DNA from: a virus
Length of the DNA stretch: 64,000 bases
Strand: one strand, 5' to 3'
Virus record (IMG/VR): IMGVR_UViG_3300025121_000886
Span: 1-64,000 of that record
The notes beneath the pieces were generated by a model. It ran no database searches, was not told where the DNA came from, and was given only the letters and a program-made list of their open reading frames with translations. Positions 1-64,000 of this stretch are shown in pieces (within the stretch, counting starts at the first letter, position 1; each line of letters begins with the position of its first letter). A program made the translations under genes and the position numbers.

Positions 1-594
1 CTATCTTCCATGAACCTTAAAAAAGTTTACCAAGGACGCTATTAATAATCCCCCCAAAAATATAAAAATAAATGACATTAAACCATTATGTGGGAATATA
101 GAGATACCATCGGGGCTGGTAACTTCAACTTTTCCAGTATCTCCAGTATCTAATAGGGTCTCCCTCAATTTTATTAAGACATTGGATTCTTCTAACTGTG
201 AAACATTTTTAGGTAACTTCTCTAATTTTTTGTAAGAAGCTCTTAAATTTTTGTACCAAAATCCAACGTCTTCTTTTGGAGTGTTGTAGATAATTGAGGT
301 GTATCCTTGTGTATAGCCGGATTTTTCTATATATTTTAAGGCCGTGTTCAATTCTTGCTTAGCCAGTTCTAAGGTGTTTGCATCAGAGGAAAGTTTTAAA
401 TGACCCTCGATATTAACATCAAAAATAATACTGTTAATGATCCTAAAAACAATACAGATTATTAATGCAATTAGGGTGATATAACAATAACGGGCTTCTT
501 TTGATAGAAATGGATCATTGTGTTTTTTAACAATGTGGAATTTTTTCTGTAATTTTTTAGCTTCCTCATAAGATTTTTCGTGTTCTGGGCTCAT
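1..594 (-). CDS. Hypothetical membrane protein (two hydrophobic segments)
   Basis: 197-aa ORF with hydrophobic stretches YCYITLIALIICIVFRII and LMSFIFIFLGGLLIASLV; AAGGA upstream. Confidence 0.7.
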   Translation of the reverse strand: MSPEHEKSYEEAKKLQKKFHIVKKHNDPFLSKEARYCYITLIALIICIVFRIINSIIFDVNIEGHLKLSSDANTLELAKQELNTALKYIEKSGYTQGYTSIIYNTPKEDVGFWYKNLRASYKKLEKLPKNVSQLEESNVLIKLRETLLDTGDTGKVEVTSPDGISIFPHNGLMSFIFIFLGGLLIASLVNFFKVHGR

Positions 595-641
595 TTTTAT
601 ATCCTTTTTGTTTACAATTTTTTATAAAAATATTTTTAAAT

Positions 642-1496
642 CTATTTAATTGAATTTCTTCTTTGTTCATTTTGTTTATCAAACTCGATCCATTCTTCTT
701 TCGTTTTTATCTGGACTTTTTCTAATCTTTTTATTGTCCATTCATTATAAAGGGGTGATAATTCACACCCCAACCAATTTCTTTTTAATTGAGTTGCAAC
801 AACTAAAGTAGTACCTGATCCAGAAAATGGGTCTAATACAAGATCATTTTCGTTGGAAGAGGCTAATATTATTTTTCTCAACAGCGCTTCTGGTTTTTGG
901 GTCGGATGTGGTGTTTTTTCTTCCATTCCATTACATATTGTGGGTATTTCAATAACATCTTTTGGTTTTGCACCTAAAGGGTTTGGTGTCCATATATCGT
1001 TTCTTTTCCTTTTATTATTATATTGGCTTGTTTCAGCCTGTGAATGTTTGGGATATTTTAAAGTATGATTTTTATAGGGAATTCTAATGTCATCAATATT
1101 AAAAGTAAATCTTTTATCTTTTCTTAGATGTAAAATACTTTCATGAGACCTTCCCCAATCTGAGCCTAAATTAGCTTTATTTTTATAATGCCAAATTATC
1201 CATTTACAATTTTTAAAATATTTCATTGCAGGATGTTTTAAATCAGCTAAAATTTCAGTGAAACCGCAGATATATAATGTCCCATTCGGTTTGAGTATTC
1301 TCGAAGCTTCTTTTATCTATTTAATAGACCATTGAATATAGAGTTCTATGCTTTTAAATTTATCCCAATAAGCTTTTTTTATATTATAAGGAGGATCGGC
1401 AAAAATTAAATCAATAGATTCTTTTTCAAGTTCTGATAACCATGAGATAGAATCTCCTTCATAGAGGATATTCCCCTTATTCTCATATCTTATAAT
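642..1496 (-). pseudogene. Beta-class N6A/N4C DNA methyltransferase interrupted by an in-frame TAG
   Basis: ORF 642..1226 has HPTQKPEALL and VLDPFSGSGTT. The same frame upstream reads LYEGDS...IDLIFADPPYN...YIQWSIK*IKEASRILKPNG, with TAG at 1317-1319. No ATG/GTG/TTG start precedes DPPY. Confidence 0.8.
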
Positions 1497-1816
1497 GGTA
1501 TAATTCTCCCCTCATTATCTTTTATACCAATCACTTTGACACAGGCATATTTAAGATTATGATTTTTTAGCCAAGTTTCTACCATCATATCTCGGACAAT
1601 TTCTGATGAATAGTCTGGATGTCTGCATAAAAATAGAAAGGCTTTAAAATAATAGCTAGATGGGATACAGAAACAGGCAGTTAAATCTCTGGCTTTTTCA
1701 TCTCTAACACGGCATATAAAATCTAATCTAGAGTCTGTGCTGCATCTTTTTTCTGGATTGCTAACATATTCTTGTTCATCAGAAAATCCAAAGCCAATGT
1801 TTATATCAGGTATCAT
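1490..1816 (-). CDS. Hypothetical protein
   Basis: 108-aa ORF in the minus-strand gene run. Confidence 0.55.
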   Translation of the reverse strand: MIPDINIGFGFSDEQEYVSNPEKRCSTDSRLDFICRVRDEKARDLTACFCIPSSYYFKAFLFLCRHPDYSSEIVRDMMVETWLKNHNLKYACVKVIGIKDNEGRIIPL

Positions 1817-1844
1817 TTTTTCATCTTTTAATTCTCTTTGGTTG

Positions 1845-2564
1845 TTACACAGTTTTTTGAGACATTCGTCTTATGGTGAAGTCAATATCATAATTGAAGA
1901 TTTCGGTAAGGCTTAAGATAACTTCGTGGTTATCTGGTGATATTCTCTCTATTGTGGTTCTTGTCCTTATTTTATTGTTAAAGCTTTCACTCCTTGGTTT
2001 TTGGTATGTTCTTAGACTTCTTTCATCTGATTTATCCTGTGTACAGAGGATAAAGGTGACTTCTGGGTATTCTCTGATGAGTTTGTTTATTCTATATTCG
2101 GTATAATTACTCTCAAGGAATTCTATCGACTTCACTTCTTCAGTAATTTTCTGGGTTTCTAGAATATCATAGCTATCAATAAATATAACAGCATCGGGAT
2201 TTTCTTTTAAGAATTTTTCTACCTCAGATAAAGTGCCTGTGGGTTCATGAATAACCCCAGAAAATTTTATATTATTAGGATCCATATACGCTTTTATTTT
2301 TTCTCGTTCGGGTATTGTTAAATCATTTGTTTTTATCCTAAAATAATCAATTCCCGTTAAATTAGATATGAGCATTTTCATTATATCTTCAGCATACATT
2401 TCAACGGGCATAAACATACATTTTCTTGTATTGTTTTGCATGATGTCTAAAAATAGATTTAGCATAAAGGTTGATCTACCACTTCCATGTTTTCCGTGTA
2501 CGAGGTGTATACCTGGTTTATCTAATTTCTCAAAAGTGTCTTTAAAAATTTGAAGTTTAAACAT
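1845..2564 (-). CDS. DnaB/RecA-fold ATPase domain protein, degenerate
   Basis: GKHGSGRST (Walker A-like), FMPVEM, IFIDSYDIL and ILCTQ resemble DnaB C-terminal motifs H1-H3; no DnaB N-terminal domain. Confidence 0.65.
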   Translation of the reverse strand: MFKLQIFKDTFEKLDKPGIHLVHGKHGSGRSTFMLNLFLDIMQNNTRKCMFMPVEMYAEDIMKMLISNLTGIDYFRIKTNDLTIPEREKIKAYMDPNNIKFSGVIHEPTGTLSEVEKFLKENPDAVIFIDSYDILETQKITEEVKSIEFLESNYTEYRINKLIREYPEVTFILCTQDKSDERSLRTYQKPRSESFNNKIRTRTTIERISPDNHEVILSLTEIFNYDIDFTIRRMSQKTV

Positions 2565-2589
2565 TATAAGTTTTCCTTTTGATAGGTCA

Positions 2590-2820
2590 TTAATTGTTAA
2601 TAATTTCTACAAAATTTACAGACTCTAAATAGTTTCCGGTAGATGTTCCAAACCATCTTATGGTCACAGAACCTTTTATGGTAGAGAGTTTATAAAAAGT
2701 TAACGGAGTTTGGTCAACACTATAAACATTTCTATAGAGTGCAACAAGGAATTTCTTCGACTTTTTTAGGTTTATCATTATTATAATTCTCAATTGTAAC
2801 CCCAAAACCCGATGTTTCAT
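2590..2820 (-). CDS. Short or truncated conserved phage protein fragment
   Basis: [28 protein letters not shown] resembles the C-terminus of a common phage hypothetical family (recalled, not searched); overlaps the upstream ORF. Confidence 0.4.
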
Positions 2821-3127
2821 CCCAGATTATAATAAGGTTGAGGCCAAATTTATCTGATCTGAGAATTATTTCAGCACCCGTGATAATATCTAGAGTCGTT
2901 ATAAAATCTATCAGTTTATCCCAGAATTCTTCTTTGTCAAAGGTCTCTTTCATAAATACATTTAATTCTTTTTTGTGTTCAAATAATTTAGCTTTTAGAA
3001 TTTCTTTGTTTTTTCCCATTACATTTAATGCTATTTTCTTCATAAAATCTTTTCCTTGTCCGGTTATAATTTTTAATAATATTTGAGACGTTAAAATGCT
3101 TTTGTTATTTTTACAGACTTTTTCCAT
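2732..3127 (-). CDS. Hypothetical protein (true start may be the internal MKKIAL)
   Basis: 131-aa ORF in the minus-strand run. Confidence 0.5.
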
Positions 3128-3140
3128 TTCCTGTAAAATA
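3106..3140. promoter_or_regulatory. Back-to-back CTGTAAAA(A)TA motifs at a divergent gene junction
   Basis: CTGTAAAAATA on - (3106-3116) and CTGTAAAATA on + (3131-3140); the motif recurs upstream of other genes. Confidence 0.45.
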
Positions 3141-3184
3141 AGATAAATGACAAAGTTTAATAAAAATATTTATGGAGAAATGAT

Positions 3185-4036
3185 ATGAAAATTAGAAAAG
3201 ACGATGAGTTAGGTATTCGCATGAAGTCTTATGAGCACATGACAATCCCAGAGAGGTTTATACCGTTTTTACCGATCATCATAAGAGTTGATGGTAGAAG
3301 TTTTTCTGGATTTACAAGAGGTCTCAAAGAACCTTTTGACGAAAATTTTTCGGATTGTATGATTGAGACGACAAAAGCATTGGTAGAAGAAGCTAATGCT
3401 CTGATGGGTTATACACAATCCGATGAGATATCGCTCTTACTCTATGAGGATAATATAAAATCTCAATTGTATTTTGGAGGTAGAGTTTTTAAAACAATAT
3501 CAAGTTTGGCTTCGACAGCAACCTATGTCTTTAACAACTCTCTATTACCAAAATATCTTCCGGAAAAAGTTGGGAAGTGGGCTCGTTTTGATTGTCGTGC
3601 TTTTAATGTCCCTACCAAGGATGAGGCTGTTAATGAATTCTTGTGGAGAGAATTAGATGCCACAAGAAATAGTATAGAGGGTGCAGCAAGGTCTGTTTAT
3701 TCTCATAAAGACTGTTTCTTAAAAAATTGCAGTATGCTTCAAGAGATGCTTTTTCAGAAGGGGGTAAATTGGAATGATTATCCAGACCGATTTAAGAGAG
3801 GAACTTATATTCAAAAAAGATTGGTTGAAAAGCCATTTACAGAGGAAGAGATTGAATATTTTCCTGAAAAGCATAATGCCCGTAAGAATCCTGATTTGGT
3901 TATAAAAAGGCATGTAATATCTGTGATTCAAATGCCTCCTATTCTTAAGGTTGTGAATAGAGTTGGTGTGTTTTTCAATGGAGAAGAACCTGTTGTTTTA
4001 GAAGAAAAAACAGAAAATAATCGGGGTGTTTTATGA
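3185..4036 (+). CDS. tRNA(His) guanylyltransferase Thg1-like protein (3'-5' polymerase)
   Basis: RMKSYE, IIRVDGRSFSGFT, YTQSDEISLL, FGGRVFK, FDCRAF, WRELDATRNSI, NWNDYPDRFKRGT. Confidence 0.93.
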   Translation: MKIRKDDELGIRMKSYEHMTIPERFIPFLPIIIRVDGRSFSGFTRGLKEPFDENFSDCMIETTKALVEEANALMGYTQSDEISLLLYEDNIKSQLYFGGRVFKTISSLASTATYVFNNSLLPKYLPEKVGKWARFDCRAFNVPTKDEAVNEFLWRELDATRNSIEGAARSVYSHKDCFLKNCSMLQEMLFQKGVNWNDYPDRFKRGTYIQKRLVEKPFTEEEIEYFPEKHNARKNPDLVIKRHVISVIQMPPILKVVNRVGVFFNGEEPVVLEEKTENNRGVL

Positions 4037-4431
4037 GTTTAATTACAAGCATGATGATCTTGATAAAGATAAATCCGGGGGATGAGCCTGAGAATCTTGA
4101 TGAATTTATTAGATATGTTAATGATTATGTGAGGAAGCATAATAATAATCAATGTTTTACACGAGTTTCTAAAGAAAATTTAGGGATGTTTGATTCTTGG
4201 ACACTTCTTTGTGGAGATTTTAATCATTTTTCTCCATCTATCAACAAATTTGCATGGTTTCTTTTTAATGAAACCCCCGCAATTTGTAGAATTAAGTCTA
4301 AAGTGATGCTAATCGTTTCTAATGAACATTGGGAACACATGAAGACCTTCTATAGGGTGGATTACATGAAATATGAAAATATTGTTGGTTGTTCTGATGG
4401 AATGAGAATACTAGAAGATCCTGGAAAGTAA
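4033..4431 (+). CDS. Hypothetical protein, paralogue of 4436..4861
   Basis: Shared NDY..HN..C...SK, GxF...PSI....WF.FN.T and FYR motifs. Confidence 0.7.
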   Translation: MSLITSMMILIKINPGDEPENLDEFIRYVNDYVRKHNNNQCFTRVSKENLGMFDSWTLLCGDFNHFSPSINKFAWFLFNETPAICRIKSKVMLIVSNEHWEHMKTFYRVDYMKYENIVGCSDGMRILEDPGK

Positions 4432-4435
4432 TTAT

Positions 4436-4861
4436 ATGAAAAATACAGATATTCTAATTTTGATGAAGGGTAAGATCGATGATTTAGAAAATTATTATAA
4501 ATTTTTGTCAGACACAAATGATTATTTATATGAACATAATAAAGAATGTTTATATAAGACTTCTAAATATACTATGCATTTACAGCAAGATGTATGGTCT
4601 GGCAATTTTGAGGATTTAAAACCTTCTATTGATGAAATTGTTTGGTTCATCTTTAATAAAACAACCGATTTTAAAATGAAAAAAATGTATATGACGATAA
4701 TGATTAATACAGAATACTTATCGATCCCTTTATTTTATAGGAGCATTCCTTATAGCGATTGTGAAAATGCTTTATTTTGTAAAGGAGCTCAACGTTTATT
4801 GGTTAAATATCCTTTTGGGTTTACCAATCCAGATGATTATTCGGTGAAAATGGGTTTGTGA
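4436..4861 (+). CDS. Hypothetical protein, paralogue of 4033..4431
   Basis: Same shared motifs in the same order. Confidence 0.7.
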   Translation: MKNTDILILMKGKIDDLENYYKFLSDTNDYLYEHNKECLYKTSKYTMHLQQDVWSGNFEDLKPSIDEIVWFIFNKTTDFKMKKMYMTIMINTEYLSIPLFYRSIPYSDCENALFCKGAQRLLVKYPFGFTNPDDYSVKMGL

Positions 4862-5016
4862 ATATATCTTATAATCAAAGAAGGATTTAAGATACAACTT
4901 TCACATTTTATTGAAAACAAACAAAAAGACTTAAAGTGGTAGATATGTCGCACAGGTCAATATCTTACTATTATAACTAATGATTTTATTTTAAAAGATA
5001 CTTGAATTTTTAGAGA

Positions 5017-5031
5017 TGTGATTAATTTATA
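5017..5031 (+). promoter_or_regulatory. TGTGATTAATTTATA box, copy 1 (candidate late promoter or operator)
   Basis: Exact 15-nt match to 6585-6599; both copies lie about 110 nt upstream of a start codon. Confidence 0.45.
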
Positions 5032-5141
5032 AGAAAAAGTGTGAGAAATTAGAACAAGATTTTATTTAATGCGTATTTTCCGTTTATAGGCTGTTCTAAG
5101 ATATTTTATAATAATTCAAACGGGAAATAAGGAATACTATA

Positions 5142-5552
5142 ATGGTTACTGTAAATTCTATGAAGACTTTTGTAAATGTTAATGGTGAAAATTGTAAGCT
5201 TGTAATAGGAAACAAGTTTATAGGGTTATCTTTAAAAAAATCTTTGATTAACACACCACCTAATTTTTCCAATAAGTTGCTTCTTATGACCTCAGAACTC
5301 TTTAAGGAAGATATTTCTGTGGTTGTAAACGACAAAAAAATAGCGATTGTTTATAGTCGTAATTGTAATTCATACATTGATAATATTGGTGTTAGTGGGG
5401 TCAACATTATAGAGAGTCGATTAAAAGATATAATGAAGCAAATCATTAATCTTCTAGGATCTCACAAGGATATTGACCATGACAACTATTTCTTCACAGG
5501 ATCATGTTTACCACGATATTCCAAAATCATCGATCGAAGCAGTCTCAATTAG
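5142..5552 (+). CDS. Hypothetical protein
   Basis: 136-aa ORF with AAGGAA upstream; overlaps the next gene by about 75-80 nt. Confidence 0.5.
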   Translation: MVTVNSMKTFVNVNGENCKLVIGNKFIGLSLKKSLINTPPNFSNKLLLMTSELFKEDISVVVNDKKIAIVYSRNCNSYIDNIGVSGVNIIESRLKDIMKQIINLLGSHKDIDHDNYFFTGSCLPRYSKIIDRSSLN

Positions 5553-6501
5553 AAATATAGCTAAAGGGAAAGATATCACAAAAGCCGCAGTTCAAGCCTA
5601 CATCGCCTCGTTTTTGAATACCAAAGGGTCAAGAAGAAACATCTTAAATTTTATAGCACCATTCACTGGACAGTACATAACCGACAAAAGTTACGAGCAG
5701 ACAAATGACGCTACAAAACGACATATTCAACTCGCTCGTTATTTTGGTGAGTTGAAAGAAAGACTTCCTGCTATAATAATCGTTGATTCTGGGGCCACCC
5801 CCCAGAGTTCTTTGGGTGGAAACCATAAAAGATATAGAGATGGTACAAATATTTATATTCAGATAAATAATGTAATGACTGTCCCTTTAGATATAGCTAT
5901 TGCTATATTGGGGGATGAGGCTGGTTGTAATAATATGTTAAGCGCTCTATCCTTGATATTTGGAGAATTAAGAACTCTTGTGGGTGGAAATGTCTTGAGA
6001 TCACCTAAACCAGGTGAAAATTGGGAGGTGAGACTTCCTTTAACATTTTCTACTTCAGCAGTAAGTTCCCAAAATGTCACCGATGACCAAAAAGATGTTA
6101 TATGGAATGCTACTTTATCCATAGAAGCTGAGTATGAGGGTGTAGAAATATTGAAGTATACCATGGATCAAATGAATTTTGTACCCTATTCGAGATCTCA
6201 AGAATTCGGTTATACTCGGGATGATGCTCCAGATCAAGCAGATTTAGGGGGAGATTTTTATGATGGATTTTTAACAGGACCAAATACAATGAAGTTAAAT
6301 TCTCCCACATACATAACATTTAGGGAGGGGCAATATCCATCGGCAGACATGCAGCTAAGGATATCAGATTACCGTATAGCTCTTTTTGATCCAGACACCT
6401 TTCTTGTCACACCCAGAAGGCCAGGAGCATTCACAGTCTACTTAGAATATAAACCTACTTTAGAAGTTTTGACTTCTTTAGATATTACAGTAATTCTATA
6501 A
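5473..6501 (+). CDS. Probable tail completion/terminator protein with C-terminal Ig-like extension
   Basis: ERLPAIIIVDSG motif, position directly before the sheath gene, beta-rich C-terminus. Confidence 0.55.
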   Translation: MTMTTISSQDHVYHDIPKSSIEAVSIRNIAKGKDITKAAVQAYIASFLNTKGSRRNILNFIAPFTGQYITDKSYEQTNDATKRHIQLARYFGELKERLPAIIIVDSGATPQSSLGGNHKRYRDGTNIYIQINNVMTVPLDIAIAILGDEAGCNNMLSALSLIFGELRTLVGGNVLRSPKPGENWEVRLPLTFSTSAVSSQNVTDDQKDVIWNATLSIEAEYEGVEILKYTMDQMNFVPYSRSQEFGYTRDDAPDQADLGGDFYDGFLTGPNTMKLNSPTYITFREGQYPSADMQLRISDYRIALFDPDTFLVTPRRPGAFTVYLEYKPTLEVLTSLDITVIL

Positions 6502-6584
6502 AACCGCCATGAATCAGAAATAACAAGTCATTTTATCTTCCTAAATCTTAATAAAATCAAATACCTACTAAGACATTAAGCTTG

Positions 6585-6599
6585 TGTGATTAATTTATA
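6585..6599 (+). promoter_or_regulatory. TGTGATTAATTTATA box, copy 2, upstream of the sheath gene
   Basis: Exact repeat of 5017-5031. Confidence 0.45.
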
Positions 6600-6708
6600 G
6601 ATTGCCCAGACCGATATTGCTAAAAATTTAACATACGTGGTTTTATCCTATTATAATTTTATACAGAAACCATGCTCGTTCCACAAAATAGAAGAATTAG
6701 GAGGCAAA

Positions 6709-9700
6709 ATGTCTACATTATCCACAAGCACATATACACTCCCGGGTGCATATATTGGGAAAATTATTGAGCCTAACGTTACAGTCTTATCTGGTATACC
6801 TAGATTGCCCTGTTACGTTGGAAAAGGGAGTCGTTTAGCGACCGTTAGAAATGCAGCTATTAGGAGATCTTATAAATCAGATGTTGAATTGACATTTTCT
6901 TCGAGAGCACCTTTTCAAGCTCCATTGACTTATTATGCAGATGGAAATCAAGAGTTAGCAAGACTTTATGATAGTAATGGTGCTGAAATTGATAAAAATA
7001 AATGGCAGTTTAAATTATCTGGAAGTGATTATTCTATTGTTGAATTTGATTCTAGATTTTATGATTCTACAAAAACTTATTATATCGATTATCAATCTGT
7101 AGACCGTACAGTTTTAGATCCTACCCCTTATGAGGATATCAGGACGGTTGATAAGGTATCTGTGACGACAGATACAGAAGAATTTGTTGAATATGAAGAT
7201 TTTATCGTTGTAATGACCTATGATGAATATACGGTAGAAGAAACACAGACAAAACATGATAAAGAGGTTTCTGCTATTGTTCATACTGGAACAGGAACAT
7301 TTACTCATTCTTTGACTGGAACACCTACTCATAAATATAATAGATATTACAAAGTGACATGTATTAGGGCTGTAACAGCTTCTATAGGTGGAGTACTTTA
7401 TTGGTATTCTGTGCCTATATCTGGTGGTAAACTTACAGATAGTCCAACTCTAGACCCAATACAACCACAAAATCCTGTTGATATCACAGATGACCTTGAT
7501 TATAACCTTCATATTCTTAATGTGGAGGCCAATAAAGTTGCAGATCAAGATTTTCTTTTGGAGAATGGTATAACCCTAAGAATAAATACCAATGCCGGTG
7601 CTACAATTGTTCTTAATGATACTTTAGAGTTTAATTCTTATGGACCAGGTATTTTTGAGAGAATAGAAGAATATTCTAATGCTAATCAATATCCAGAAGC
7701 ATATGATTCTATTGAAGAAACTTCTGCTTTGACCAAAACAGGGGAATGGGGGACAGTTTTTGGTGATGCTATAACTTTAACAGCAGATCATATTGCTGTA
7801 GCTGATTTAAGTACTTTAACTGTGACCTGTATTGATGAAGATGGTACATCGACACCTGTAACGACTGCTAAATTAGGTGATGGACCCTATCCTGAAGACA
7901 TGCATCCTGTTGAATTGGCAGCTGATGTACAGGAAAAAGTTAGGGCGGCAGGTGCAGGTGTAACTGAATTAGAAGAATTTACTTGTGTTTATGACCCTTC
8001 TGTTGGTACAGATGGGGCATTTACATGTAGAATCGGTGGTTCGAGTTCTGGAGCATCAGCAGCACAAAGAAGTTTAACTATTGCAGATGCTGTTGGTACA
8101 GTAGGTGCATCTATGAAGTTGACTGCTGCTACAAAAAAATATTCATCGGGTGCAAACTTAACCACAAATGCAGGTTTATCCATTAATGCGACTTCTGCTT
8201 ATACTGGGGATTATAACAAAAATTATAAACTTAGAGTTGTTTCTGTTAACTCTGGGACAGACACAGCAGTTGTTTATTGGACTTCTTATGGGACAAATTT
8301 GGATTCTTCAACATTAGGTTTTAAATCAGGTTATTTTACACTTGATTGGACAGATCCGACGGATGTTGTTAGGGTTGAAATTGAAGAAGGTATTTATGTT
8401 GATTGTGACGTTGATGGTTCAACCAAGATATTACAAGTTGGGGATTCTTGGACAATAGCAGCAAGATGCCCTGTTTTTAGAATTACAGCAAAAGACACGC
8501 GTGATTATACAATTACAGTAGCATCTGTAACCCCCGCCGGAAGTGATCCCACAAAAAGTGGAACGGTAGGTATTTCTTATTATACGAGTACCCCCGAGGG
8601 TGGTTTTGGTTCAACCACATTTAACAATCCCGGTGTTTTAGGGGATATGTCGGCTAATACTGAATTAAGAACCCTTTCTGGTAATTTTGTTATTGCATGT
8701 AGAAATATTGCGGGTGATATTAGGCATTCTGTAACTGTTTCGGGTGCTAATGACAAATGGTCTACCGGTTTGGTAAACACCAATTATATTGATTGGTCTT
8801 TAGGTGAAAGAGTATCTGAAACTTTTCAGACTTCTGATATTTTACATGATGTCTATGGGAACATTACGGGGTATGCCGATACCTACTATGTGATATTAGC
8901 CCATACTGTTTTATCGACCTTAGATGTTGTATCTATCGTTAAAACTGGAAATATTGTTATTTCAGGTTCTATATATGGAACATCTGGTTCACCCTATTTA
9001 TGGTTTACCACAGATCCTGGTGCTGCAATTACTGTGACCTATGATCATCGTGGTGATGAGCCAACCCCGGGGGATATATATTATTTCACGGCTTCTTATG
9101 TAAGACCATCAACGAGTTACGACTCTCCTTTTAGAGTTCTTACCCGAGATGACGCTTTTACATTATTGGCCCCCGCTGCTTCTGATAATGATCTTTATAT
9201 TATGGCTGATCTTGCTTTTGATAATGCTGTATCGGGTATTTATGTATGTCAAGCATCTGATTCAGACCTTGATGGAAATTATACTACTCAAGATTATAAA
9301 AGAGCCATAGAAGCCACAGAAGGACAACCAGAAGTAACTGATCTTATTGTTTTGAATAAAGCTTCTGCTCTTCCTGATGCTATAGCATCTAATGTTCGGA
9401 CGAGTAACCCCTTTGCTAGAAAATTTAGAATGTTATGGTGGGGATGCTCAACTGGAACAACAATAGGGAGCGAGACAGAATCAGGTACTTTGATCTATAC
9501 TGCAAGGAAAACCCTTCAAGTTTATGGGAATTCACCAGCGCATGGTACAAGAGTATTGGTAGCACCCACGACAGCTACAAAGACAATAATACTTCCAACG
9601 GGTCAAGCTTATGCATGTCCTCTTAATGGTTCTTTTGTTGCAGGTCAAATAGCTGCTTTAAATGCTTCTTTTTCTGAACCCGCAGATACCCTTCTTTGGA

Positions 9701-10203
9701 AGACGTTGCCTGGTTTTGATGAGATAGAGGTATATACCACTCCAGAAAATATTTTATTAGGTGGGGCTTCTATATTATTTATGGAAGATATTGGTTCTGG
9801 TGTGTATCGATGTGGTGAATCTATCACAGTAGATACGAGTTCCATTGAATATCATGAAGTATCTGCGATGAATCAACAAATATATGTTACTGCCTATGTT
9901 AGACAGTCTGTTGAAGAAGCTGTTGTATCAATGGTACCTGATGGTGTTCCAGACGGTCTTGCTATGGTTCGCGGGGCGGTTGTTTTAGCTCTTAAAACAT
10001 TGTTAAGCCAGAATAAGATTGCTACATATGAGGACGATCAAGGAAATGAACGACAATTAAATCCGATTACAGATGTTATTGTATTTAGGGATACAACAGA
10101 TAGAACTTTATATCACTTCAAGTATGCCTATTACCTCAGATATCCTATCAAAAGATTATTTGGGCTTTATACAGTAGACTCTAACAATTTTGCGAACGCT
10201 TAA
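6709..10203 (+). CDS. Contractile tail sheath protein (very large, 1164 aa)
   Basis: N-terminal YTLPGAYI, C-terminal sheath core (ESITVD...EVS, FKYAYYLRYPIKRL); AGGAGG before ATG 6709; followed by the tube gene. Confidence 0.85.
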   Translation: MSTLSTSTYTLPGAYIGKIIEPNVTVLSGIPRLPCYVGKGSRLATVRNAAIRRSYKSDVELTFSSRAPFQAPLTYYADGNQELARLYDSNGAEIDKNKWQFKLSGSDYSIVEFDSRFYDSTKTYYIDYQSVDRTVLDPTPYEDIRTVDKVSVTTDTEEFVEYEDFIVVMTYDEYTVEETQTKHDKEVSAIVHTGTGTFTHSLTGTPTHKYNRYYKVTCIRAVTASIGGVLYWYSVPISGGKLTDSPTLDPIQPQNPVDITDDLDYNLHILNVEANKVADQDFLLENGITLRINTNAGATIVLNDTLEFNSYGPGIFERIEEYSNANQYPEAYDSIEETSALTKTGEWGTVFGDAITLTADHIAVADLSTLTVTCIDEDGTSTPVTTAKLGDGPYPEDMHPVELAADVQEKVRAAGAGVTELEEFTCVYDPSVGTDGAFTCRIGGSSSGASAAQRSLTIADAVGTVGASMKLTAATKKYSSGANLTTNAGLSINATSAYTGDYNKNYKLRVVSVNSGTDTAVVYWTSYGTNLDSSTLGFKSGYFTLDWTDPTDVVRVEIEEGIYVDCDVDGSTKILQVGDSWTIAARCPVFRITAKDTRDYTITVASVTPAGSDPTKSGTVGISYYTSTPEGGFGSTTFNNPGVLGDMSANTELRTLSGNFVIACRNIAGDIRHSVTVSGANDKWSTGLVNTNYIDWSLGERVSETFQTSDILHDVYGNITGYADTYYVILAHTVLSTLDVVSIVKTGNIVISGSIYGTSGSPYLWFTTDPGAAITVTYDHRGDEPTPGDIYYFTASYVRPSTSYDSPFRVLTRDDAFTLLAPAASDNDLYIMADLAFDNAVSGIYVCQASDSDLDGNYTTQDYKRAIEATEGQPEVTDLIVLNKASALPDAIASNVRTSNPFARKFRMLWWGCSTGTTIGSETESGTLIYTARKTLQVYGNSPAHGTRVLVAPTTATKTIILPTGQAYACPLNGSFVAGQIAALNASFSEPADTLLWKTLPGFDEIEVYTTPENILLGGASILFMEDIGSGVYRCGESITVDTSSIEYHEVSAMNQQIYVTAYVRQSVEEAVVSMVPDGVPDGLAMVRGAVVLALKTLLSQNKIATYEDDQGNERQLNPITDVIVFRDTTDRTLYHFKYAYYLRYPIKRLFGLYTVDSNNFANA

Positions 10204-10215
10204 TAGGAGGGGAAG

Positions 10216-10662
10216 ATGATAGATTATAATAAAATAGTAGAGAGATTAGATATTGTTTCTCAAGAATTTGAAAATAAAGGTTTCAAAGACTTGAGTTTTG
10301 AGTTAGATGAAATTTCACAATCTCTTTTAACAGAAAAAGATGCAGAAAATTCGGGTGATGATATTGATTCAATAAAGGAATCAGTATTTTTTTGGGTAGA
10401 TCAGTTAAGAAAAGATCACAAGGATTTTGGAGATTTAAGTTTTGTTAAAAGATATCTTAATAAAAAAGTTGGGGATAAAAAAGCTTTAGCTTCTCTAAGA
10501 TTATTGGATAGTTTAGACGAAAAAAAATATGCTGTTTTAATCTCTGAATATGTTACAGCCTGTCATAAGGGAAGTTATGCCACGATCGATAACAGTAAAG
10601 TTCATCCAGCTGCTTTGCATATGTGGGGAAATAGAGCATCTTTTAATGAATCTGATGAATGA
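10216..10662 (+). CDS. Hypothetical protein with shared N-terminal helix-G-helix tag
   Basis: RLDIVSQEFENKGFKDLSFELDEIS; strong AGGAGG RBS. Confidence 0.7.
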   Translation: MIDYNKIVERLDIVSQEFENKGFKDLSFELDEISQSLLTEKDAENSGDDIDSIKESVFFWVDQLRKDHKDFGDLSFVKRYLNKKVGDKKALASLRLLDSLDEKKYAVLISEYVTACHKGSYATIDNSKVHPAALHMWGNRASFNESDE

Positions 10663-10706
10663 GTTTTTCAATAACCACCCTCAATTTTTAGAGATGATGT
10701 TTATTT

Positions 10707-11096
10707 ATGACCTATGATAATTTTTCTGTTTGTGTTAATTGCCTTTCCCCCTGTTGTGCATTATACGCCATAAATGTTACAGATAAAGATATTGAACGCA
10801 TAATGCACATTGTGGGTAAGTCTGAATATTTTGTTAAAACTTCTCGGTGGGGTTTTCCTTACACACATCAAGTAAGGACTAAAAAGATAGATAATTGTGA
10901 TGGTTGGTGTTATTTCACAAATAGGGTAGCTAAAGGACATTATAATTGTGGAATATATGAATATAGACCAGAAGCCTGTAGAGCATTTAGCCCCATTAAT
11001 TGTCCTCATTATTATAAATATGAGGATGGTTTGATTGAAGTAAAAACAATATTAGCACATTTAAAATCAGAGACTATGAATAAGTCCACAAAATAA
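10707..11096 (+). CDS. YkgJ/FliB-like cysteine-cluster (CxxCxxxCC) protein
   Basis: CVNCLSPCC...C.F...CGIYEYRPEACRAF. Confidence 0.85.
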   Translation: MTYDNFSVCVNCLSPCCALYAINVTDKDIERIMHIVGKSEYFVKTSRWGFPYTHQVRTKKIDNCDGWCYFTNRVAKGHYNCGIYEYRPEACRAFSPINCPHYYKYEDGLIEVKTILAHLKSETMNKSTK

Positions 11097-11187
11097 AGTG
11101 GTTGGTTATTATGAAAAATAAGAAGACAAATTCAGAAAAAAGATAATTTTTTAGATAAAGAATATTTGCTTTTAAGGAGACAATATA

Positions 11188-11688
11188 ATGGCAAGTAACC
11201 CACATGGTGTTAAAGTTCAAAGTTTAGATTGGAGTCACAAATATGCTCCAACCACGATGACCTATCATGGCATCGTGTTAAAAATGGATGGAAGAGAAGT
11301 AGGCCGTATAACAAGCTGGAATCCTCAACCTTATGGACGAGATGGTGAGCATGTTTATGAGTTGTCCAAAACTACTTTTGGCCGACCAGTAGATTATGTT
11401 CCTGGAAAAAATAATACTTATACTATATCATGTAATCGTGTTGAAGTATGGCTCGATGAATTTGAGCGAGCGATTGGCTTTGATGATGTATGGGTTGATC
11501 TTTGTGATCAGAGAAGACCTTTTACAATTACAGAAACTCTTTATAAGGGTGACGTGAGATATAGAGAATGGACTTATACAGGATGCTGGATCACGAGCAA
11601 AAACCCCGATGCGTACGACGCTGAGGGTAATGCTAAAATTATAGTTTCAGCAGAAATTTCTTATGTAGCTCGTACAAAAACCTTATAG
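11188..11688 (+). CDS. Tail tube protein
   Basis: 166 aa after the sheath gene; VGRITSW...VYEL...DYVPG...WTYTGCWITS...AEISY tube-type pattern. Confidence 0.8.
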   Translation: MASNPHGVKVQSLDWSHKYAPTTMTYHGIVLKMDGREVGRITSWNPQPYGRDGEHVYELSKTTFGRPVDYVPGKNNTYTISCNRVEVWLDEFERAIGFDDVWVDLCDQRRPFTITETLYKGDVRYREWTYTGCWITSKNPDAYDAEGNAKIIVSAEISYVARTKTL

Positions 11689-11708
11689 AGTAATTTGGGA
11701 GACTTATT

Positions 11709-12101
11709 ATGAATTTACGAGAAAGAATAGAAGCGAGAAAAAAGAGACAAGCTTCTTTTAATACTTCTTATGTTAGAGTCTACCATGAAGATCCATTGCG
11801 CCTAAAATTTCTTTATGGTCTGGAAAATACAGAATCTTTAAATGACTTGAATATAAAAACAAGTAGATTGAAATTGTCTGTTAAAGCACTGCTAAAAAGT
11901 GCTTCTGGGAAATTTACTATTTCAAGTTTGAAGACCTTAGAAACCGGTGTTATCTTTGTCAAAGGTATTCACGGTGTTTTAGATGGAATGTATTTAACAA
12001 CTGATTATTTGATAGAGTTTCAAGATTTTGAAGGTATTGAAGAATTTGTAAATAATTTATCAGTATATGAAGATGAATTCAAGGTGCAGATAGCTAGTTG
12101 A
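11709..12101 (+). CDS. Hypothetical (possibly virion) protein
   Basis: GGGAGA RBS; basic leader ending RQAS. Confidence 0.6.
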   Translation: MNLRERIEARKKRQASFNTSYVRVYHEDPLRLKFLYGLENTESLNDLNIKTSRLKLSVKALLKSASGKFTISSLKTLETGVIFVKGIHGVLDGMYLTTDYLIEFQDFEGIEEFVNNLSVYEDEFKVQIAS

Positions 12102-12112
12102 TGAATATTTTA

Positions 12113-12313
12113 TTATATTTTCTCGCCTTCTATTATATTCAATATTTGTTTTAATTGATCTTCTGTCAGAGAATGTTTAATATCTTCAGTATTATATTTT
12201 TCAAAGAATGCTTTACAATAATTTACAAGTTTTTCAATTCTCTTTTTCTGAATCATATCCACATTTACAACAATTATAAATGGTATGTTCTTTAAAGCCA
12301 GGAATATCATCAT
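12113..12313 (-). CDS. Small hypothetical protein
   Basis: 66-aa ORF, true start uncertain. Confidence 0.35.
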   Translation of the reverse strand: MMIFLALKNIPFIIVVNVDMIQKKRIEKLVNYCKAFFEKYNTEDIKHSLTEDQLKQILNIIEGEKI

Positions 12314-12467
12314 AGGTGTCTAATGTGCATCCTTTTTTACATTTATGACAAAGATATCTTGTTGTTCTCACTTCTCCATGTCCAGCACCCCAACCAGCGT
12401 GGGGATAACACTTTGAAGTTAAGTCTTTTTTACAATTGGGACAATTTATTTTTTCACCTTTTATCAT
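12234..12467 (-). CDS. Small Zn-finger protein
   Basis: CPNC, CHKC, CCKC; AAAGGA RBS. Confidence 0.6.
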   Translation of the reverse strand: MIKGEKINCPNCKKDLTSKCYPHAGWGAGHGEVRTTRYLCHKCKKGCTLDTYDDIPGFKEHTIYNCCKCGYDSEKEN

Positions 12468-12548
12468 TTTTATCCTTTCTATGTAAAAATTTTGTTGTTG
12501 TTCAACTTTTTACAGATTTTTTGAAAAATGATTATATTTATGTAAAAA

Positions 12549-13958
12549 TCAATCCTCAAATAATTTTCTCATTGGCAGATAATTATATTTGATGAATCTG
12601 CTTATTCTATTTCTTGCCATTTCAACATAACTTGGATTTAACTCAATCCCTATAAAATTTCTCAACAATTTTTTAGCCATTATACCTGTCGTCCCGCTAC
12701 CCATAAATGGGTCTAAAACTATTCCAGGAATAAATTTTGAATTACAAGAACATTGAGAATATCCTTGAAATTCTGCGCTCGAATAGACAGTAGGATTATG
12801 ACCTTGTTTTAATCTCTTTTCATTTTCTGTATATACTTCTAATTCAAAAAATCCACCCAATGGTGTTTTAGCATTGGGTATCCCTTTGAAACCTAATATA
12901 CCTTCAGGGTTATTGGTTGAATACAATTTCCTTTTTAGTTCTCCACATTTTTCACAAACATATTCGGGGCAACCGGCTAATATAGGAGTTTCAATCAATT
13001 TTTCTGGAAATACGGCAAAATGGGCTTCTTTAGATGACGCTGGGTTTATGCTCCATACAGTTCTTTTGTTTCTACCATATAATCCATAACAATGTGTGTT
13101 TTCGGCATTTTCTCCCCTGTATTTATCAGCATTTGGCTTGCATGTATTCTTAGATCGACTTCCCCATTTAGACTTTTTATTTCTTTCATATTCAACATTT
13201 ATCGTCTTAAAGGGTTCGAATTGTTGTTCAAAATAATAATCTGGATTTTTAGAGAAAAAGAACAAATACTCAAAATCATTTGAAAATCGATCTTTAGCCG
13301 AACTCGGTAGGCAAGAAGGTTTATGCCAAATTATGGTATTTCTAAGAATCCAGCCTCTACTTATCATCTCTATGGCAAATCTAAATGGGATTAATAACAA
13401 GCTCTTTCTAGGGTAATCAATTTTAGGTTGTTTCCATTTATTAGCCTTAGCCTTTTTTCCTCTTACCCAATCTCCTCCAGCACCACCTGAATTAGAATAA
13501 GTATCTCCAAGGTTTACCCAGCAAGTTCCATCATCTTTTAGAACTCTATGAACTTCATCAAATATATCACAAAGATGGGTGATATACATATCAAAATGGG
13601 GCTCATTTCCTAAGGAGCCTTCCCAAACTCGACATTTTTTACAGCATCTTCCCAATGTTTTTGTCTGTCCAGCACCACTTCCTATAGCATTTTTGTATTT
13701 TGTTTGTTCTACTTGTCCCGGTTTTAAAGGTGTCATGTAATCATCAAATTCGTGATCACAATCGTTTTCTTCCCAGGTTAATGGTTTGGTATCATAATCT
13801 CTCAATCCATAATAGGGCGGTGAGGTTACACACACATCTAAGCTTTTTTCAGGCAATGTTCTTAAAACGTCAACAGCATGACCTTGTATTATTGTATTAA
13901 TGTGTGGTCTGATTATATTGTTTATTGAGCTTTGTTTATTTATCACATCTAGTGTCAA
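12549..13958 (-). CDS. Beta-class DNA methyltransferase (SPPY type, probably N4-cytosine) with Cys-rich inserts
   Basis: CVTSPPYYGLRDY, WVNLGDTY, HFAVFPEKL, VLDPFMGSGTTG, FIGIELNPSY. Confidence 0.92.
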   Translation of the reverse strand: MTLDVINKQSSINNIIRPHINTIIQGHAVDVLRTLPEKSLDVCVTSPPYYGLRDYDTKPLTWEENDCDHEFDDYMTPLKPGQVEQTKYKNAIGSGAGQTKTLGRCCKKCRVWEGSLGNEPHFDMYITHLCDIFDEVHRVLKDDGTCWVNLGDTYSNSGGAGGDWVRGKKAKANKWKQPKIDYPRKSLLLIPFRFAIEMISRGWILRNTIIWHKPSCLPSSAKDRFSNDFEYLFFFSKNPDYYFEQQFEPFKTINVEYERNKKSKWGSRSKNTCKPNADKYRGENAENTHCYGLYGRNKRTVWSINPASSKEAHFAVFPEKLIETPILAGCPEYVCEKCGELKRKLYSTNNPEGILGFKGIPNAKTPLGGFFELEVYTENEKRLKQGHNPTVYSSAEFQGYSQCSCNSKFIPGIVLDPFMGSGTTGIMAKKLLRNFIGIELNPSYVEMARNRISRFIKYNYLPMRKLFED

Positions 13959-13985
13959 TTTAATTTATCCTTAAAATAAGTTATT

Positions 13986-14021
13986 CTGACATACTCCCAA
14001 AGCTAAAGCATTTTGGGGTTC
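13986..14021 (-). mobile_element. Orphan IS200/IS605-family right end
   Basis: Minus strand GAAC-CCCAAAATGC-TTTA-GCTTTGGGAG-TATG-TCAG: guide tetranucleotide, imperfect hairpin and TATGTCAN terminus, as in the intact element at 51757-51788. Confidence 0.7.
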
Positions 14022-14053
14022 TAAAGTTGCTGCTCTTGTAATATTATATTTTT

Positions 14054-14935
14054 ATGGAGAAAACTTTGAAAATACCAGAGTTATTAAAAAGTTTAGATGA
14101 ATTAAAGCAAAAATATTCTTTAAATAAGAAGAATATTGATGAAGTAGTTAACAAAAAAGTTGTTGGATCGACCACCATACCACCTTTAATCATCCCCTCT
14201 AAAAAGGAACTTCGTTCGATCACAATGTTATTCAATAAGTTTGGAAAACATCTTTTATCGGAGGAGTTCGATACATTAAAACAATATGATAAAATCGTCA
14301 TCCTTATCCATACTCTTTCACAGGGTTTTGATAAATTATCTTCCTTGCCGGAAAATATGAATGTCTCAGAATTTTGTTATCTTTGTCATAAATTATTTGA
14401 ATTGGATTTTATATTAAAATGGTGTGAGAAGAAAAAGCGAGGTAATTTATCTTATGTTCTTAATGAGATTAGTGATGGTAATGTAAAGATTGATATATCG
14501 GATAAAGATCTTTATTTAAAACAAGTTGAAGATTTTTTTACTGGTGTTATCTCAAATCCTTTCAAGGATAAATTTCTTAAAAATGAATTAGCTGGAATTT
14601 TACGTTTACCGGTGGTGTGTAATAACTTTTATTTCTCAAATCAAGAATCTTTAGATTCTTATCAATGTGATTACATTTTAAATCGATACCTTTTGATAAA
14701 GGATCAATTTTTATTGGGTATACCAGATGACTTAAAGGGTTATGAGGATATCTTTAATAAAATATGGTCTACCTTCAAACTTTTTTTGGTAAAGGGGGGT
14801 AACAATGAGTTTGATTCTTTATCGAAGTTTGAGATATCAGATAGCTATATAAACATCGACAATTATAATTATTGTCTTCTTTTCCCAAATTCTAGAATGC
14901 CTAAAATATTGAACTGGGGTATTTTTAATGAGTAG
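14054..14935 (+). CDS. Hypothetical protein in the tail module
   Basis: 293-aa ORF translationally coupled to the next gene. Confidence 0.65.
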   Translation: MEKTLKIPELLKSLDELKQKYSLNKKNIDEVVNKKVVGSTTIPPLIIPSKKELRSITMLFNKFGKHLLSEEFDTLKQYDKIVILIHTLSQGFDKLSSLPENMNVSEFCYLCHKLFELDFILKWCEKKKRGNLSYVLNEISDGNVKIDISDKDLYLKQVEDFFTGVISNPFKDKFLKNELAGILRLPVVCNNFYFSNQESLDSYQCDYILNRYLLIKDQFLLGIPDDLKGYEDIFNKIWSTFKLFLVKGGNNEFDSLSKFEISDSYINIDNYNYCLLFPNSRMPKILNWGIFNE

Positions 14936-15500
14936 CAATGCTATTGATATATTATATGATCTGAAAAAACATTTCGGTCTATGCTCAGAAAATTTATTTT
15001 CAGTCATTGATGCTGAGCATAAATGGAGTTTTTACCCCCCGGATAGTTTAGGTATAGAAATACTATTAAAATTGACAGATATTAATAGGGATGTTTCCTC
15101 ATATAAAATAGCTATTGTTGCATCTTTTCTGGCAAAAATAGATGAAGAACCAATCTATAAAATAATTGGAATAAATATTGATAAAAAGTTAGGAGAGACA
15201 GATAAATCTATAAGATTAGCAACCTCTTCTGATTGGTTTGACATGCTACAGAAAGAGTTTAAGCCCGATCTGGTTGACAAATTATATGAACATTATGATG
15301 AAAAATATGGTGAAAGATTAAAATTGTTATTATCTTCTGATACAACATCTTATGTGTGCAAAAAGTGCAAGAGTAATTATAGTCTGAAGAAGAAAGATAT
15401 TGTGTACTTTTGTCAAAAATGTGGTAACAAACTATTTCTCTTAGATGAAAAGAACAATCCACAGGACCCTTTGGTGCGCTCACGGAAGACCCTAGCTTAG
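14928..15500 (+). CDS. Tail assembly chaperone (G-like) with C-terminal Zn ribbon
   Basis: Lies between tube and tape measure; CKKC...CQKC; ends across the slippery site C CCT TTG. Confidence 0.7.
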   Translation: MSSNAIDILYDLKKHFGLCSENLFSVIDAEHKWSFYPPDSLGIEILLKLTDINRDVSSYKIAIVASFLAKIDEEPIYKIIGINIDKKLGETDKSIRLATSSDWFDMLQKEFKPDLVDKLYEHYDEKYGERLKLLLSSDTTSYVCKKCKSNYSLKKKDIVYFCQKCGNKLFLLDEKNNPQDPLVRSRKTLA

Positions 15501-16036
15501 AAGTCCGTGGGCGCGTTTTAGCATATTGTGGAATACTCCCGACTGATCCTGTTGTTAAGGATATGACAACCTCACTGTGGCATTTTATGTGGGTTTGGAT
15601 AAAAAAACTGAAAGATGAGGAGTTTACCCGTTTTGAAAAATCAATGGGTATATTGTGGGATGAATCTGATTTCAATGCATTTTCTCCCGGTCCAGAGAGT
15701 ATGAATAAACCAGAAAGCAGTTCTATTAGGATTCCAGTTACATTTGCATGTGATCCGACTTTATACAAGTTTTTAAAGGAAAAAGCAGCTGCTACTGCCG
15801 CAAAGAGGATGAATATGGGTTTAGAGGAGGGTGCGCCTATTGTAGAATTAGGTGAACTCCCCAGACATATGTTTGTTAAAGCGATGCGTATGTTAGAGGG
15901 AGGGGTTGATCCTCTAAGTTATATAAAAAAGTTTAAAGAAGAAAGAACACAAAATATAAAAAATGAAAAAATGGGAGAGATCGACAATGAAGTAGAAGAA
16001 AATGAGCCTGAAATAGACGAGATTAGTGATACTTAA
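14928..16036 (+). CDS. Tail assembly chaperone GT-like -1 frameshift fusion (about 369 aa)
   Basis: The -1 frame is open from 15449 to 16036 and reads PFGALTEDPSLEVRGRVLAYCGILPTDPVVKDMTTSLWHFMW into ORF 15563..16036. Confidence 0.8.
15467..15514 (+). promoter_or_regulatory. -1 programmed ribosomal frameshift signal
   Basis: In-phase XXXYYYZ heptamer CCCTTTG (15467-15473) plus an 11-bp stem GCGCTCACGGA/TCCGTGGGCGC (15476-15514). Confidence 0.8.
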
Positions 16037-16068
16037 ATGATCTTAATTTATTAATTATGAGGTAAATC

Positions 16069-16881
16069 GTGGATACAAAAAATAAAAAACCGTTTGTTAA
16101 AAATATCATAGCTGATGATGAAAATCCCCTTAATAGATTGGGAGAAGTTGTGGATGTTAGAAAATTAGAAGAGATTGAGATTAAAAAGAAGAAAGCTGAA
16201 TTGGCAGGTGCTTCTGGATTACTCCCTCTCACAGAAGAAGAATTTGAGAAAATAGCTTCTCAACCAGATCAACCTCCTTTAGAAGAGGCTTCTAATAAGG
16301 CCGTTTTAGCAGAAAAAGAAGTTGGAGAGAATAACACTTCTATTAAAGATGAGACCTTGATAATACGGGAAAAATCAAGTATTCTAATGGAAAAACTTAA
16401 AAAGAAGTTCAGTCTAGAATCTGTTAAGATTGTTGAGGAAGTATCTGGTATAAATTTTACTTTTAAGGGATTATCTAAAGCAGAGGTAGAATGGGGTACT
16501 GAAATGGTATCTCGTTGGGCATATTCTGAGACAGGTTTTAATCTTGGTCTAGAAGACGTTGTAGCTGCATCTTCTATATGGGAAATAGATGGGATGCCCA
16601 CCCATGAATTGTTTGATGTTAAAAAACGTGAAGATGATTCAGATTTATCTTTACATATTACAACCGCAGACAAGGTTTTAGTGTTCCTTCGAGAGCAATC
16701 TAATAGTAAGTTGATAGATATACTTTATAATATTTATCAAAATAAAATTGAACCAAAATTAAAAATTTCAGGGGTGTTAGAGTATATATGTACAAAACAT
16801 GATATTACTTATGTTATGTATGAAAAAAAACCAGGTAATTATTTTTGTAAACTTTGTGGAGAACCATTATTATCCACTTGA
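16069..16881 (+). CDS. Second tail-chaperone paralogue with Zn ribbon
   Basis: Aligns with 14928..15500 (IDGMP/IDEEP, LIDILYNIY/LVDKLYEHY, YFCKLCG/YFCQKCG). Confidence 0.65.
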   Translation: MDTKNKKPFVKNIIADDENPLNRLGEVVDVRKLEEIEIKKKKAELAGASGLLPLTEEEFEKIASQPDQPPLEEASNKAVLAEKEVGENNTSIKDETLIIREKSSILMEKLKKKFSLESVKIVEEVSGINFTFKGLSKAEVEWGTEMVSRWAYSETGFNLGLEDVVAASSIWEIDGMPTHELFDVKKREDDSDLSLHITTADKVLVFLREQSNSKLIDILYNIYQNKIEPKLKISGVLEYICTKHDITYVMYEKKPGNYFCKLCGEPLLST

Positions 16882-16900
16882 AAATAGGAGTAAATAATTC

Positions 16901-17290
16901 ATGAGTAAAACCCACCAAGAACATCTTGCCCACATTGTAAATATAACAGAAAATCTTGATATGGAACAAGCTAATAGAGTAAGAACTGCTTTTATTAAAG
17001 ACTTTGTAGGAAAAGGAACGTCTTTTCTCATCGGTCGTTTAGCCTCTATGTTTAAACTTACTATGATAGGTTCATCTATAGGATTTAGATTTACTGGAAA
17101 TCCTCATGGATTTACAAAATATTTGTTGAAATCTTTTTTAGAAAAGAAGTTTGGTCCTGTAACGATAAGGACATATAAAAATTTATTAGAGATCGTGATG
17201 ACTCTAGATTTCACAAATAGTCCGGAGGTGAGAGAGCATATAAAACAAGATCTGGAAACTTTTAAGAAGAATAATGGGGAAAAAGAATAG
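16901..17290 (+). CDS. Hypothetical protein
   Basis: 129 aa, AGGAG RBS. Confidence 0.65.
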   Translation: MSKTHQEHLAHIVNITENLDMEQANRVRTAFIKDFVGKGTSFLIGRLASMFKLTMIGSSIGFRFTGNPHGFTKYLLKSFLEKKFGPVTIRTYKNLLEIVMTLDFTNSPEVREHIKQDLETFKKNNGEKE

Positions 17291-17348
17291 GGGTTTAAGA
17301 CGGTTTTTAGAACCAATGTTTAAAATTTAAAGATGTGAGTATTTTAAT

Positions 17349-20300
17349 ATGCCTGGTCCAAATATACCTCCAAATATACCACCTGATAATACGCCACCTG
17401 CTTCGAATACAGCCTCTATTTTGGAGTCATTACGTCAAAAAAAGGCATTAGATGACACCAAAAAAGCTAAAAGGGATTTAGATATAGCTAGATCTAAACT
17501 AGAACGTGCAAAAGTTTCAAAAAATGAAATTTCTAAAAAGTCTGGTTTGGGTAAAACATCTACAGTTGACTTAGCTAATATATCTAAGGCAAATACAGCG
17601 GTGGTAGAGGCTGCCCGAAATGTAGATATTTTAACCAAGGCTTTTGAGGGTTATAGGAAAACATTAGGTACCGTTGTTAAAGATACGGGTGGTTTAGGTT
17701 TTGATAAAACATCACAAGACATAAAACTTTTTAATATGTCTTTGGAAAAAACACAAAAGAAATTATCTTTAACCAGGTCAGCGATTGATCTATACTCCAA
17801 AGCAGATAAAGCTACTGGAAGTACGGGCTTTGGTGGTTGGGGTGGTATAGTTACAGATGCTGCTGATCAAGCTGTAGAATCAGTAAAAAGGGCTGGATCT
17901 GAAACCGCTGCTTCTGCTGGAAAAACTTATTCACAAATAGCTCGACGGAGAAAGACTTATTTTTTAGAAAGTTTTGTATATGGATCAGCTCTTACAAATT
18001 CTGTTAAAGCTACAACAGAAGCTATGGGAGATCAAAAATCAGTAACAGAATCTATGGTAGATAGTTTAAATGTGTTTGGCACAAAATTATCTAATTTGGT
18101 TACTGGTCAACATGCTGTAGCTGATACATCAGGATCTATAGCAGATGGTTTGACAGGTATTGGAGAAACAGCTGCTACAACAACAGTAAAATTAGCTTTA
18201 TTGAAACCTAAATTTTATGGTACTGTCCAGATGATGAAGGCTGGTGGTATGGCCATAAAAGAAATATTCAAGAAAACAAAAGAATTAATACCAACCTTGA
18301 CCGCAGCGGGGTTGGCATTAAAGGCCGTTTCTGATATTTCTGAATCAGGTGAATCTGCCTTAAAGAATTTTTATCGAGCTGGTGTAGAACCAGCTCCAAA
18401 GATGGCCAAAACTTTAGGTGAATTGTCCAAGCGTATGGGGACAAACATAAAGTTGAATGAGTTAGCAGCAAGGGCGGCAGTCGATTTAGGTATGGAATAT
18501 GATCAGGTCAGAGAATATGCTCAAAAGTTACAATATGAACTAAATAATACAGATCCAGCTTTGTCTTCAGCAGAAGCTATGGCTAAATTGACCAAACAGA
18601 CAATATTAGCAGCGAGAGCCCTGGAGATGGATGCTGGAGAAGCTATTCAGTTTGTGACAACCAGGACAAACAAATTTGGTGAGTCTTCTGAAGAAGCTGT
18701 GGGTCAACTGAAGGGGATAGTTGATCAGATAAGAAAGACAAATGATTCTGCATTAAAAGCCGGTTTTACTCGTGGTGATCTTTTTCCTGAAGATTTGAGT
18801 AAGCTTATAATTCAAGCTTCTAACGAGACTGGTGCTTATGGTCAAAATCTTGAATTATTGACTCATATATCCACAAAAACTTTTCAGACTGCTAAAAAAG
18901 CTGGAATGACCTATAATGAATCTGTAGAAGGTACTCAAGCAGTTATGAAAGCTTTGACGAGTACTGAAAATGAATTCTTGCGACAGGATGTTGGAACAAA
19001 GTTATATAAGAAGCTTATAGCAGGAGGAGATGCTTATATAGAGCAATTAGGTGATATAGCCCCAGAACAGAAAAAGAGATTAAGAGAAATAGTTGAAGAT
19101 GTTAAAAATGGAAAATCTGCTACCTATGATGTTCAACAATCTATTTATAGCTATCTTTCACAAACTACAGAGGGTGTAAAATTACAATTAGCAGATATGC
19201 AGAAGTTCGGTGATTCAGGCATCGGTGGAAAGATGCTGGAAAATTTATATGGTGTTTCTGCCTCGGGTTCTAAAACATTACAAATGATGTCTCGCGGTGG
19301 TATGTTAAAAGGTCTTATCTCAGATTTTGAGTCTTTACGTGGTAAAAACAAAGGGATGTTAAGTGAGACAGAGGCTCAGATGATGAGATGGCCTAAAACG
19401 TGGGCTGGAACATTTGCGGGCTATCTAAGTTCTATGGGTATGGATTTAGAAAAAGGACTTGTTGGGAGTCCTATTATGCAATATTTACAGAGGGGTGAAG
19501 AAATAACAAACAACATTAAAGAAAGTATAATAGGAACTTTTAAAAATCCAGCTATTACAGCTACAATTGGTCTTTTGATGGCAGCCGGAACTGTTCTAGC
19601 CCCATTATTAGCCGGTAAGTTGGTGAAGAGTGTTACAGGTGTAGATATCACGGGTCATATAAAGAAAGGTGTTGTGGGTGGTTTTGAGAAGTCTAAAGAA
19701 ATATATAGTAAGGTTAAGAATGAAGGTCTGAAAAAGACTTTATCTGATGGTGTCCAATGGGCAGGTAAAAAAAACAGAGAAGTCTATGGTAAATTAGCAA
19801 AGACTGGTCCTTTTAAAGCTATTATTGGTGTTGGTAATACTGTAGGAGATGCTATATCAAGTGCAATGAGAACCGCCGGTTCTTTTGTTGCTAAACAATT
19901 TTATAATGCTATCCATGGTAAAGGTATCACCGGAGCTAGAGAAAAATTAGGGAAGTTTGGAGAAAAGGCTAAGAATGTTGGAAAACAGGGTGTGGAAAAA
20001 GTAAGAAGTGGTCTTGGTCTATCAGAAAGAGGAAAATATGATAAAGGCGGTAGACGTGCTACACCTGAAGAAAGGGAAATGTTAAGAAGGACGGGTCTTC
20101 CCGGTTTTAATCATCCAGGTTTATCAGGTGAAGACATTTCTGGACGAGGGGGTAGGAATTCTTCGAGAAGGAGTAGCCTGAGTAATCTTGCAGATAAATC
20201 AAAAAAATTTGGTAGAAGGGGTTTGGATTCAGTTAATAAGTTTGGGAGAGGGGCTGAAGGGTTTGGTAAGAGAGGTCTTGGTGCTGTGGGTAAATTCGGT

Positions 20301-22988
20301 AAGGGATTAGGTGGCTTGGCATCTTCTGGGTTAAGCGCAGCGGTATTGGGTGGTAGTATGTTACTCGGTGGTGGATTGGATATGGGTGAGATGGAAAATA
20401 TAAATCCTGTTGATGAAATTATTGGGGGATTGCAGGGAGGTGAGGGGGACGCTAAAGAGCATGAAAAGGCGGAGAAAAAAGAAGAGGCTAAAAAACGAAG
20501 GGTAGAAAAAAAGGAAGCATTAAAAGCCAGCTTATCTAGAGGGAAAGAATCGGTAAAAGGGTCATTAAAAGGTGCTTCTGAGGAGTTGAAGAGAATATCT
20601 GGGAGAGGTGCTGATCTTGTTTTAGGTGGGAGAGTAAATGTTGATGAAATGGTAGATTCACCTAGAAAACAGAGGATAATCGAGTTAAGACAGAAACAAG
20701 AAGAAAAGAAGGCATTAAAAGAAGCTCAATTGGTCGCTGATCGAGAAAAAAAACAAGCAGAGGCCGTAAAGAAAAAAGAAGCTAATATAGAGGCAAAAAA
20801 AGCCAGGGAAGTAAAAAAAGCCGAGAGAAAGGCAGCATTACAAAGATATAAGCAAAAATTATTACCAGACGGTGGTATTAAACCTAGCAAATTAGGTTTT
20901 ATGGGGAAAATATTTGGTGGTAAAAAGAGTGCTATACCATCAAAGGGGTTATCTTCTATAGCCATGAAAGGTTTGAAGTTTGGAGCAAAAGGTTTAGGTA
21001 CTGCCGCGATGATGATACCTCTTGCTTCTTTATCTTCAACGGCTGAAGCCATACAAACTGGTGAAAAAGACAAATTAATAAAATCCCTGGGAGGTATGGC
21101 TGGGGGTATTGCTATGGGGGCAGCTATAGGGTCTGTTGTCCCTGTGGTAGGAACAATGATAGGTGGGACAATAGGTGCTTTTGCTGGAGAGGCTTTAACT
21201 GAAAAAATAATGGAGTTCGCTAAAGAGGGTTCTAAAACCCCAGATGAGAAGTTAGTTGCTTCAATAAGACAAAAGGTCAAAGAAGCTATCGCCAGTGAAA
21301 ATATTGATCTTGGAAAATCAATAACAGAAACCATATCAAAAAATGTAAATCTTGAAAAAGATAAAAAATGGTATACTAAATTTATGGAGGTCATTGTAGC
21401 CACAGCTGGTGCATCCGCAGATGATTTTTCTTCTATAGGAAAAGGTTCTATAGAAGATATGAAAAATGAAAAAAAGTTAAAAGAACAGATGGGTGAATCT
21501 GTAGATATCGGTAAAAACATCATAGAAGAGGTTAAATTAAGAGTATCTGAGAAAGAATCTGAGATAGAAAAGGGGAGTGCTAAAGTTATTGAGTTAAAGA
21601 AAAAGATATCTGAAGAAAAATATGGTTTTATGAAAGATGAGTATGAAAAGCAATTAGCTTCTGAGGAAGTTACTCTAAAAAATAATCAGGAATCTTTAAA
21701 AGGCTTAAAAGTAAAGTCAGCTGATTATGCCAAAACTTTTGGGAATAAAGAGTATGAGAAAGCACAGGCAGATTATATAAATGCTACGACTATTATAAGA
21801 GATATAGAAGAGAAGGCATTAGAGAAGAAAAACATAGCAGAGACGAAAAAAAAAGAATTTTTAGATAAGATGGCGGAGGCTCAAAAGATAGAAGATGAGC
21901 GTCAACGTAAATTAGCTGTTGATAAATTAATGATAGAGGATGCTCGATATGTAGAACAGGCAGATTTGGAGTCACGGGAGATAAATGGAATATATGAAAC
22001 TGCTAAAAAAACAAAAGAAGAATCAGAGCTTATTTTACAAGCACAGGTTGGTCGGGATGCTGTTAATAGATTGAATGCACAATATATGGAGACAAAAGAT
22101 AAAGCAGTTAAAGCACGAGAAGCATACAACAAAAAATGGAATGCTTCTGTAAATATAGAAAATGAAGTTGAAAAAGAAGCTGTACAAGCTAAGCTTAAAG
22201 AAGAAGAGGCCGAAATTATCCGATTAGAAGATACTGCTAAGGGGTTCAAGGATGCTGCTGTAGCAAAGACAAAGGAGCAGAATACAACTTTAGCTAAACT
22301 TCAATATAAAGGTGCTGATGCTGAGACTTTAAAGAAGTTGGGTGTGACCCCAGAGAAGAAAAAAGGTGGGGGAAAGAAGGTAAAAACTCAAGGTTATTTG
22401 AGTATGAAAGATATCATAGCAGGTAGAACACCTGAAGAAGTTATAGCAGGTGCTAAAAAACAACCCCCTGTAGGTACAGTTGGTGTCTCTGGCTTAGAAA
22501 ATAAGCCAGTTGCAAAGACGGATACTTCTCTATTACAAGAGACAAAAGACAGAACTTTTCAGAGTTTGCCCGATGATCTGAAAAGAGATGAGAGGTTTTT
22601 AGCCACTTTAACAGCTAATACAAATGCTCTGATAGCCAATAAAGAAGATATCTTACCCACTTTAGAAGATAAAGATAAAGCCGATTCTAAAAAAATTGCT
22701 ACTGAGTGGGCTAAAAATGCAGCTACCTCCACATTAATGAGTAAAGAAGATCAAGATGCTGCTAAAGATGTTATATTAAGAAAAGAGAGAGAAGAAAGGC
22801 CGGGGTCTCTCATTGCTAAGAGAGAAGAGGCTAAAGAAAAAAATAACATTTTGAAAGAGATTGGGGCAGATGTTAAGAATGTTAATACAGCTGATGATTC
22901 GGCTATGATAAAATTTACAAATGTATCTCTAATGCTGGCCGCTTTCGGTAAAAAGACTGCTGAAATAGCACCAAGTCTCACAGCATAA
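17349..22988 (+). CDS. Tape measure protein
   Basis: 1879 aa, Ala/Gly/Lys-rich and helical, hydrophobic Gly-zipper segments (GGMAGGIAMGAAIGSVVPVVGTMIGG), downstream of the chaperones. Confidence 0.85.
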   Translation: MPGPNIPPNIPPDNTPPASNTASILESLRQKKALDDTKKAKRDLDIARSKLERAKVSKNEISKKSGLGKTSTVDLANISKANTAVVEAARNVDILTKAFEGYRKTLGTVVKDTGGLGFDKTSQDIKLFNMSLEKTQKKLSLTRSAIDLYSKADKATGSTGFGGWGGIVTDAADQAVESVKRAGSETAASAGKTYSQIARRRKTYFLESFVYGSALTNSVKATTEAMGDQKSVTESMVDSLNVFGTKLSNLVTGQHAVADTSGSIADGLTGIGETAATTTVKLALLKPKFYGTVQMMKAGGMAIKEIFKKTKELIPTLTAAGLALKAVSDISESGESALKNFYRAGVEPAPKMAKTLGELSKRMGTNIKLNELAARAAVDLGMEYDQVREYAQKLQYELNNTDPALSSAEAMAKLTKQTILAARALEMDAGEAIQFVTTRTNKFGESSEEAVGQLKGIVDQIRKTNDSALKAGFTRGDLFPEDLSKLIIQASNETGAYGQNLELLTHISTKTFQTAKKAGMTYNESVEGTQAVMKALTSTENEFLRQDVGTKLYKKLIAGGDAYIEQLGDIAPEQKKRLREIVEDVKNGKSATYDVQQSIYSYLSQTTEGVKLQLADMQKFGDSGIGGKMLENLYGVSASGSKTLQMMSRGGMLKGLISDFESLRGKNKGMLSETEAQMMRWPKTWAGTFAGYLSSMGMDLEKGLVGSPIMQYLQRGEEITNNIKESIIGTFKNPAITATIGLLMAAGTVLAPLLAGKLVKSVTGVDITGHIKKGVVGGFEKSKEIYSKVKNEGLKKTLSDGVQWAGKKNREVYGKLAKTGPFKAIIGVGNTVGDAISSAMRTAGSFVAKQFYNAIHGKGITGAREKLGKFGEKAKNVGKQGVEKVRSGLGLSERGKYDKGGRRATPEEREMLRRTGLPGFNHPGLSGEDISGRGGRNSSRRSSLSNLADKSKKFGRRGLDSVNKFGRGAEGFGKRGLGAVGKFGKGLGGLASSGLSAAVLGGSMLLGGGLDMGEMENINPVDEIIGGLQGGEGDAKEHEKAEKKEEAKKRRVEKKEALKASLSRGKESVKGSLKGASEELKRISGRGADLVLGGRVNVDEMVDSPRKQRIIELRQKQEEKKALKEAQLVADREKKQAEAVKKKEANIEAKKAREVKKAERKAALQRYKQKLLPDGGIKPSKLGFMGKIFGGKKSAIPSKGLSSIAMKGLKFGAKGLGTAAMMIPLASLSSTAEAIQTGEKDKLIKSLGGMAGGIAMGAAIGSVVPVVGTMIGGTIGAFAGEALTEKIMEFAKEGSKTPDEKLVASIRQKVKEAIASENIDLGKSITETISKNVNLEKDKKWYTKFMEVIVATAGASADDFSSIGKGSIEDMKNEKKLKEQMGESVDIGKNIIEEVKLRVSEKESEIEKGSAKVIELKKKISEEKYGFMKDEYEKQLASEEVTLKNNQESLKGLKVKSADYAKTFGNKEYEKAQADYINATTIIRDIEEKALEKKNIAETKKKEFLDKMAEAQKIEDERQRKLAVDKLMIEDARYVEQADLESREINGIYETAKKTKEESELILQAQVGRDAVNRLNAQYMETKDKAVKAREAYNKKWNASVNIENEVEKEAVQAKLKEEEAEIIRLEDTAKGFKDAAVAKTKEQNTTLAKLQYKGADAETLKKLGVTPEKKKGGGKKVKTQGYLSMKDIIAGRTPEEVIAGAKKQPPVGTVGVSGLENKPVAKTDTSLLQETKDRTFQSLPDDLKRDERFLATLTANTNALIANKEDILPTLEDKDKADSKKIATEWAKNAATSTLMSKEDQDAAKDVILRKEREERPGSLIAKREEAKEKNNILKEIGADVKNVNTADDSAMIKFTNVSLMLAAFGKKTAEIAPSLTA

Positions 22989-23012
22989 TTGAGATATAAT
23001 AACAATTAATAA

Positions 23013-23249
23013 ATGAGGTATACGATGTCACAAGTATTAGATACAGCTCTTAAAAACGGCGTATGTAAAGTTAAATTAAGTGCAACAGGAGAGGTTAGAA
23101 TTAATGTTCATGGTGGTAATCCTCCATCTCTTGTTATTGAACATGGAAAAGTCTATAATCTTTTAGAATATTATACTGTTTCTCAGATAAAAAAATCTAA
23201 TTTAGGTTCTTTTGTTATGTCTAAAAGGGTTTCTATTTTACCGTCATGA
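23013..23249 (+). CDS. Small hypothetical (possibly virion) protein
   Basis: 78 aa, ATGA-coupled to the next gene. Confidence 0.55.
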   Translation: MRYTMSQVLDTALKNGVCKVKLSATGEVRINVHGGNPPSLVIEHGKVYNLLEYYTVSQIKKSNLGSFVMSKRVSILPS

Positions 23250-23746
23250 GCACTTCTCTATCAGGTGTGATAAAGTGTTATGTATGTTTATCTCAGATGA
23301 GAGTTGAGTTAGCCCATGAACATCATATAATACCAAGGGCATCATCAGCAGTTGATTCGGTTTCTTTTAATAGTACCGAAAATACCGTATGGTTATGCCC
23401 TAATTGTCACGGCAACCTTCATCGAATAGCAGATAAGCTGTTACATAAGAAGAGTTCTGAGGCGGTTGATTTGGCTACATCTGCCTATCCAGAAGTTAAT
23501 AAAAGAGGTAAGATCATAGCTTTGGCTAAAAATGTGGTTGAATACACCATAATGCGCGGGAATTTACCTTCTGAAGAATTTGATGAGTTAGATCACCATA
23601 TCGATATAACACTCCCAAATAAAGTTTATACAGTCTATAAAGATTTAGCGTCCGAGCATAAACATAATGGGAGAAAGGTCGGGGTGGCTAGATTGATAAG
23701 AGCATTATTAATACAATATGCTAGAAAGTATAGGAGTGATCTATGA
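23246..23746 (+). CDS. HNH-type domain protein with putative C-terminal ribbon-helix-helix
   Basis: CYVC...HEHHIIPR...NTVWLCPNCHGNLH; C-terminal IDITLPNKVY...VARLIRALL. Confidence 0.7.
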   Translation: MSTSLSGVIKCYVCLSQMRVELAHEHHIIPRASSAVDSVSFNSTENTVWLCPNCHGNLHRIADKLLHKKSSEAVDLATSAYPEVNKRGKIIALAKNVVEYTIMRGNLPSEEFDELDHHIDITLPNKVYTVYKDLASEHKHNGRKVGVARLIRALLIQYARKYRSDL

Positions 23747-25914
23747 GTATTAATGAGCAAAATAAACAACTTCCAGGTGTAAATTATAATGCATCTCTGG
23801 GCCCTGATGATCTAACTTACGCCCAAGGTTGTTTACAGGAGGAAATTACAGAAAGGGAGAAATTATCTATTGGGGATTTTGGTTCAGATCCTAATTATGG
23901 TATCGTCTATTCTCAAGATCCTTCTGTGAGTATTATCGGGTCATTTCCATTCTATGTCTCTCAAAATGAAGATAATGCTTTTAGATTGGATATTACTCCA
24001 GGGACAGCAGTTACTCCATCAGGTATGAGAATTGTTTTAGATGAAATTTATAGAGGTCTATATCTTGTTACCACAGTTCATGGGAGTGTAAATGTTGTTT
24101 ATATAGAGTATGATACAGAGGGAGTCGGGTCTATTCAAAATAGGTTTAATGTTAGGGAAGATATTAGGAGAATTATTGCTACTGGTGTTTTTTTATTGAA
24201 GATAGTAACAATCTCAGATTGGGAGTCGTGGAGTGCTGATGAGAAAAAGCATCTTATTCCCCTGGCGGTTATAACAATTACACGGGTTTCAGGTGTGTTA
24301 ACCCCTAATATAGATATGTCTCGTACTAATTATACCTGGAATAGGCCGTGGTTTTCCGTGGTTGATTATAGACATAGATTACAAGTAGGAACGGGATCTA
24401 TAAGTACCCCACATAGAATTTCATTAAATGATCTATCTGCCGGTGATTTCACAATTTGGCAGTTACTATTTTCTAAAGGTGTTTTGATAGCAAAAGATAG
24501 GGATATGCCCAATGTTATAGGCAGAATTTCAACTGTAGAGATAACAACTACTATGGGAAAATATGACTCTGATGGGTCTGTAACGGGACGACCGGGTTGG
24601 AAATATCTAGAAGTGGGAGCTTACCCCATACATTTGGGGATTGCTAAGGATACAGAGAGTGCAGATGCACCTATATTGATTGACCAAGTCCCTCGTAGGA
24701 ATATTATAATGTGGCCAAGCGATTATACTTATCCAAATACCTTTGTTTTATATTATAGCATGGTATGTGGGGGTGAGCCGCCATTAACTCCTTTATCTAA
24801 TCAAGTAGAACTTGAATTCAGACAATTAATCACAACAGATGAGATTGCTATAACAACAGGGAAGGCAATATCATCTTTTTTAGGTAGGACTGTAAATTTA
24901 GATCGATATATGCCCATACCGTTAAGATTAAAGGTTTTGGCGACAGAAACAGAGTTGATTGCTAATCCACAGGTGATATTGTGTTATACAAGATTAGAGG
25001 ATTCTGGTGCATCAATAAATGTTTCTATTACACAGATAACATATGCAAAGATAAAAATTGGGTTAACCGGGGCGGTTAAAGGTTCTGAGAATTTCAAGAT
25101 AAATTTTACGTTGACGGGTTTAGATGTTAATGGAGACAGTCAACAAGAAACTTTAGAATTTGGACCTTCGTGGGAAGATCATTCTTCTGTAGCGACAGAT
25201 ATGAAAGCATTACAGTTCTTGATATCGAGTAACATTTATTCTCAATTATTATCGGTGACGATAAACAGTCGTGTTGATGATGGGAGTAATTCAGCATTTA
25301 TCATCTATGCTTGTCTGTTAACAAATACAACGATAGAAAAACAAGATTATTTAGCCCTGGCCGATATAATCTGGGATGGAACGAGAGCTTTAAAAGTTTA
25401 TGATATTAGAAATATCAAAAAGGGTGTAGATAAAAATATGATTGAGGGGGTAGAAGTTGGTTTAGCAGCATTGGCCATGTCTCCTTCAGTTTCTATACCA
25501 TCAGGGTCTGTTTTTGATTATTGTCTTGTGGAAGATTGTTCTAATTATAGTTATATTGATCTATGTCAATCTACCCCACAGCATCCTGATGAGGGAATGA
25601 CCTCTTTTTCTGTAGACAGTTCTGATCTTAATTGTGTTTATTACTCTCGGGTATTTGGGCCAAAAAACACTGTTAAATTAGCAGCTTCTGAAATTATACC
25701 TTATGGGTTGGAAGGATCGTCTTTTTCTGTTCAAGTTAGATATAGAAGAATAGATACTTCTATGTGGGCAAGTTGGAGGTCAATGTCTGAATCATTGGGG
25801 AGTTTTGGGAGAGTAGGCTATGTGTTTCCAGCACCCTATCCTGTATTTGTTCAATTTAAGATAGTAGGTACAATAAAAGGTTTTGGAATGATATTTTATG
25901 GAAGTTTGACTTGA
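23743..25914 (+). CDS. Probable baseplate/fibre-attachment structural protein
   Basis: 723 aa, beta-rich; LDITPGTAVTPSGMRIVL and IPLAVI motifs typical of baseplate/fibre N-termini. Confidence 0.5.
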   Translation: MSINEQNKQLPGVNYNASLGPDDLTYAQGCLQEEITEREKLSIGDFGSDPNYGIVYSQDPSVSIIGSFPFYVSQNEDNAFRLDITPGTAVTPSGMRIVLDEIYRGLYLVTTVHGSVNVVYIEYDTEGVGSIQNRFNVREDIRRIIATGVFLLKIVTISDWESWSADEKKHLIPLAVITITRVSGVLTPNIDMSRTNYTWNRPWFSVVDYRHRLQVGTGSISTPHRISLNDLSAGDFTIWQLLFSKGVLIAKDRDMPNVIGRISTVEITTTMGKYDSDGSVTGRPGWKYLEVGAYPIHLGIAKDTESADAPILIDQVPRRNIIMWPSDYTYPNTFVLYYSMVCGGEPPLTPLSNQVELEFRQLITTDEIAITTGKAISSFLGRTVNLDRYMPIPLRLKVLATETELIANPQVILCYTRLEDSGASINVSITQITYAKIKIGLTGAVKGSENFKINFTLTGLDVNGDSQQETLEFGPSWEDHSSVATDMKALQFLISSNIYSQLLSVTINSRVDDGSNSAFIIYACLLTNTTIEKQDYLALADIIWDGTRALKVYDIRNIKKGVDKNMIEGVEVGLAALAMSPSVSIPSGSVFDYCLVEDCSNYSYIDLCQSTPQHPDEGMTSFSVDSSDLNCVYYSRVFGPKNTVKLAASEIIPYGLEGSSFSVQVRYRRIDTSMWASWRSMSESLGSFGRVGYVFPAPYPVFVQFKIVGTIKGFGMIFYGSLT

Positions 25915-26658
25915 TTAAAAACCGGAAGCATCTCTCATAACTGTAGATGTTACTTCTAATCCAGAAGTGAGATTTATAGCTAATAAATAACCTTTATCAA
26001 TCAGATCAGCTAAAACCATACGAACTGCCGCTTCTGAGCCATCATTTAAAGTAGCACTAGATATATATGTTCCTTCATGATTACCAATAACAGCCCTTCT
26101 AGGACCGGTTATTAAATCTCTTTCGGATGGATCAACATATAAATAAGGTGTTTTCGATAAAAATCTATCTCTTTCTAATACTCCAGAGGAAGCATGAAAA
26201 TAAAGATGGGTAAGAAATTTTTCTAAATTTGTTTCAGCTTGATAGACAGAGGCTAGGGGATAATAACTATAATATAGATCTAGGACATCTGTATCTCTAT
26301 CAAGATGAAAAACAAATTGATTGCTAGAGTTTACTTGAAAATTATATGCTGAATAAGCCATACTTTTTGTTAACCATTTAGAGATGGTGGTGTCATAAAC
26401 CCTAATACTTTTTTCTACACATACCTGGTTTGCAGCTTGAATAATTGGATATCCGGGGGGTGTTGTTAGAGTGGCTGTTGCACCAGATTCTGTAACACTT
26501 ACTGTAGAACTGGCTTCTCTTCTTCGAGCATTTCCTAAAGCGGTATTGCTCGCTGATGCACTTCCTGAATGACCATGATATTTTTGGACAGAGGGTATAA
26601 GATCAGCTATTGTATTAGCATGTTCTAGATAAAGCTTAAAATATATTATAAAAGACAT
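25915..26658 (-). CDS. Probable virion structural protein
   Basis: 247 aa, Ser/Thr-rich beta character; AAGGAG RBS. Confidence 0.55.
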   Translation of the reverse strand: MSFIIYFKLYLEHANTIADLIPSVQKYHGHSGSASASNTALGNARRREASSTVSVTESGATATLTTPPGYPIIQAANQVCVEKSIRVYDTTISKWLTKSMAYSAYNFQVNSSNQFVFHLDRDTDVLDLYYSYYPLASVYQAETNLEKFLTHLYFHASSGVLERDRFLSKTPYLYVDPSERDLITGPRRAVIGNHEGTYISSATLNDGSEAAVRMVLADLIDKGYLLAINLTSGLEVTSTVMRDASGF

Positions 26659-26675
26659 TTTTGTCTCCTTGAAAA

Positions 26676-27068
26676 CTACTTGTTATTTTGCAGAGAGTTT
26701 TTCTTCTGAACCAATTTTTTCTTTTTATTTCTGAGAACTTCCAACTTTTTTTCTTTTTCTTTTAGGGTTGTATTTAATGTATCAACTTTTTTTCTCAAAG
26801 GGGCAAGGGCTTGTTCACTTTTCCCCTTTTCTTTTAATATATTTATCTTTTTGTATATTTGTTTTTTATTTTTTCTAATATACATAATGTCTTTATAAAC
26901 ACTTTTTATAGCACCAATTATTGAAATAATTAATAGAGCGATTTTACCAATGGCCTTTAATGTGTCCACAACAGTAGCTTCTTTTTGTTGTAATCCTTCA
27001 AGAAAAGAGGCTTCTTTATGACGTTTTTGGTTAATTAACTCTTCTTTTAATATTTTTAGGTTTGGCAT
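26676..27068 (-). CDS. Tagged basic coiled-coil protein with a hydrophobic helix
   Basis: LKEELINQKRHKEASFLEGL tag, AIGKIALLIISIIGAI segment, Lys-rich tail. Confidence 0.6.
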   Translation of the reverse strand: MPNLKILKEELINQKRHKEASFLEGLQQKEATVVDTLKAIGKIALLIISIIGAIKSVYKDIMYIRKNKKQIYKKINILKEKGKSEQALAPLRKKVDTLNTTLKEKEKKLEVLRNKKKKLVQKKNSLQNNK

Positions 27069-27071
27069 AAC

Positions 27072-27100
27072 ATTATCCAGTAACAATCTTTAATTGTCAA
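27072..27100 (-). promoter_or_regulatory. Sigma70-like promoter TTGACA-N17-GATAAT
   Basis: Perfect -35 hexamer, 17-nt spacer, 5/6 -10 match; very close to ATG 27068. Confidence 0.4.
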
Positions 27101-27114
27101 TACAATACTTTTTC

Positions 27115-27480
27115 TTAAACATTCATATTATCAAGTTTGGCCTGGTCTAGACGGATTGAGTTATTTATGGCTTTTACAGTTGCTCTTAACCCCATTATTT
27201 TTACTTTATTTAATGCTCCACCCGCTTTTTCTAATTGTTCAATTTTAACAAATATCTTCTTTTTTTGTTCTCTCATTTTCTGGATATTTTTCTTAACAGC
27301 ATCTTTTTTCTTGTTTTTCCCCCCTAATCCTAGATAATCTTTTGTATGGATTAACTCTTTCTTTACCTTTTTGAGGTGCTTTTTAATGCCCGCTTGATGC
27401 AATAATTGTAAATAAGAAGCTTCTTTATAATTTCCATTTTTTTCGAGTTCAATCATTATTTTTTCGATTGTGTTAGACAT
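27115..27480 (-). CDS. Tagged basic coiled-coil protein
   Basis: IEKIMIELEKNGNYKEASYL tag; MREQKKKI shared with 60748..61191. Confidence 0.65.
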   Translation of the reverse strand: MSNTIEKIMIELEKNGNYKEASYLQLLHQAGIKKHLKKVKKELIHTKDYLGLGGKNKKKDAVKKNIQKMREQKKKIFVKIEQLEKAGGALNKVKIMGLRATVKAINNSIRLDQAKLDNMNV

Positions 27481-27493
27481 AAATATTTTCTCT

Positions 27494-28450
27494 TTAAGGT
27501 ATTCTTGTGTAATTATCATATCCTTGAACCAGACGGCATGTCAGGTCATGACTTATTAATATTCCAGAAGGTCTGTTAGATTTAACCTCTGTGACTTTCC
27601 ATCTCTGGCCTTCTTCTAAATTACTTGCTTTATCTGTACTTTTTACAACCATAAAATCTTCAGGTGTCACCACAGATATGGTGCTATCTAACCAGGGAGA
27701 TATTGTATTTATTGATTCAAAAATACCGAATTCTGCTAATGTTTTACTCTCAGAATATGTAGGAACATCCGCTTTTATGGTAATATCTTCTCGTATTCTA
27801 TAACGAATATAAATATTGTTTAACAATGGTAAATTTATTTCTGGATTTATCCTTTTAAAGGTAATCCTCATCGTGAGCTTGTTTTGTGTCAGAAGACTTT
27901 CTAAGTTTTCATGGTTTAATGTTAGCCATCTAACACCTGTTTGGTCATAAATTTCAAATATGAGGCTATTACCTTCTTCTAAATTACCGGTGTAGGTGTC
28001 TATACTTTCTACAATCCCCACATTTTTTCTTATGGGTATATCTGTGACAATATAACCTTTTGTTGCTGTTCCTAATAAAGAAAAAGGAACAGGTCTCATT
28101 TGTAGAGAATAATCTGGTATCACATTTACCATGACAGTAGATGGGGATGTTACATCAATTATTTCTGTTAAACAACCAAATTTATTATAGCCACCAACCA
28201 ACCCCACACCCCAGCAAGCTGTACATAATGAATCTGGACCTGCTTCTATACCCCAACATGAACAACGTCTTCCTGATAATAATCGTTGATAGAAATGAAA
28301 TAAAACCTTATCGGTATCTACCACAGACATATTTCTTTCTTTAACAATAGGCAATAACTGTTCCTTCATTATCTTTCGAGCATTATACTCTGTATCTAAC
28401 AAAGGGTTTGTTGCACGAGTTCTTGTTTCTATATATTCTTTAGTTGCCAT
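27494..28450 (-). CDS. Probable neck/head-closure protein with Zn motif
   Basis: GRRCSCW...CTACWGVGLVGGY and C-terminal RWKVTEV, typical of large-myophage neck proteins. Confidence 0.6.
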   Translation of the reverse strand: MATKEYIETRTRATNPLLDTEYNARKIMKEQLLPIVKERNMSVVDTDKVLFHFYQRLLSGRRCSCWGIEAGPDSLCTACWGVGLVGGYNKFGCLTEIIDVTSPSTVMVNVIPDYSLQMRPVPFSLLGTATKGYIVTDIPIRKNVGIVESIDTYTGNLEEGNSLIFEIYDQTGVRWLTLNHENLESLLTQNKLTMRITFKRINPEINLPLLNNIYIRYRIREDITIKADVPTYSESKTLAEFGIFESINTISPWLDSTISVVTPEDFMVVKSTDKASNLEEGQRWKVTEVKSNRPSGILISHDLTCRLVQGYDNYTRIP

Positions 28451-28558
28451 TGTAATCGTTATTGTTGTTTATATTGGTATTAAGAATTAATTGATAATTA
28501 ATCTAACTTCTAAAATAATAACCTTGATCCTATTTTATTTAGTGTTACGAGTATATCT

Positions 28559-29164
28559 ATGAAAAAATCGGTGAGAATTCTTAATATAGACCTGATAGAT
28601 AAAGACAAAAAAGATGTATTTTTGAGAAAAATTACAGATATTGTGGAAAAGATAGGTGCATCGATACCATTTTTTAGATCATTGATAATAACGGGTGTTG
28701 ATAGCGATAAATTATTTTCTATTTATGGTGATGTAGAGATACCTGCAAAGAGAATAAACGAGACGGTGGAAACAAGAGAATTTACAATAGACATCTTGAA
28801 AGAATTTGGCTTTGTTTCAGATTTGCAGAGTAAAAATACTTATGGTAAGTATACTCGTATGCAAGAATGGAAGAATGTTTGTCATAAAAAAGAAGGAGTT
28901 CAAATTCCTCTAGATGAAGATAAATTATTGTATGTGGGGAAAGCTTGGTCTGATACTTTTGCAGAGATGATGCTTCCTCTATTTGGAATAGAACAAACTC
29001 TTGAGGTTAACAAACAAAGATTTTTATTGAGTTTTTATTTGAAGAACATAAAGCCGATCATACCATCGCTTGATTTCTTAAAATATACAACCATGATGTT
29101 TGATCCTGATCTAACAGAGGAGGAAACCGATGATATATCTTTTTCTAGGAAGATAAGGGGTTAA
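28559..29164 (+). CDS. Hypothetical protein upstream of the terminase
   Basis: 201-aa ORF; position compatible with a small terminase but no motif support. Confidence 0.6.
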   Translation: MKKSVRILNIDLIDKDKKDVFLRKITDIVEKIGASIPFFRSLIITGVDSDKLFSIYGDVEIPAKRINETVETREFTIDILKEFGFVSDLQSKNTYGKYTRMQEWKNVCHKKEGVQIPLDEDKLLYVGKAWSDTFAEMMLPLFGIEQTLEVNKQRFLLSFYLKNIKPIIPSLDFLKYTTMMFDPDLTEEETDDISFSRKIRG

Positions 29165-29168
29165 TTTT

Positions 29169-31421
29169 ATGAAAAGAAGACAAAATGATCAAGATCAAGA
29201 TATAGATTATGAGCTTCATGATTTTAGCAAAGATTTTCCAGATTATGCTAAAAAATCGGATACTCGAAGAAAAGATGGATCAGAGGTATTCGATCCAGAA
29301 AAGATGGTTGATGAGGTTATCAAACACGGTTTTGATTCTTCTGTATTATCTGAAATTGATGATTCTTATTTTAGAAATAGACGTGCTAAAAATGTTTTGG
29401 ATTGGATTACCCAAAAAGAATATCTAGGGATAGCAACAGTATACCCCGTACAGGTAATGGCTTTATTGAAATTGTTTGCTGATTACTGCCCTAAATGTTC
29501 TGACTATAATTTTCTCAATAATCTTTTTGATGAAAGTCTCGATGAAATAAGAGATAGAGTGCAGGTTTTTAAGGATGGTATATGCCCAAAATGTCATAGC
29601 ACAAGACTTGATTTTATGCCTGATTATAACCCTAATGCTCGAAAAGATTATTTTTTACCAAAACCCATAGAACTCGTGGGTGTAGCAGGTCAACGTTCTG
29701 GAAAAACTTTTCTTGTGGCCGCAGCAGCTACTTATGTAGAGCATCTTTTTGTAACCCTGCCTTTTCCAGCAAATTATTTTGGTCTAGGAAGTAGTACTAC
29801 ATTTTATATGACATTTTGTGCTGTTACGGCTACACAAGCATATGATAATTTATGGAATGAGTTTAAGGGGATGTATCTTGATTCTTCTTGGTTTAAAGAA
29901 TATAACCGATTTTTAATAGAGCAATCTAAACGTTTGGGTGTAAACCCACTGGTCCGTATTTTGGATGCAGCCATTATTTATGTTAATAAGCGTATTTCAT
30001 CCTCCGTAGCAGCCGCAGATACGAGGGCTCTTCGTGGTTATACTAGATTTTTTGCAGCAATAGACGAATTGGGCTGGTTTGATGCAGAAGCATCCAGCCT
30101 AAAGATAAAAGCCAATGCTAATGGTACCTATGCAGCTTTATCACATTCACTTCTTACCGTAAGAACTTCAGCTAATTATCTTATGACCAGAGGTGTTGTA
30201 AATCCTCCTACCGGATACATGTGTAATGTGTCTTCTCCAAGTTGTGTTAATGATAAAATAATGCAACTTCTCAGGAGAAGTGATTTCGATACTACAAAGA
30301 CAGCCTTTCATAAAGCCACCTGGGAGATGAATCCTAGAATAAAAGAGAATGACCCCGATCTACAAGCAGAAAGAGAGGAGAATGAGGCAGACTTTGACCG
30401 TGATTATAGGGCGACTCCCCCAATAACAACAAATCCATTTATACCAGTTGGAACTGCTTTAAGCAATGTTTATAAATTTATTGATGAGGATGTAAATCCA
30501 GCAATAATATTGCCTGTTCTTTATCAAGATATAGATGGAGATAAAGGTGGTGGAGCACAGTTTTTATATTCAGAACTTCCAGAAATGCTAAATCTAGATA
30601 GGTCGGTACCTCGTTGTTTGGCCGTTGATGCTGGTGAGACAAATAACAGTTATGCTCTAACATTATTATCATTTTTACCGCACACAACGGTGGCTGTACC
30701 CGATCTCTTGATGGAATTATCCCCAAAATATCATAAACCTGAGGGGATGCCTGTTAAATTGGTGGTTAAATTTTCTTATGTTTTCGACTATGTTATAGAA
30801 CCCTTGGTTAGATCATTAAATATAGTACATGTATTATTTGATAGGTGGAATTCAGCACAACAAATATCAGAATTAGAGGATATTGTAGCAGATGCTGGTA
30901 AAAAGACTATTGTGACAAGACATTCTCTTGATTGGCAAGATATGAAAGGAGTTAGAGACAAAATAATTATGGGGAATGTCCGATCTTCAAAACCCCAAAT
31001 GAGTTTTGAGGAAGCAATGAGAAATCCAGAAAATGTGGCTATGAAGGATCCTTTGGCTCATTTAATTTATCAGGTATTTGCCGTTAGAAACGTTGGTCAC
31101 AAAGTGTATAAACCTATGAGTGGTACTGATGATCTCTGGAGATGTTTGGCTCTTGGGGTTAGATTTATGTTTCATGTTGATAGGAGAGAGGGGGATAATT
31201 CAGAGTTATATTTAAACTCTGGCTCAGTTGAATATAATAGACGAACCCCAAAGAGAGATAATAGAATTATCACTGTCTCTAGAAGCAATTATCTTTCTAA
31301 TAGAGACAAGTTTCATAATAATAAAGGTGTTAACACAACAGTTTTGAGGACATCTTCCAGCATAAGACGAGAAAGTCCTTTTATATCGGTTATTAATAAT
31401 GAATATTATAACAATAGATAG
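29169..31421 (+). CDS. terL: Terminase large subunit
   Basis: Walker A AGQRSGKT, Walker B AAIDELGWF, VSSP, ATWEMNP, nuclease LAVDAG...FDRWNS...TDDLW; two CPKC motifs in the N-terminal part. Confidence 0.92.
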   Translation: MKRRQNDQDQDIDYELHDFSKDFPDYAKKSDTRRKDGSEVFDPEKMVDEVIKHGFDSSVLSEIDDSYFRNRRAKNVLDWITQKEYLGIATVYPVQVMALLKLFADYCPKCSDYNFLNNLFDESLDEIRDRVQVFKDGICPKCHSTRLDFMPDYNPNARKDYFLPKPIELVGVAGQRSGKTFLVAAAATYVEHLFVTLPFPANYFGLGSSTTFYMTFCAVTATQAYDNLWNEFKGMYLDSSWFKEYNRFLIEQSKRLGVNPLVRILDAAIIYVNKRISSSVAAADTRALRGYTRFFAAIDELGWFDAEASSLKIKANANGTYAALSHSLLTVRTSANYLMTRGVVNPPTGYMCNVSSPSCVNDKIMQLLRRSDFDTTKTAFHKATWEMNPRIKENDPDLQAEREENEADFDRDYRATPPITTNPFIPVGTALSNVYKFIDEDVNPAIILPVLYQDIDGDKGGGAQFLYSELPEMLNLDRSVPRCLAVDAGETNNSYALTLLSFLPHTTVAVPDLLMELSPKYHKPEGMPVKLVVKFSYVFDYVIEPLVRSLNIVHVLFDRWNSAQQISELEDIVADAGKKTIVTRHSLDWQDMKGVRDKIIMGNVRSSKPQMSFEEAMRNPENVAMKDPLAHLIYQVFAVRNVGHKVYKPMSGTDDLWRCLALGVRFMFHVDRREGDNSELYLNSGSVEYNRRTPKRDNRIITVSRSNYLSNRDKFHNNKGVNTTVLRTSSSIRRESPFISVINNEYYNNR

Positions 31422-31433
31422 GAGAATATTATC

Positions 31434-31808
31434 ATGCAAAAATTAATAGACATTGTTTATAGAGCAGTCACAGGATCAAAAGCAGAGGTTATATATCGAG
31501 AATTGAAAGGAATGGGATATCCAGATAAAATAGAGGACAAGGAAGTTTCAGATATTGTTGCCATGTCTAAAGAATTAGATAATTCAGAAACCGAGCGTTT
31601 ATCTTCTTTTGATAAATTGATGAGAACTTCTAGCAAAACATCAATTCTCGGTTCAGATAAATTTAATTTTATTTTTGACAATGAAAATAAAAGCACTAAA
31701 GCATGTAAAAACTGTGGTGGTGGGCTAAGTTCGATATCTTTAGCCTCCCAGAAAGCGGCATTATATTGTGAGGTGTGCAAAATAGCTTATAACCCAGAAG
31801 CAATTTAA
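31434..31808 (+). CDS. Zn-ribbon protein between terminase and portal
   Basis: CKNC...CEVC; AGGAG RBS. Confidence 0.65.
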   Translation: MQKLIDIVYRAVTGSKAEVIYRELKGMGYPDKIEDKEVSDIVAMSKELDNSETERLSSFDKLMRTSSKTSILGSDKFNFIFDNENKSTKACKNCGGGLSSISLASQKAALYCEVCKIAYNPEAI

Positions 31809-31818
31809 GGTTAAATTT

Positions 31819-33786
31819 ATGTTTTCTAAAAAACAGCATAATAGATATGGATCGGCCTCTTATGGATCTAAAGATGTAAGGAGAGGGTCTTATAATATCA
31901 ATCGTTTTAATCCACAACGGTTTTCCCTAGAAGCGGGTTCTATCGTAGAACAGTCTCTTCCTAGAGACCCCGTGGGCTTAAATAAATTACACAAAATGAT
32001 TTATTTAAGGGGGTCAATAGCTGGACCAGCCGTTGATCTGTATAAGACACTTCCTTGGTCTGATTGGACTATCTCCGGTTTGAAAGATCCCAAAATAAAA
32101 CGTATTTATGAAGATTGCTTAAATGCTTTAGATGTCAAGGGGTTGATGCCTCATATAACTGGTGAATATTTAATTTTTGGTAGAAGTATTGTTTCATTAT
32201 TGTTTGATGAGACAAAGGGGTATTTTACAAGTTCAATAGTACAAGATCAAGATTTTTGTAGGATAACACCAATATTTGTCGAGGGATTTGACCCTAAAAT
32301 TGATGTTATGCCTACACCGGGGATGAGACAATTTATAGCCTCAAAGGATCCCAGAGATTTAGAGGCTAAAAAACGTCTTCCTAAAGAATTGTTAAAGCAA
32401 CTTCGAACAAATAGCTATATACCTTTAGAACCGGCTAATACTTTATTTTTACCAAGAAGAGCATTTGGTACAGATCATCTAGGAACTTCTTATTATTCTA
32501 GATTGATAGATACCTGGGCTTTAAGGGTGGGTTTGATAAATGCTCAATTAATACAGGTTAAAAGAAGAGCTGGTGCTATTCGTCATGCAGTTGTTGGCAC
32601 GGATAATTGGGAGCCAAATTCAGATGAGATGGAAGATATTGCGGGTACAATTTTGCAAGCAGATGAAGATCCTGTTGGGGCAGTTATTGTCACCAGACAG
32701 GGTGTAGAAATAGGGGAGGTTCCTGGTGCTGGCGGGGGTGCAGTATGGAAAATGGCTGATGAATGGTCATACATTATGGAGACAGAACTTAGATCTTTAG
32801 GTTTAAGTGAAACTTTTCTAACGGGTGATGCTACTTATGGTCAATTAGAGATGGCAACATCAGCTTTTGTAGAACAATTACTTGCCCTCAGATGGTATTT
32901 AACCAAGAAAACTATTATTGATAAAATATTGACGACTGTAGCTAGAGTCAACCAAATATATAAAACTACATCATCTGAGCTGGATTTAGGTATAAGGACA
33001 AGTGTGTCTTTACGTGCTAAAACTGAAGAAGTTGGTTTTGAGGATTTGTTGTTACCGAGGTTTGAATGGAATAAGAAATTTAAACCAATTTCTGATGAAA
33101 CTTATATGGGTATTTTAGGTACTATGGAAGAGAAAGGTCTTCCTGTAACACTTCAATCGTGGGCAACAGCTGGTGGATTTGATATAGATAGAGAAATGGA
33201 TCTGTTACCAGAAGACATTAAATTAAGAAAAAAAGTCTCTGAGTATAAAAAGAAAATACCTAATTCGGGCGGTGATGATGAATTCGGTGGTGGAGATTTT
33301 GGAGGGGGTGGGGATGAGACAGAAGCTTCTCATAAATTACAGTCCAAAGATCCTATGTGGAAAAATGGAAAATTTATAGATTTAGACATCAACACTTTTT
33401 CTAATATTTTAGCAAGAAGCTTTACAAGTAAAGAGTTACAGGAATTGTCCGCAAAAGATAATAGAAAGGAGATAATTTCTGAAAAAATAGGTCAGAGAAA
33501 TGCTGAATTATCTGAAGTGATGTTAATGCGCTTAGGTGTTTTTAAACCAAGAGAAATTTCACCCGAGATAAATAATGAAGTTGTTAGGTGGATTATTGAT
33601 TCAGATATATCAGGACAAGAGATGCTTAGAGAGTTATATAAATTATCTAAGATAAGTAGAAATGGTAAAACTGTTTCATCGAGAGAAATGTCCGGTTTGT
33701 TGTCATCAGCTGCATGTACCTGTGGTAAAGAAATTGGTGATCAGCCTGATAAATCTCATTTATTGTTGTCTGGTGCAATAGATTAA
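31819..33786 (+). CDS. Portal protein
   Basis: 655 aa after terL; IAGPAVDLY, EYLIFG, LGLSETFLTGDATY, PRFEW. Confidence 0.82.
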   Translation: MFSKKQHNRYGSASYGSKDVRRGSYNINRFNPQRFSLEAGSIVEQSLPRDPVGLNKLHKMIYLRGSIAGPAVDLYKTLPWSDWTISGLKDPKIKRIYEDCLNALDVKGLMPHITGEYLIFGRSIVSLLFDETKGYFTSSIVQDQDFCRITPIFVEGFDPKIDVMPTPGMRQFIASKDPRDLEAKKRLPKELLKQLRTNSYIPLEPANTLFLPRRAFGTDHLGTSYYSRLIDTWALRVGLINAQLIQVKRRAGAIRHAVVGTDNWEPNSDEMEDIAGTILQADEDPVGAVIVTRQGVEIGEVPGAGGGAVWKMADEWSYIMETELRSLGLSETFLTGDATYGQLEMATSAFVEQLLALRWYLTKKTIIDKILTTVARVNQIYKTTSSELDLGIRTSVSLRAKTEEVGFEDLLLPRFEWNKKFKPISDETYMGILGTMEEKGLPVTLQSWATAGGFDIDREMDLLPEDIKLRKKVSEYKKKIPNSGGDDEFGGGDFGGGGDETEASHKLQSKDPMWKNGKFIDLDINTFSNILARSFTSKELQELSAKDNRKEIISEKIGQRNAELSEVMLMRLGVFKPREISPEINNEVVRWIIDSDISGQEMLRELYKLSKISRNGKTVSSREMSGLLSSAACTCGKEIGDQPDKSHLLLSGAID

Positions 33787-33944
33787 TTTCAACACAGTCT
33801 CCTTTATTCCTCTTAAATATCTTTATTAGTCACCTCAAATGTTAAGACCTTGATTAATTCTTTTCTTAATAATTACAATATTAAAGACAAACACTAAGTT
33901 TTAATAATTATGTGATATGTGTTTTTAAAAAAGCGAGTGATTTC

Positions 33945-34694
33945 ATGAGCTATATGAATTTAGATAGATCAGGTTTTCAAGTTACAGGTGAATATCAATT
34001 ATCCACCCAAATGTTCGAAGGATATAAATCAGAAATACAATCCAAAAGCGATGGAACAAGAGTGGCTGTAGCTAAAGCAGATGGTATAGAATATGTATTA
34101 GATGTAGATTGGTTAAGAGCCGCATCGAAAACTTATCAAGTTTCAGATAATATTAAGGATTTTGTCTTTGTGGAAGTCCCTGGATTGACAATAGATATCC
34201 CTAATAGAAATATGGATGAGTTTGGTTATGATGTTGTGACAGAGTTTTCTCCCAGATCAGGACGTTTTGTATTTAGAACATTTGTGGGAAAACCAACTTG
34301 CAAAGACCATAATAATAAAGATGTCACAAAAGCCGTGGGTATAAATTTTGATTCTTTTTTGGTGCCCTGGTCTAATGGTTATTATAAGATAAAAACCTTG
34401 TCTGGTTTTGACCGGAGTAAGGACAGTATTCTTGCAAATGAGATACTTACCAAAAAAAGAATTGGTTATAGCATGGGAGCTCTCGTTGGTGAGAGCCGTT
34501 GTTCTATATGCAATGCAGTTTCATGTGTTCCTGCTCACAAACAGTGCATACACTTCCGCAACTATGGGAAGGGCAAACTTTTCCAGGGGAAGTTAATATA
34601 TGATAGATGCAGATATGTTGAATTTATAGAGATGAGTTCTGTTCTGGACCCCGCTGACGTAACAGCCGTGGAAAATAAGCGGGTTTGGGAATAA
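33945..34694 (+). CDS. Prohead maturation protease (HK97/assemblin-like)
   Basis: PNRNMDEF, TFVGKPTCKDH (His), GYSMGA (Ser), CSIC...C.H, FIEMSSVLDPAD. Confidence 0.8.
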   Translation: MSYMNLDRSGFQVTGEYQLSTQMFEGYKSEIQSKSDGTRVAVAKADGIEYVLDVDWLRAASKTYQVSDNIKDFVFVEVPGLTIDIPNRNMDEFGYDVVTEFSPRSGRFVFRTFVGKPTCKDHNNKDVTKAVGINFDSFLVPWSNGYYKIKTLSGFDRSKDSILANEILTKKRIGYSMGALVGESRCSICNAVSCVPAHKQCIHFRNYGKGKLFQGKLIYDRCRYVEFIEMSSVLDPADVTAVENKRVWE

Positions 34695-34748
34695 AAATTT
34701 TAGAATGAATAATTTTTCCACAAAACAATTATTAAGGAGTAATTACTA

Positions 34749-36137
34749 ATGATAACAAAATCTCCCGAGAACCTCAGAGAGTCAAGATTACAAAGGTTGG
34801 CTAATTATAATAGCCAAAAAAACGGGGTGGGAGGCAAGGATCAGAGGTCTGCAACAGGTTTTCCTATGAAATCAGTTACCTGGGACCCCGAGAAACAAGC
34901 CCCATCTTCTTCTGATTACTATGGAGCACCTCCTGATGCAGGTTTTGGTTATGGTGCTGCAAAGTGTACAGGATGTTCTAAAGTTATGGCCATTAGGTTG
35001 AAACCTCGTGATATGGGTATTGTACCAAAAGGAACACCTATTGTTAGCGAGAATTCTCAACCAGCTATTTATGAATCTTCTTTTTGCCCAGAGTGCGGGA
35101 ACGAACTTGAAGTCGTTTCTGAACTTAAGGGGTTTATGCCCTCTGTTGATAAGTCAATAACTTATGGGAAATGTTCTGTTCATGGGGAACAGGTTACAGC
35201 GAATTCTAATGGTAAAGAAAAGTGTGGTTTTTGCACAGCTTGTGGTCAACCGGTTAATGCTATTGAAGCATCGTTTACACAATTTATTCCTTTTCTTGAA
35301 AAAGCTCCTGAGAAAATTGCAGCAAATCAAGTATCAATGCAACTTTTCAACAAAGATAGCAAGGATCCTCACTGGGTTATTATGTTATCGGGTGATCCCT
35401 ATGCTAAAGTAACTCTTTCTGAACAGTCAAGACCAGATGAGATTAGACCTATGTTTGTCTCTGAATCTTATAGAGATACAGTTTTAGAAGCATTGACAAA
35501 GATGCCAAGTTCACAGGTATTTGCTTCTATTAAAGCTAAGGTTTATTCAACTGTTATAGATAAAGAATCTTTGGCTGGTTCTATTAAAGATAGACTTCTC
35601 AAAGAAGGAAATAAAAAAATTCATCGCATGGTTGAAAGACATAAATCATGTTTAAATCTTGCCATTGAAGCAAGTTACAAGAATTATGATATTGATAACC
35701 CTTTAAAAGCAGCTATTTGTCAAACATTGATAGATTTTGGGATTGATAATGCTCATCGTCATGTAGAGGCTTCTTTCAAGATTGGTTTCAAACCATTTAT
35801 AGATAAAATATTCGCCCTTGCCGAAAAGTATTCTAAGATGAGCGATGAAGGTCTTGAACATTTCGCTACCCTCTTAAGAGAATCTTCTGTCAGATTACCT
35901 GAAGATGTTATTGCTGAATCTTCTAGTGATGGAATTACTGCCAATTTTCAACCTGAGATAGTAATTTCTAATACTGAAGAACAAGATTTAAAACACAGAC
36001 TTACTAATGGAAATTTTCCAATAAGGATACAGGGAAGTAGAGACAATGCTCCAGCGTCTCTTAAAGACGATATCAGAGGAAAACTCCATCTTAATAAAAA
36101 GATGTATATGATCGAAGAATTGGACGAAGAAAAGTAG
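34749..36137 (+). CDS. Scaffold/core-like head protein with N-terminal Zn ribbons
   Basis: Between protease and capsid; CTGC, CPEC, CSVH, CTAC; helical C-terminal half. Confidence 0.55.
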   Translation: MITKSPENLRESRLQRLANYNSQKNGVGGKDQRSATGFPMKSVTWDPEKQAPSSSDYYGAPPDAGFGYGAAKCTGCSKVMAIRLKPRDMGIVPKGTPIVSENSQPAIYESSFCPECGNELEVVSELKGFMPSVDKSITYGKCSVHGEQVTANSNGKEKCGFCTACGQPVNAIEASFTQFIPFLEKAPEKIAANQVSMQLFNKDSKDPHWVIMLSGDPYAKVTLSEQSRPDEIRPMFVSESYRDTVLEALTKMPSSQVFASIKAKVYSTVIDKESLAGSIKDRLLKEGNKKIHRMVERHKSCLNLAIEASYKNYDIDNPLKAAICQTLIDFGIDNAHRHVEASFKIGFKPFIDKIFALAEKYSKMSDEGLEHFATLLRESSVRLPEDVIAESSSDGITANFQPEIVISNTEEQDLKHRLTNGNFPIRIQGSRDNAPASLKDDIRGKLHLNKKMYMIEELDEEK

Positions 36138-36242
36138 AGTTGTGTTTTAACTTAAATTAGTTGTGATGAAAAATGAAACAAGATAGTTATTTAAGCAGAA
36201 AAGATAAAAGATAAATCTTTTCTCAATATAAGGAGATTAAAA

Positions 36243-37004
36243 ATGTATGATCTGAGAAAATCATGGTTTTCTAATAAGACTGAAAAAAGAGTGAGCCCTG
36301 GAAATAGTTTTACAGAGGAAGGGCAATGTGCTGTATTAGATACGGCTGTGACCTATGAGTGTTATAAACAGAGTGCAGCTATGACTGATCATTTTGGTGG
36401 GTTTGCCTTGATTGATACTCAAAGTTATTCGGTTATGCCTAGAGTTGAAGATAAAACAGTTCCATCTTCTGGAACATTGACGGTACAGATGGATAAAACA
36501 ACCCCAGTACTGGCCTCTGTATCTATTCTGATAACTTATACAGATGGTACTACCGGATGGATGGTATATGACGCCACACCAGATGATCCTGCGGACTATA
36601 ATATTTCTGCATCTGGTCTCTTAACTTTTTATGATGATGTTTTAGTAAAAGGTGCAACGGTTAACATTCGTTATAAATACAGTCTTACTGTTGAGGAAGC
36701 TAATAGACTTTATTGGGAACGGTCAGTTAATAATAAAGCATCAGCAACTCTTGGGCAGTTTACATTAGGTTATGGTGAAGGTGAGATATTTACATCTGAG
36801 TATTATTCAGCTGCTGAAACTTCAACTGCTAATGCTAATTTTACAGCAGTTGGGAATTATGTAACCATCGGTGCATCTGGACTTATTGTTCCTTATGAAA
36901 ATACGCTTGCTAATCGAGTGAATGCAATCGGTTATGTTATTAAACCCCCTACAGCTTCCGACCCTCTTCTCGGGATACATTTTAGATCATATAGGGTTGT
37001 ATGA
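36243..37004 (+). CDS. Probable capsid decoration/head structural protein
   Basis: EEGQCAV...GYVIKPPTASDPLLGI decoration-like ends with an internal beta insert; AAGGAG RBS. Confidence 0.6.
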   Translation: MYDLRKSWFSNKTEKRVSPGNSFTEEGQCAVLDTAVTYECYKQSAAMTDHFGGFALIDTQSYSVMPRVEDKTVPSSGTLTVQMDKTTPVLASVSILITYTDGTTGWMVYDATPDDPADYNISASGLLTFYDDVLVKGATVNIRYKYSLTVEEANRLYWERSVNNKASATLGQFTLGYGEGEIFTSEYYSAAETSTANANFTAVGNYVTIGASGLIVPYENTLANRVNAIGYVIKPPTASDPLLGIHFRSYRVV

Positions 37005-37051
37005 TGATAGGATAAGATAGAATTTGCTTAATGATTTTATATAGTTTCAAC

Positions 37052-37084
37052 GGCCAATTTAATGTTGTAACCATTAAATTGGCC
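37052..37084. repeat. Perfect 13-bp inverted repeat (hairpin)
   Basis: GGCCAATTTAATG-ttgtaac-CATTAAATTGGCC, intergenic, no 3' U-tract on either strand. Confidence 0.8.
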
Positions 37085-37135
37085 ACAAAAAATCATTGAT
37101 GTCTTAAGATTCTTTTTACAGATATGAGGTTTGAG

Positions 37136-38053
37136 ATGAATATCAAAAAAATTTTCAATGCATTGGGTGATATGCATATAGTTTCAGCCAGACTCAAGAC
37201 TCGCGGAGAAGATGGGTTAGCTTCTCGTATAGAACGTCTTGCAGATAAGATGCTGAATGAGGTTGTTGATGAAGATGAAGCTTCAGACGACCGAAAGAAT
37301 AGAGTAGCATCTATGTTTGAAGAGGGAGTCACACCAGAATTTGTAGATGCAGAAGACAGTTATTCTGGCGATGATTATTTAGAAGAATATCCCATAGACG
37401 ACGAAGAATATATTGATGAGGAGTCTCCCGTTGAAGATTTATCGTTAGATGAGTACCCGGTAGAAGACGAAGGTTTTATCGATGAAGAACTCCCGGTTGA
37501 AGATGAATATTATGAAGATGAAGACCTTAATCTTTCTGATGAATATGCTACAGAAGACACATTTTCTGAAGACGAATATTTAGGAGACAATTATTCAGAA
37601 GATGAATATCCTATAGAGGATGAGAATTTAGATTATAATGATAACGAGGATTTTGATCTTGAGAGTATTGATCTTCAAGCCAGTAGAGTATTTGATGTTT
37701 CTGGTAGAAGGATAAGATCGTCAGCTGATCTTAGAACAGCTGAAGTAGATTTTACTCAAAGTGAGTTTATTACAGCAGCAGGAAAAAAACCGAGTAGATC
37801 TGAAGTTGCCCGTTCTTTTAGAAAGATGAAACAAAAAAAGGGAAAAAAAAAGACTTATGTCTGTTGTGAGAAACCTAGATTAAAGACCACTCTTAGCGGT
37901 GGGAAAAAGATATGGTATTCAAACTGCAAGTATAAAGCAAAATCTTCAACTGGAAAACCAATGTTAGCAAGTGTTTTTCGAGTTGTAGGGAAGGACCCTA
38001 GAAAAAAACCCAGATTTATCATGATGCATAATAAAAAAATGAAGTATTGTTAA
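37136..38053 (+). CDS. Tagged bipolar acidic/basic internal head protein
   Basis: IVSARLKTRGEDGLASRI tag, long D/E/Y repeat region, Lys/Arg-rich C-terminus; lies just before the major capsid gene. Confidence 0.6.
   Translation: MNIKKIFNALGDMHIVSARLKTRGEDGLASRIERLADKMLNEVVDEDEASDDRKNRVASMFEEGVTPEFVDAEDSYSGDDYLEEYPIDDEEYIDEESPVEDLSLDEYPVEDEGFIDEELPVEDEYYEDEDLNLSDEYATEDTFSEDEYLGDNYSEDEYPIEDENLDYNDNEDFDLESIDLQASRVFDVSGRRIRSSADLRTAEVDFTQSEFITAAGKKPSRSEVARSFRKMKQKKGKKKTYVCCEKPRLKTTLSGGKKIWYSNCKYKAKSSTGKPMLASVFRVVGKDPRKKPRFIMMHNKKMKYC
37381..37630 (+). repeat. Degenerate coding tandem repeat (EYPxEDE units)
   Basis: EEYPIDDEEYIDEESPVED / DEYPVEDEGFIDEELPVED / DEYPIEDE. Confidence 0.65.
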
Positions 38054-38182
38054 CGTCTCAATTTTTGTAATTTTAGGATTAGAGTTATATAGCTGTGAGG
38101 CGAGTCCACGTTTGATTTATATATTAGCTTTTATCTAAGGATTTCAGAAAATGAGCAAAATAAATATTAGGAGATTTATATA

Positions 38183-39343
38183 ATGGCACTTATTAATCCT
38201 TTCAATCCTTATTCTCAAAATAGAACAGCATCAACTGTTCCAGAATATGTTACTGATAACGGTGAACCAGTAATGGAAACGTTGCGCGCTGGTATTAAGA
38301 AACCTAGAAGTGGAAAAACTTCTTTTTCTAATTCTACTCCTCTTATTGCAAGCAATGGTGAACTTAACGCCACCAGTAAAAGGGACCTCATGAAGAATAT
38401 GCTTACCATGAGGGATATGGTTCAACAGGGGAAAATCCGCAGATCTTCAGCTGATATAACCAGACAGAGATTAGCTGCTCACAAAGAACTTTTAAGACAA
38501 GCCTTCAATGAGAGAAATAGTCAAGTATTTGAAGCGATTGGACAAGTTATTTCTGATGAAATCTATGAATCAATGGGAAGAGAAGGTTTTGCTCGAAATG
38601 TTTTAGCTTTCTGTCCTCTTGAAGGAGATGAAACAGCTCGTATTAAGATCAGAACCAAGGATGTTATTTCTTATGTTGTGACGGCGAACCCTGAAGTGGT
38701 TGCCTGTCATGTAAGAGCCCATTGGCTGTATCCACAAGAATTTTATTTGATATGCACTCTTTTAGCAGAAAATAAAGATATTGCTCAAACCGGTGGTACT
38801 TTAATTGATGATAAATACCAAGACGGTATGGAAAGCATTTTTGTACAGGAAGATCTGGTATGGAAGACCCTTGCTGATTTAGCTGCTCCTGCACAGAATA
38901 ACCTTTATGTTTTTAATACCTTAACACCTTCTACTTTCTCAGCCCTTAGAACTCAGGTGTGGAGATGGGGTATTACACCTACGACAGCTATTATCTCTTT
39001 TGATCTGTGGGATGATATAATCACCGATTCAGAGTTTGCTAATTGGTGGTCAGAGGTAGCGAAACATGAAATCATTCTCACCGGAAAAATTGGTGGTCTC
39101 CTCGATGTAGAACTTAGAACAGATGGGTATCGTCAAGAAAATTTACAGGTTTTAAATCCTGGTGAAATTTATATGTGTGGTGCTCCAGAAAGTTTGGGAG
39201 CAATTTGTGAACGACAACCAGTAATTTCTAAACCAATTGATCAAGCTGTGTTACAACGACCACAAAGAGGATGGTATTTGGAAGCGATCGAGGGTATGGC
39301 TATTGCCAACTCGAAAGCTATCTCAAGAGGCTATCGAGTATAG
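38183..39343 (+). CDS. Major capsid protein
   Basis: 386 aa, AGGAG RBS, NGELNATSKRDL, REGFARNVL, QEDLVW, LNPGEIY, GWYLE; followed by a hairpin. Confidence 0.85.
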   Translation: MALINPFNPYSQNRTASTVPEYVTDNGEPVMETLRAGIKKPRSGKTSFSNSTPLIASNGELNATSKRDLMKNMLTMRDMVQQGKIRRSSADITRQRLAAHKELLRQAFNERNSQVFEAIGQVISDEIYESMGREGFARNVLAFCPLEGDETARIKIRTKDVISYVVTANPEVVACHVRAHWLYPQEFYLICTLLAENKDIAQTGGTLIDDKYQDGMESIFVQEDLVWKTLADLAAPAQNNLYVFNTLTPSTFSALRTQVWRWGITPTTAIISFDLWDDIITDSEFANWWSEVAKHEIILTGKIGGLLDVELRTDGYRQENLQVLNPGEIYMCGAPESLGAICERQPVISKPIDQAVLQRPQRGWYLEAIEGMAIANSKAISRGYRV

Positions 39344-39392
39344 GCTTTAGTTGTTTTCCTTTAAAAGTTAAAAGAATGTTAAGATAGAAATC

Positions 39393-39424
39393 GGGGAGAT
39401 ATTTTTCTCCCCCCCTCTCTTTTC
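39393..39424 (+). terminator. Probable intrinsic terminator after the major capsid gene
   Basis: GGGGAGA-TATTTT-TCTCCCC followed by a pyrimidine/T tract. Confidence 0.6.
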
Positions 39425-39459
39425 TCAAAAAATAATATTACATGCTTGAGGAGAAATTT

Positions 39460-40053
39460 ATGAAGTTAATTGAAAAAATAAATTTGGTGATGAAAAAAGC
39501 TCAAGCGCGCGGTGAGACAAATACAGTGATTGAACTTCAAAGAATAGCATCTGAATTAAAACCGATAGATAACAGAAATATCGATAGAAGTTCAGAATCT
39601 AAGATTTCTAATTATGATGCTGATGCTGATGTCTTTATTAGAGAAATTAAGGAAGTTGCTAATTCACTGAAGGCCAAAGGCGAATTTGCTTATGCAAAGA
39701 ATTTAACGGCTGCCGCTCAAGAATTTGTAGAACCACGCGAAGCTTCAACTTCTATAAACACAAAAGAAGATAGAGAAGCCAAAGAATGGGCAGGTCTTAT
39801 ATCAGAAGTAGCTGATGTGGATGAAAAATTGGCTAAAAAATTAATTACAGCCCTTTATGAAGTAGAGTCAGCTAAAAAGAGTAAAGCCAAAAAAAATAAA
39901 AAAGCTGAAGACGTAGAAGCTGAAGATGAAGAAGATACTTCTGAAGAAGACGAGGATTATTCTGAAGAGGATGAAAAAGATTATTCAGAAGATGAAGAAG
40001 ATACCGAAAAAGATGGAAAGAAAAAAGCTAAGAAAAAGGGAAGAGAAAACTAG
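39460..40053 (+). CDS. Protein with two or three copies of the tag and acidic/basic tails
   Basis: KAQARGETNTVIEL and VANSLKAKGEFAYAKNL; DYSEED repeats flanked by Lys runs. Confidence 0.7.
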   Translation: MKLIEKINLVMKKAQARGETNTVIELQRIASELKPIDNRNIDRSSESKISNYDADADVFIREIKEVANSLKAKGEFAYAKNLTAAAQEFVEPREASTSINTKEDREAKEWAGLISEVADVDEKLAKKLITALYEVESAKKSKAKKNKKAEDVEAEDEEDTSEEDEDYSEEDEKDYSEDEEDTEKDGKKKAKKKGREN

Positions 40054-40167
40054 GTCGTCGTCCTTTTTTTAATCACAGCAGTATCTTAATCCCCCACCAA
40101 TTTTAAGCAAGCCTATTTAAAAGATCATAAAATTAATTTTCAAATGAAAATTCACGAGGTGGTAATT

Positions 40168-40551
40168 ATGCAAATAAGTTTAGAAGCAAATTATTATGAA
40201 GAGTCTGATTTTGTTTTGGGGAGAATGTGGGTTTTTGAGGGTGATTATTATCACCCAGAATCAGTTAGAATAGGGGAATTTCAGTTTTTAACGAGTGAAA
40301 AAAAAGTTTTAACATCGGGTCAATTTGATCGTTATTATGGGAATAGCGATGGATCATTTACTTTTATCCTAAACCATCCTAGAAGTAGAGATAATATCAT
40401 TCTTAGGGTTGAACTCACTTTAGTTGATGGAACATTATTAAATAGGGAGGAGAGTGCAGGCTTTATTCCTAAAGAAGACAGGAATTTAGCAGAAAATATT
40501 GTCGATAGTGTTGAAAACATTTCACTCTCAGAGTTAGATTATTCTCTATAA
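40168..40551 (+). CDS. Hypothetical protein
   Basis: GAGGTG RBS before MQISL. Confidence 0.55.
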   Translation: MQISLEANYYEESDFVLGRMWVFEGDYYHPESVRIGEFQFLTSEKKVLTSGQFDRYYGNSDGSFTFILNHPRSRDNIILRVELTLVDGTLLNREESAGFIPKEDRNLAENIVDSVENISLSELDYSL

Positions 40552-40636
40552 TCGTTTTTGTATATAAAATTTACTCGATTTTATAGGAATATCATATTAA
40601 AAAAATGCACGTTTAAAGTTGTGCTTGGAGGTTTAT

Positions 40637-41530
40637 ATGCACATAGAAACTGAAAAATTAGCCGCTAAAAAGTTGGATTCTATTATTTATAAAATAGATA
40701 AGGTCGCATCAGATTTTGAAGAAAAAGGATACACAGATTTATCTACTATGTTAGATATGGTATCTCATGAGATATTGGCCGGTATTGAACCTTCTGAATC
40801 AAATCCTCCTATTGGATTGAAGGGTGCATCTAATGTTTTATTATGGCAAGATATGATGAAAACTTATGGGGATGAAATAAAAAAATATCCAGACACACGA
40901 ACACGTTGGGCTGCCGCTTTAGCTATTCTGGTTAATGTAGCAAAGCGTAAAGCTATCCCCATTCCTATTCCAGAACTTGTTAATATAGTAAACCCTAAGG
41001 CAGAGATTGTAACTGTTGTGCTGGAACTTGATCAAGAAGCTAAGAAGTTTTCAAGTAAAGTCATAACTTTTGTTAAATCTCAATTTCATGCAATTCCTTA
41101 TAGAAATCTAAAAAAACAACCTGCTAATTGTGGTTTTGAGAAAAAAAATAAACTTTATTATTTTGGATATTATTTATGTCTTGAAATACCTCGGGGGAAA
41201 GAGGTACCTGTTCAAGATGTAGGGTCTGATTTAAGAGAAGCTTTAATGCAAAAATTTAGAATGAAATCTACTGAATTTGATGGAGCTCTCTATAAATTAA
41301 CAGGTGAACGTGACGAGAATTATTCTTATATCACATTCACTGGTGAGGGGGAAGCCGCACAGGTCTGGTTAACCATGTATTTTTACTATTATTTTACAGA
41401 AGATCAAGTAAAAGCAATGTATGATTATATGTATGGGGTTGGTAAAAGCACTCGTTTAACGAATGTTAATACTTTAACAAGAGCAATTCAACGTGTGTTA
41501 AACACCTGGATTAAACGAGGTATTGAATAA
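40637..41530 (+). CDS. Tagged hypothetical protein
   Basis: IDKVASDFEEKGYTDLSTMLDMVS; GGAGG RBS. Confidence 0.7.
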   Translation: MHIETEKLAAKKLDSIIYKIDKVASDFEEKGYTDLSTMLDMVSHEILAGIEPSESNPPIGLKGASNVLLWQDMMKTYGDEIKKYPDTRTRWAAALAILVNVAKRKAIPIPIPELVNIVNPKAEIVTVVLELDQEAKKFSSKVITFVKSQFHAIPYRNLKKQPANCGFEKKNKLYYFGYYLCLEIPRGKEVPVQDVGSDLREALMQKFRMKSTEFDGALYKLTGERDENYSYITFTGEGEAAQVWLTMYFYYYFTEDQVKAMYDYMYGVGKSTRLTNVNTLTRAIQRVLNTWIKRGIE

Positions 41531-41545
41531 ATTTAAAGGTAATGT

Positions 41546-41974
41546 ATGATGTTACAAGCAGTTTTTAACCATTATCCCTATCAGATAGCTGTTTCTGGAA
41601 GCACAACTTTTTCATTAGAGAGTAAAGTCTCTGTTGAAACTTTGCTCTCACCTTCTCTTATTTTTTGGAACACTTCTGCTTATGATGAAGTTAGAGTGGT
41701 ATTTACCAGAAAATTAGATTTTGGGTCTGGTTTAGATCCTTTAGAAGATGGAACATTTGAAGAAGAAATGTATTCTGGATATGCTTCTCAAGGGAAATCA
41801 ATTAAATTACCTATAGATGAGAGCATGATCCATGTTTATACAGAATATCCAATATTGTCCCATAATGTTTCTGTTTATAATGAGACGGGGGAGATAATAA
41901 TTGTAAGGTTTCTGTTAACAGGATTTTATGATTCAGTAACAACCGCTACCATAAACTCTTACAGGAGAGATTGA
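41546..41974 (+). CDS. Probable virion protein
   Basis: 142 aa, beta-rich, in the late operon. Confidence 0.55.
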   Translation: MMLQAVFNHYPYQIAVSGSTTFSLESKVSVETLLSPSLIFWNTSAYDEVRVVFTRKLDFGSGLDPLEDGTFEEEMYSGYASQGKSIKLPIDESMIHVYTEYPILSHNVSVYNETGEIIIVRFLLTGFYDSVTTATINSYRRD

Positions 41975-43245
41975 TTATGAAACAAGATAGTAAATTTTTT
42001 GAATGGTCAACAGCCATGAGAAAGGTTTTATCTTCTTTTATTAGAAGAGATAATTTATTAGGTGATTCTCTAAAGATGTATCAAATTGGTCGTTTATATC
42101 AAGACAATTATATGATAAAATTATCAGAAACCTTGTTAGAATTAATCGAGGATGTTGATGATGTATTAGAAGGAAGAAGGTTTATGCGAAAACCTATCAC
42201 AATACCTTCTAAATATATAAAAGGTTTAGATTATCCTGCTGCCGAAAAGATGGTAGCTGATGCCATCCCGTGGATGAATAAGGATCAAGAAAAAATTATT
42301 ATAAATAACCTTAAAAAAGCGGGTTATCCACGTCCTGATAAGCTTACCAAAAAGTTTCTGCAAGACTTGGTTACCTATCCGGTTTATGAGTTTTTTATAC
42401 AGATTGATAAGGGTGTTTTATTTGATAAAGTGGTCTCTAAGATACCTCTTCCCAAAGCAGCTGGACTGAAAAAGCCTAAATTTGATGTAGCATTATTGGC
42501 ATTCCATTCAAAAAGTGGCTACGGATTGTCTTTTTCTGCTGATATAACCACTACTGGTGGCGAAGTTGAAGCAACTTTATTTCTTGATCACTGGTTTCTG
42601 AAGGATATTATAGATACTTGGGTTAAACCAGTTATTAGCAATATTAAAGAAGAAGGCGGTACTCCCGTTGAAACAGCCAGACATTATGCTAAAAAGATAG
42701 ATGATGAAATACAGTTAAGAACAAAATCAATGACAAATTTATCTTTAGTTAATGCTGTAAAACCTGAAGTAATATCTGAGAATGAAAATATAATATTAAA
42801 CATCACATATATTTTACAGTATCGATGTAAATCAGCTGATGTAGAATATAGAAAAAAGGAAATAACCGACTTTTTAAAGGCCGCTTCTGCTAGATTGGGA
42901 AGTGCTTCAGAAGTCACAAAGACTGCTATTAGAGCAGCTAAAGGATATCAGAGAGTGACAGCACAAAAATCTTTAACAGATTTGTGGGAGAAGGGTAGAG
43001 ATGTCTTTTATTCAGTTAAGGTCTCTTTTTTAATTGGGGAAGAAAACAAGTTCGAAACTTTATTAAAGAAAACGATTGATGTAGCTATAGATGTATCGAC
43101 CTTATTAGGTGTTTCCGGTGAAGAACGTGGATGGACAGATGATGATGAAATTGAATGGGGTTATGAGGAAGAAGATACTGATGACTCTGATATTTCTGAA
43201 GATGAATTGGATGATTCTGGTGAGCTTATTGAAGAGGATATTTAA
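41971..43245 (+). CDS. Hypothetical protein with acidic C-terminus
   Basis: 424-aa ORF. Confidence 0.65.
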   Translation: MIMKQDSKFFEWSTAMRKVLSSFIRRDNLLGDSLKMYQIGRLYQDNYMIKLSETLLELIEDVDDVLEGRRFMRKPITIPSKYIKGLDYPAAEKMVADAIPWMNKDQEKIIINNLKKAGYPRPDKLTKKFLQDLVTYPVYEFFIQIDKGVLFDKVVSKIPLPKAAGLKKPKFDVALLAFHSKSGYGLSFSADITTTGGEVEATLFLDHWFLKDIIDTWVKPVISNIKEEGGTPVETARHYAKKIDDEIQLRTKSMTNLSLVNAVKPEVISENENIILNITYILQYRCKSADVEYRKKEITDFLKAASARLGSASEVTKTAIRAAKGYQRVTAQKSLTDLWEKGRDVFYSVKVSFLIGEENKFETLLKKTIDVAIDVSTLLGVSGEERGWTDDDEIEWGYEEEDTDDSDISEDELDDSGELIEEDI

Positions 43246-43248
43246 AAT

Positions 43249-43698
43249 ATGAAAACAAGAGTTTTGGGGATAGATCCGGGTGCTAAAAATTTTGCTTATG
43301 GTCTACTTGAGGATGGAAAATACTCCACTTCTGGAAAATTTGTACCAATAAATAAAGTTACCTATGAAGATTTATGTGCCTGGTCGTTACAAATTCATGA
43401 TTTTTTAGCTTCTTTAAAATTAAATCCAGAATCTGATTGGATTGCTATAGAGCGATATGCACAGAGGGGGATGTATAAAAGTTTTTTTGAACCAATAAAT
43501 TTGATGGTAGGAATTTTTATAAGAGAAGCTATGCCTATTATAATAGATTTACAAATGGCGTCTACTTGGAAGACATGGATGAAGAAAACATATAAAATAG
43601 AACCAGTTCAGATTTATCCTGGGACAAATGATCATGAAGCTTGCGCTTTATGTTTAGCCGAATATTCATATACAAAAGCATTGAAGGACGCCAATTAA
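43249..43698 (+). CDS. ruvC: RuvC-like Holliday junction resolvase
   Basis: VLGIDPGAKNFAY, IAIERY, ASTWK, DHEACAL. Confidence 0.8.
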   Translation: MKTRVLGIDPGAKNFAYGLLEDGKYSTSGKFVPINKVTYEDLCAWSLQIHDFLASLKLNPESDWIAIERYAQRGMYKSFFEPINLMVGIFIREAMPIIIDLQMASTWKTWMKKTYKIEPVQIYPGTNDHEACALCLAEYSYTKALKDAN

Positions 43699-44777
43699 TG
43701 GAAGTGTGTGATTATCAGATAAATAAAAGTGAATGTCTTAAAGTACACAATTTATTTAATAATACACCTCAAAATTGTGATTTTATGGATTGTTCTTTAA
43801 TTAATTTATTATCTTTTGTAGCTTCTCTAAAAGATACAGAAGTCTTAAAAAATATTTTAGATATGTTAGATATGTCCCATTTATTAGAAGTGTGCTTTTT
43901 AAGAAAAGATGAAAAATTTTTATGTCCTTGTCTGGGTTATGTGTTTATCCCATGCTCTGTTAAAAATTGTGATCAATGGATCGATCTTTCTGATTTTTTA
44001 AATTGTGGATTGTGTCTTCATGAAAAGATGTCTGGGAAACAGGGGGAACTCGGTTTGGGAATTTTAGCATATATCTTAAAAAAGGATATAAAATACACTA
44101 AAAAAACATTAGATTCAGCACTTAAAAAGATGTGGAAGACTGAGTTATATAAGGAGATTGATCCAGAATTTGAAGTTTATCATATGGACGGTTTTTGTGT
44201 TAATTGTGAAAAGAAATTATCGTTTGATAATGCATTTAGAGTAGAAGGATTGGTTTATTGTTCACAAGACTGTTATCTAGAAAAGCCTCCTATAGCCCTT
44301 AATCTTGAAAAGTATTTAGGGGTTTCTTTTAACACCTTAGTAGATGTGATATTAAAACGGTTTAAAGGGTTGGCATTAGTCTCTAAAGTTTTGGGATGTG
44401 AGGATATTTCTATTATTGGTGAAAAATGGAAATGGTATATTTTAAATAATATTCAACCAAGTTTGAACAATAATCAGCTTTTGTCTAGAAATTATACAAG
44501 AAGCGGTGATCTATTATTAGATCTGAAAAATAAATATGAAACACATCGATGTTTATATGAAAAATGTGATAATACAAAAAGTGTTAGATTACAACAATTA
44601 TATAAGATAGAAAATACAGCTAGAAATATTTTAGCGGTAGAGCGATGTGATCATTGTAAAAAAAATGTAGATTGTAAACAATTAATTAATAATCATAATC
44701 GTATGTGCAATGAATTTGAGTGCAAAACGAATTTAAGGAGAATTTTAGATGAACGATATGACCGAAAAAATGTTTGA
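43698..44777 (+). CDS. Cys-rich, HTH-containing protein (possible transcription factor)
   Basis: Multiple Cys clusters (CVNC...YCSQDC, CDHC); LGILAYILKKDIKYTKKTLDSALKKM resembles an HTH; TAATG coupling. Confidence 0.5.
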   Translation: MEVCDYQINKSECLKVHNLFNNTPQNCDFMDCSLINLLSFVASLKDTEVLKNILDMLDMSHLLEVCFLRKDEKFLCPCLGYVFIPCSVKNCDQWIDLSDFLNCGLCLHEKMSGKQGELGLGILAYILKKDIKYTKKTLDSALKKMWKTELYKEIDPEFEVYHMDGFCVNCEKKLSFDNAFRVEGLVYCSQDCYLEKPPIALNLEKYLGVSFNTLVDVILKRFKGLALVSKVLGCEDISIIGEKWKWYILNNIQPSLNNNQLLSRNYTRSGDLLLDLKNKYETHRCLYEKCDNTKSVRLQQLYKIENTARNILAVERCDHCKKNVDCKQLINNHNRMCNEFECKTNLRRILDERYDRKNV

Positions 44778-45510
44778 GCGTTTAACACACAAACTTGCTG
44801 AAACCAGAGGAAAAAGGTTGGATTTAGAAATCTGTGATGCTTCTGTTTTATCTGAGCTTGGTGCTAAAGTATTAATGAGATACAGTTCGGCGGTTGGTAT
44901 TCCTTCATTTGACTCAGTAAGAGAATTCTTTGCAAGTCAATATCAAGGAGAGTTAATACCCTCCCCTGAATATTTTAGATGTTTTCCAGAAAAAGAAGCC
45001 TTAGAAGTTGTGGTGAGCCGCCTTCAGGTAAAAAGGGAGTATAATGATCGAAATATCATGACTCCAATCGTTTCTGAAGTTAAATATATAGACGATGATA
45101 AAAATGTGTGGAGTGTTAAAGAAACTGAGGGAAAGAAGATTCTGATCAGAAATGAAAAACAGGATATTGAACAACTTTTAAAGATCAATGATTCCCCCGT
45201 ACAGAATAAAACTGCCACACTTCATTATAAAGATGCTTCATCGGTTGGAAATAGGGTGAATGTCGGGGATGAGATAAAAATATTTATGAATGGTATTGTT
45301 ATTAGAGCAGTTGTTTCAACACAGCCAGCGCTTGGTATGCTTGAGGTTATTGATAATAAAGGGAACAGATTTGCTATATCAGTTAATTCTGTATTAGAAG
45401 TTGTAACCCCCGGGGCAGAGACCAAGAAACAACTTAAAGATGAGGTGTATGAGTATTTTGTTAAGGTCTATGGGCCTGATTATGCAGCTCAGATGGTAGA
45501 AAATGTATAA
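44749..45510 (+). CDS. Hypothetical (probable virion) protein
   Basis: 253 aa; SH3-like VNVGDEIKIF segment; C-terminal YFVKVYGPDYA. Confidence 0.6.
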   Translation: MNDMTEKMFERLTHKLAETRGKRLDLEICDASVLSELGAKVLMRYSSAVGIPSFDSVREFFASQYQGELIPSPEYFRCFPEKEALEVVVSRLQVKREYNDRNIMTPIVSEVKYIDDDKNVWSVKETEGKKILIRNEKQDIEQLLKINDSPVQNKTATLHYKDASSVGNRVNVGDEIKIFMNGIVIRAVVSTQPALGMLEVIDNKGNRFAISVNSVLEVVTPGAETKKQLKDEVYEYFVKVYGPDYAAQMVENV

Positions 45511-45521
45511 GGCAATAAGTT

Positions 45522-46157
45522 ATGACGAAAAGTGAAATAAATATGGCCACAGAAGTTCGTATAAAGGTATTATCTTTATATGAGGGTGGGAAAGAACTTG
45601 ATGAAATTGCCAAAGAGCTAAAGTTAGGTCTTGGCGATATAGAGTCTATTATATCAGATACTTCTAATATTGTAGCTGCGGATATTATTAATAGAGAAAT
45701 AATTGATCTAAAAATATTGTTGAAGGTTGCAAAAACAAAGTATAAGAGCAGTATGGATTGGAAAGATGCTCAGGCTGTTACAGGAATATCAGCTGAATTG
45801 GAGAATTTATTAAGACATCAACGAGAACTTTATGACCCTAATATTGATTTTGAGGAGCATGATCGTAGGGTTGTGAGGAAAGTGGTTATGGAAATTATAA
45901 AAGCAACTTCTTCGGCAATTTCTAATGTAAAACAGGCCGCTTCTTTAACCTTGGATAATAAGCAACAAGAAACTTTAGAACGATTACTAAGTGAATGTAT
46001 TAGGACGATAGGAAGAGAGTCCAAAAAAATATATTTTGATGGATTGACAGCTTTAGCAGAATATTTAGGTGCTTCTTTACCAAAACATATTCAAGACAAG
46101 ACAGAAGAGAATATTGTGGCGATAGATTCAATTAGAGGGAGAAAGAGCAAGTCGTAA
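45522..46157 (+). CDS. HTH protein, small-terminase candidate
   Basis: VLSLYEGGKELDEIAKELKLG N-terminal HTH followed by helices. Confidence 0.45.
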   Translation: MTKSEINMATEVRIKVLSLYEGGKELDEIAKELKLGLGDIESIISDTSNIVAADIINREIIDLKILLKVAKTKYKSSMDWKDAQAVTGISAELENLLRHQRELYDPNIDFEEHDRRVVRKVVMEIIKATSSAISNVKQAASLTLDNKQQETLERLLSECIRTIGRESKKIYFDGLTALAEYLGASLPKHIQDKTEENIVAIDSIRGRKSKS

Positions 46158-46267
46158 TTTGCCAAGTTTTATACCTACCTTTTTAATTTTCATCAAGACA
46201 TATTATTTATTAAAAGAATAGCCATTCATCTAATAATCATTAAATTTTTAACACGAGGAAAAAATTT

Positions 46268-47461
46268 ATGGCATCTTTAAGCAAGGCTACAAGAGGATCA
46301 ACACATTCTTTTGAAGCTGTTTTCACAGGAAAAACACCTTATAATATAAATAGATCACCAGTATTGACATTAACAGACCCCAATGGAATACAGACGGTTA
46401 ATGTTGATCCCTCATCAGGAATAGAAATTTTAGGGAGTGACACCTATCGTTATAGATGGCCAGTTCCTTTAGACGCTGTTTTGACCACAGATTCAACAAA
46501 ATGGCAAGCAGATTGGCAGATTATAACATCAGATGGTCAAGTTGATACTTGGACAGAGACTTTTGATGTGATAGATGCTGCTATAACTGAATCGTCTGAG
46601 AGAAAAAGGACTTATTTTACAATAGGTGGCAAAGGTATTCGGGTCATGATCAGAACACAGACTTTATTGAATGACATTAAATTAAATGTTATTCATTCTA
46701 CGAGCGATGATTATCCCGTTGTTACAGACGCTATTTTAGGGTCAAATACTTATAACATAAGGTTGACCATTGATGGTGATACTCATGTTTATTATTTTGA
46801 TATACCTTCTACAAAACCAGCTACATCACCAGCTTCTGATTACATTGTCAATGATTTGGCTATTGGTGAATATCAAGTTTTTTGGGATATTCAGGAGACA
46901 GTTACTTCCGAATATAATATGCTTTTTCAACTTTTGAGGGTAGCAAACAGGATATGGCTCAATTTTATACCTTCGATTAGAATGTTGATCGATAAACTTC
47001 AGAAAAGAGCTGGGACAGTCCAAGCATATGAAGACGCTGATGTTTATGAATATCTACAACAAGGTTTGACCATTATAAATTCTATACATCCCACAACTTC
47101 ATGGACAATCACACAGCTCCCTACAAATTTTTATAATTTTTTGGTGGCCACGACTTCTGTACATGCTTTGAGCGCTCAGCATATCTTAGAGAGTGAGTTA
47201 CAATTCTCATTCTCAGGTCAAACTATTTCTCTTGATTATGATCGTACTGGAAATCTTGAGAGCGCTTTGAGTAGATATTTAGATTGGATAAATACACATC
47301 TTACAAATTCTAAAATGGCTACATATCGCAGATCGTTCCCCACCGCTATAGTAGCTGGTCGTCCGGCTAGTTTGAGCATGAGGGAAAACAGGGTTGTGCG
47401 TATGGATTATCAATCTTCAGAAGATTTAAACAGATTGCTTTTAACCATGGGATTATTGTAA
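46268..47461 (+). CDS. Neck/head-tail adaptor protein with N-terminal Ig-like domains
   Basis: IRMLIDK...YEDADVYEYL...IN...P; FSFSGQTISLDYDRT. Confidence 0.6.
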   Translation: MASLSKATRGSTHSFEAVFTGKTPYNINRSPVLTLTDPNGIQTVNVDPSSGIEILGSDTYRYRWPVPLDAVLTTDSTKWQADWQIITSDGQVDTWTETFDVIDAAITESSERKRTYFTIGGKGIRVMIRTQTLLNDIKLNVIHSTSDDYPVVTDAILGSNTYNIRLTIDGDTHVYYFDIPSTKPATSPASDYIVNDLAIGEYQVFWDIQETVTSEYNMLFQLLRVANRIWLNFIPSIRMLIDKLQKRAGTVQAYEDADVYEYLQQGLTIINSIHPTTSWTITQLPTNFYNFLVATTSVHALSAQHILESELQFSFSGQTISLDYDRTGNLESALSRYLDWINTHLTNSKMATYRRSFPTAIVAGRPASLSMRENRVVRMDYQSSEDLNRLLLTMGLL

Positions 47462-47589
47462 TTTATGTTCAATGTTGTAGTGTTTATTTTTATTGAGATG
47501 GTCTTAATATATCTATTGGGGTTGTTTAGAAAAGGCTGAAAATATCATCGAAGTTTATCACAAGATTCATTAATAGAGGATATAATTTT

Positions 47590-48036
47590 ATGGATAACAA
47601 AAATATTTATAATTTATTAAAAGACATCAAAAAAGATGGCTTTTCTGAAGAGGCATCTCTTATAAATAAAGCATTAAAAAAATGGGGTGATAATCATAAG
47701 GTTATAGCCTCATTTGAGAATACATCTGAGCAAGAAACATTAAACTTAAGAACTTTGCGACAATGGATTTTAAATGATTACCGAAAAGTAGCATTTGAAA
47801 TTCATAATGATGGAGTTTTGATTGACCCTGTTGATCAAGAATCTTTTATGCAAGGACCAGCTATGTTAATCACAGGTCATGGTTTTCGTCCTGTTGAGAT
47901 AGCAGTTAATGTTTTTGGGGAGGTTGGTATTAATTATCAAGATGGTGCTTGGTCTAGGAGAAAGGTTCACTCTGAAAATATCATGTCTTTTTATGAGAAA
48001 CTTAAAAGAATTTTGAATGGACGTAAGGGGGATTAA
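47590..48036 (+). CDS. Tagged hypothetical protein
   Basis: LLKDIKKDGFSEEASLI...KVIASF. Confidence 0.65.
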   Translation: MDNKNIYNLLKDIKKDGFSEEASLINKALKKWGDNHKVIASFENTSEQETLNLRTLRQWILNDYRKVAFEIHNDGVLIDPVDQESFMQGPAMLITGHGFRPVEIAVNVFGEVGINYQDGAWSRRKVHSENIMSFYEKLKRILNGRKGD

Positions 48037-48108
48037 GGGGTATTAGTCTTTGTTCTGTAAATATATGTTTTGGTTGTGAATATATTAATCCAAAACAAGG
48101 AGATACCG

Positions 48109-49044
48109 ATGATTGCTAAAAGATTATCACCTGAGATGTTAGATTCTCTCTTAGAAAAGAAAAAAACGATTTATGTAAGAAATAAAACAAATCCCCGGGG
48201 TATAGTTTCAGTAATGTTTATTATTCCCAATGTTCAAAAAACAATTACAAAAATGGTATATGTATCTGCTTATCCACAGGCAATTACTGATGAAGTTCCT
48301 CATAGTACTGTGGGTGAATCTTATGATTTTAGAAGATATTTGATGAAGGGTATTCTTGAACTCGTTGACCCCGATGAAGCAAAAAAAGAATTGACTGCTG
48401 ATGCTTTAAAAGAGTTACAGGGTTTAAGAATGAGAGATCAGAATTTTAAGAGACGGACAGTTGTAGCACCAAGAGTTATAACTGGTATAGGAGATCGTGT
48501 TGAAGAATTAACAGAATTTGAACCTCCTAAAGGATGGCATACATCAGAACCACCTAGAGGGGGAGGCTATGACGGAAAAGCGGCGATAGATATGTTGGTC
48601 TCAAACAATCTTCCAAAAACGGAAGCTACCAATTTGATCAGAAAGGGCTATGTAGCCCCTAAGGTAGAGATGGGCTTTGAATTTGATAATATATCTTCAG
48701 TAGATATAAATCCACGGGTGATGGATATCGTGATGCAGTCTGAAAGTGGCGGAATGAAGGTAAAAGAAGCTATTGGATTATTGAGGGGATTAGAGGATCT
48801 TTTTACCGAGGCAGATATAGGTTACCTTATTTCTAAGGGTGTTCCTGAATTGAAAGCTTACGCTGAAGGTTTATTAGCACAGATGGATAAAAATACCGCT
48901 CCAATAAAAGAGGAAGCAAAAGAAGATATTATAAATGTAGAAGAGGTAAAAGAAGACCCTGTTGAAACTTTTCAGGAAGAGAATGATATTATAACCGGGA
49001 TAACAGAAGAACAGACGACTAATAAGAGACATAAACGAAGATAG
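48109..49044 (+). CDS. Hypothetical protein
   Basis: AAGGAG RBS before MIAKR. Confidence 0.65.
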   Translation: MIAKRLSPEMLDSLLEKKKTIYVRNKTNPRGIVSVMFIIPNVQKTITKMVYVSAYPQAITDEVPHSTVGESYDFRRYLMKGILELVDPDEAKKELTADALKELQGLRMRDQNFKRRTVVAPRVITGIGDRVEELTEFEPPKGWHTSEPPRGGGYDGKAAIDMLVSNNLPKTEATNLIRKGYVAPKVEMGFEFDNISSVDINPRVMDIVMQSESGGMKVKEAIGLLRGLEDLFTEADIGYLISKGVPELKAYAEGLLAQMDKNTAPIKEEAKEDIINVEEVKEDPVETFQEENDIITGITEEQTTNKRHKRR

Positions 49045-49063
49045 TTTGTTTTTTGGAAAAAAT

Positions 49064-49792
49064 ATGGCTGAAATAACTGAGATAAATCAGAAACTTATAG
49101 ATGCAATAAACGAAGGAAAAAAGGTTGTTGAACAAACTGATCGTGCTTATTTGGGGGAGAGAGAACCTTTTGTTATCACCTCTGAACTTTGGCTCAGGCA
49201 GAGCACAAAACAATATATTTTCCTCTTTAATAATCCAGGAAGTTTAGAAATTCAGTTAAGTCAAAGGATGGCCGAGCAGAAAACACATTCCGGGACAATC
49301 TTACATGTTTGGCCGTCTAATGACAGAGAAAGTTCTTATGATGAACCTGTTTTAACGATGGAATTTCAAACAGGGAGTACTTGGTTGATAATTGTCCCAG
49401 ATCCTAGAGACCCTAAGAGTCAAAAGAGAATAATGAGCGCTGGTTTAAAAAATTATTATGACTTTTTAGGGTTTTTATCTCAGCCAAAAATACTTGATGA
49501 TGGTGAAGAGAACGTACATATCATAATTATGAACACCATTAATTTTCCACAGTTAACGGTATGGGGACAATTTCAGAAAGATGGTCCTACATATAGAGAA
49601 ACAGTTGATTCAGCGGGTAAAATAGATGGTTGGTCTGTCCCATTTACTGTTTATCATTCATATCCTCCTCTACATAGGGCGGATTTGATGAAAAAGACAT
49701 ATGAGGATCAATTTGGTTCTGTAGCACCCATAAAATATAGAAGTGTGGGTAATACCGGTTCTAGAATTAGAAAGTCAGGTATTCAGAGATAA
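49064..49792 (+). CDS. Baseplate hub/tail-tube-initiator-like protein
   Basis: FLFNNPGSLEI...EQKTHSG...W...LTMEFQTG tube-like pattern. Confidence 0.55.
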   Translation: MAEITEINQKLIDAINEGKKVVEQTDRAYLGEREPFVITSELWLRQSTKQYIFLFNNPGSLEIQLSQRMAEQKTHSGTILHVWPSNDRESSYDEPVLTMEFQTGSTWLIIVPDPRDPKSQKRIMSAGLKNYYDFLGFLSQPKILDDGEENVHIIIMNTINFPQLTVWGQFQKDGPTYRETVDSAGKIDGWSVPFTVYHSYPPLHRADLMKKTYEDQFGSVAPIKYRSVGNTGSRIRKSGIQR

Positions 49793-49797
49793 AATAT

Positions 49798-49870
49798 TGC
49801 GGGGTGGACCAGCTGGTAGGTCAGAAGACTCATAATCTTCGTGTCGAGGGTTCGACTCCCTCCCCCGCAA
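49798..49870 (+). tRNA. tRNA with CAU anticodon (Met), initiator-like acceptor/D arms and elongator-like anticodon stem
   Basis: Full cloverleaf: TGCGGGG/CCCCGCA, GACC/GGTC, GAAGA-CTCATAA-TCTTC, GAGGG-TTCGACT-CCCTC; followed by CTA rather than CCA. Confidence 0.93.
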
Positions 49871-49970
49871 CTAACAATAATTCTTCCTATTAATCTCATT
49901 TTTTTTATATCTGTAAAATATCTACATCAAATCTTTAATTTTCATCAACAAACAATTCAAAATAATAGGT

Positions 49971-50333
49971 GTGGTTGCTATGTCTTTAAAAGATTATATT
50001 GGAAAATACGATGTGAATATCACAGAAAATAAGGATGGTTCAATAAATTTTAAGGTTAAAAGACTTCTTGAGTTCTCAGGTGAATGGTTAGAAGCACCAA
50101 ATTATACTATTCCAGCATGGACGATGGAGGAAGCTTTCGCTTATGAGAAAAAACTTATTATGTTTACTCTATCTGATCTAAGAGGAAAAGCTGATAGACT
50201 TCAGGTTGAGTATGAGAAAGAAAAGAAAAAAAGGGATGAAGAAGAAAGAAAACGGCTCAAAAAATCTGGAAAGGTGTCGGGGATACTCTCTATTTCTGAA
50301 ACGATTGGGGGTGAACTCACCCTCGAAGAATAA
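49971..50333 (+). CDS. Hypothetical protein
   Basis: 120 aa with a C-terminal coiled coil. Confidence 0.6.
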   Translation: MVAMSLKDYIGKYDVNITENKDGSINFKVKRLLEFSGEWLEAPNYTIPAWTMEEAFAYEKKLIMFTLSDLRGKADRLQVEYEKEKKKRDEEERKRLKKSGKVSGILSISETIGGELTLEE

Positions 50334-50431
50334 TAAACATTTTTAAGATTTATCATTTAAAAAGTTATAAAATTCCTCAAAACCCCGACCGCTTGCGGTG
50401 GGGATATACATAAAAATAATTAAAATAATGT

Positions 50432-50460
50432 TTGACTTTCAGTAAATATCTTAATATACT
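50432..50460 (+). promoter_or_regulatory. Sigma70 promoter of tnpB
   Basis: TTGACT-N17-TATACT. Confidence 0.75.
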
Positions 50461-50498
50461 TAATATTTAATATTAAGTAATTTTTAGGAAATAGTATT

Positions 50499-51743
50499 TT
50501 GTATAAAACGCAATCAAATCAGATTAAGAATATGAATAAAGACACCTATAATCTTTTAAGAAGGTTGTGTTGGCATTCAGCGCGTTTGTACAATTACGGT
50601 CTATATACTGTAAGACAGAATTATTTTGAGACGAAGACATATTTACCTTATGTGCAAAATTATCATTATTGTAAGACCAATGAGAATTTTAAGGTTTTAC
50701 CAGCAGCTGTAGCACAGCAGACGTTAAAGGTTGTAGATAGGAGCTTTAAGTCTCTTTTTGGGCTTTTGAATGCTAAGAAGCACAGTAAATATCAGAGTCG
50801 TGTGTCTATCCCACATTATTTACCAAAAGATGGATATTTTCAGGTCATGATACCTAACAATGGGTTTCAGATTAAGGGTAATGAGATAAACATAGGTATA
50901 TCGAGGTTTTTGAAGGAAGATACTGGGATTAAAAATATAGTATTAGATTTTCCGACACAGATTAATGCTAAAGATGTAATAGAAGTAAGGATAATACCGC
51001 AACAGAAGGCACATTACTTTAAAATGGAGGTGGTATATGAGGTAAAAGAACAAGAATTAAAGCTAGAGCATAAAAATGTTTTATCGATTGATATAGGTCT
51101 AAATAATTTAGCGACATGTTTTGATACAAAGAACAATAGGGCTTTCATCTTAGATGGAAGGCGTTTAAAATCAATAAATTACTATTGGAATAAACAAAAC
51201 AGTAAGCTACAAAGTATCAAAGATAAACAAAACATCAGGAATTATACGAAACAACAATTTTTACTGAAGAGGAAGAGAGAAAATAGGATTAAAGACATAA
51301 TAAGAAAGAGCTCTAAGTATATTTCTGATTATTGTATTAAGAATGACATAGGGACGATAATTATAGGACACAATAAAGGTTGGAAGCAAGACATTAATCT
51401 TGGAAGGGTGAATAATCAGAAGTTTGTACAGGTACCTTTTGGATATTTGATGTCAAGCCTTGAGTCTAAATGTGAAGAGTTTGGTATGAAGTATTCAGAG
51501 ATACAAGAGTCCCATACTTCTCTATGTTCGGCTTTAGATAATGAGGAAGTTAAACATCATGATGTTTATATGGGGAAGCGTATATACAGAGGGCTTTTTA
51601 GAAGTAGAGAAGGAAAGCTCGTTAATGCTGATGTTAATGGTGCTCTAAATATTGCTAGGAAGTCAAAAGTAACTGCAATGGAGGTAACTTCTGAGCAGGT
51701 AATGGGTATTGTGGCATACCCTGTAAGAATAAGGGTATTTTAG
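50499..51743 (+). CDS. tnpB: RNA-guided endonuclease TnpB
   Basis: ARLYNYGL, SIDIGLNNLA (RuvC-I), IIIGHNKGWKQ, IQESHTS, NADVNGALNI (RuvC-III). Confidence 0.95.
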   Translation: MYKTQSNQIKNMNKDTYNLLRRLCWHSARLYNYGLYTVRQNYFETKTYLPYVQNYHYCKTNENFKVLPAAVAQQTLKVVDRSFKSLFGLLNAKKHSKYQSRVSIPHYLPKDGYFQVMIPNNGFQIKGNEINIGISRFLKEDTGIKNIVLDFPTQINAKDVIEVRIIPQQKAHYFKMEVVYEVKEQELKLEHKNVLSIDIGLNNLATCFDTKNNRAFILDGRRLKSINYYWNKQNSKLQSIKDKQNIRNYTKQQFLLKRKRENRIKDIIRKSSKYISDYCIKNDIGTIIIGHNKGWKQDINLGRVNNQKFVQVPFGYLMSSLESKCEEFGMKYSEIQESHTSLCSALDNEEVKHHDVYMGKRIYRGLFRSREGKLVNADVNGALNIARKSKVTAMEVTSEQVMGIVAYPVRIRVF

Positions 51744-51899
51744 ACAAACTTCTTACGAAGCCTTGGGGCTTGCCCCAAGGTATGTCACTAGGGATTGATC
51801 TTCTTAGAATTGTCTAATACAACTTTAGTTGTGTCCCGTAAAATAAGGTCTTAAGATTAAAAATTTTAGCAAGGACAAACAATTTTACAGGAATTTTTT

Positions 51900-53297
51900 A
51901 TGAAAAAGAAAAAAATGAAGATAAATAAAGATATCCTAGAAAGAACCTCAAATATTCTTACTGAAGATATCGATACAGAAAATATTGGGACATTTATTGA
52001 AGATACTCTAAAAGAGTCTCTAACGTCAAAAGATCGTCTATTAAACTCTTCTAATATGAACCCGGAAATGAGAAAAAATAAAATGAGGAGCATTGGTATA
52101 AAAAGAGACTTAATGTTAGATCAAAAAATGTTTACAAAGCCCAATACTCTAGATGAATATAAAGATTATTTTCTGAATAATCTTGGAAATAAAGCGACTG
52201 CATTAGAATTTTTCAAAAAATTATATGAAGATTCCATGTTAAAAATAAAAGAACTCATACCCGATTATGCTGAATATTGGCCAACATCTCAACATTATTC
52301 TTCCTGGATAGAGGGCTCACCATCTGGAATCGTAGATCATTTTACTGCCAGCTCTACTGCATCAAGTGTACTTCGTTGGTTTTCTTCCTATGATCAATGG
52401 TTGATTGGTTCAAAAAAACGAGCATCAGGCGCGTGTACTTCTTTTCTTGTTGATATAACTGGCGAGATATTCTGTCTTCTAAAGTTTTGGGAAGGAGAAG
52501 CAGACTGGCACGAACCTCTCGTCAACAGGAAATTTATAGGAATTGAACACGTTTCCTGTGGTGAATTAAAAGAAAAAGATGGAGAATTTTATTGGTGGCC
52601 TAAGAATTGGGGCTCAAAATACCCTTTTCAAGAAACTTTATCTCCATTAAAATTGACTTCTCCCTGGAGGGGGGCAACCTATTTTCAACCCTATACCACA
52701 GAACAAATACTTTCAAACATTTCTATAAAAAGGGCATTAATAGCCTATTATGGAAGTCAATTAAATGTAAGAAATTTTATAGATCATGCTGTATTAAGAA
52801 CAGATAAAATGGATATGAGCCCAGTTTGGCCATTACAACAAATAAATAGTATCGTTCTCAATAAATCTATGAATAAAAAGAGCATAACTCTTCTCTTTGA
52901 AAGCACTCTACAAAAAGATATTTCAATAGATCATCCAATAAAATTTGAATATCCTATACCTTCTTCTAAAAATGTTCAAGTTATTCGAGAAGATGAGTCT
53001 ATTCTTGAGACGGTGACTACAAGATTAGAGCATTATTCAAGTTATTTAGAACCTATAAGATGGATACAAAGAATGTTGTTCGATATGAAATATCTGGGAT
53101 CAGAATTGGCTATAAATGGGGTCATTGGAAGTATTGAAACAGTAAATGCCATAAAAAGAGTTCAAAAAGAAAGTTTATATCCAATAACCGGAATTATGGA
53201 TGAAAACATTAAAGAACGCATAAGATTATTGTATCAAGACTTTTGCTCAAAAAAAGAGTTACAGAGAAAAAAAGACCAAGCACCTTTACAGAAATGA
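51900..53297 (+). CDS. N-acetylmuramoyl-L-alanine amidase (Amidase_2-like) with C-terminal peptidoglycan-binding domain
   Basis: IVDHFTA, TSFLVD..G, DWH...N...IGIEHV, YTTEQI, IDH...KMD; C-terminal IQRML...NGVIG..T..AIK..Q...TGIMD. Confidence 0.8.
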   Translation: MKKKKMKINKDILERTSNILTEDIDTENIGTFIEDTLKESLTSKDRLLNSSNMNPEMRKNKMRSIGIKRDLMLDQKMFTKPNTLDEYKDYFLNNLGNKATALEFFKKLYEDSMLKIKELIPDYAEYWPTSQHYSSWIEGSPSGIVDHFTASSTASSVLRWFSSYDQWLIGSKKRASGACTSFLVDITGEIFCLLKFWEGEADWHEPLVNRKFIGIEHVSCGELKEKDGEFYWWPKNWGSKYPFQETLSPLKLTSPWRGATYFQPYTTEQILSNISIKRALIAYYGSQLNVRNFIDHAVLRTDKMDMSPVWPLQQINSIVLNKSMNKKSITLLFESTLQKDISIDHPIKFEYPIPSSKNVQVIREDESILETVTTRLEHYSSYLEPIRWIQRMLFDMKYLGSELAINGVIGSIETVNAIKRVQKESLYPITGIMDENIKERIRLLYQDFCSKKELQRKKDQAPLQK

Positions 53298-53308
53298 GGT
53301 ATATATAA

Positions 53309-53761
53309 ATGGCCTATGAAATGTTAGCCCTATTAACCAATGTGGCCAAGACATATTATATGGAACAATCATTGAATGGAAAATCTTTTAAAGTGGATCA
53401 TTTTGTTGTAGGACGATATGGTCATGACCTTACCGACCCAAAACAAGCTTTAACTCCTAGACCCGAGATGACCTTAGATATCTATAATGAAGAACTTGGT
53501 AAAGTCTATGGCCCCACCGACCTTACTGGACAATATGACGTAGATGATGCCCCATTTTGTAAAGAATATGTTTGCACACTCCCCCGGTCCACTCTTGTAT
53601 CTGAAATAAGTTCTATTGGATTAGTTGCTACTGTTGTTTATGTTCCTCCAAGTGGAACAGGTGCTCTAGGAGATCAATTCTTGTATGCATACACAAATTT
53701 TCCATTAAAGGTTAAGACTGATCTGGATCTCATGGTTTTTAACCTCCAAGTTCAATATTAG
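53309..53761 (+). CDS. Tail-collar/fibre-associated protein, paralogue of 57186..57626
   Basis: ALLTN...F.VG..GH...ISSIGL...YAYTNFP..K. Confidence 0.65.
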   Translation: MAYEMLALLTNVAKTYYMEQSLNGKSFKVDHFVVGRYGHDLTDPKQALTPRPEMTLDIYNEELGKVYGPTDLTGQYDVDDAPFCKEYVCTLPRSTLVSEISSIGLVATVVYVPPSGTGALGDQFLYAYTNFPLKVKTDLDLMVFNLQVQY

Positions 53762-53773
53762 ACGGAGAAAAAA

Positions 53774-56700
53774 ATGAGTATTAAAGCTTTTATAGAGTTC
53801 GGGTCAAAGGACAGTCCTGAATATTGGAATAAACAACACAAGGACATAATACAGAAGGGTATTTATACAAGTTATACTCTAACAACTGCATCCAGTCCAC
53901 CTACAATAACAGTCCCAGCATTTTCGGCCATGACTTCACAAGGTATGACTGTCATTAATGACGCTGATGTTATATTAACCTTAGCAGATGACGGAGTTAA
54001 CTGCGTATACCTAAGAGCCATTTACAATGCATTGGCAGCAGCAACCATAACTTTAACCTCAGACCTTGAAGTAGTATATAACGCTATCCCCCTTGAACAA
54101 ACAATACTTTTTGCAAAGGTTACAACATCGGGGGGAAGTATAGGAAGTGTAAGTTTAGCCGAGGCAGAAGTTATAGATGCCGTTGGAAGAAAATTCTGGA
54201 GAGACCCTGTGGACACAACCCTCCCGGCTGTTGGTGTTAGCCGAACGGGTGATCTTGTACTAAAAAAAGATGATAAGGGTATTTATTATTTTAATGGTAC
54301 AAGCTGGGAAAATATTTTAAATATAAGTGCTCAATGGAAACCTTCTGTAGCTAATTATGCAAGTCTACCCTCTGTAGGATCATCAACAGATGGCGATGCT
54401 GTCGTTGTTAGAGATGAAAATCTGATATACACCCTCGATCCAGCAGATAGTAAATGGAGACCTATATCAAGTTGGTTACCCCCCGTTGCTAATGAAGGTG
54501 ATTTACCTATTTTAGGAAGTGCTATTCCACCTAAAACAAATGATTTACGTCTGGTGGTTGATGAAAGAGAAGTTCATACTCATGGTGGTGATGGTGATTG
54601 GCATCCCTTAAATCAATGGAGAACCCCCAAAACAAAAGCTCAAATAGACATTTTAACTGGCTCAAATGGTGATGCTAGAGTAGCTACAGACGAGGGAGAA
54701 ATATATGTTAGATATAGCTCTTCCTGGAAAAAAATAGGAGCTAATGGAACTTATCTAACTGTCGGGAATACGACAGGTGATTATATTGGATCAACACAAG
54801 CACCTGTCCAAGATGCTATAGGTGCATTACCTTCTACTGGTGGTAGAATTGTTATTAAACGAGGTACATATACCTTTGACCTACCAGTTTCTATATCAAA
54901 ACCAAATGTTACAATAGAAGCTGAAACACCTGGATCAGTAAATATTATAGCAAGTTCACCAATAACCACTCTATTTTCGGTATCTGCTGTCAATTTTAGG
55001 ATGTATGGGATAAAATTAGATTTAACAGATTCAACATATACTTCTACAACAGGAGCGATTTTATTTGGTGGTGCAAGTAGTTCTGAGACAGAAGGTGGAG
55101 AAATAATTGACTGTGTATTCGATAAACCATATATAGCTATCAATCTAAATCACACTTCTTGTAACAATTCTCTTCCTATAATAATTCAGAGGTGTCAATT
55201 TAAAGACGTTCAATCTACATCCGGTGCTGTAGTAATAAAAGCTTCTTTCACTCGTGGTGTAATCATATCAGAATGTGATTTTTATTCAAATATTTCTGGA
55301 ATAAAATTTATAAGCTGTTATCAATCCAAAATAATCAATAATATAGCTCATGGAACAACATCAAATAACGGTACATATTTTATTCATGGTGATAATTGCT
55401 ATAATATTGAAGTAGACGGAAATGATATATACAATACTGATTCTACAGTAAAATCAAGTGGTTCTATCTATTTTACCAAGGGGACTATATCCCCCATTTG
55501 TTATGGAATATCGATAACAAACAATAAAATAAAAGTCAACACTGGTGGATGTGCTCAAATAGAAATTTATGGCAACGGATTAGACGATGAGGGGTTTAAC
55601 ATATCTGAAAATGAACTGTATGGTGTTTCCACAAGAGGTATTAAAATAAATGCATGTAAAAGGGCAATAATATCTAATAATTATATTGCTTGTGGAAAAA
55701 CAAATTCTATAGATATCACAAATAGTAACAATATATTGATCAATGATAATATATTAAAGCCCGAAAACAATTCTGGTACAAAAGGAATTTCTATTGATTC
55801 TTATTCATATAATGTTATTGCATCCAATAACAGTATCAATTTATCAATAGGTAAAGGTATAGAATGCTATGCAGATCACAGTATTATCTCAAATAATACT
55901 ATTATTGATAATACCGAATCAGCTATTTATATGGGATCTGATGGATATTATATTGTATCTAACAACAAAATAAGAACAACTGCCTCCACAGAATCATTGG
56001 TAGTATTAGAATCATCTGGGGGTGATATTTATGCTGTGACTGTCTCTGGAAATAATATAACTTCTGATATCACAGTAGGGACAGGTATATATGGTATATA
56101 TGCACCGGGTGATCTATATAATTCTCTCATAAATAATAATATCTTCAATCTGTCTTCTACTTCCGGTAACTTTGAGGCGGCAATATCTTGTAATAATATA
56201 ATAACAACGTGCATTAATAAGAATACAACCAAGGGAAGTGATCTAAATTACGGGATAAGAATTCTAAATAGCACGGGTGGCTTAATTTATCGATCCTCGA
56301 TTAGTGAGAACATAATCAATTTCACAACCTTAGAAGGTATAATATTTTCAGATATTTATGCTTCTTCTATAAATTTTAATGATATATGCGGATATTCATC
56401 GGATCAGTATGGAATAGCCATGTTAGAAGATGGAACACATTCCATACTCTATGGTAAAGAAGCTACCTTAATAGGAAACAAGATAAATAATTATGCACAT
56501 GGAGGAATGTATTTACTTATAGAAACTGATGCAATAATAAGTCAAAATACCATTTATACTTTTTCCAGAGATACAACACCGAGTGGACGCGGTATCTATA
56601 TTATGTCCCATTTAACGGGAAGAGCTGGTGGAAATACTGCATATAATATCAGAATAGTAAATAACATAATCCATGATGGATATACAGGTATATATGCTTC

Positions 56701-57172
56701 CATCTCTGATTCAATAATAAGTGGAAATTCTATTTATGACATTGTTAACTTTGGTGTTGAATTACCCCACTCTTTAGACGATGGTGAGCACAGTGCTATT
56801 AAAAGAAATGTGATAATAACCGGAAATAGCTTCTCAGATATTGATAATAAAGCTATCTGTGATTGGTCACATATAAGTTTTATAACAATCTCCAATAACA
56901 CTTTTTATTTATTGTACTCTGGGACGAAAGCTATTTTCTTCACCAATGATGGACATGGAATTACCATAAATGGGAATACCTTTTATGTAGATGATAAGGC
57001 CATTGACTTTAATAGTACTGATAATTTTATTGGTTTTACTGCAATAGGTAATGTGTTTAGTAAAACACTGGTTTTACATACTCATAATTTACCCGATCCA
57101 GTTACTACAAAGTCAATAACTTTAGCCAGAATGGAAGATTGTAATGTATTTGAAGTATCTTTAATATCTTAA
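53774..57172 (+). CDS. Tail fibre/tailspike with right-handed beta-helix (putative depolymerase)
   Basis: VQDAIGALPSTGGRIVIKRGTY cap, then many I.NN.I repeats; four N-terminal W..PV...LP..G...GD repeats. Confidence 0.85.
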   Translation: MSIKAFIEFGSKDSPEYWNKQHKDIIQKGIYTSYTLTTASSPPTITVPAFSAMTSQGMTVINDADVILTLADDGVNCVYLRAIYNALAAATITLTSDLEVVYNAIPLEQTILFAKVTTSGGSIGSVSLAEAEVIDAVGRKFWRDPVDTTLPAVGVSRTGDLVLKKDDKGIYYFNGTSWENILNISAQWKPSVANYASLPSVGSSTDGDAVVVRDENLIYTLDPADSKWRPISSWLPPVANEGDLPILGSAIPPKTNDLRLVVDEREVHTHGGDGDWHPLNQWRTPKTKAQIDILTGSNGDARVATDEGEIYVRYSSSWKKIGANGTYLTVGNTTGDYIGSTQAPVQDAIGALPSTGGRIVIKRGTYTFDLPVSISKPNVTIEAETPGSVNIIASSPITTLFSVSAVNFRMYGIKLDLTDSTYTSTTGAILFGGASSSETEGGEIIDCVFDKPYIAINLNHTSCNNSLPIIIQRCQFKDVQSTSGAVVIKASFTRGVIISECDFYSNISGIKFISCYQSKIINNIAHGTTSNNGTYFIHGDNCYNIEVDGNDIYNTDSTVKSSGSIYFTKGTISPICYGISITNNKIKVNTGGCAQIEIYGNGLDDEGFNISENELYGVSTRGIKINACKRAIISNNYIACGKTNSIDITNSNNILINDNILKPENNSGTKGISIDSYSYNVIASNNSINLSIGKGIECYADHSIISNNTIIDNTESAIYMGSDGYYIVSNNKIRTTASTESLVVLESSGGDIYAVTVSGNNITSDITVGTGIYGIYAPGDLYNSLINNNIFNLSSTSGNFEAAISCNNIITTCINKNTTKGSDLNYGIRILNSTGGLIYRSSISENIINFTTLEGIIFSDIYASSINFNDICGYSSDQYGIAMLEDGTHSILYGKEATLIGNKINNYAHGGMYLLIETDAIISQNTIYTFSRDTTPSGRGIYIMSHLTGRAGGNTAYNIRIVNNIIHDGYTGIYASISDSIISGNSIYDIVNFGVELPHSLDDGEHSAIKRNVIITGNSFSDIDNKAICDWSHISFITISNNTFYLLYSGTKAIFFTNDGHGITINGNTFYVDDKAIDFNSTDNFIGFTAIGNVFSKTLVLHTHNLPDPVTTKSITLARMEDCNVFEVSLIS

Positions 57173-57185
57173 AAGGTTAAAAAAT

Positions 57186-57626
57186 ATGGCAGAATACGCG
57201 GTATTAACAACAAATGGGAGAACATATTTCAGCAAAACCTCTGAAGGTTGGGCAGTTTATGTCTATAGATTTTCTATAGGGACAGGGGGACATAATCCAA
57301 CGACCTATGAGCCCTTAGAAATAACCGATATAGATATTGATGATTTAACCACTCCCATTGAAATATCTCCAAGTATCACAAAAAAATTGATAACGGCTGT
57401 AACTCGACCAAATGATAATAGTATTGCAGCTTTATGTAAGATAGAAGAAGATGAAGCTCTAGAAAATAAACTATCTGAGATAGGTATCTGGGCAAACATT
57501 TATGATGATTCACAAATTCTCCAAGATGAATATCTCATTGCTGTCGTTCATTTCCCTCCCATATACAGAAAAGGTGCTCCCCATACACAAGTCACTTGTT
57601 CTTGGAATGTAATCATAAGTTTCTAA
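57186..57626 (+). CDS. Tail-collar/fibre-associated protein, paralogue of 53309..53761
   Basis: AVLTTNG...FSIGTGGHNP...LSEIGIW...IAVVHFP. Confidence 0.65.
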   Translation: MAEYAVLTTNGRTYFSKTSEGWAVYVYRFSIGTGGHNPTTYEPLEITDIDIDDLTTPIEISPSITKKLITAVTRPNDNSIAALCKIEEDEALENKLSEIGIWANIYDDSQILQDEYLIAVVHFPPIYRKGAPHTQVTCSWNVIISF

Positions 57627-57637
57627 CGAGGTTTTCT

Positions 57638-58015
57638 ATGTCATTTAAACTCCCCAAAAAAGAAGTTCTTTTTGAGCTATCTAAAATAGCTCAAGATTTA
57701 GAACACCTAAATAAACCAAATTTAGCTGAAAAACTTGATATGGCCTGTAATATATTAGATGTTTCTCCTAAAGATGAGGACATAAAAAAACTGTTTCTCA
57801 AATATTTTTCAGAGGCTTCAAGTCATTTTAATTCTATTAGTGATTTTTATAACCCTGATTTTCATACAAAGCAGATTAATAATATAAGAAAATTATTAGA
57901 TAAGATAGAAAATGAACTCAAAAATCCATTAACTTCTTATAATCATGAAAATAAAATAGTTAGTTATACCATATTAAACCTATTCAGCTTAATTTTAAAA
58001 GAAGCATCTGATTAA
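57638..58015 (+). CDS. Tagged hypothetical protein
   Basis: LSKIAQDLEHLNKPNLAEKLDMA; GAGG RBS. Confidence 0.6.
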   Translation: MSFKLPKKEVLFELSKIAQDLEHLNKPNLAEKLDMACNILDVSPKDEDIKKLFLKYFSEASSHFNSISDFYNPDFHTKQINNIRKLLDKIENELKNPLTSYNHENKIVSYTILNLFSLILKEASD

Positions 58016-58065
58016 CTTCTTTTTAAATTGACTTGACAAGTAAACAAATACATTAGGAGAACATT

Positions 58066-58707
58066 ATGAGTTTACAACAATTAACAATAGACAACCTCGG
58101 AACAAAAACAGTTGAATTGGGCGGGAAGACAATAACAGGAGGGGGAAGCAGCACGATTGACAGACAATGGCTTTCTCTTACTGATTGTAAAGGAAATTAT
58201 CCTGATCTGGCTACTCAAATATCTGGTCTTATCACATCGGGAGAAATTAGAGTGACTTTAGAAGGTTTAACTTTAACCGCTGCAAACCTCCTTGTGTTAA
58301 AAGATATGGAGTCTACCATTATCAATTTCACCTCAGATTATGTAGAACATGCGGCTCTTGCAGCCGATGTATCCTTAAATTCTATTTCTTTTCCATATGC
58401 CATGTATCTGATAGGATTTAAAGCCTTGTCTATAAATGGTGTTGATACCGCTGTAGCAGATTATAAACAATTCGATATTATGCAAACAACCGGAGGGGCT
58501 ACAGCGACGATATTTACAGCCACCACAGAAGCGACAACCACAACTTATGGTATGGGAACATTAACTGCAAATACAGTTATAACCAAAACTATATCAACAC
58601 AAGTTATTACTGTGGCTGGATCAGTATTAAGATTTTTAGTTGGTGATGTAGGTGTTACTGGTAAACAATTCAATGGAATTTTAATTGCCCAATTTATAAG
58701 AGCTTAA
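58066..58707 (+). CDS. Virion surface/fibre-like protein, paralogue A
   Basis: RQWLSLTDCKGNYPDL...LKDM shared with 58728..59411; Thr-rich beta C-terminus. Confidence 0.65.
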   Translation: MSLQQLTIDNLGTKTVELGGKTITGGGSSTIDRQWLSLTDCKGNYPDLATQISGLITSGEIRVTLEGLTLTAANLLVLKDMESTIINFTSDYVEHAALAADVSLNSISFPYAMYLIGFKALSINGVDTAVADYKQFDIMQTTGGATATIFTATTEATTTTYGMGTLTANTVITKTISTQVITVAGSVLRFLVGDVGVTGKQFNGILIAQFIRA

Positions 58708-58727
58708 CCCCAGAGAGGTAAAAATAA

Positions 58728-59411
58728 ATGTCTACAGTAATAACACAGCCTATAAACGGAAGTTACCTCAAGGTAACAAATAAATCAAACCAAGAACTGA
58801 CTCTTATGAACCAAAAGTTAGCTCCTTATGGGGGTTATATCTACATACAAAGAAATTGGATATCTCTGTGTGATTTGGTTGGAAATTATCCTGATCTTGT
58901 AAATAAATTGACTGATCTTGTAACCTCAGATAAAGTAGAAGTTCTTTTCGATGGATTTTATTTAACCACCGAAAATATTCTGGCTTTAAAAGATATGGTA
59001 ACAAAAATTGATTACCATTTCACGAAATCTGTATCACATTCTGCTGTGGCTGCTGCCATAAAACTTTTTATATTTTGGTTACCTTATGATTGGAATTTTA
59101 TTGGATTAAAAATAATTCCAAAAGCATCCTTAACAGTAGATGTCACTAATGTAGCCTATAAATCATTGGCTATAACTCAATATGACACCTCCACACCGGG
59201 AGCAACGGTTTTAGATACAATAACCACAAGAACAGCAACAACAGCTATAAATAGAACTGGTGATTTTACTATTAATGTTCCTTGGTCTTACACTTTTGCT
59301 ACACAACAAGCTATAGCCAAAGAAGATTTTGTTTATATTACAGCTACAAATGTTGATGCTGGAAGAGCTTTAAGTGCTGAGATAGAACTTATTTATATAA
59401 GACAAGGGTAA
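58728..59411 (+). CDS. Virion surface/fibre-like protein, paralogue B
   Basis: RNWISLCDLVGNYPDL...LKDM. Confidence 0.65.
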   Translation: MSTVITQPINGSYLKVTNKSNQELTLMNQKLAPYGGYIYIQRNWISLCDLVGNYPDLVNKLTDLVTSDKVEVLFDGFYLTTENILALKDMVTKIDYHFTKSVSHSAVAAAIKLFIFWLPYDWNFIGLKIIPKASLTVDVTNVAYKSLAITQYDTSTPGATVLDTITTRTATTAINRTGDFTINVPWSYTFATQQAIAKEDFVYITATNVDAGRALSAEIELIYIRQG

Positions 59412-59481
59412 TATTTATATTCTCGATATTCTTAACTTCATAAGTTTTTGAGAACTTTGCCAATATAGAGGGGGAAAAATA

Positions 59482-60192
59482 ATGTCTGAAGAATATAAAA
59501 TTATAAATTTTACTGACACAACAGTTCATGTTGCTGGGAAGGATATATCTGTAGGTGGTTATAAATTATACGATTCTAAGGTAATAGAAGATCCTAAAAT
59601 ACAGGCAAAGATCGAAGCTTTAAGAGTCTCTGGACACATTGTTGTAGAATATCAGGGAGTACAGATTACTGAGGATATTTTCTCAAAAAGTTACAGGCGT
59701 CCGGGTGCTCAAATACATGGAACATCTTTTCCAACCACACCACATACAGGCCAAGTATTTTTAAGAACTGATCTCAATATCTATTATTATTGGGATGGAA
59801 CAACTTGGTCTGCCTTTTCCTCTCTAGGTTCAGGATTACCTAAAATAGTAACAGTATGTCATGCTGGCCTAGTAGAAAAAACTGTAACAACCTATTTATT
59901 AGGGTCTGCAACATCGGGTATACCCCTACAAGCATGTAAATTAGACTTTGTTAATATAACAGCTTATGTTGCACCTGGAGCTGGACAGAGCATAACTGTA
60001 AGTGTTATAAACATAACAACGGCTTCTACAAAAACTTATTTATTGGAAAATGATGAAAAATATCATGAATACATAATAGTTGCGGCAAATCTAACATTTT
60101 CAGCAGATGATGAATTGGTGATATCAACGACATCTACAGATGGAAGTATCGGTCAAGATATAAATATTGCACTTCGTTTTAATGAACCATAA
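59482..60192 (+). CDS. Virion surface/fibre-like protein, distant paralogue C
   Basis: Similar N-terminal module; FPTTPHTGQVFLRTDLNIYYYWDGTTW fibre repeat. Confidence 0.6.
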   Translation: MSEEYKIINFTDTTVHVAGKDISVGGYKLYDSKVIEDPKIQAKIEALRVSGHIVVEYQGVQITEDIFSKSYRRPGAQIHGTSFPTTPHTGQVFLRTDLNIYYYWDGTTWSAFSSLGSGLPKIVTVCHAGLVEKTVTTYLLGSATSGIPLQACKLDFVNITAYVAPGAGQSITVSVINITTASTKTYLLENDEKYHEYIIVAANLTFSADDELVISTTSTDGSIGQDINIALRFNEP

Positions 60193-60211
60193 ATAATTTA
60201 AGGAAAATAAT

Positions 60212-60706
60212 ATGAATATAAATAGTTCATTCTCAACGGTAATAAATGGACTTAAAGTTAAAGGAAAACATTCTTTAGCAAAAAAAGTTCAGGAAAAAAT
60301 GAAAAAGTTAATGGCAGATGTTATAAAAACTGCTGGCTTTAAATTCACAAGGATATGGATAGATAGTCATCATGGACCCTCTTTAGCTATTAATTTCAAA
60401 GATGAATTACATTATGTAGGTGGTGCGAACTCAAGAGATATGGAAGTTGTTGTTCAAGGAAATGATTTGTATATTGATACACATGTTCCAAATCAAGACA
60501 TAAGGTCTTGTGAACTTCATGAACTTGGTAAAGGTGATATCCTCAGAGCTGAAATATTTGAAAGAGGAAGTGATCAATATGGAGAAAAAGTAGAAATATA
60601 CTCTTGTACCAGAGAAATGACCTTCCAGGGCGAAGATTATACAGAAGAGATTGCTAATATGGATACAAAAGAATTTATAGATTATGCAGAAAACTATATG
60701 TTTTAA
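60212..60706 (+). CDS. Tagged hypothetical protein
   Basis: VINGLKVKGKHSLAKKVQE...IKTAGF. Confidence 0.65.
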   Translation: MNINSSFSTVINGLKVKGKHSLAKKVQEKMKKLMADVIKTAGFKFTRIWIDSHHGPSLAINFKDELHYVGGANSRDMEVVVQGNDLYIDTHVPNQDIRSCELHELGKGDILRAEIFERGSDQYGEKVEIYSCTREMTFQGEDYTEEIANMDTKEFIDYAENYMF

Positions 60707-60747
60707 CATAATTCTAAAATTTTTATGTCAAATATTGGAGAAATTAT

Positions 60748-61191
60748 ATGAATCAATTAAATACCCTAAAAGATATATTTAGAACAGCCCAGATGCTTGA
60801 AAAAGATGGTCATGGTATAGAATCTATAAAACTATACTCTAACATTTTGAATATGCTTGGAGAGAAAGATCCCTGCAATAAAATCATAAAAGATATTGAG
60901 GAAAAATATGAATCATATCAAGACCATTTTCAGAAAACAGGGTCTGAAAAAGTTAGTCCTAATCAAAAAAAGAGACAGTCTTTACAAAAAAGCATAGACA
61001 AAATTGTAGAGATCATAAGTGCTATGAGAGCAGCTAGAAAACCTTTATTAGCTAAATTACATGGCAGTATTTTACCAAAACTTGCTTTAGGACTTCGTTT
61101 AAAATTAAAGATATTAGCTGATAAAATAAAAAAGTTAGAAGAAAAAGTAGAAAAGTTACGAGAACAAAAGAAAAAAATTGCTGACAAATAA
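60748..61191 (+). CDS. Tagged basic coiled-coil protein
   Basis: FRTAQMLEKDGHGIESIKL; LGLR and LREQKKKI shared with 27115..27480. Confidence 0.65.
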   Translation: MNQLNTLKDIFRTAQMLEKDGHGIESIKLYSNILNMLGEKDPCNKIIKDIEEKYESYQDHFQKTGSEKVSPNQKKRQSLQKSIDKIVEIISAMRAARKPLLAKLHGSILPKLALGLRLKLKILADKIKKLEEKVEKLREQKKKIADK

Positions 61192-61196
61192 TTGAA

Positions 61197-61955
61197 ATGT
61201 TCTCAATCTTAATCCCAACCTGTATTCAAAGACTTTCTATAACAAAAGATTTAATACTTCAGATCATAAAGACAAATCCACAAACCATAAAAGATAATCT
61301 ATTAAAAATATACATGACATTACACATCCCCCGTCTTGATAAGCATAATGCCAAGATTATAGAAGAATTATCTTATATAAAAGAGATAAAAATAATCTAC
61401 CCCAAAAATACTCACATCTCAAAAAACTTAAATATTATGTTAACAACAGCCTTACATGAAAATATATCAGATGAATTATATCTCATTAAAATAGATGACG
61501 ACACATATCCACTAGAAAATGATTGGTTAAATGTATATAGAGAAGTATATAATAGAATACCGGGTGTCGGAGTATTATATTCTTGTAAAACTTTAACTGA
61601 AATATATGAAAGGCTTCTTAATAATATTGGAATAACAAGTCAAGAAAAAAGCGGTATGCTTATGTTTTTCAATAGAAAAATAATTAATAAATTGGGTGGT
61701 TTTCAGGAATTGCTTGATCCTTATGGTAATGAAGACCTCGATTTCTTACTTCGTTCTGAACTTTCCGGTCTTAATAATTATGGAGTTCTTAGAACGGGAG
61801 ATCACGGTATCTCAGTAAAACATGGAAAAGAAGTATATCCCAAATTAAACAGTTGCTTTGATAAAAACGCTAGAGAATTAGCACAAGAAAAATTTCAGAG
61901 TATAAAAAAAGAATATCTGACAAAAAACAGATCAACAAAAATATATTTGGAGTGA
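61197..61955 (+). CDS. Glycosyltransferase family 2 (GT-A)
   Basis: SILIPT, IKIDDD (DxD), LGGF...YGNEDLDFLLR. Confidence 0.85.
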   Translation: MFSILIPTCIQRLSITKDLILQIIKTNPQTIKDNLLKIYMTLHIPRLDKHNAKIIEELSYIKEIKIIYPKNTHISKNLNIMLTTALHENISDELYLIKIDDDTYPLENDWLNVYREVYNRIPGVGVLYSCKTLTEIYERLLNNIGITSQEKSGMLMFFNRKIINKLGGFQELLDPYGNEDLDFLLRSELSGLNNYGVLRTGDHGISVKHGKEVYPKLNSCFDKNARELAQEKFQSIKKEYLTKNRSTKIYLE

Positions 61956-62479
61956 TTATGGGAAATAATATAAAAACAATAGAATTTGAAAATTTTTTGG
62001 TGTCTAAAAAAGACATGCTAGAAGGTCTAAAATCAATAAAAACGGGAAGATCTAGCAATGAGCCATTATCGTTACCCTCTAAAGTGATAGAAATTCCGGA
62101 CAGAAAAGTATTTTTATACATAGGCTGTATAAAAAAATTGGTGTCCATGATGCTCTATGGAAAATTGTCTACAAAGTGTGAAATGCTTGATATGAACGAG
62201 TCCCAATATTATGAGGTACCTTCTAAGGGAGAAGCATTCATTTTCGATCCTGATGAAAGATATGGTGGTCTAGAAAAGATTATGAAGATGTCTGATCTCG
62301 ATGCATTATCAGCACAGATAAAATTAAATAAACCCCTTAAGAAAATAAAACCCCGTCAAGCAAATTATGATAAAAAACCAACTCTTAGCGACATAGTCTA
62401 TGAACTTGAAATACGTGGGAAGACTGTTTTAGCCGATAAACTCCAAGAAAAAATTCAGGATATTAAAGAGGAGATATAA
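61952..62479 (+). CDS. Hypothetical protein with the tag at its C-terminus
   Basis: LSDIVYELEIRGKTVLADKLQE. Confidence 0.6.
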   Translation: MIMGNNIKTIEFENFLVSKKDMLEGLKSIKTGRSSNEPLSLPSKVIEIPDRKVFLYIGCIKKLVSMMLYGKLSTKCEMLDMNESQYYEVPSKGEAFIFDPDERYGGLEKIMKMSDLDALSAQIKLNKPLKKIKPRQANYDKKPTLSDIVYELEIRGKTVLADKLQEKIQDIKEEI

Positions 62480-62480
62480 T

Positions 62481-64000
62481 ATGGGATTACATCCAGTAAC
62501 TGGTAGAGATATGGGAAGTTCATGCCTATTAATCGTAGGCACAGATACTCAAACAGCTCAATATAAGACAATGAATGCAGCTTTAACAGAAGCAGCGAGA
62601 ATAAAGGCAGAAGACCCCACAAAATATGTTACCTTAATGCTTCTCCCCGGGAGTTATAATGCTCCAACTTTGACCGTTCCAGACAAAACTTGTATAACTG
62701 GCATTCCTGGAGGTGATGGAGAATCTATAAAAATATTATCTGGTAATTCTCCGTGGGTCATAAATGGAAATTATATAACACTCCAAAATTTGACAATAGA
62801 TGCTACAAATACGTCAGGTATGGTCTTATTAGCTATACACACATCTGCAACAAATGTTTTTGTTAAATCATTAAAATTTGTATGCACCAAGGCAAATACC
62901 ACCTTAATGTCTGTAACAGAATCAACGCGGATTCAATTACAAGATATTAACTTTGATATATCAAATACTGGTGGAGATGTTCTTTTGGTAAATGGATCAT
63001 CTGCTGATGTAATATTAAAAAATATAGCTGGTAGATCATCCGCTTTAATGGATAATGGCTTTAACATACAGGAAGCTAGTATTATTGATATCGATGGTTG
63101 TAATTTAGACATAGACTGTGCTGGAGCAGTAGCTAGGTTAGCTAATATAGCTAATTTATATCTACAAAACTCCAAATTCTCTGGGGGGAGTAGAGGTATT
63201 AAGATAGAAAACTGCCCTGCTTTTGTCGGAAATGGGATCAATGTAAAAAATAATACAGTTTTTAACATAGCTGTTGATGAATCATCCACAGCAAACTCCT
63301 CTACTGGGATGATATCCGTCCTGGGTGACATAAATCCCAATAAAATATACAATAACAGTAATGGTGCATCTATCGCTGCTATGACAAAAAGAGAAGACTC
63401 AATTGATCGTATTCAATACTTAATTGGGTCTCAAGTTGTTGGAAATCAAAAAACACCATCAGAGCTATTTGTAGGTGAAGGATGTCCAGATCCCAGTAAT
63501 TTAACGATTTACCAACGAGACCCCACCAGTATATTTCATAGAATTGACTCCGGTGGATATGGCGATGCCATAACTTTTGACTCCGAGACTGCTGGAAATT
63601 GTCTTTATATTGGTTCAACATTTGTTAGAGGTGCTGAGGCAAAGAGAAAACATTATGGCTTTCAATATGAGCTGTCTCAAACAATGTTGGGTGGTACTAT
63701 TGTATTTGAATACTATGATGGAGCAACCTGGCAAGAATTTGATACAATGACAACGAGCAGTTCATTTGTCAATCCAAGTGAATTATCTTCTAGAATAGGA
63801 AGTTTTGGAAACAATCCTTTTCTGAGACAAGACAAATTAGAAGAATTATACTATTCATTACAACCGTTATCATCAGAATGGGAAGATAACTCTGAACCGG
63901 GAGTCACCTTCAAGTTTATGAGGATTAGAATAACATCTCTATTGACAAGAAAACCCATATTCAAATACATTAGATTACATTGCAACTCTTCTTGTATTAG
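62481..64000 (+). CDS. Second beta-helix fibre/spike protein (runs off the window)
   Basis: GAGGAG RBS; MGLHPV...QYKTMNAAL...LLPGSY...ITLQNLTID; the frame is still open at the window end, which explains its absence from the ORF track. Confidence 0.75.
   Translation, partial: MGLHPVTGRDMGSSCLLIVGTDTQTAQYKTMNAALTEAARIKAEDPTKYVTLMLLPGSYNAPTLTVPDKTCITGIPGGDGESIKILSGNSPWVINGNYITLQNLTIDATNTSGMVLLAIHTSATNVFVKSLKFVCTKANTTLMSVTESTRIQLQDINFDISNTGGDVLLVNGSSADVILKNIAGRSSALMDNGFNIQEASIIDIDGCNLDIDCAGAVARLANIANLYLQNSKFSGGSRGIKIENCPAFVGNGINVKNNTVFNIAVDESSTANSSTGMISVLGDINPNKIYNNSNGASIAAMTKREDSIDRIQYLIGSQVVGNQKTPSELFVGEGCPDPSNLTIYQRDPTSIFHRIDSGGYGDAITFDSETAGNCLYIGSTFVRGAEAKRKHYGFQYELSQTMLGGTIVFEYYDGATWQEFDTMTTSSSFVNPSELSSRIGSFGNNPFLRQDKLEELYYSLQPLSSEWEDNSEPGVTFKFMRIRITSLLTRKPIFKYIRLHCNSSCI

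Follow-up and report, generated by a model that had tools for sequence, protein, structure and literature searches.

Outside T4, little is known of the way in which giant phages select the many tens of proteins packed in their heads. In T4, the internal proteins IPI-III and Alt carry a shared N-terminal capsid-targeting sequence (CTS), which presumably docks on the prohead core and which the prohead protease cleaves off (PMC7411985). A related question is raised by the genome considered here, a fragment from an uncultured giant phage. In positions 1 to 64,000 of IMG/VR record IMGVR_UViG_3300025121_000886 (hereafter the window), a helix-glycine-helix pattern had been noticed on about 11 diverse proteins and proposed to recruit cargo to the prohead core. 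Are these segments truly related, and what could they do?

A shared hairpin of about 37 residues

The original prediction described a pattern of 21 residues. All 12 strings quoted for it are found in the sequence, at the genes to which they were assigned, and the shared module is real, but its true length is about 37 residues and the short version tests weakly. In leave-one-out tests with a 21-residue profile, only 5 of 11 proteins score higher than shuffled proteomes do at best on average. This profile, too weak, was replaced by a 39-residue one. The leave-one-out scores then obtained are given in Table 1, the best non-member reaching about 6-7 bits. When whole subgroups are left out, 10216, 40619 (the ORF of 40637), 60212, 61952, 85116, and 57596 are still recovered, at 7.5-10.5 bits.

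The HMM scan suggested as a check was carried out with a profile made exclusively of sequences from other genomes. This foreign-only profile recovers eight sites in this genome (6.6-28.7 bits, each at the tag site; Table 1), vs. maxima of 4.7 bits in 20 shuffled proteomes and 1.5 bits in reversed sequences. Unbiased all-against-all BLASTP pairs 10216 with 40619 (E = 1.6e-6) and also yields the 47590/85116 and 60212/61952 pairs of Table 1; the sites of 60212 and 47590, not recovered with the foreign-only profile, are backed by these within-genome pairs. With an iterated profile, 20 matches of at least 12 bits are found among 7,027 ORFs, all on coding strands, and none in reversed sequences. In all, ten copies on unrelated proteins are supported. 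Two of the proposed carriers, 60748 and 27068, pass no independent test: leave-one-out, leave-group-out, and the foreign-only HMM recover nothing at the former, and the latter is recovered neither in any leave-out test nor with the foreign-only HMM. The 27068 protein has a transmembrane-like segment and shares a KEAS[YF]L motif with its neighbor 27480.

Table 1. Positions of the hairpin copies and of landmark virion genes, with the supporting scores.
Feature	ORF	Position	Strand	Foreign-only HMM (bits)	Leave-one-out, 39 residues (bits)	Other evidence
Tag	10216-10662 (148 aa)	10228..10344	+	18.5	19.4	megaphage-only HMM 16.6 bits
Claimed tag	27068-26676	26961..27077	-			without independent support
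Tag	27480-27115 (121 aa)	27370..27486	-	20.9	9.0	
Portal protein		31819..33786	+			phrog_16240, E 5e-100; 28-34% identity to cultured jumbo phage portals
Prohead maturation protease		33912..34694	+			phrog_18299, E 3e-48
Hairpin	37136-38053	37154..37270	+	6.6 at site (shuffled maximum 4.7)		
Major capsid protein		38183..39343	+			phrog_2522, E 1e-50; relatives at 32-49% identity
First hairpin (copy a)	39460-40053	39460..39576	+			weak in HMM tests; support confined to homologues in relatives
Second hairpin (copy b)	39460-40053	39628..39744	+	15.2		
Tag	40637-41530 (297 aa from ATG)	40676..40792	+	28.7	16.1	
Tag	47590-48036 (148 aa)	47590..47703	+	not recovered	4.4 (p 0.007)	BLASTP match to 85116 (E 0.01), spanning residues 5-31 in each
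Tag	57638-58015 (125 aa)	57659..57775	+	14.1		leave-group-out 9.5 bits
Tag	60212-60706 (164 aa)	60212..60328	+	1.7 (not recovered)	13.0	leave-group-out 8.9 bits
Claimed tag	60748-61191	60757..60873	+			without independent support
C-terminal tag	61952/61958-62479	62366..62476	+	8.8	13.3	BLASTP to 60212 N-terminus, E 0.027
13th copy, beyond the window	85116	85116-85229 (genome position)		8.1	22.4	

The module is a predicted hairpin made up of a helix, a K/R-G turn, and a second helix, and some ten small proteins of this genome that are otherwise unrelated carry it at a terminus. Its hairpin shape is predicted by AlphaFold2 (AF2), with pLDDT values of 80-89 on the modeled modules; in the 10216 tag, the helices span residues 4-20 and 24-46 and the turn residues 21-23. 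Supported tags are terminal, with the sole exception of 39460 copy b, 58 residues from the start. The near-N-terminal position first described is largely borne out: Shine-Dalgarno-like sequences back the originally chosen starts of 40637, 37136, 39460, 57638, and 27480, and these starts place the module 1-14 residues from the N-terminus. Use at either terminus is also observed, 61952 providing the C-terminal case, the folding of the module being an AF2 prediction. Downstream of the tag, a flexible polar linker precedes a variable body.

Carriers are mostly unrelated outside the module, as had been claimed, except that 10216 and 40637 share a domain of about 60 residues after the tag. That the module is portable can be seen from 40637, whose syntenic orthologues in four relatives (78-88 aa; L007, L009, L012, and L053) are devoid of the tag and start where it ends. 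The copies themselves vary. N-K replaces the glycine in the turn of the 57638 tag, the 60212 tag is a basic variant (net charge +6), and that of 27480 is followed by a lysine-rich helical tail.

Distribution of the module and its relation to helical repeats

A search of 1.84 billion proteins gave 62 matches, about 38 of them full-length and about 24 partial matches to long repeat proteins. Five cultured jumbo phages (1.15 Mb) yielded a single match, inside the phiRSL1 portal gene, vs. 11-13 in the 93 kb of this genome. No match was obtained by tblastn with two tag-bearing proteins against 50,697 GenBank phage records, nor with the profile in phage G, and no relative with virion proteomics was found to carry the tag. 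Hence, given about 38 full-length matches in 1.84 billion proteins, one in cultured jumbo phages, and none in GenBank phages, the module is not a generic TPR.

TPR and PPR repeats do have the same hydrophobic spacing and a glycine in the turn. One tag, that of 60212, matches PPR at 19.2 bits (E = 0.0014), under the Pfam cut-off of 25, and the other tags do not match. A profile search of the PDB returned only designed TPRs (designed and consensus TPR proteins as best matches), with per-domain scores below 11 bits. Membership of the TPR/PPR families was rejected, the scores being below the Pfam gathering threshold and similarity within the hairpin family much stronger. Moreover, no tandem array of at least three hairpins was found; copies are single and terminal, or two to three split by long linkers.

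Pfam has no family for the tags or their carriers. Searches of PHROGs with both gave only weak matches to short families of unknown function, phrog_17638 (E = 3e-5) and phrog_38542 (E = 3.5e-4), and in the ESM Atlas the best scores were at most 0.83, all for hypothetical viral proteins. Even if it were not a capsid label, the hairpin would be an undescribed, lineage-restricted docking domain that lacks a Pfam family.

Acidic hairpin proteins of related huge phages

In related megaphages, one poly-acidic protein of 330-430 aa carries the module at both termini and also internally. It opens with an acidic N-terminal hairpin, continues with a basic stretch, a second hairpin, and a poly-Asp/Glu region of about 200 aa, and closes with a basic hairpin that forms its very C-terminus. 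In the complete megaphages G007 and G009, the module occurs in this protein only. Eight closer relatives (L001-L005, L013, L014, and L022) have a two-hairpin acidic protein of 106-146 aa, encoded one or two genes after the capsid gene. Copy a of 39460, itself an acidic protein, matches the N-terminal hairpin (..RGET..) of these two-hairpin proteins. The tags of the small carriers resemble the acidic N-terminal hairpin of the megaphage protein, not the C-terminal one, and the module is homologous to the terminal hairpins of these poly-acidic, scaffold-like megaphage proteins. The proteins P0093 and P0060 are carried on one 413-kb contig.

Taken together, the module is homologous across its carriers, portable, lineage-restricted, common to acidic scaffold-like proteins, and hairpin-shaped in prediction. 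A self-contained protein-protein docking module is the best explanation for it, with a partner that we infer. Its presence in acidic, scaffold-like proteins that related huge phages encode makes a docking label for virus assembly its probable nature.

Virion-gene context

As originally noted, two carriers flank the major capsid gene, 37136 directly upstream and 39460 directly downstream. The 37136 protein consists of the hairpin, about 130 aa of acidic repeats, and a basic Cys-rich C-terminal domain homologous to the product of a 173-aa gene located just upstream of the capsid gene in another relative (L029). The 47590 gene lies directly 3' of the head-tail connector gene (46268-47461). Among the relatives, G001 alone was scanned along its complete record and inspected closely; in it, eight of about ten tags, those for which contexts were examined, adjoin connector, terminase, portal, protease, and capsid genes. 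In the present genome, copy 85116 is surrounded by opposite-strand genes of unannotated function, its own strand being that of the virion-gene block. Some other copies are near tailspike and glycosyltransferase-like genes.

Other assignments in this region were also considered. ORF 34749, proposed as the scaffold, carries no tag, and no evidence for a scaffold was found. The designation of ORF 6637 as tail sheath is a positional guess to which PDB and PHROG searches give no support. The N-terminus of the capsid protein has a conserved h-h-A-[SG]-N-G-E motif, with no established tie to the tags.

What could the hairpin do?

The reading we favor, with a probability of about 0.4, is that a docking hairpin shared with the acidic protein loads the tagged proteins into the prohead. 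The home of the hairpin would be the conserved poly-acidic protein of a huge-phage clade, with its two or three copies; in its composition and architecture, this protein is similar to scaffolding proteins or assembly chaperones. In this lineage and in G001, the hairpin would have been copied onto some ten small, unrelated proteins encoded amid virion-assembly genes, as a rule at the N-terminus and in one case at the C-terminus. The tag and the acidic protein's own hairpins most likely share a binding partner, possibly the inner face of the capsid protein or the prohead core, or else a further hairpin with which a four-helix bundle is made. Co-assembly of the tagged proteins into the prohead could follow, as for T4 internal proteins via the CTS, perhaps with later trimming by the prohead protease. 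A common motif after the tag was sought in about 55 aligned instances and none was found; the protease gene itself is present. Other observations that weigh against this reading are that no relative with virion proteomics was found to carry the tag, the surroundings of copy 85116 and of the copies near tailspike and glycosyltransferase genes, the tail-like gene block around the megaphage acidic protein, the restriction of the module to that protein in G007 and G009, the lack of confident packing between paired hairpins in AF2, and the lack of a profile match to the coat-binding hairpin of P22 gp8. A broader proposal, for which the odds are rather poor, is that the huge-phage clade uses this folded hairpin, taken from its own scaffold-like protein, as a general address label to load changeable small effectors into the capsid for injection.

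Alternatively, the hairpins may form a general assembly or oligomerization module, pairing in four-helix bundles or with an assembly chaperone and so linking proteins that take a transient part in head or tail morphogenesis and are not packaged; we consider this possible but somewhat unlikely. A lone helical hairpin generally requires a partner to cover its hydrophobic face. In addition, the two to three copies of the acidic protein differ in net charge, acidic at the N-terminal side and basic at the C-terminal side, and P0093 and P0094 each hold near-identical internal duplicates. The megaphage gene also lies between tube-like and tape-measure-like genes, in an apparent tail gene block, where myophages encode tail-assembly chaperones, a position that makes tail assembly, or virus assembly in general, just as possible a function. 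However, AF2 predicts no confident packing between the hairpins of a 108-aa two-hairpin protein (pTM 0.37), a model for which Foldseek gave no match at E ≤ 0.001, the top hits being helical bundles and TPRs. Many carriers are, moreover, small and diverse in sequence with no sign of a structural role, and a tag followed by a flexible linker and a variable body is more typical of an address label.

It is less probable still that small accessory or host-takeover proteins share the hairpin in order to engage a hub of the host or the phage that is unrelated to the virion, such as a chaperone, a protease, or a polymerase. The carrier bodies are indeed fast-evolving small proteins of unknown kind without Pfam families, copy 85116 is beyond the recognized structural block, and some copies adjoin a glycosyltransferase-like gene, but carriers here and in G001 are overwhelmingly in virion-gene blocks and on their strand, and the module is common to poly-acidic proteins encoded beside capsid or tail genes. 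Finally, chance or composition, in the form of an amphipathic hairpin of a common TPR/PPR-like kind that ends its helix in a Schellman-type K-G cap and was picked by eye in an AT-rich, Lys/Glu-rich proteome, is the best reading for 60748 and 27068 and could accommodate the PPR, designed-TPR, and partial repeat-protein matches above, but for the ten supported copies it is highly improbable and largely refuted by their terminal positions, their rarity elsewhere, and the scores of foreign-only and megaphage-only profiles at tag sites (up to 28.7 bits vs. 4.7-6.1 in shuffled sequences).

A portable, recognizable module common to a scaffold-like protein and many small proteins would make it possible to list directly, for huge phages that have not been cultured, the proteins that may be packaged or associated with assembly, and the tag would supply a defined peptide for loading assays. 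Fusions to the P22 scaffolding protein are already used for packaging. The concept of an engineerable packaging tag, also raised originally, is not new, the T4 CTS being another precedent (PMC7411985).

Comparison with known systems

Targeting into the prohead has also been proposed for a 111-residue N-terminal propeptide of the giant myophage SPN3US (PMC7411985). Long propeptides of this kind on head proteins, as on SPN3US gp47 and in phiKZ-like phages, resemble the present case: the phages are giant myophages, their prohead protease is of the T4 type, and they have numerous internal or ejection proteins. No sequence module common to these propeptides has been reported, however, and the sites at which they are cleaved were mapped by mass spectrometry, whereas here a shared module is evident from the genes.

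The scaffolding protein of P22, gp8, ends in a small basic hairpin, helix/K-G turn/helix, with which it contacts the coat protein (10.1101/2022.12.13.520362). In the megaphage acidic protein, too, the last hairpin is basic and lies at the very end; such a hairpin on an acidic helical protein is present both in megaphages, where the copies are in the tail-like block, and in the post-capsid two-hairpin proteins, but the tags of the small carriers are closer to the acidic N-terminal hairpin. Nevertheless, gp8 residues 268-303 do not score with the tag HMM, no P22 scaffold entry came up in the PDB profile search, and P22 has one copy on one protein whereas the present module is spread over many. 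The resemblance is best taken as an analogy, not as family membership.

A further likeness is with the T4 CTS, also a shared N-terminal element on unrelated small proteins of a large myophage; here, ten supported copies place such an element on several unrelated proteins of one phage. The CTS is portable to foreign proteins and is only about 10-20 residues long, not a folded hairpin. In contrast, the present module has about 37 residues and a predicted fold, shows no common cleavage motif in the aligned instances, and occurs also at a C-terminus and inside acidic proteins. If the loading proposal is true, it would constitute a modular cargo system, larger than and structurally unlike the T4 CTS, and usable at either end of a protein.

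Extent and reality of the tag

The original prediction described a 21-residue helix-Gly-helix pattern at twelve sites, and all of the quoted strings (12/12) are present in the sequence. The start codons that it had assigned are favoured by upstream Shine-Dalgarno-like sequences. Alone, the 21-residue pattern is weak: when each site was scored by a profile built without it (leave-one-out), only about five proteins rose above the shuffled-proteome level. However, hydrophobic spacing is conserved both before and after the quoted part, and the resulting stretch of about 37-39 residues tests well. With a 39-residue profile, the proteins 10216, 40619 (tagged ORF 40637), 85116, 60212, 61952, and 27115 (tagged ORF 27480-27115, minus strand) score 9-22 bits in the leave-one-out test, the best non-member reaching about 6-7 bits. 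Members of each subgroup are still recovered when the whole subgroup is left out. ORF 85116-85571, which carries a thirteenth copy at its head, lies outside the window.

Three checks independent of the initial choice of sites all agree. When every protein of the genome was compared with every other by BLASTP, three pairs aligned at the tag: 10216 and 40619 (E 1.6e-6), 47590 and 85116 (E 0.01), and 60212 (by its N-terminus) and 61952 (by its C-terminus; E 0.027). With a profile made only from the N-terminal hairpin of megaphage acidic proteins, ORF 40637 scores 20.4 bits and ORF 10216 scores 16.6 bits, whereas none of 20 shuffled proteomes exceeds 6.1. Finally, eight tag sites are found again by a profile built from 34 segments of other genomes, with scores of 6.6-28.7 bits vs. 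maxima of 4.7 in shuffled and 1.5 in reversed sequences. Two of the sites first proposed, 60748 and 27068, failed every independent test and are treated as look-alikes.

In an AlphaFold2 model of ORF 10216, residues 4-20 and 24-46 form two helices joined at K-G-F (pLDDT 80-89), the remainder being poorly modelled. Each end of a related 108-aa protein is modelled as the same hairpin (pLDDT 84-89), with a pTM of 0.37, too low to place the two hairpins relative to each other.

At the sequence level, the module is rare and lineage-restricted, and it is not a generic repeat. Designed and consensus TPR proteins are the best PDB matches of the tag profile, yet they stay below 11 bits per domain, and a sub-threshold PPR match on one tag is the sole Pfam result for the tags. 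Among 1.84 billion representative proteins, a profile search returned 62 at E <= 0.001. About 38 contain the module at full length, in most cases N-terminally in proteins of 97-460 aa, and the others are long repeat proteins that match it in part. Ten carriers that were looked up, whose contigs measure up to 464 kb, are unnamed or have automatic names only (mostly "hypothetical protein"), and Pfam revealed nothing in common among 22 carriers. A tblastn search of GenBank phages (50,697 records) with two tag-bearing proteins (P0104 and P0080) found nothing, and phage G has no match to the tag profile. In five cultured jumbo phages, 1.15 Mb in all, the profile has a single match, inside a portal gene (phiRSL1 ORF211, NC_010811 149180-149254, minus strand, 16.6 bits), which may be due to chance. 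No description of the module was found in those open-access papers that were searched.

Genomic setting

The window makes up the first 64 kb of a single virus record (93,150 bp), which is classed as a provirus in IMG/VR. With a CheckV completeness of about 30%, the record probably represents only part of a far larger phage. Portals of cultured jumbo phages, among them Yoloswag, RHEph12, phiRSL1, and PaBG, are 28-34% identical to the portal found here, and uncultured contigs of up to 424 kb encode relatives of the capsid protein (32-49% identity). The N-terminal ~55 residues of the latter (window 38183-38400) precede the PHROG-matched fold and close with a conserved h-h-A-[SG]-N-G-E-x-N-A motif, a candidate maturation site suggested by the alignment.

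Head genes of the window and the domain shared by two tagged proteins
Feature	Position in the window
Large terminase	29169-31421
Portal	31819-33786
Prohead protease	33912-34694
Conserved virion protein	36243-37004
Major capsid protein	38183-39343
Head-tail connector	46268-47461
~60-aa domain	40799-41000 and 10345-10500

Window 6637-23746 is a probable tail block, and its gene order is syntenic with that of related genomes G007, G008, G009, and G013. It encodes a 1188-aa protein (6637) with about 50% identity to megaphage proteins, for which PHROGs, Pfam, and the PDB give no match. Its other products are two paralogues (14928 and 16069), a protein of 166 aa (11188) that matches tail-tube families weakly, and a possible tape measure, the glycine-zipper protein 17349 (1879 aa).

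A TnpB-like transposase gene (window 50499-51743; phrog_506, E 1e-36) lies within the structural block, bounded by a tRNA region and an amidase/PG-binding endolysin-like gene (51900-53297). The genome also encodes two paralogous N6/N4 DNA methylases of 43% identity (window 12549-13958 and genome 77939-79141, both on the minus strand) and a 1015-aa Type ISP-like restriction-modification protein (genome 73379-76426, plus strand; Type_ISP_C, E 5e-85).

Copies in related phages

An iterated profile scan, covering 7,027 ORFs of this genome and of 85 related loci, gave 20 matches of at least 12 bits, all on coding strands, and none in reversed sequences. In a 188-kb relative (G001), small proteins carry about ten copies; the eight whose context was examined adjoin the connector gene or surround the terminase, portal, protease, and capsid genes. 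G007 (392 kb) and G009 (424 kb), both complete megaphage genomes, have the module in one kind of protein only. This protein, of 330-430 aa, has an acidic hairpin at its N-terminus, followed by a basic stretch and another hairpin; about 200 poly-Asp/Glu residues then precede a last hairpin, which is basic and lies at the extreme C-terminus. Closer relatives encode, one or two genes 3' of the capsid gene, a protein of 106-146 aa in which an acidic linker separates two hairpins. ORF 39460 is its counterpart here, and ORF 37136 (hairpin, acidic repeats, basic tail) is directly upstream of the capsid gene, so that two carriers flank this gene as originally noted. None of these acidic proteins belongs to a PHROG family. 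From their sequences, the tags of 10216 and 40637 are clearly homologous to the acidic proteins' N-terminal hairpin.

Portability of the module

That the module is portable is borne out by orthologues of 40637. Between homologues of 40144 and 41546, which bracket ORF 40637, four related loci (L007, L009, L012, and L053) have a gene of only 78-88 aa that aligns with 40637 from about residue 55; these genes are devoid of the tag and begin where it ends. The carrier bodies had been described as mostly unrelated, and BLASTP agrees, except that 10216 and 40637 also have a small domain in common. This ~60-aa domain (..NPP....W....D..) also occurs in the free-standing 78-88 aa proteins. The module is followed by a polar linker, probably flexible, and a shared motif sought after the module was not found.

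Three metagenomic proteins (P0093, P0094, and P0060) each contain two nearly identical tag copies about 190-330 residues apart and resemble tandem units that were fused, each with a tag at its head. In G001 (87118-88725; L084:9118-10725), an 89-aa ORF closes with the tag and a TGA stop, and a 444-aa ORF is in frame one codon past this TGA; read-through would put the tag in front of the protein encoded by the latter.

Possible functions and known systems

In the simplest reading, small proteins would have taken over a docking hairpin from an assembly protein, which would let them join the complex of that protein. That the tag thereby loads proteins into the capsid is our leading, still tentative, interpretation (probability about 0.4). 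It is held no higher because some copies are near a tailspike-like gene and a glycosyltransferase-like gene, one is surrounded by opposite-strand genes without annotated function, and the megaphage acidic protein sits between the 11188 homologue and a tape-measure-like protein, downstream of the 6637 homologue. Tail-assembly chaperones of myophages are usually encoded at this position, between tube-like and tape-measure-like genes. The same location favours a general assembly or oligomerisation module, which we consider somewhat less probable than capsid loading. A handle for a hub unrelated to the virion is improbable. Chance likeness, which applies to 60748 and 27068, is very hard to reconcile with the scores that the profile from other genomes gives at eight sites.

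Acidic helical proteins that have a basic hairpin at one end and are encoded beside head genes recall scaffolding proteins. Indeed, the P22 scaffold binds coat protein via a C-terminal helix-turn-helix (10.1101/2022.12.13.520362). The likeness is architectural only, since the tag profile does not score P22 gp8. The functional precedent for the tag is found in T4, whose internal proteins have in common a short N-terminal capsid-targeting sequence cut off by the prohead protease; in SPN3US, a 111-residue propeptide was proposed to play the same targeting role (PMC7411985).
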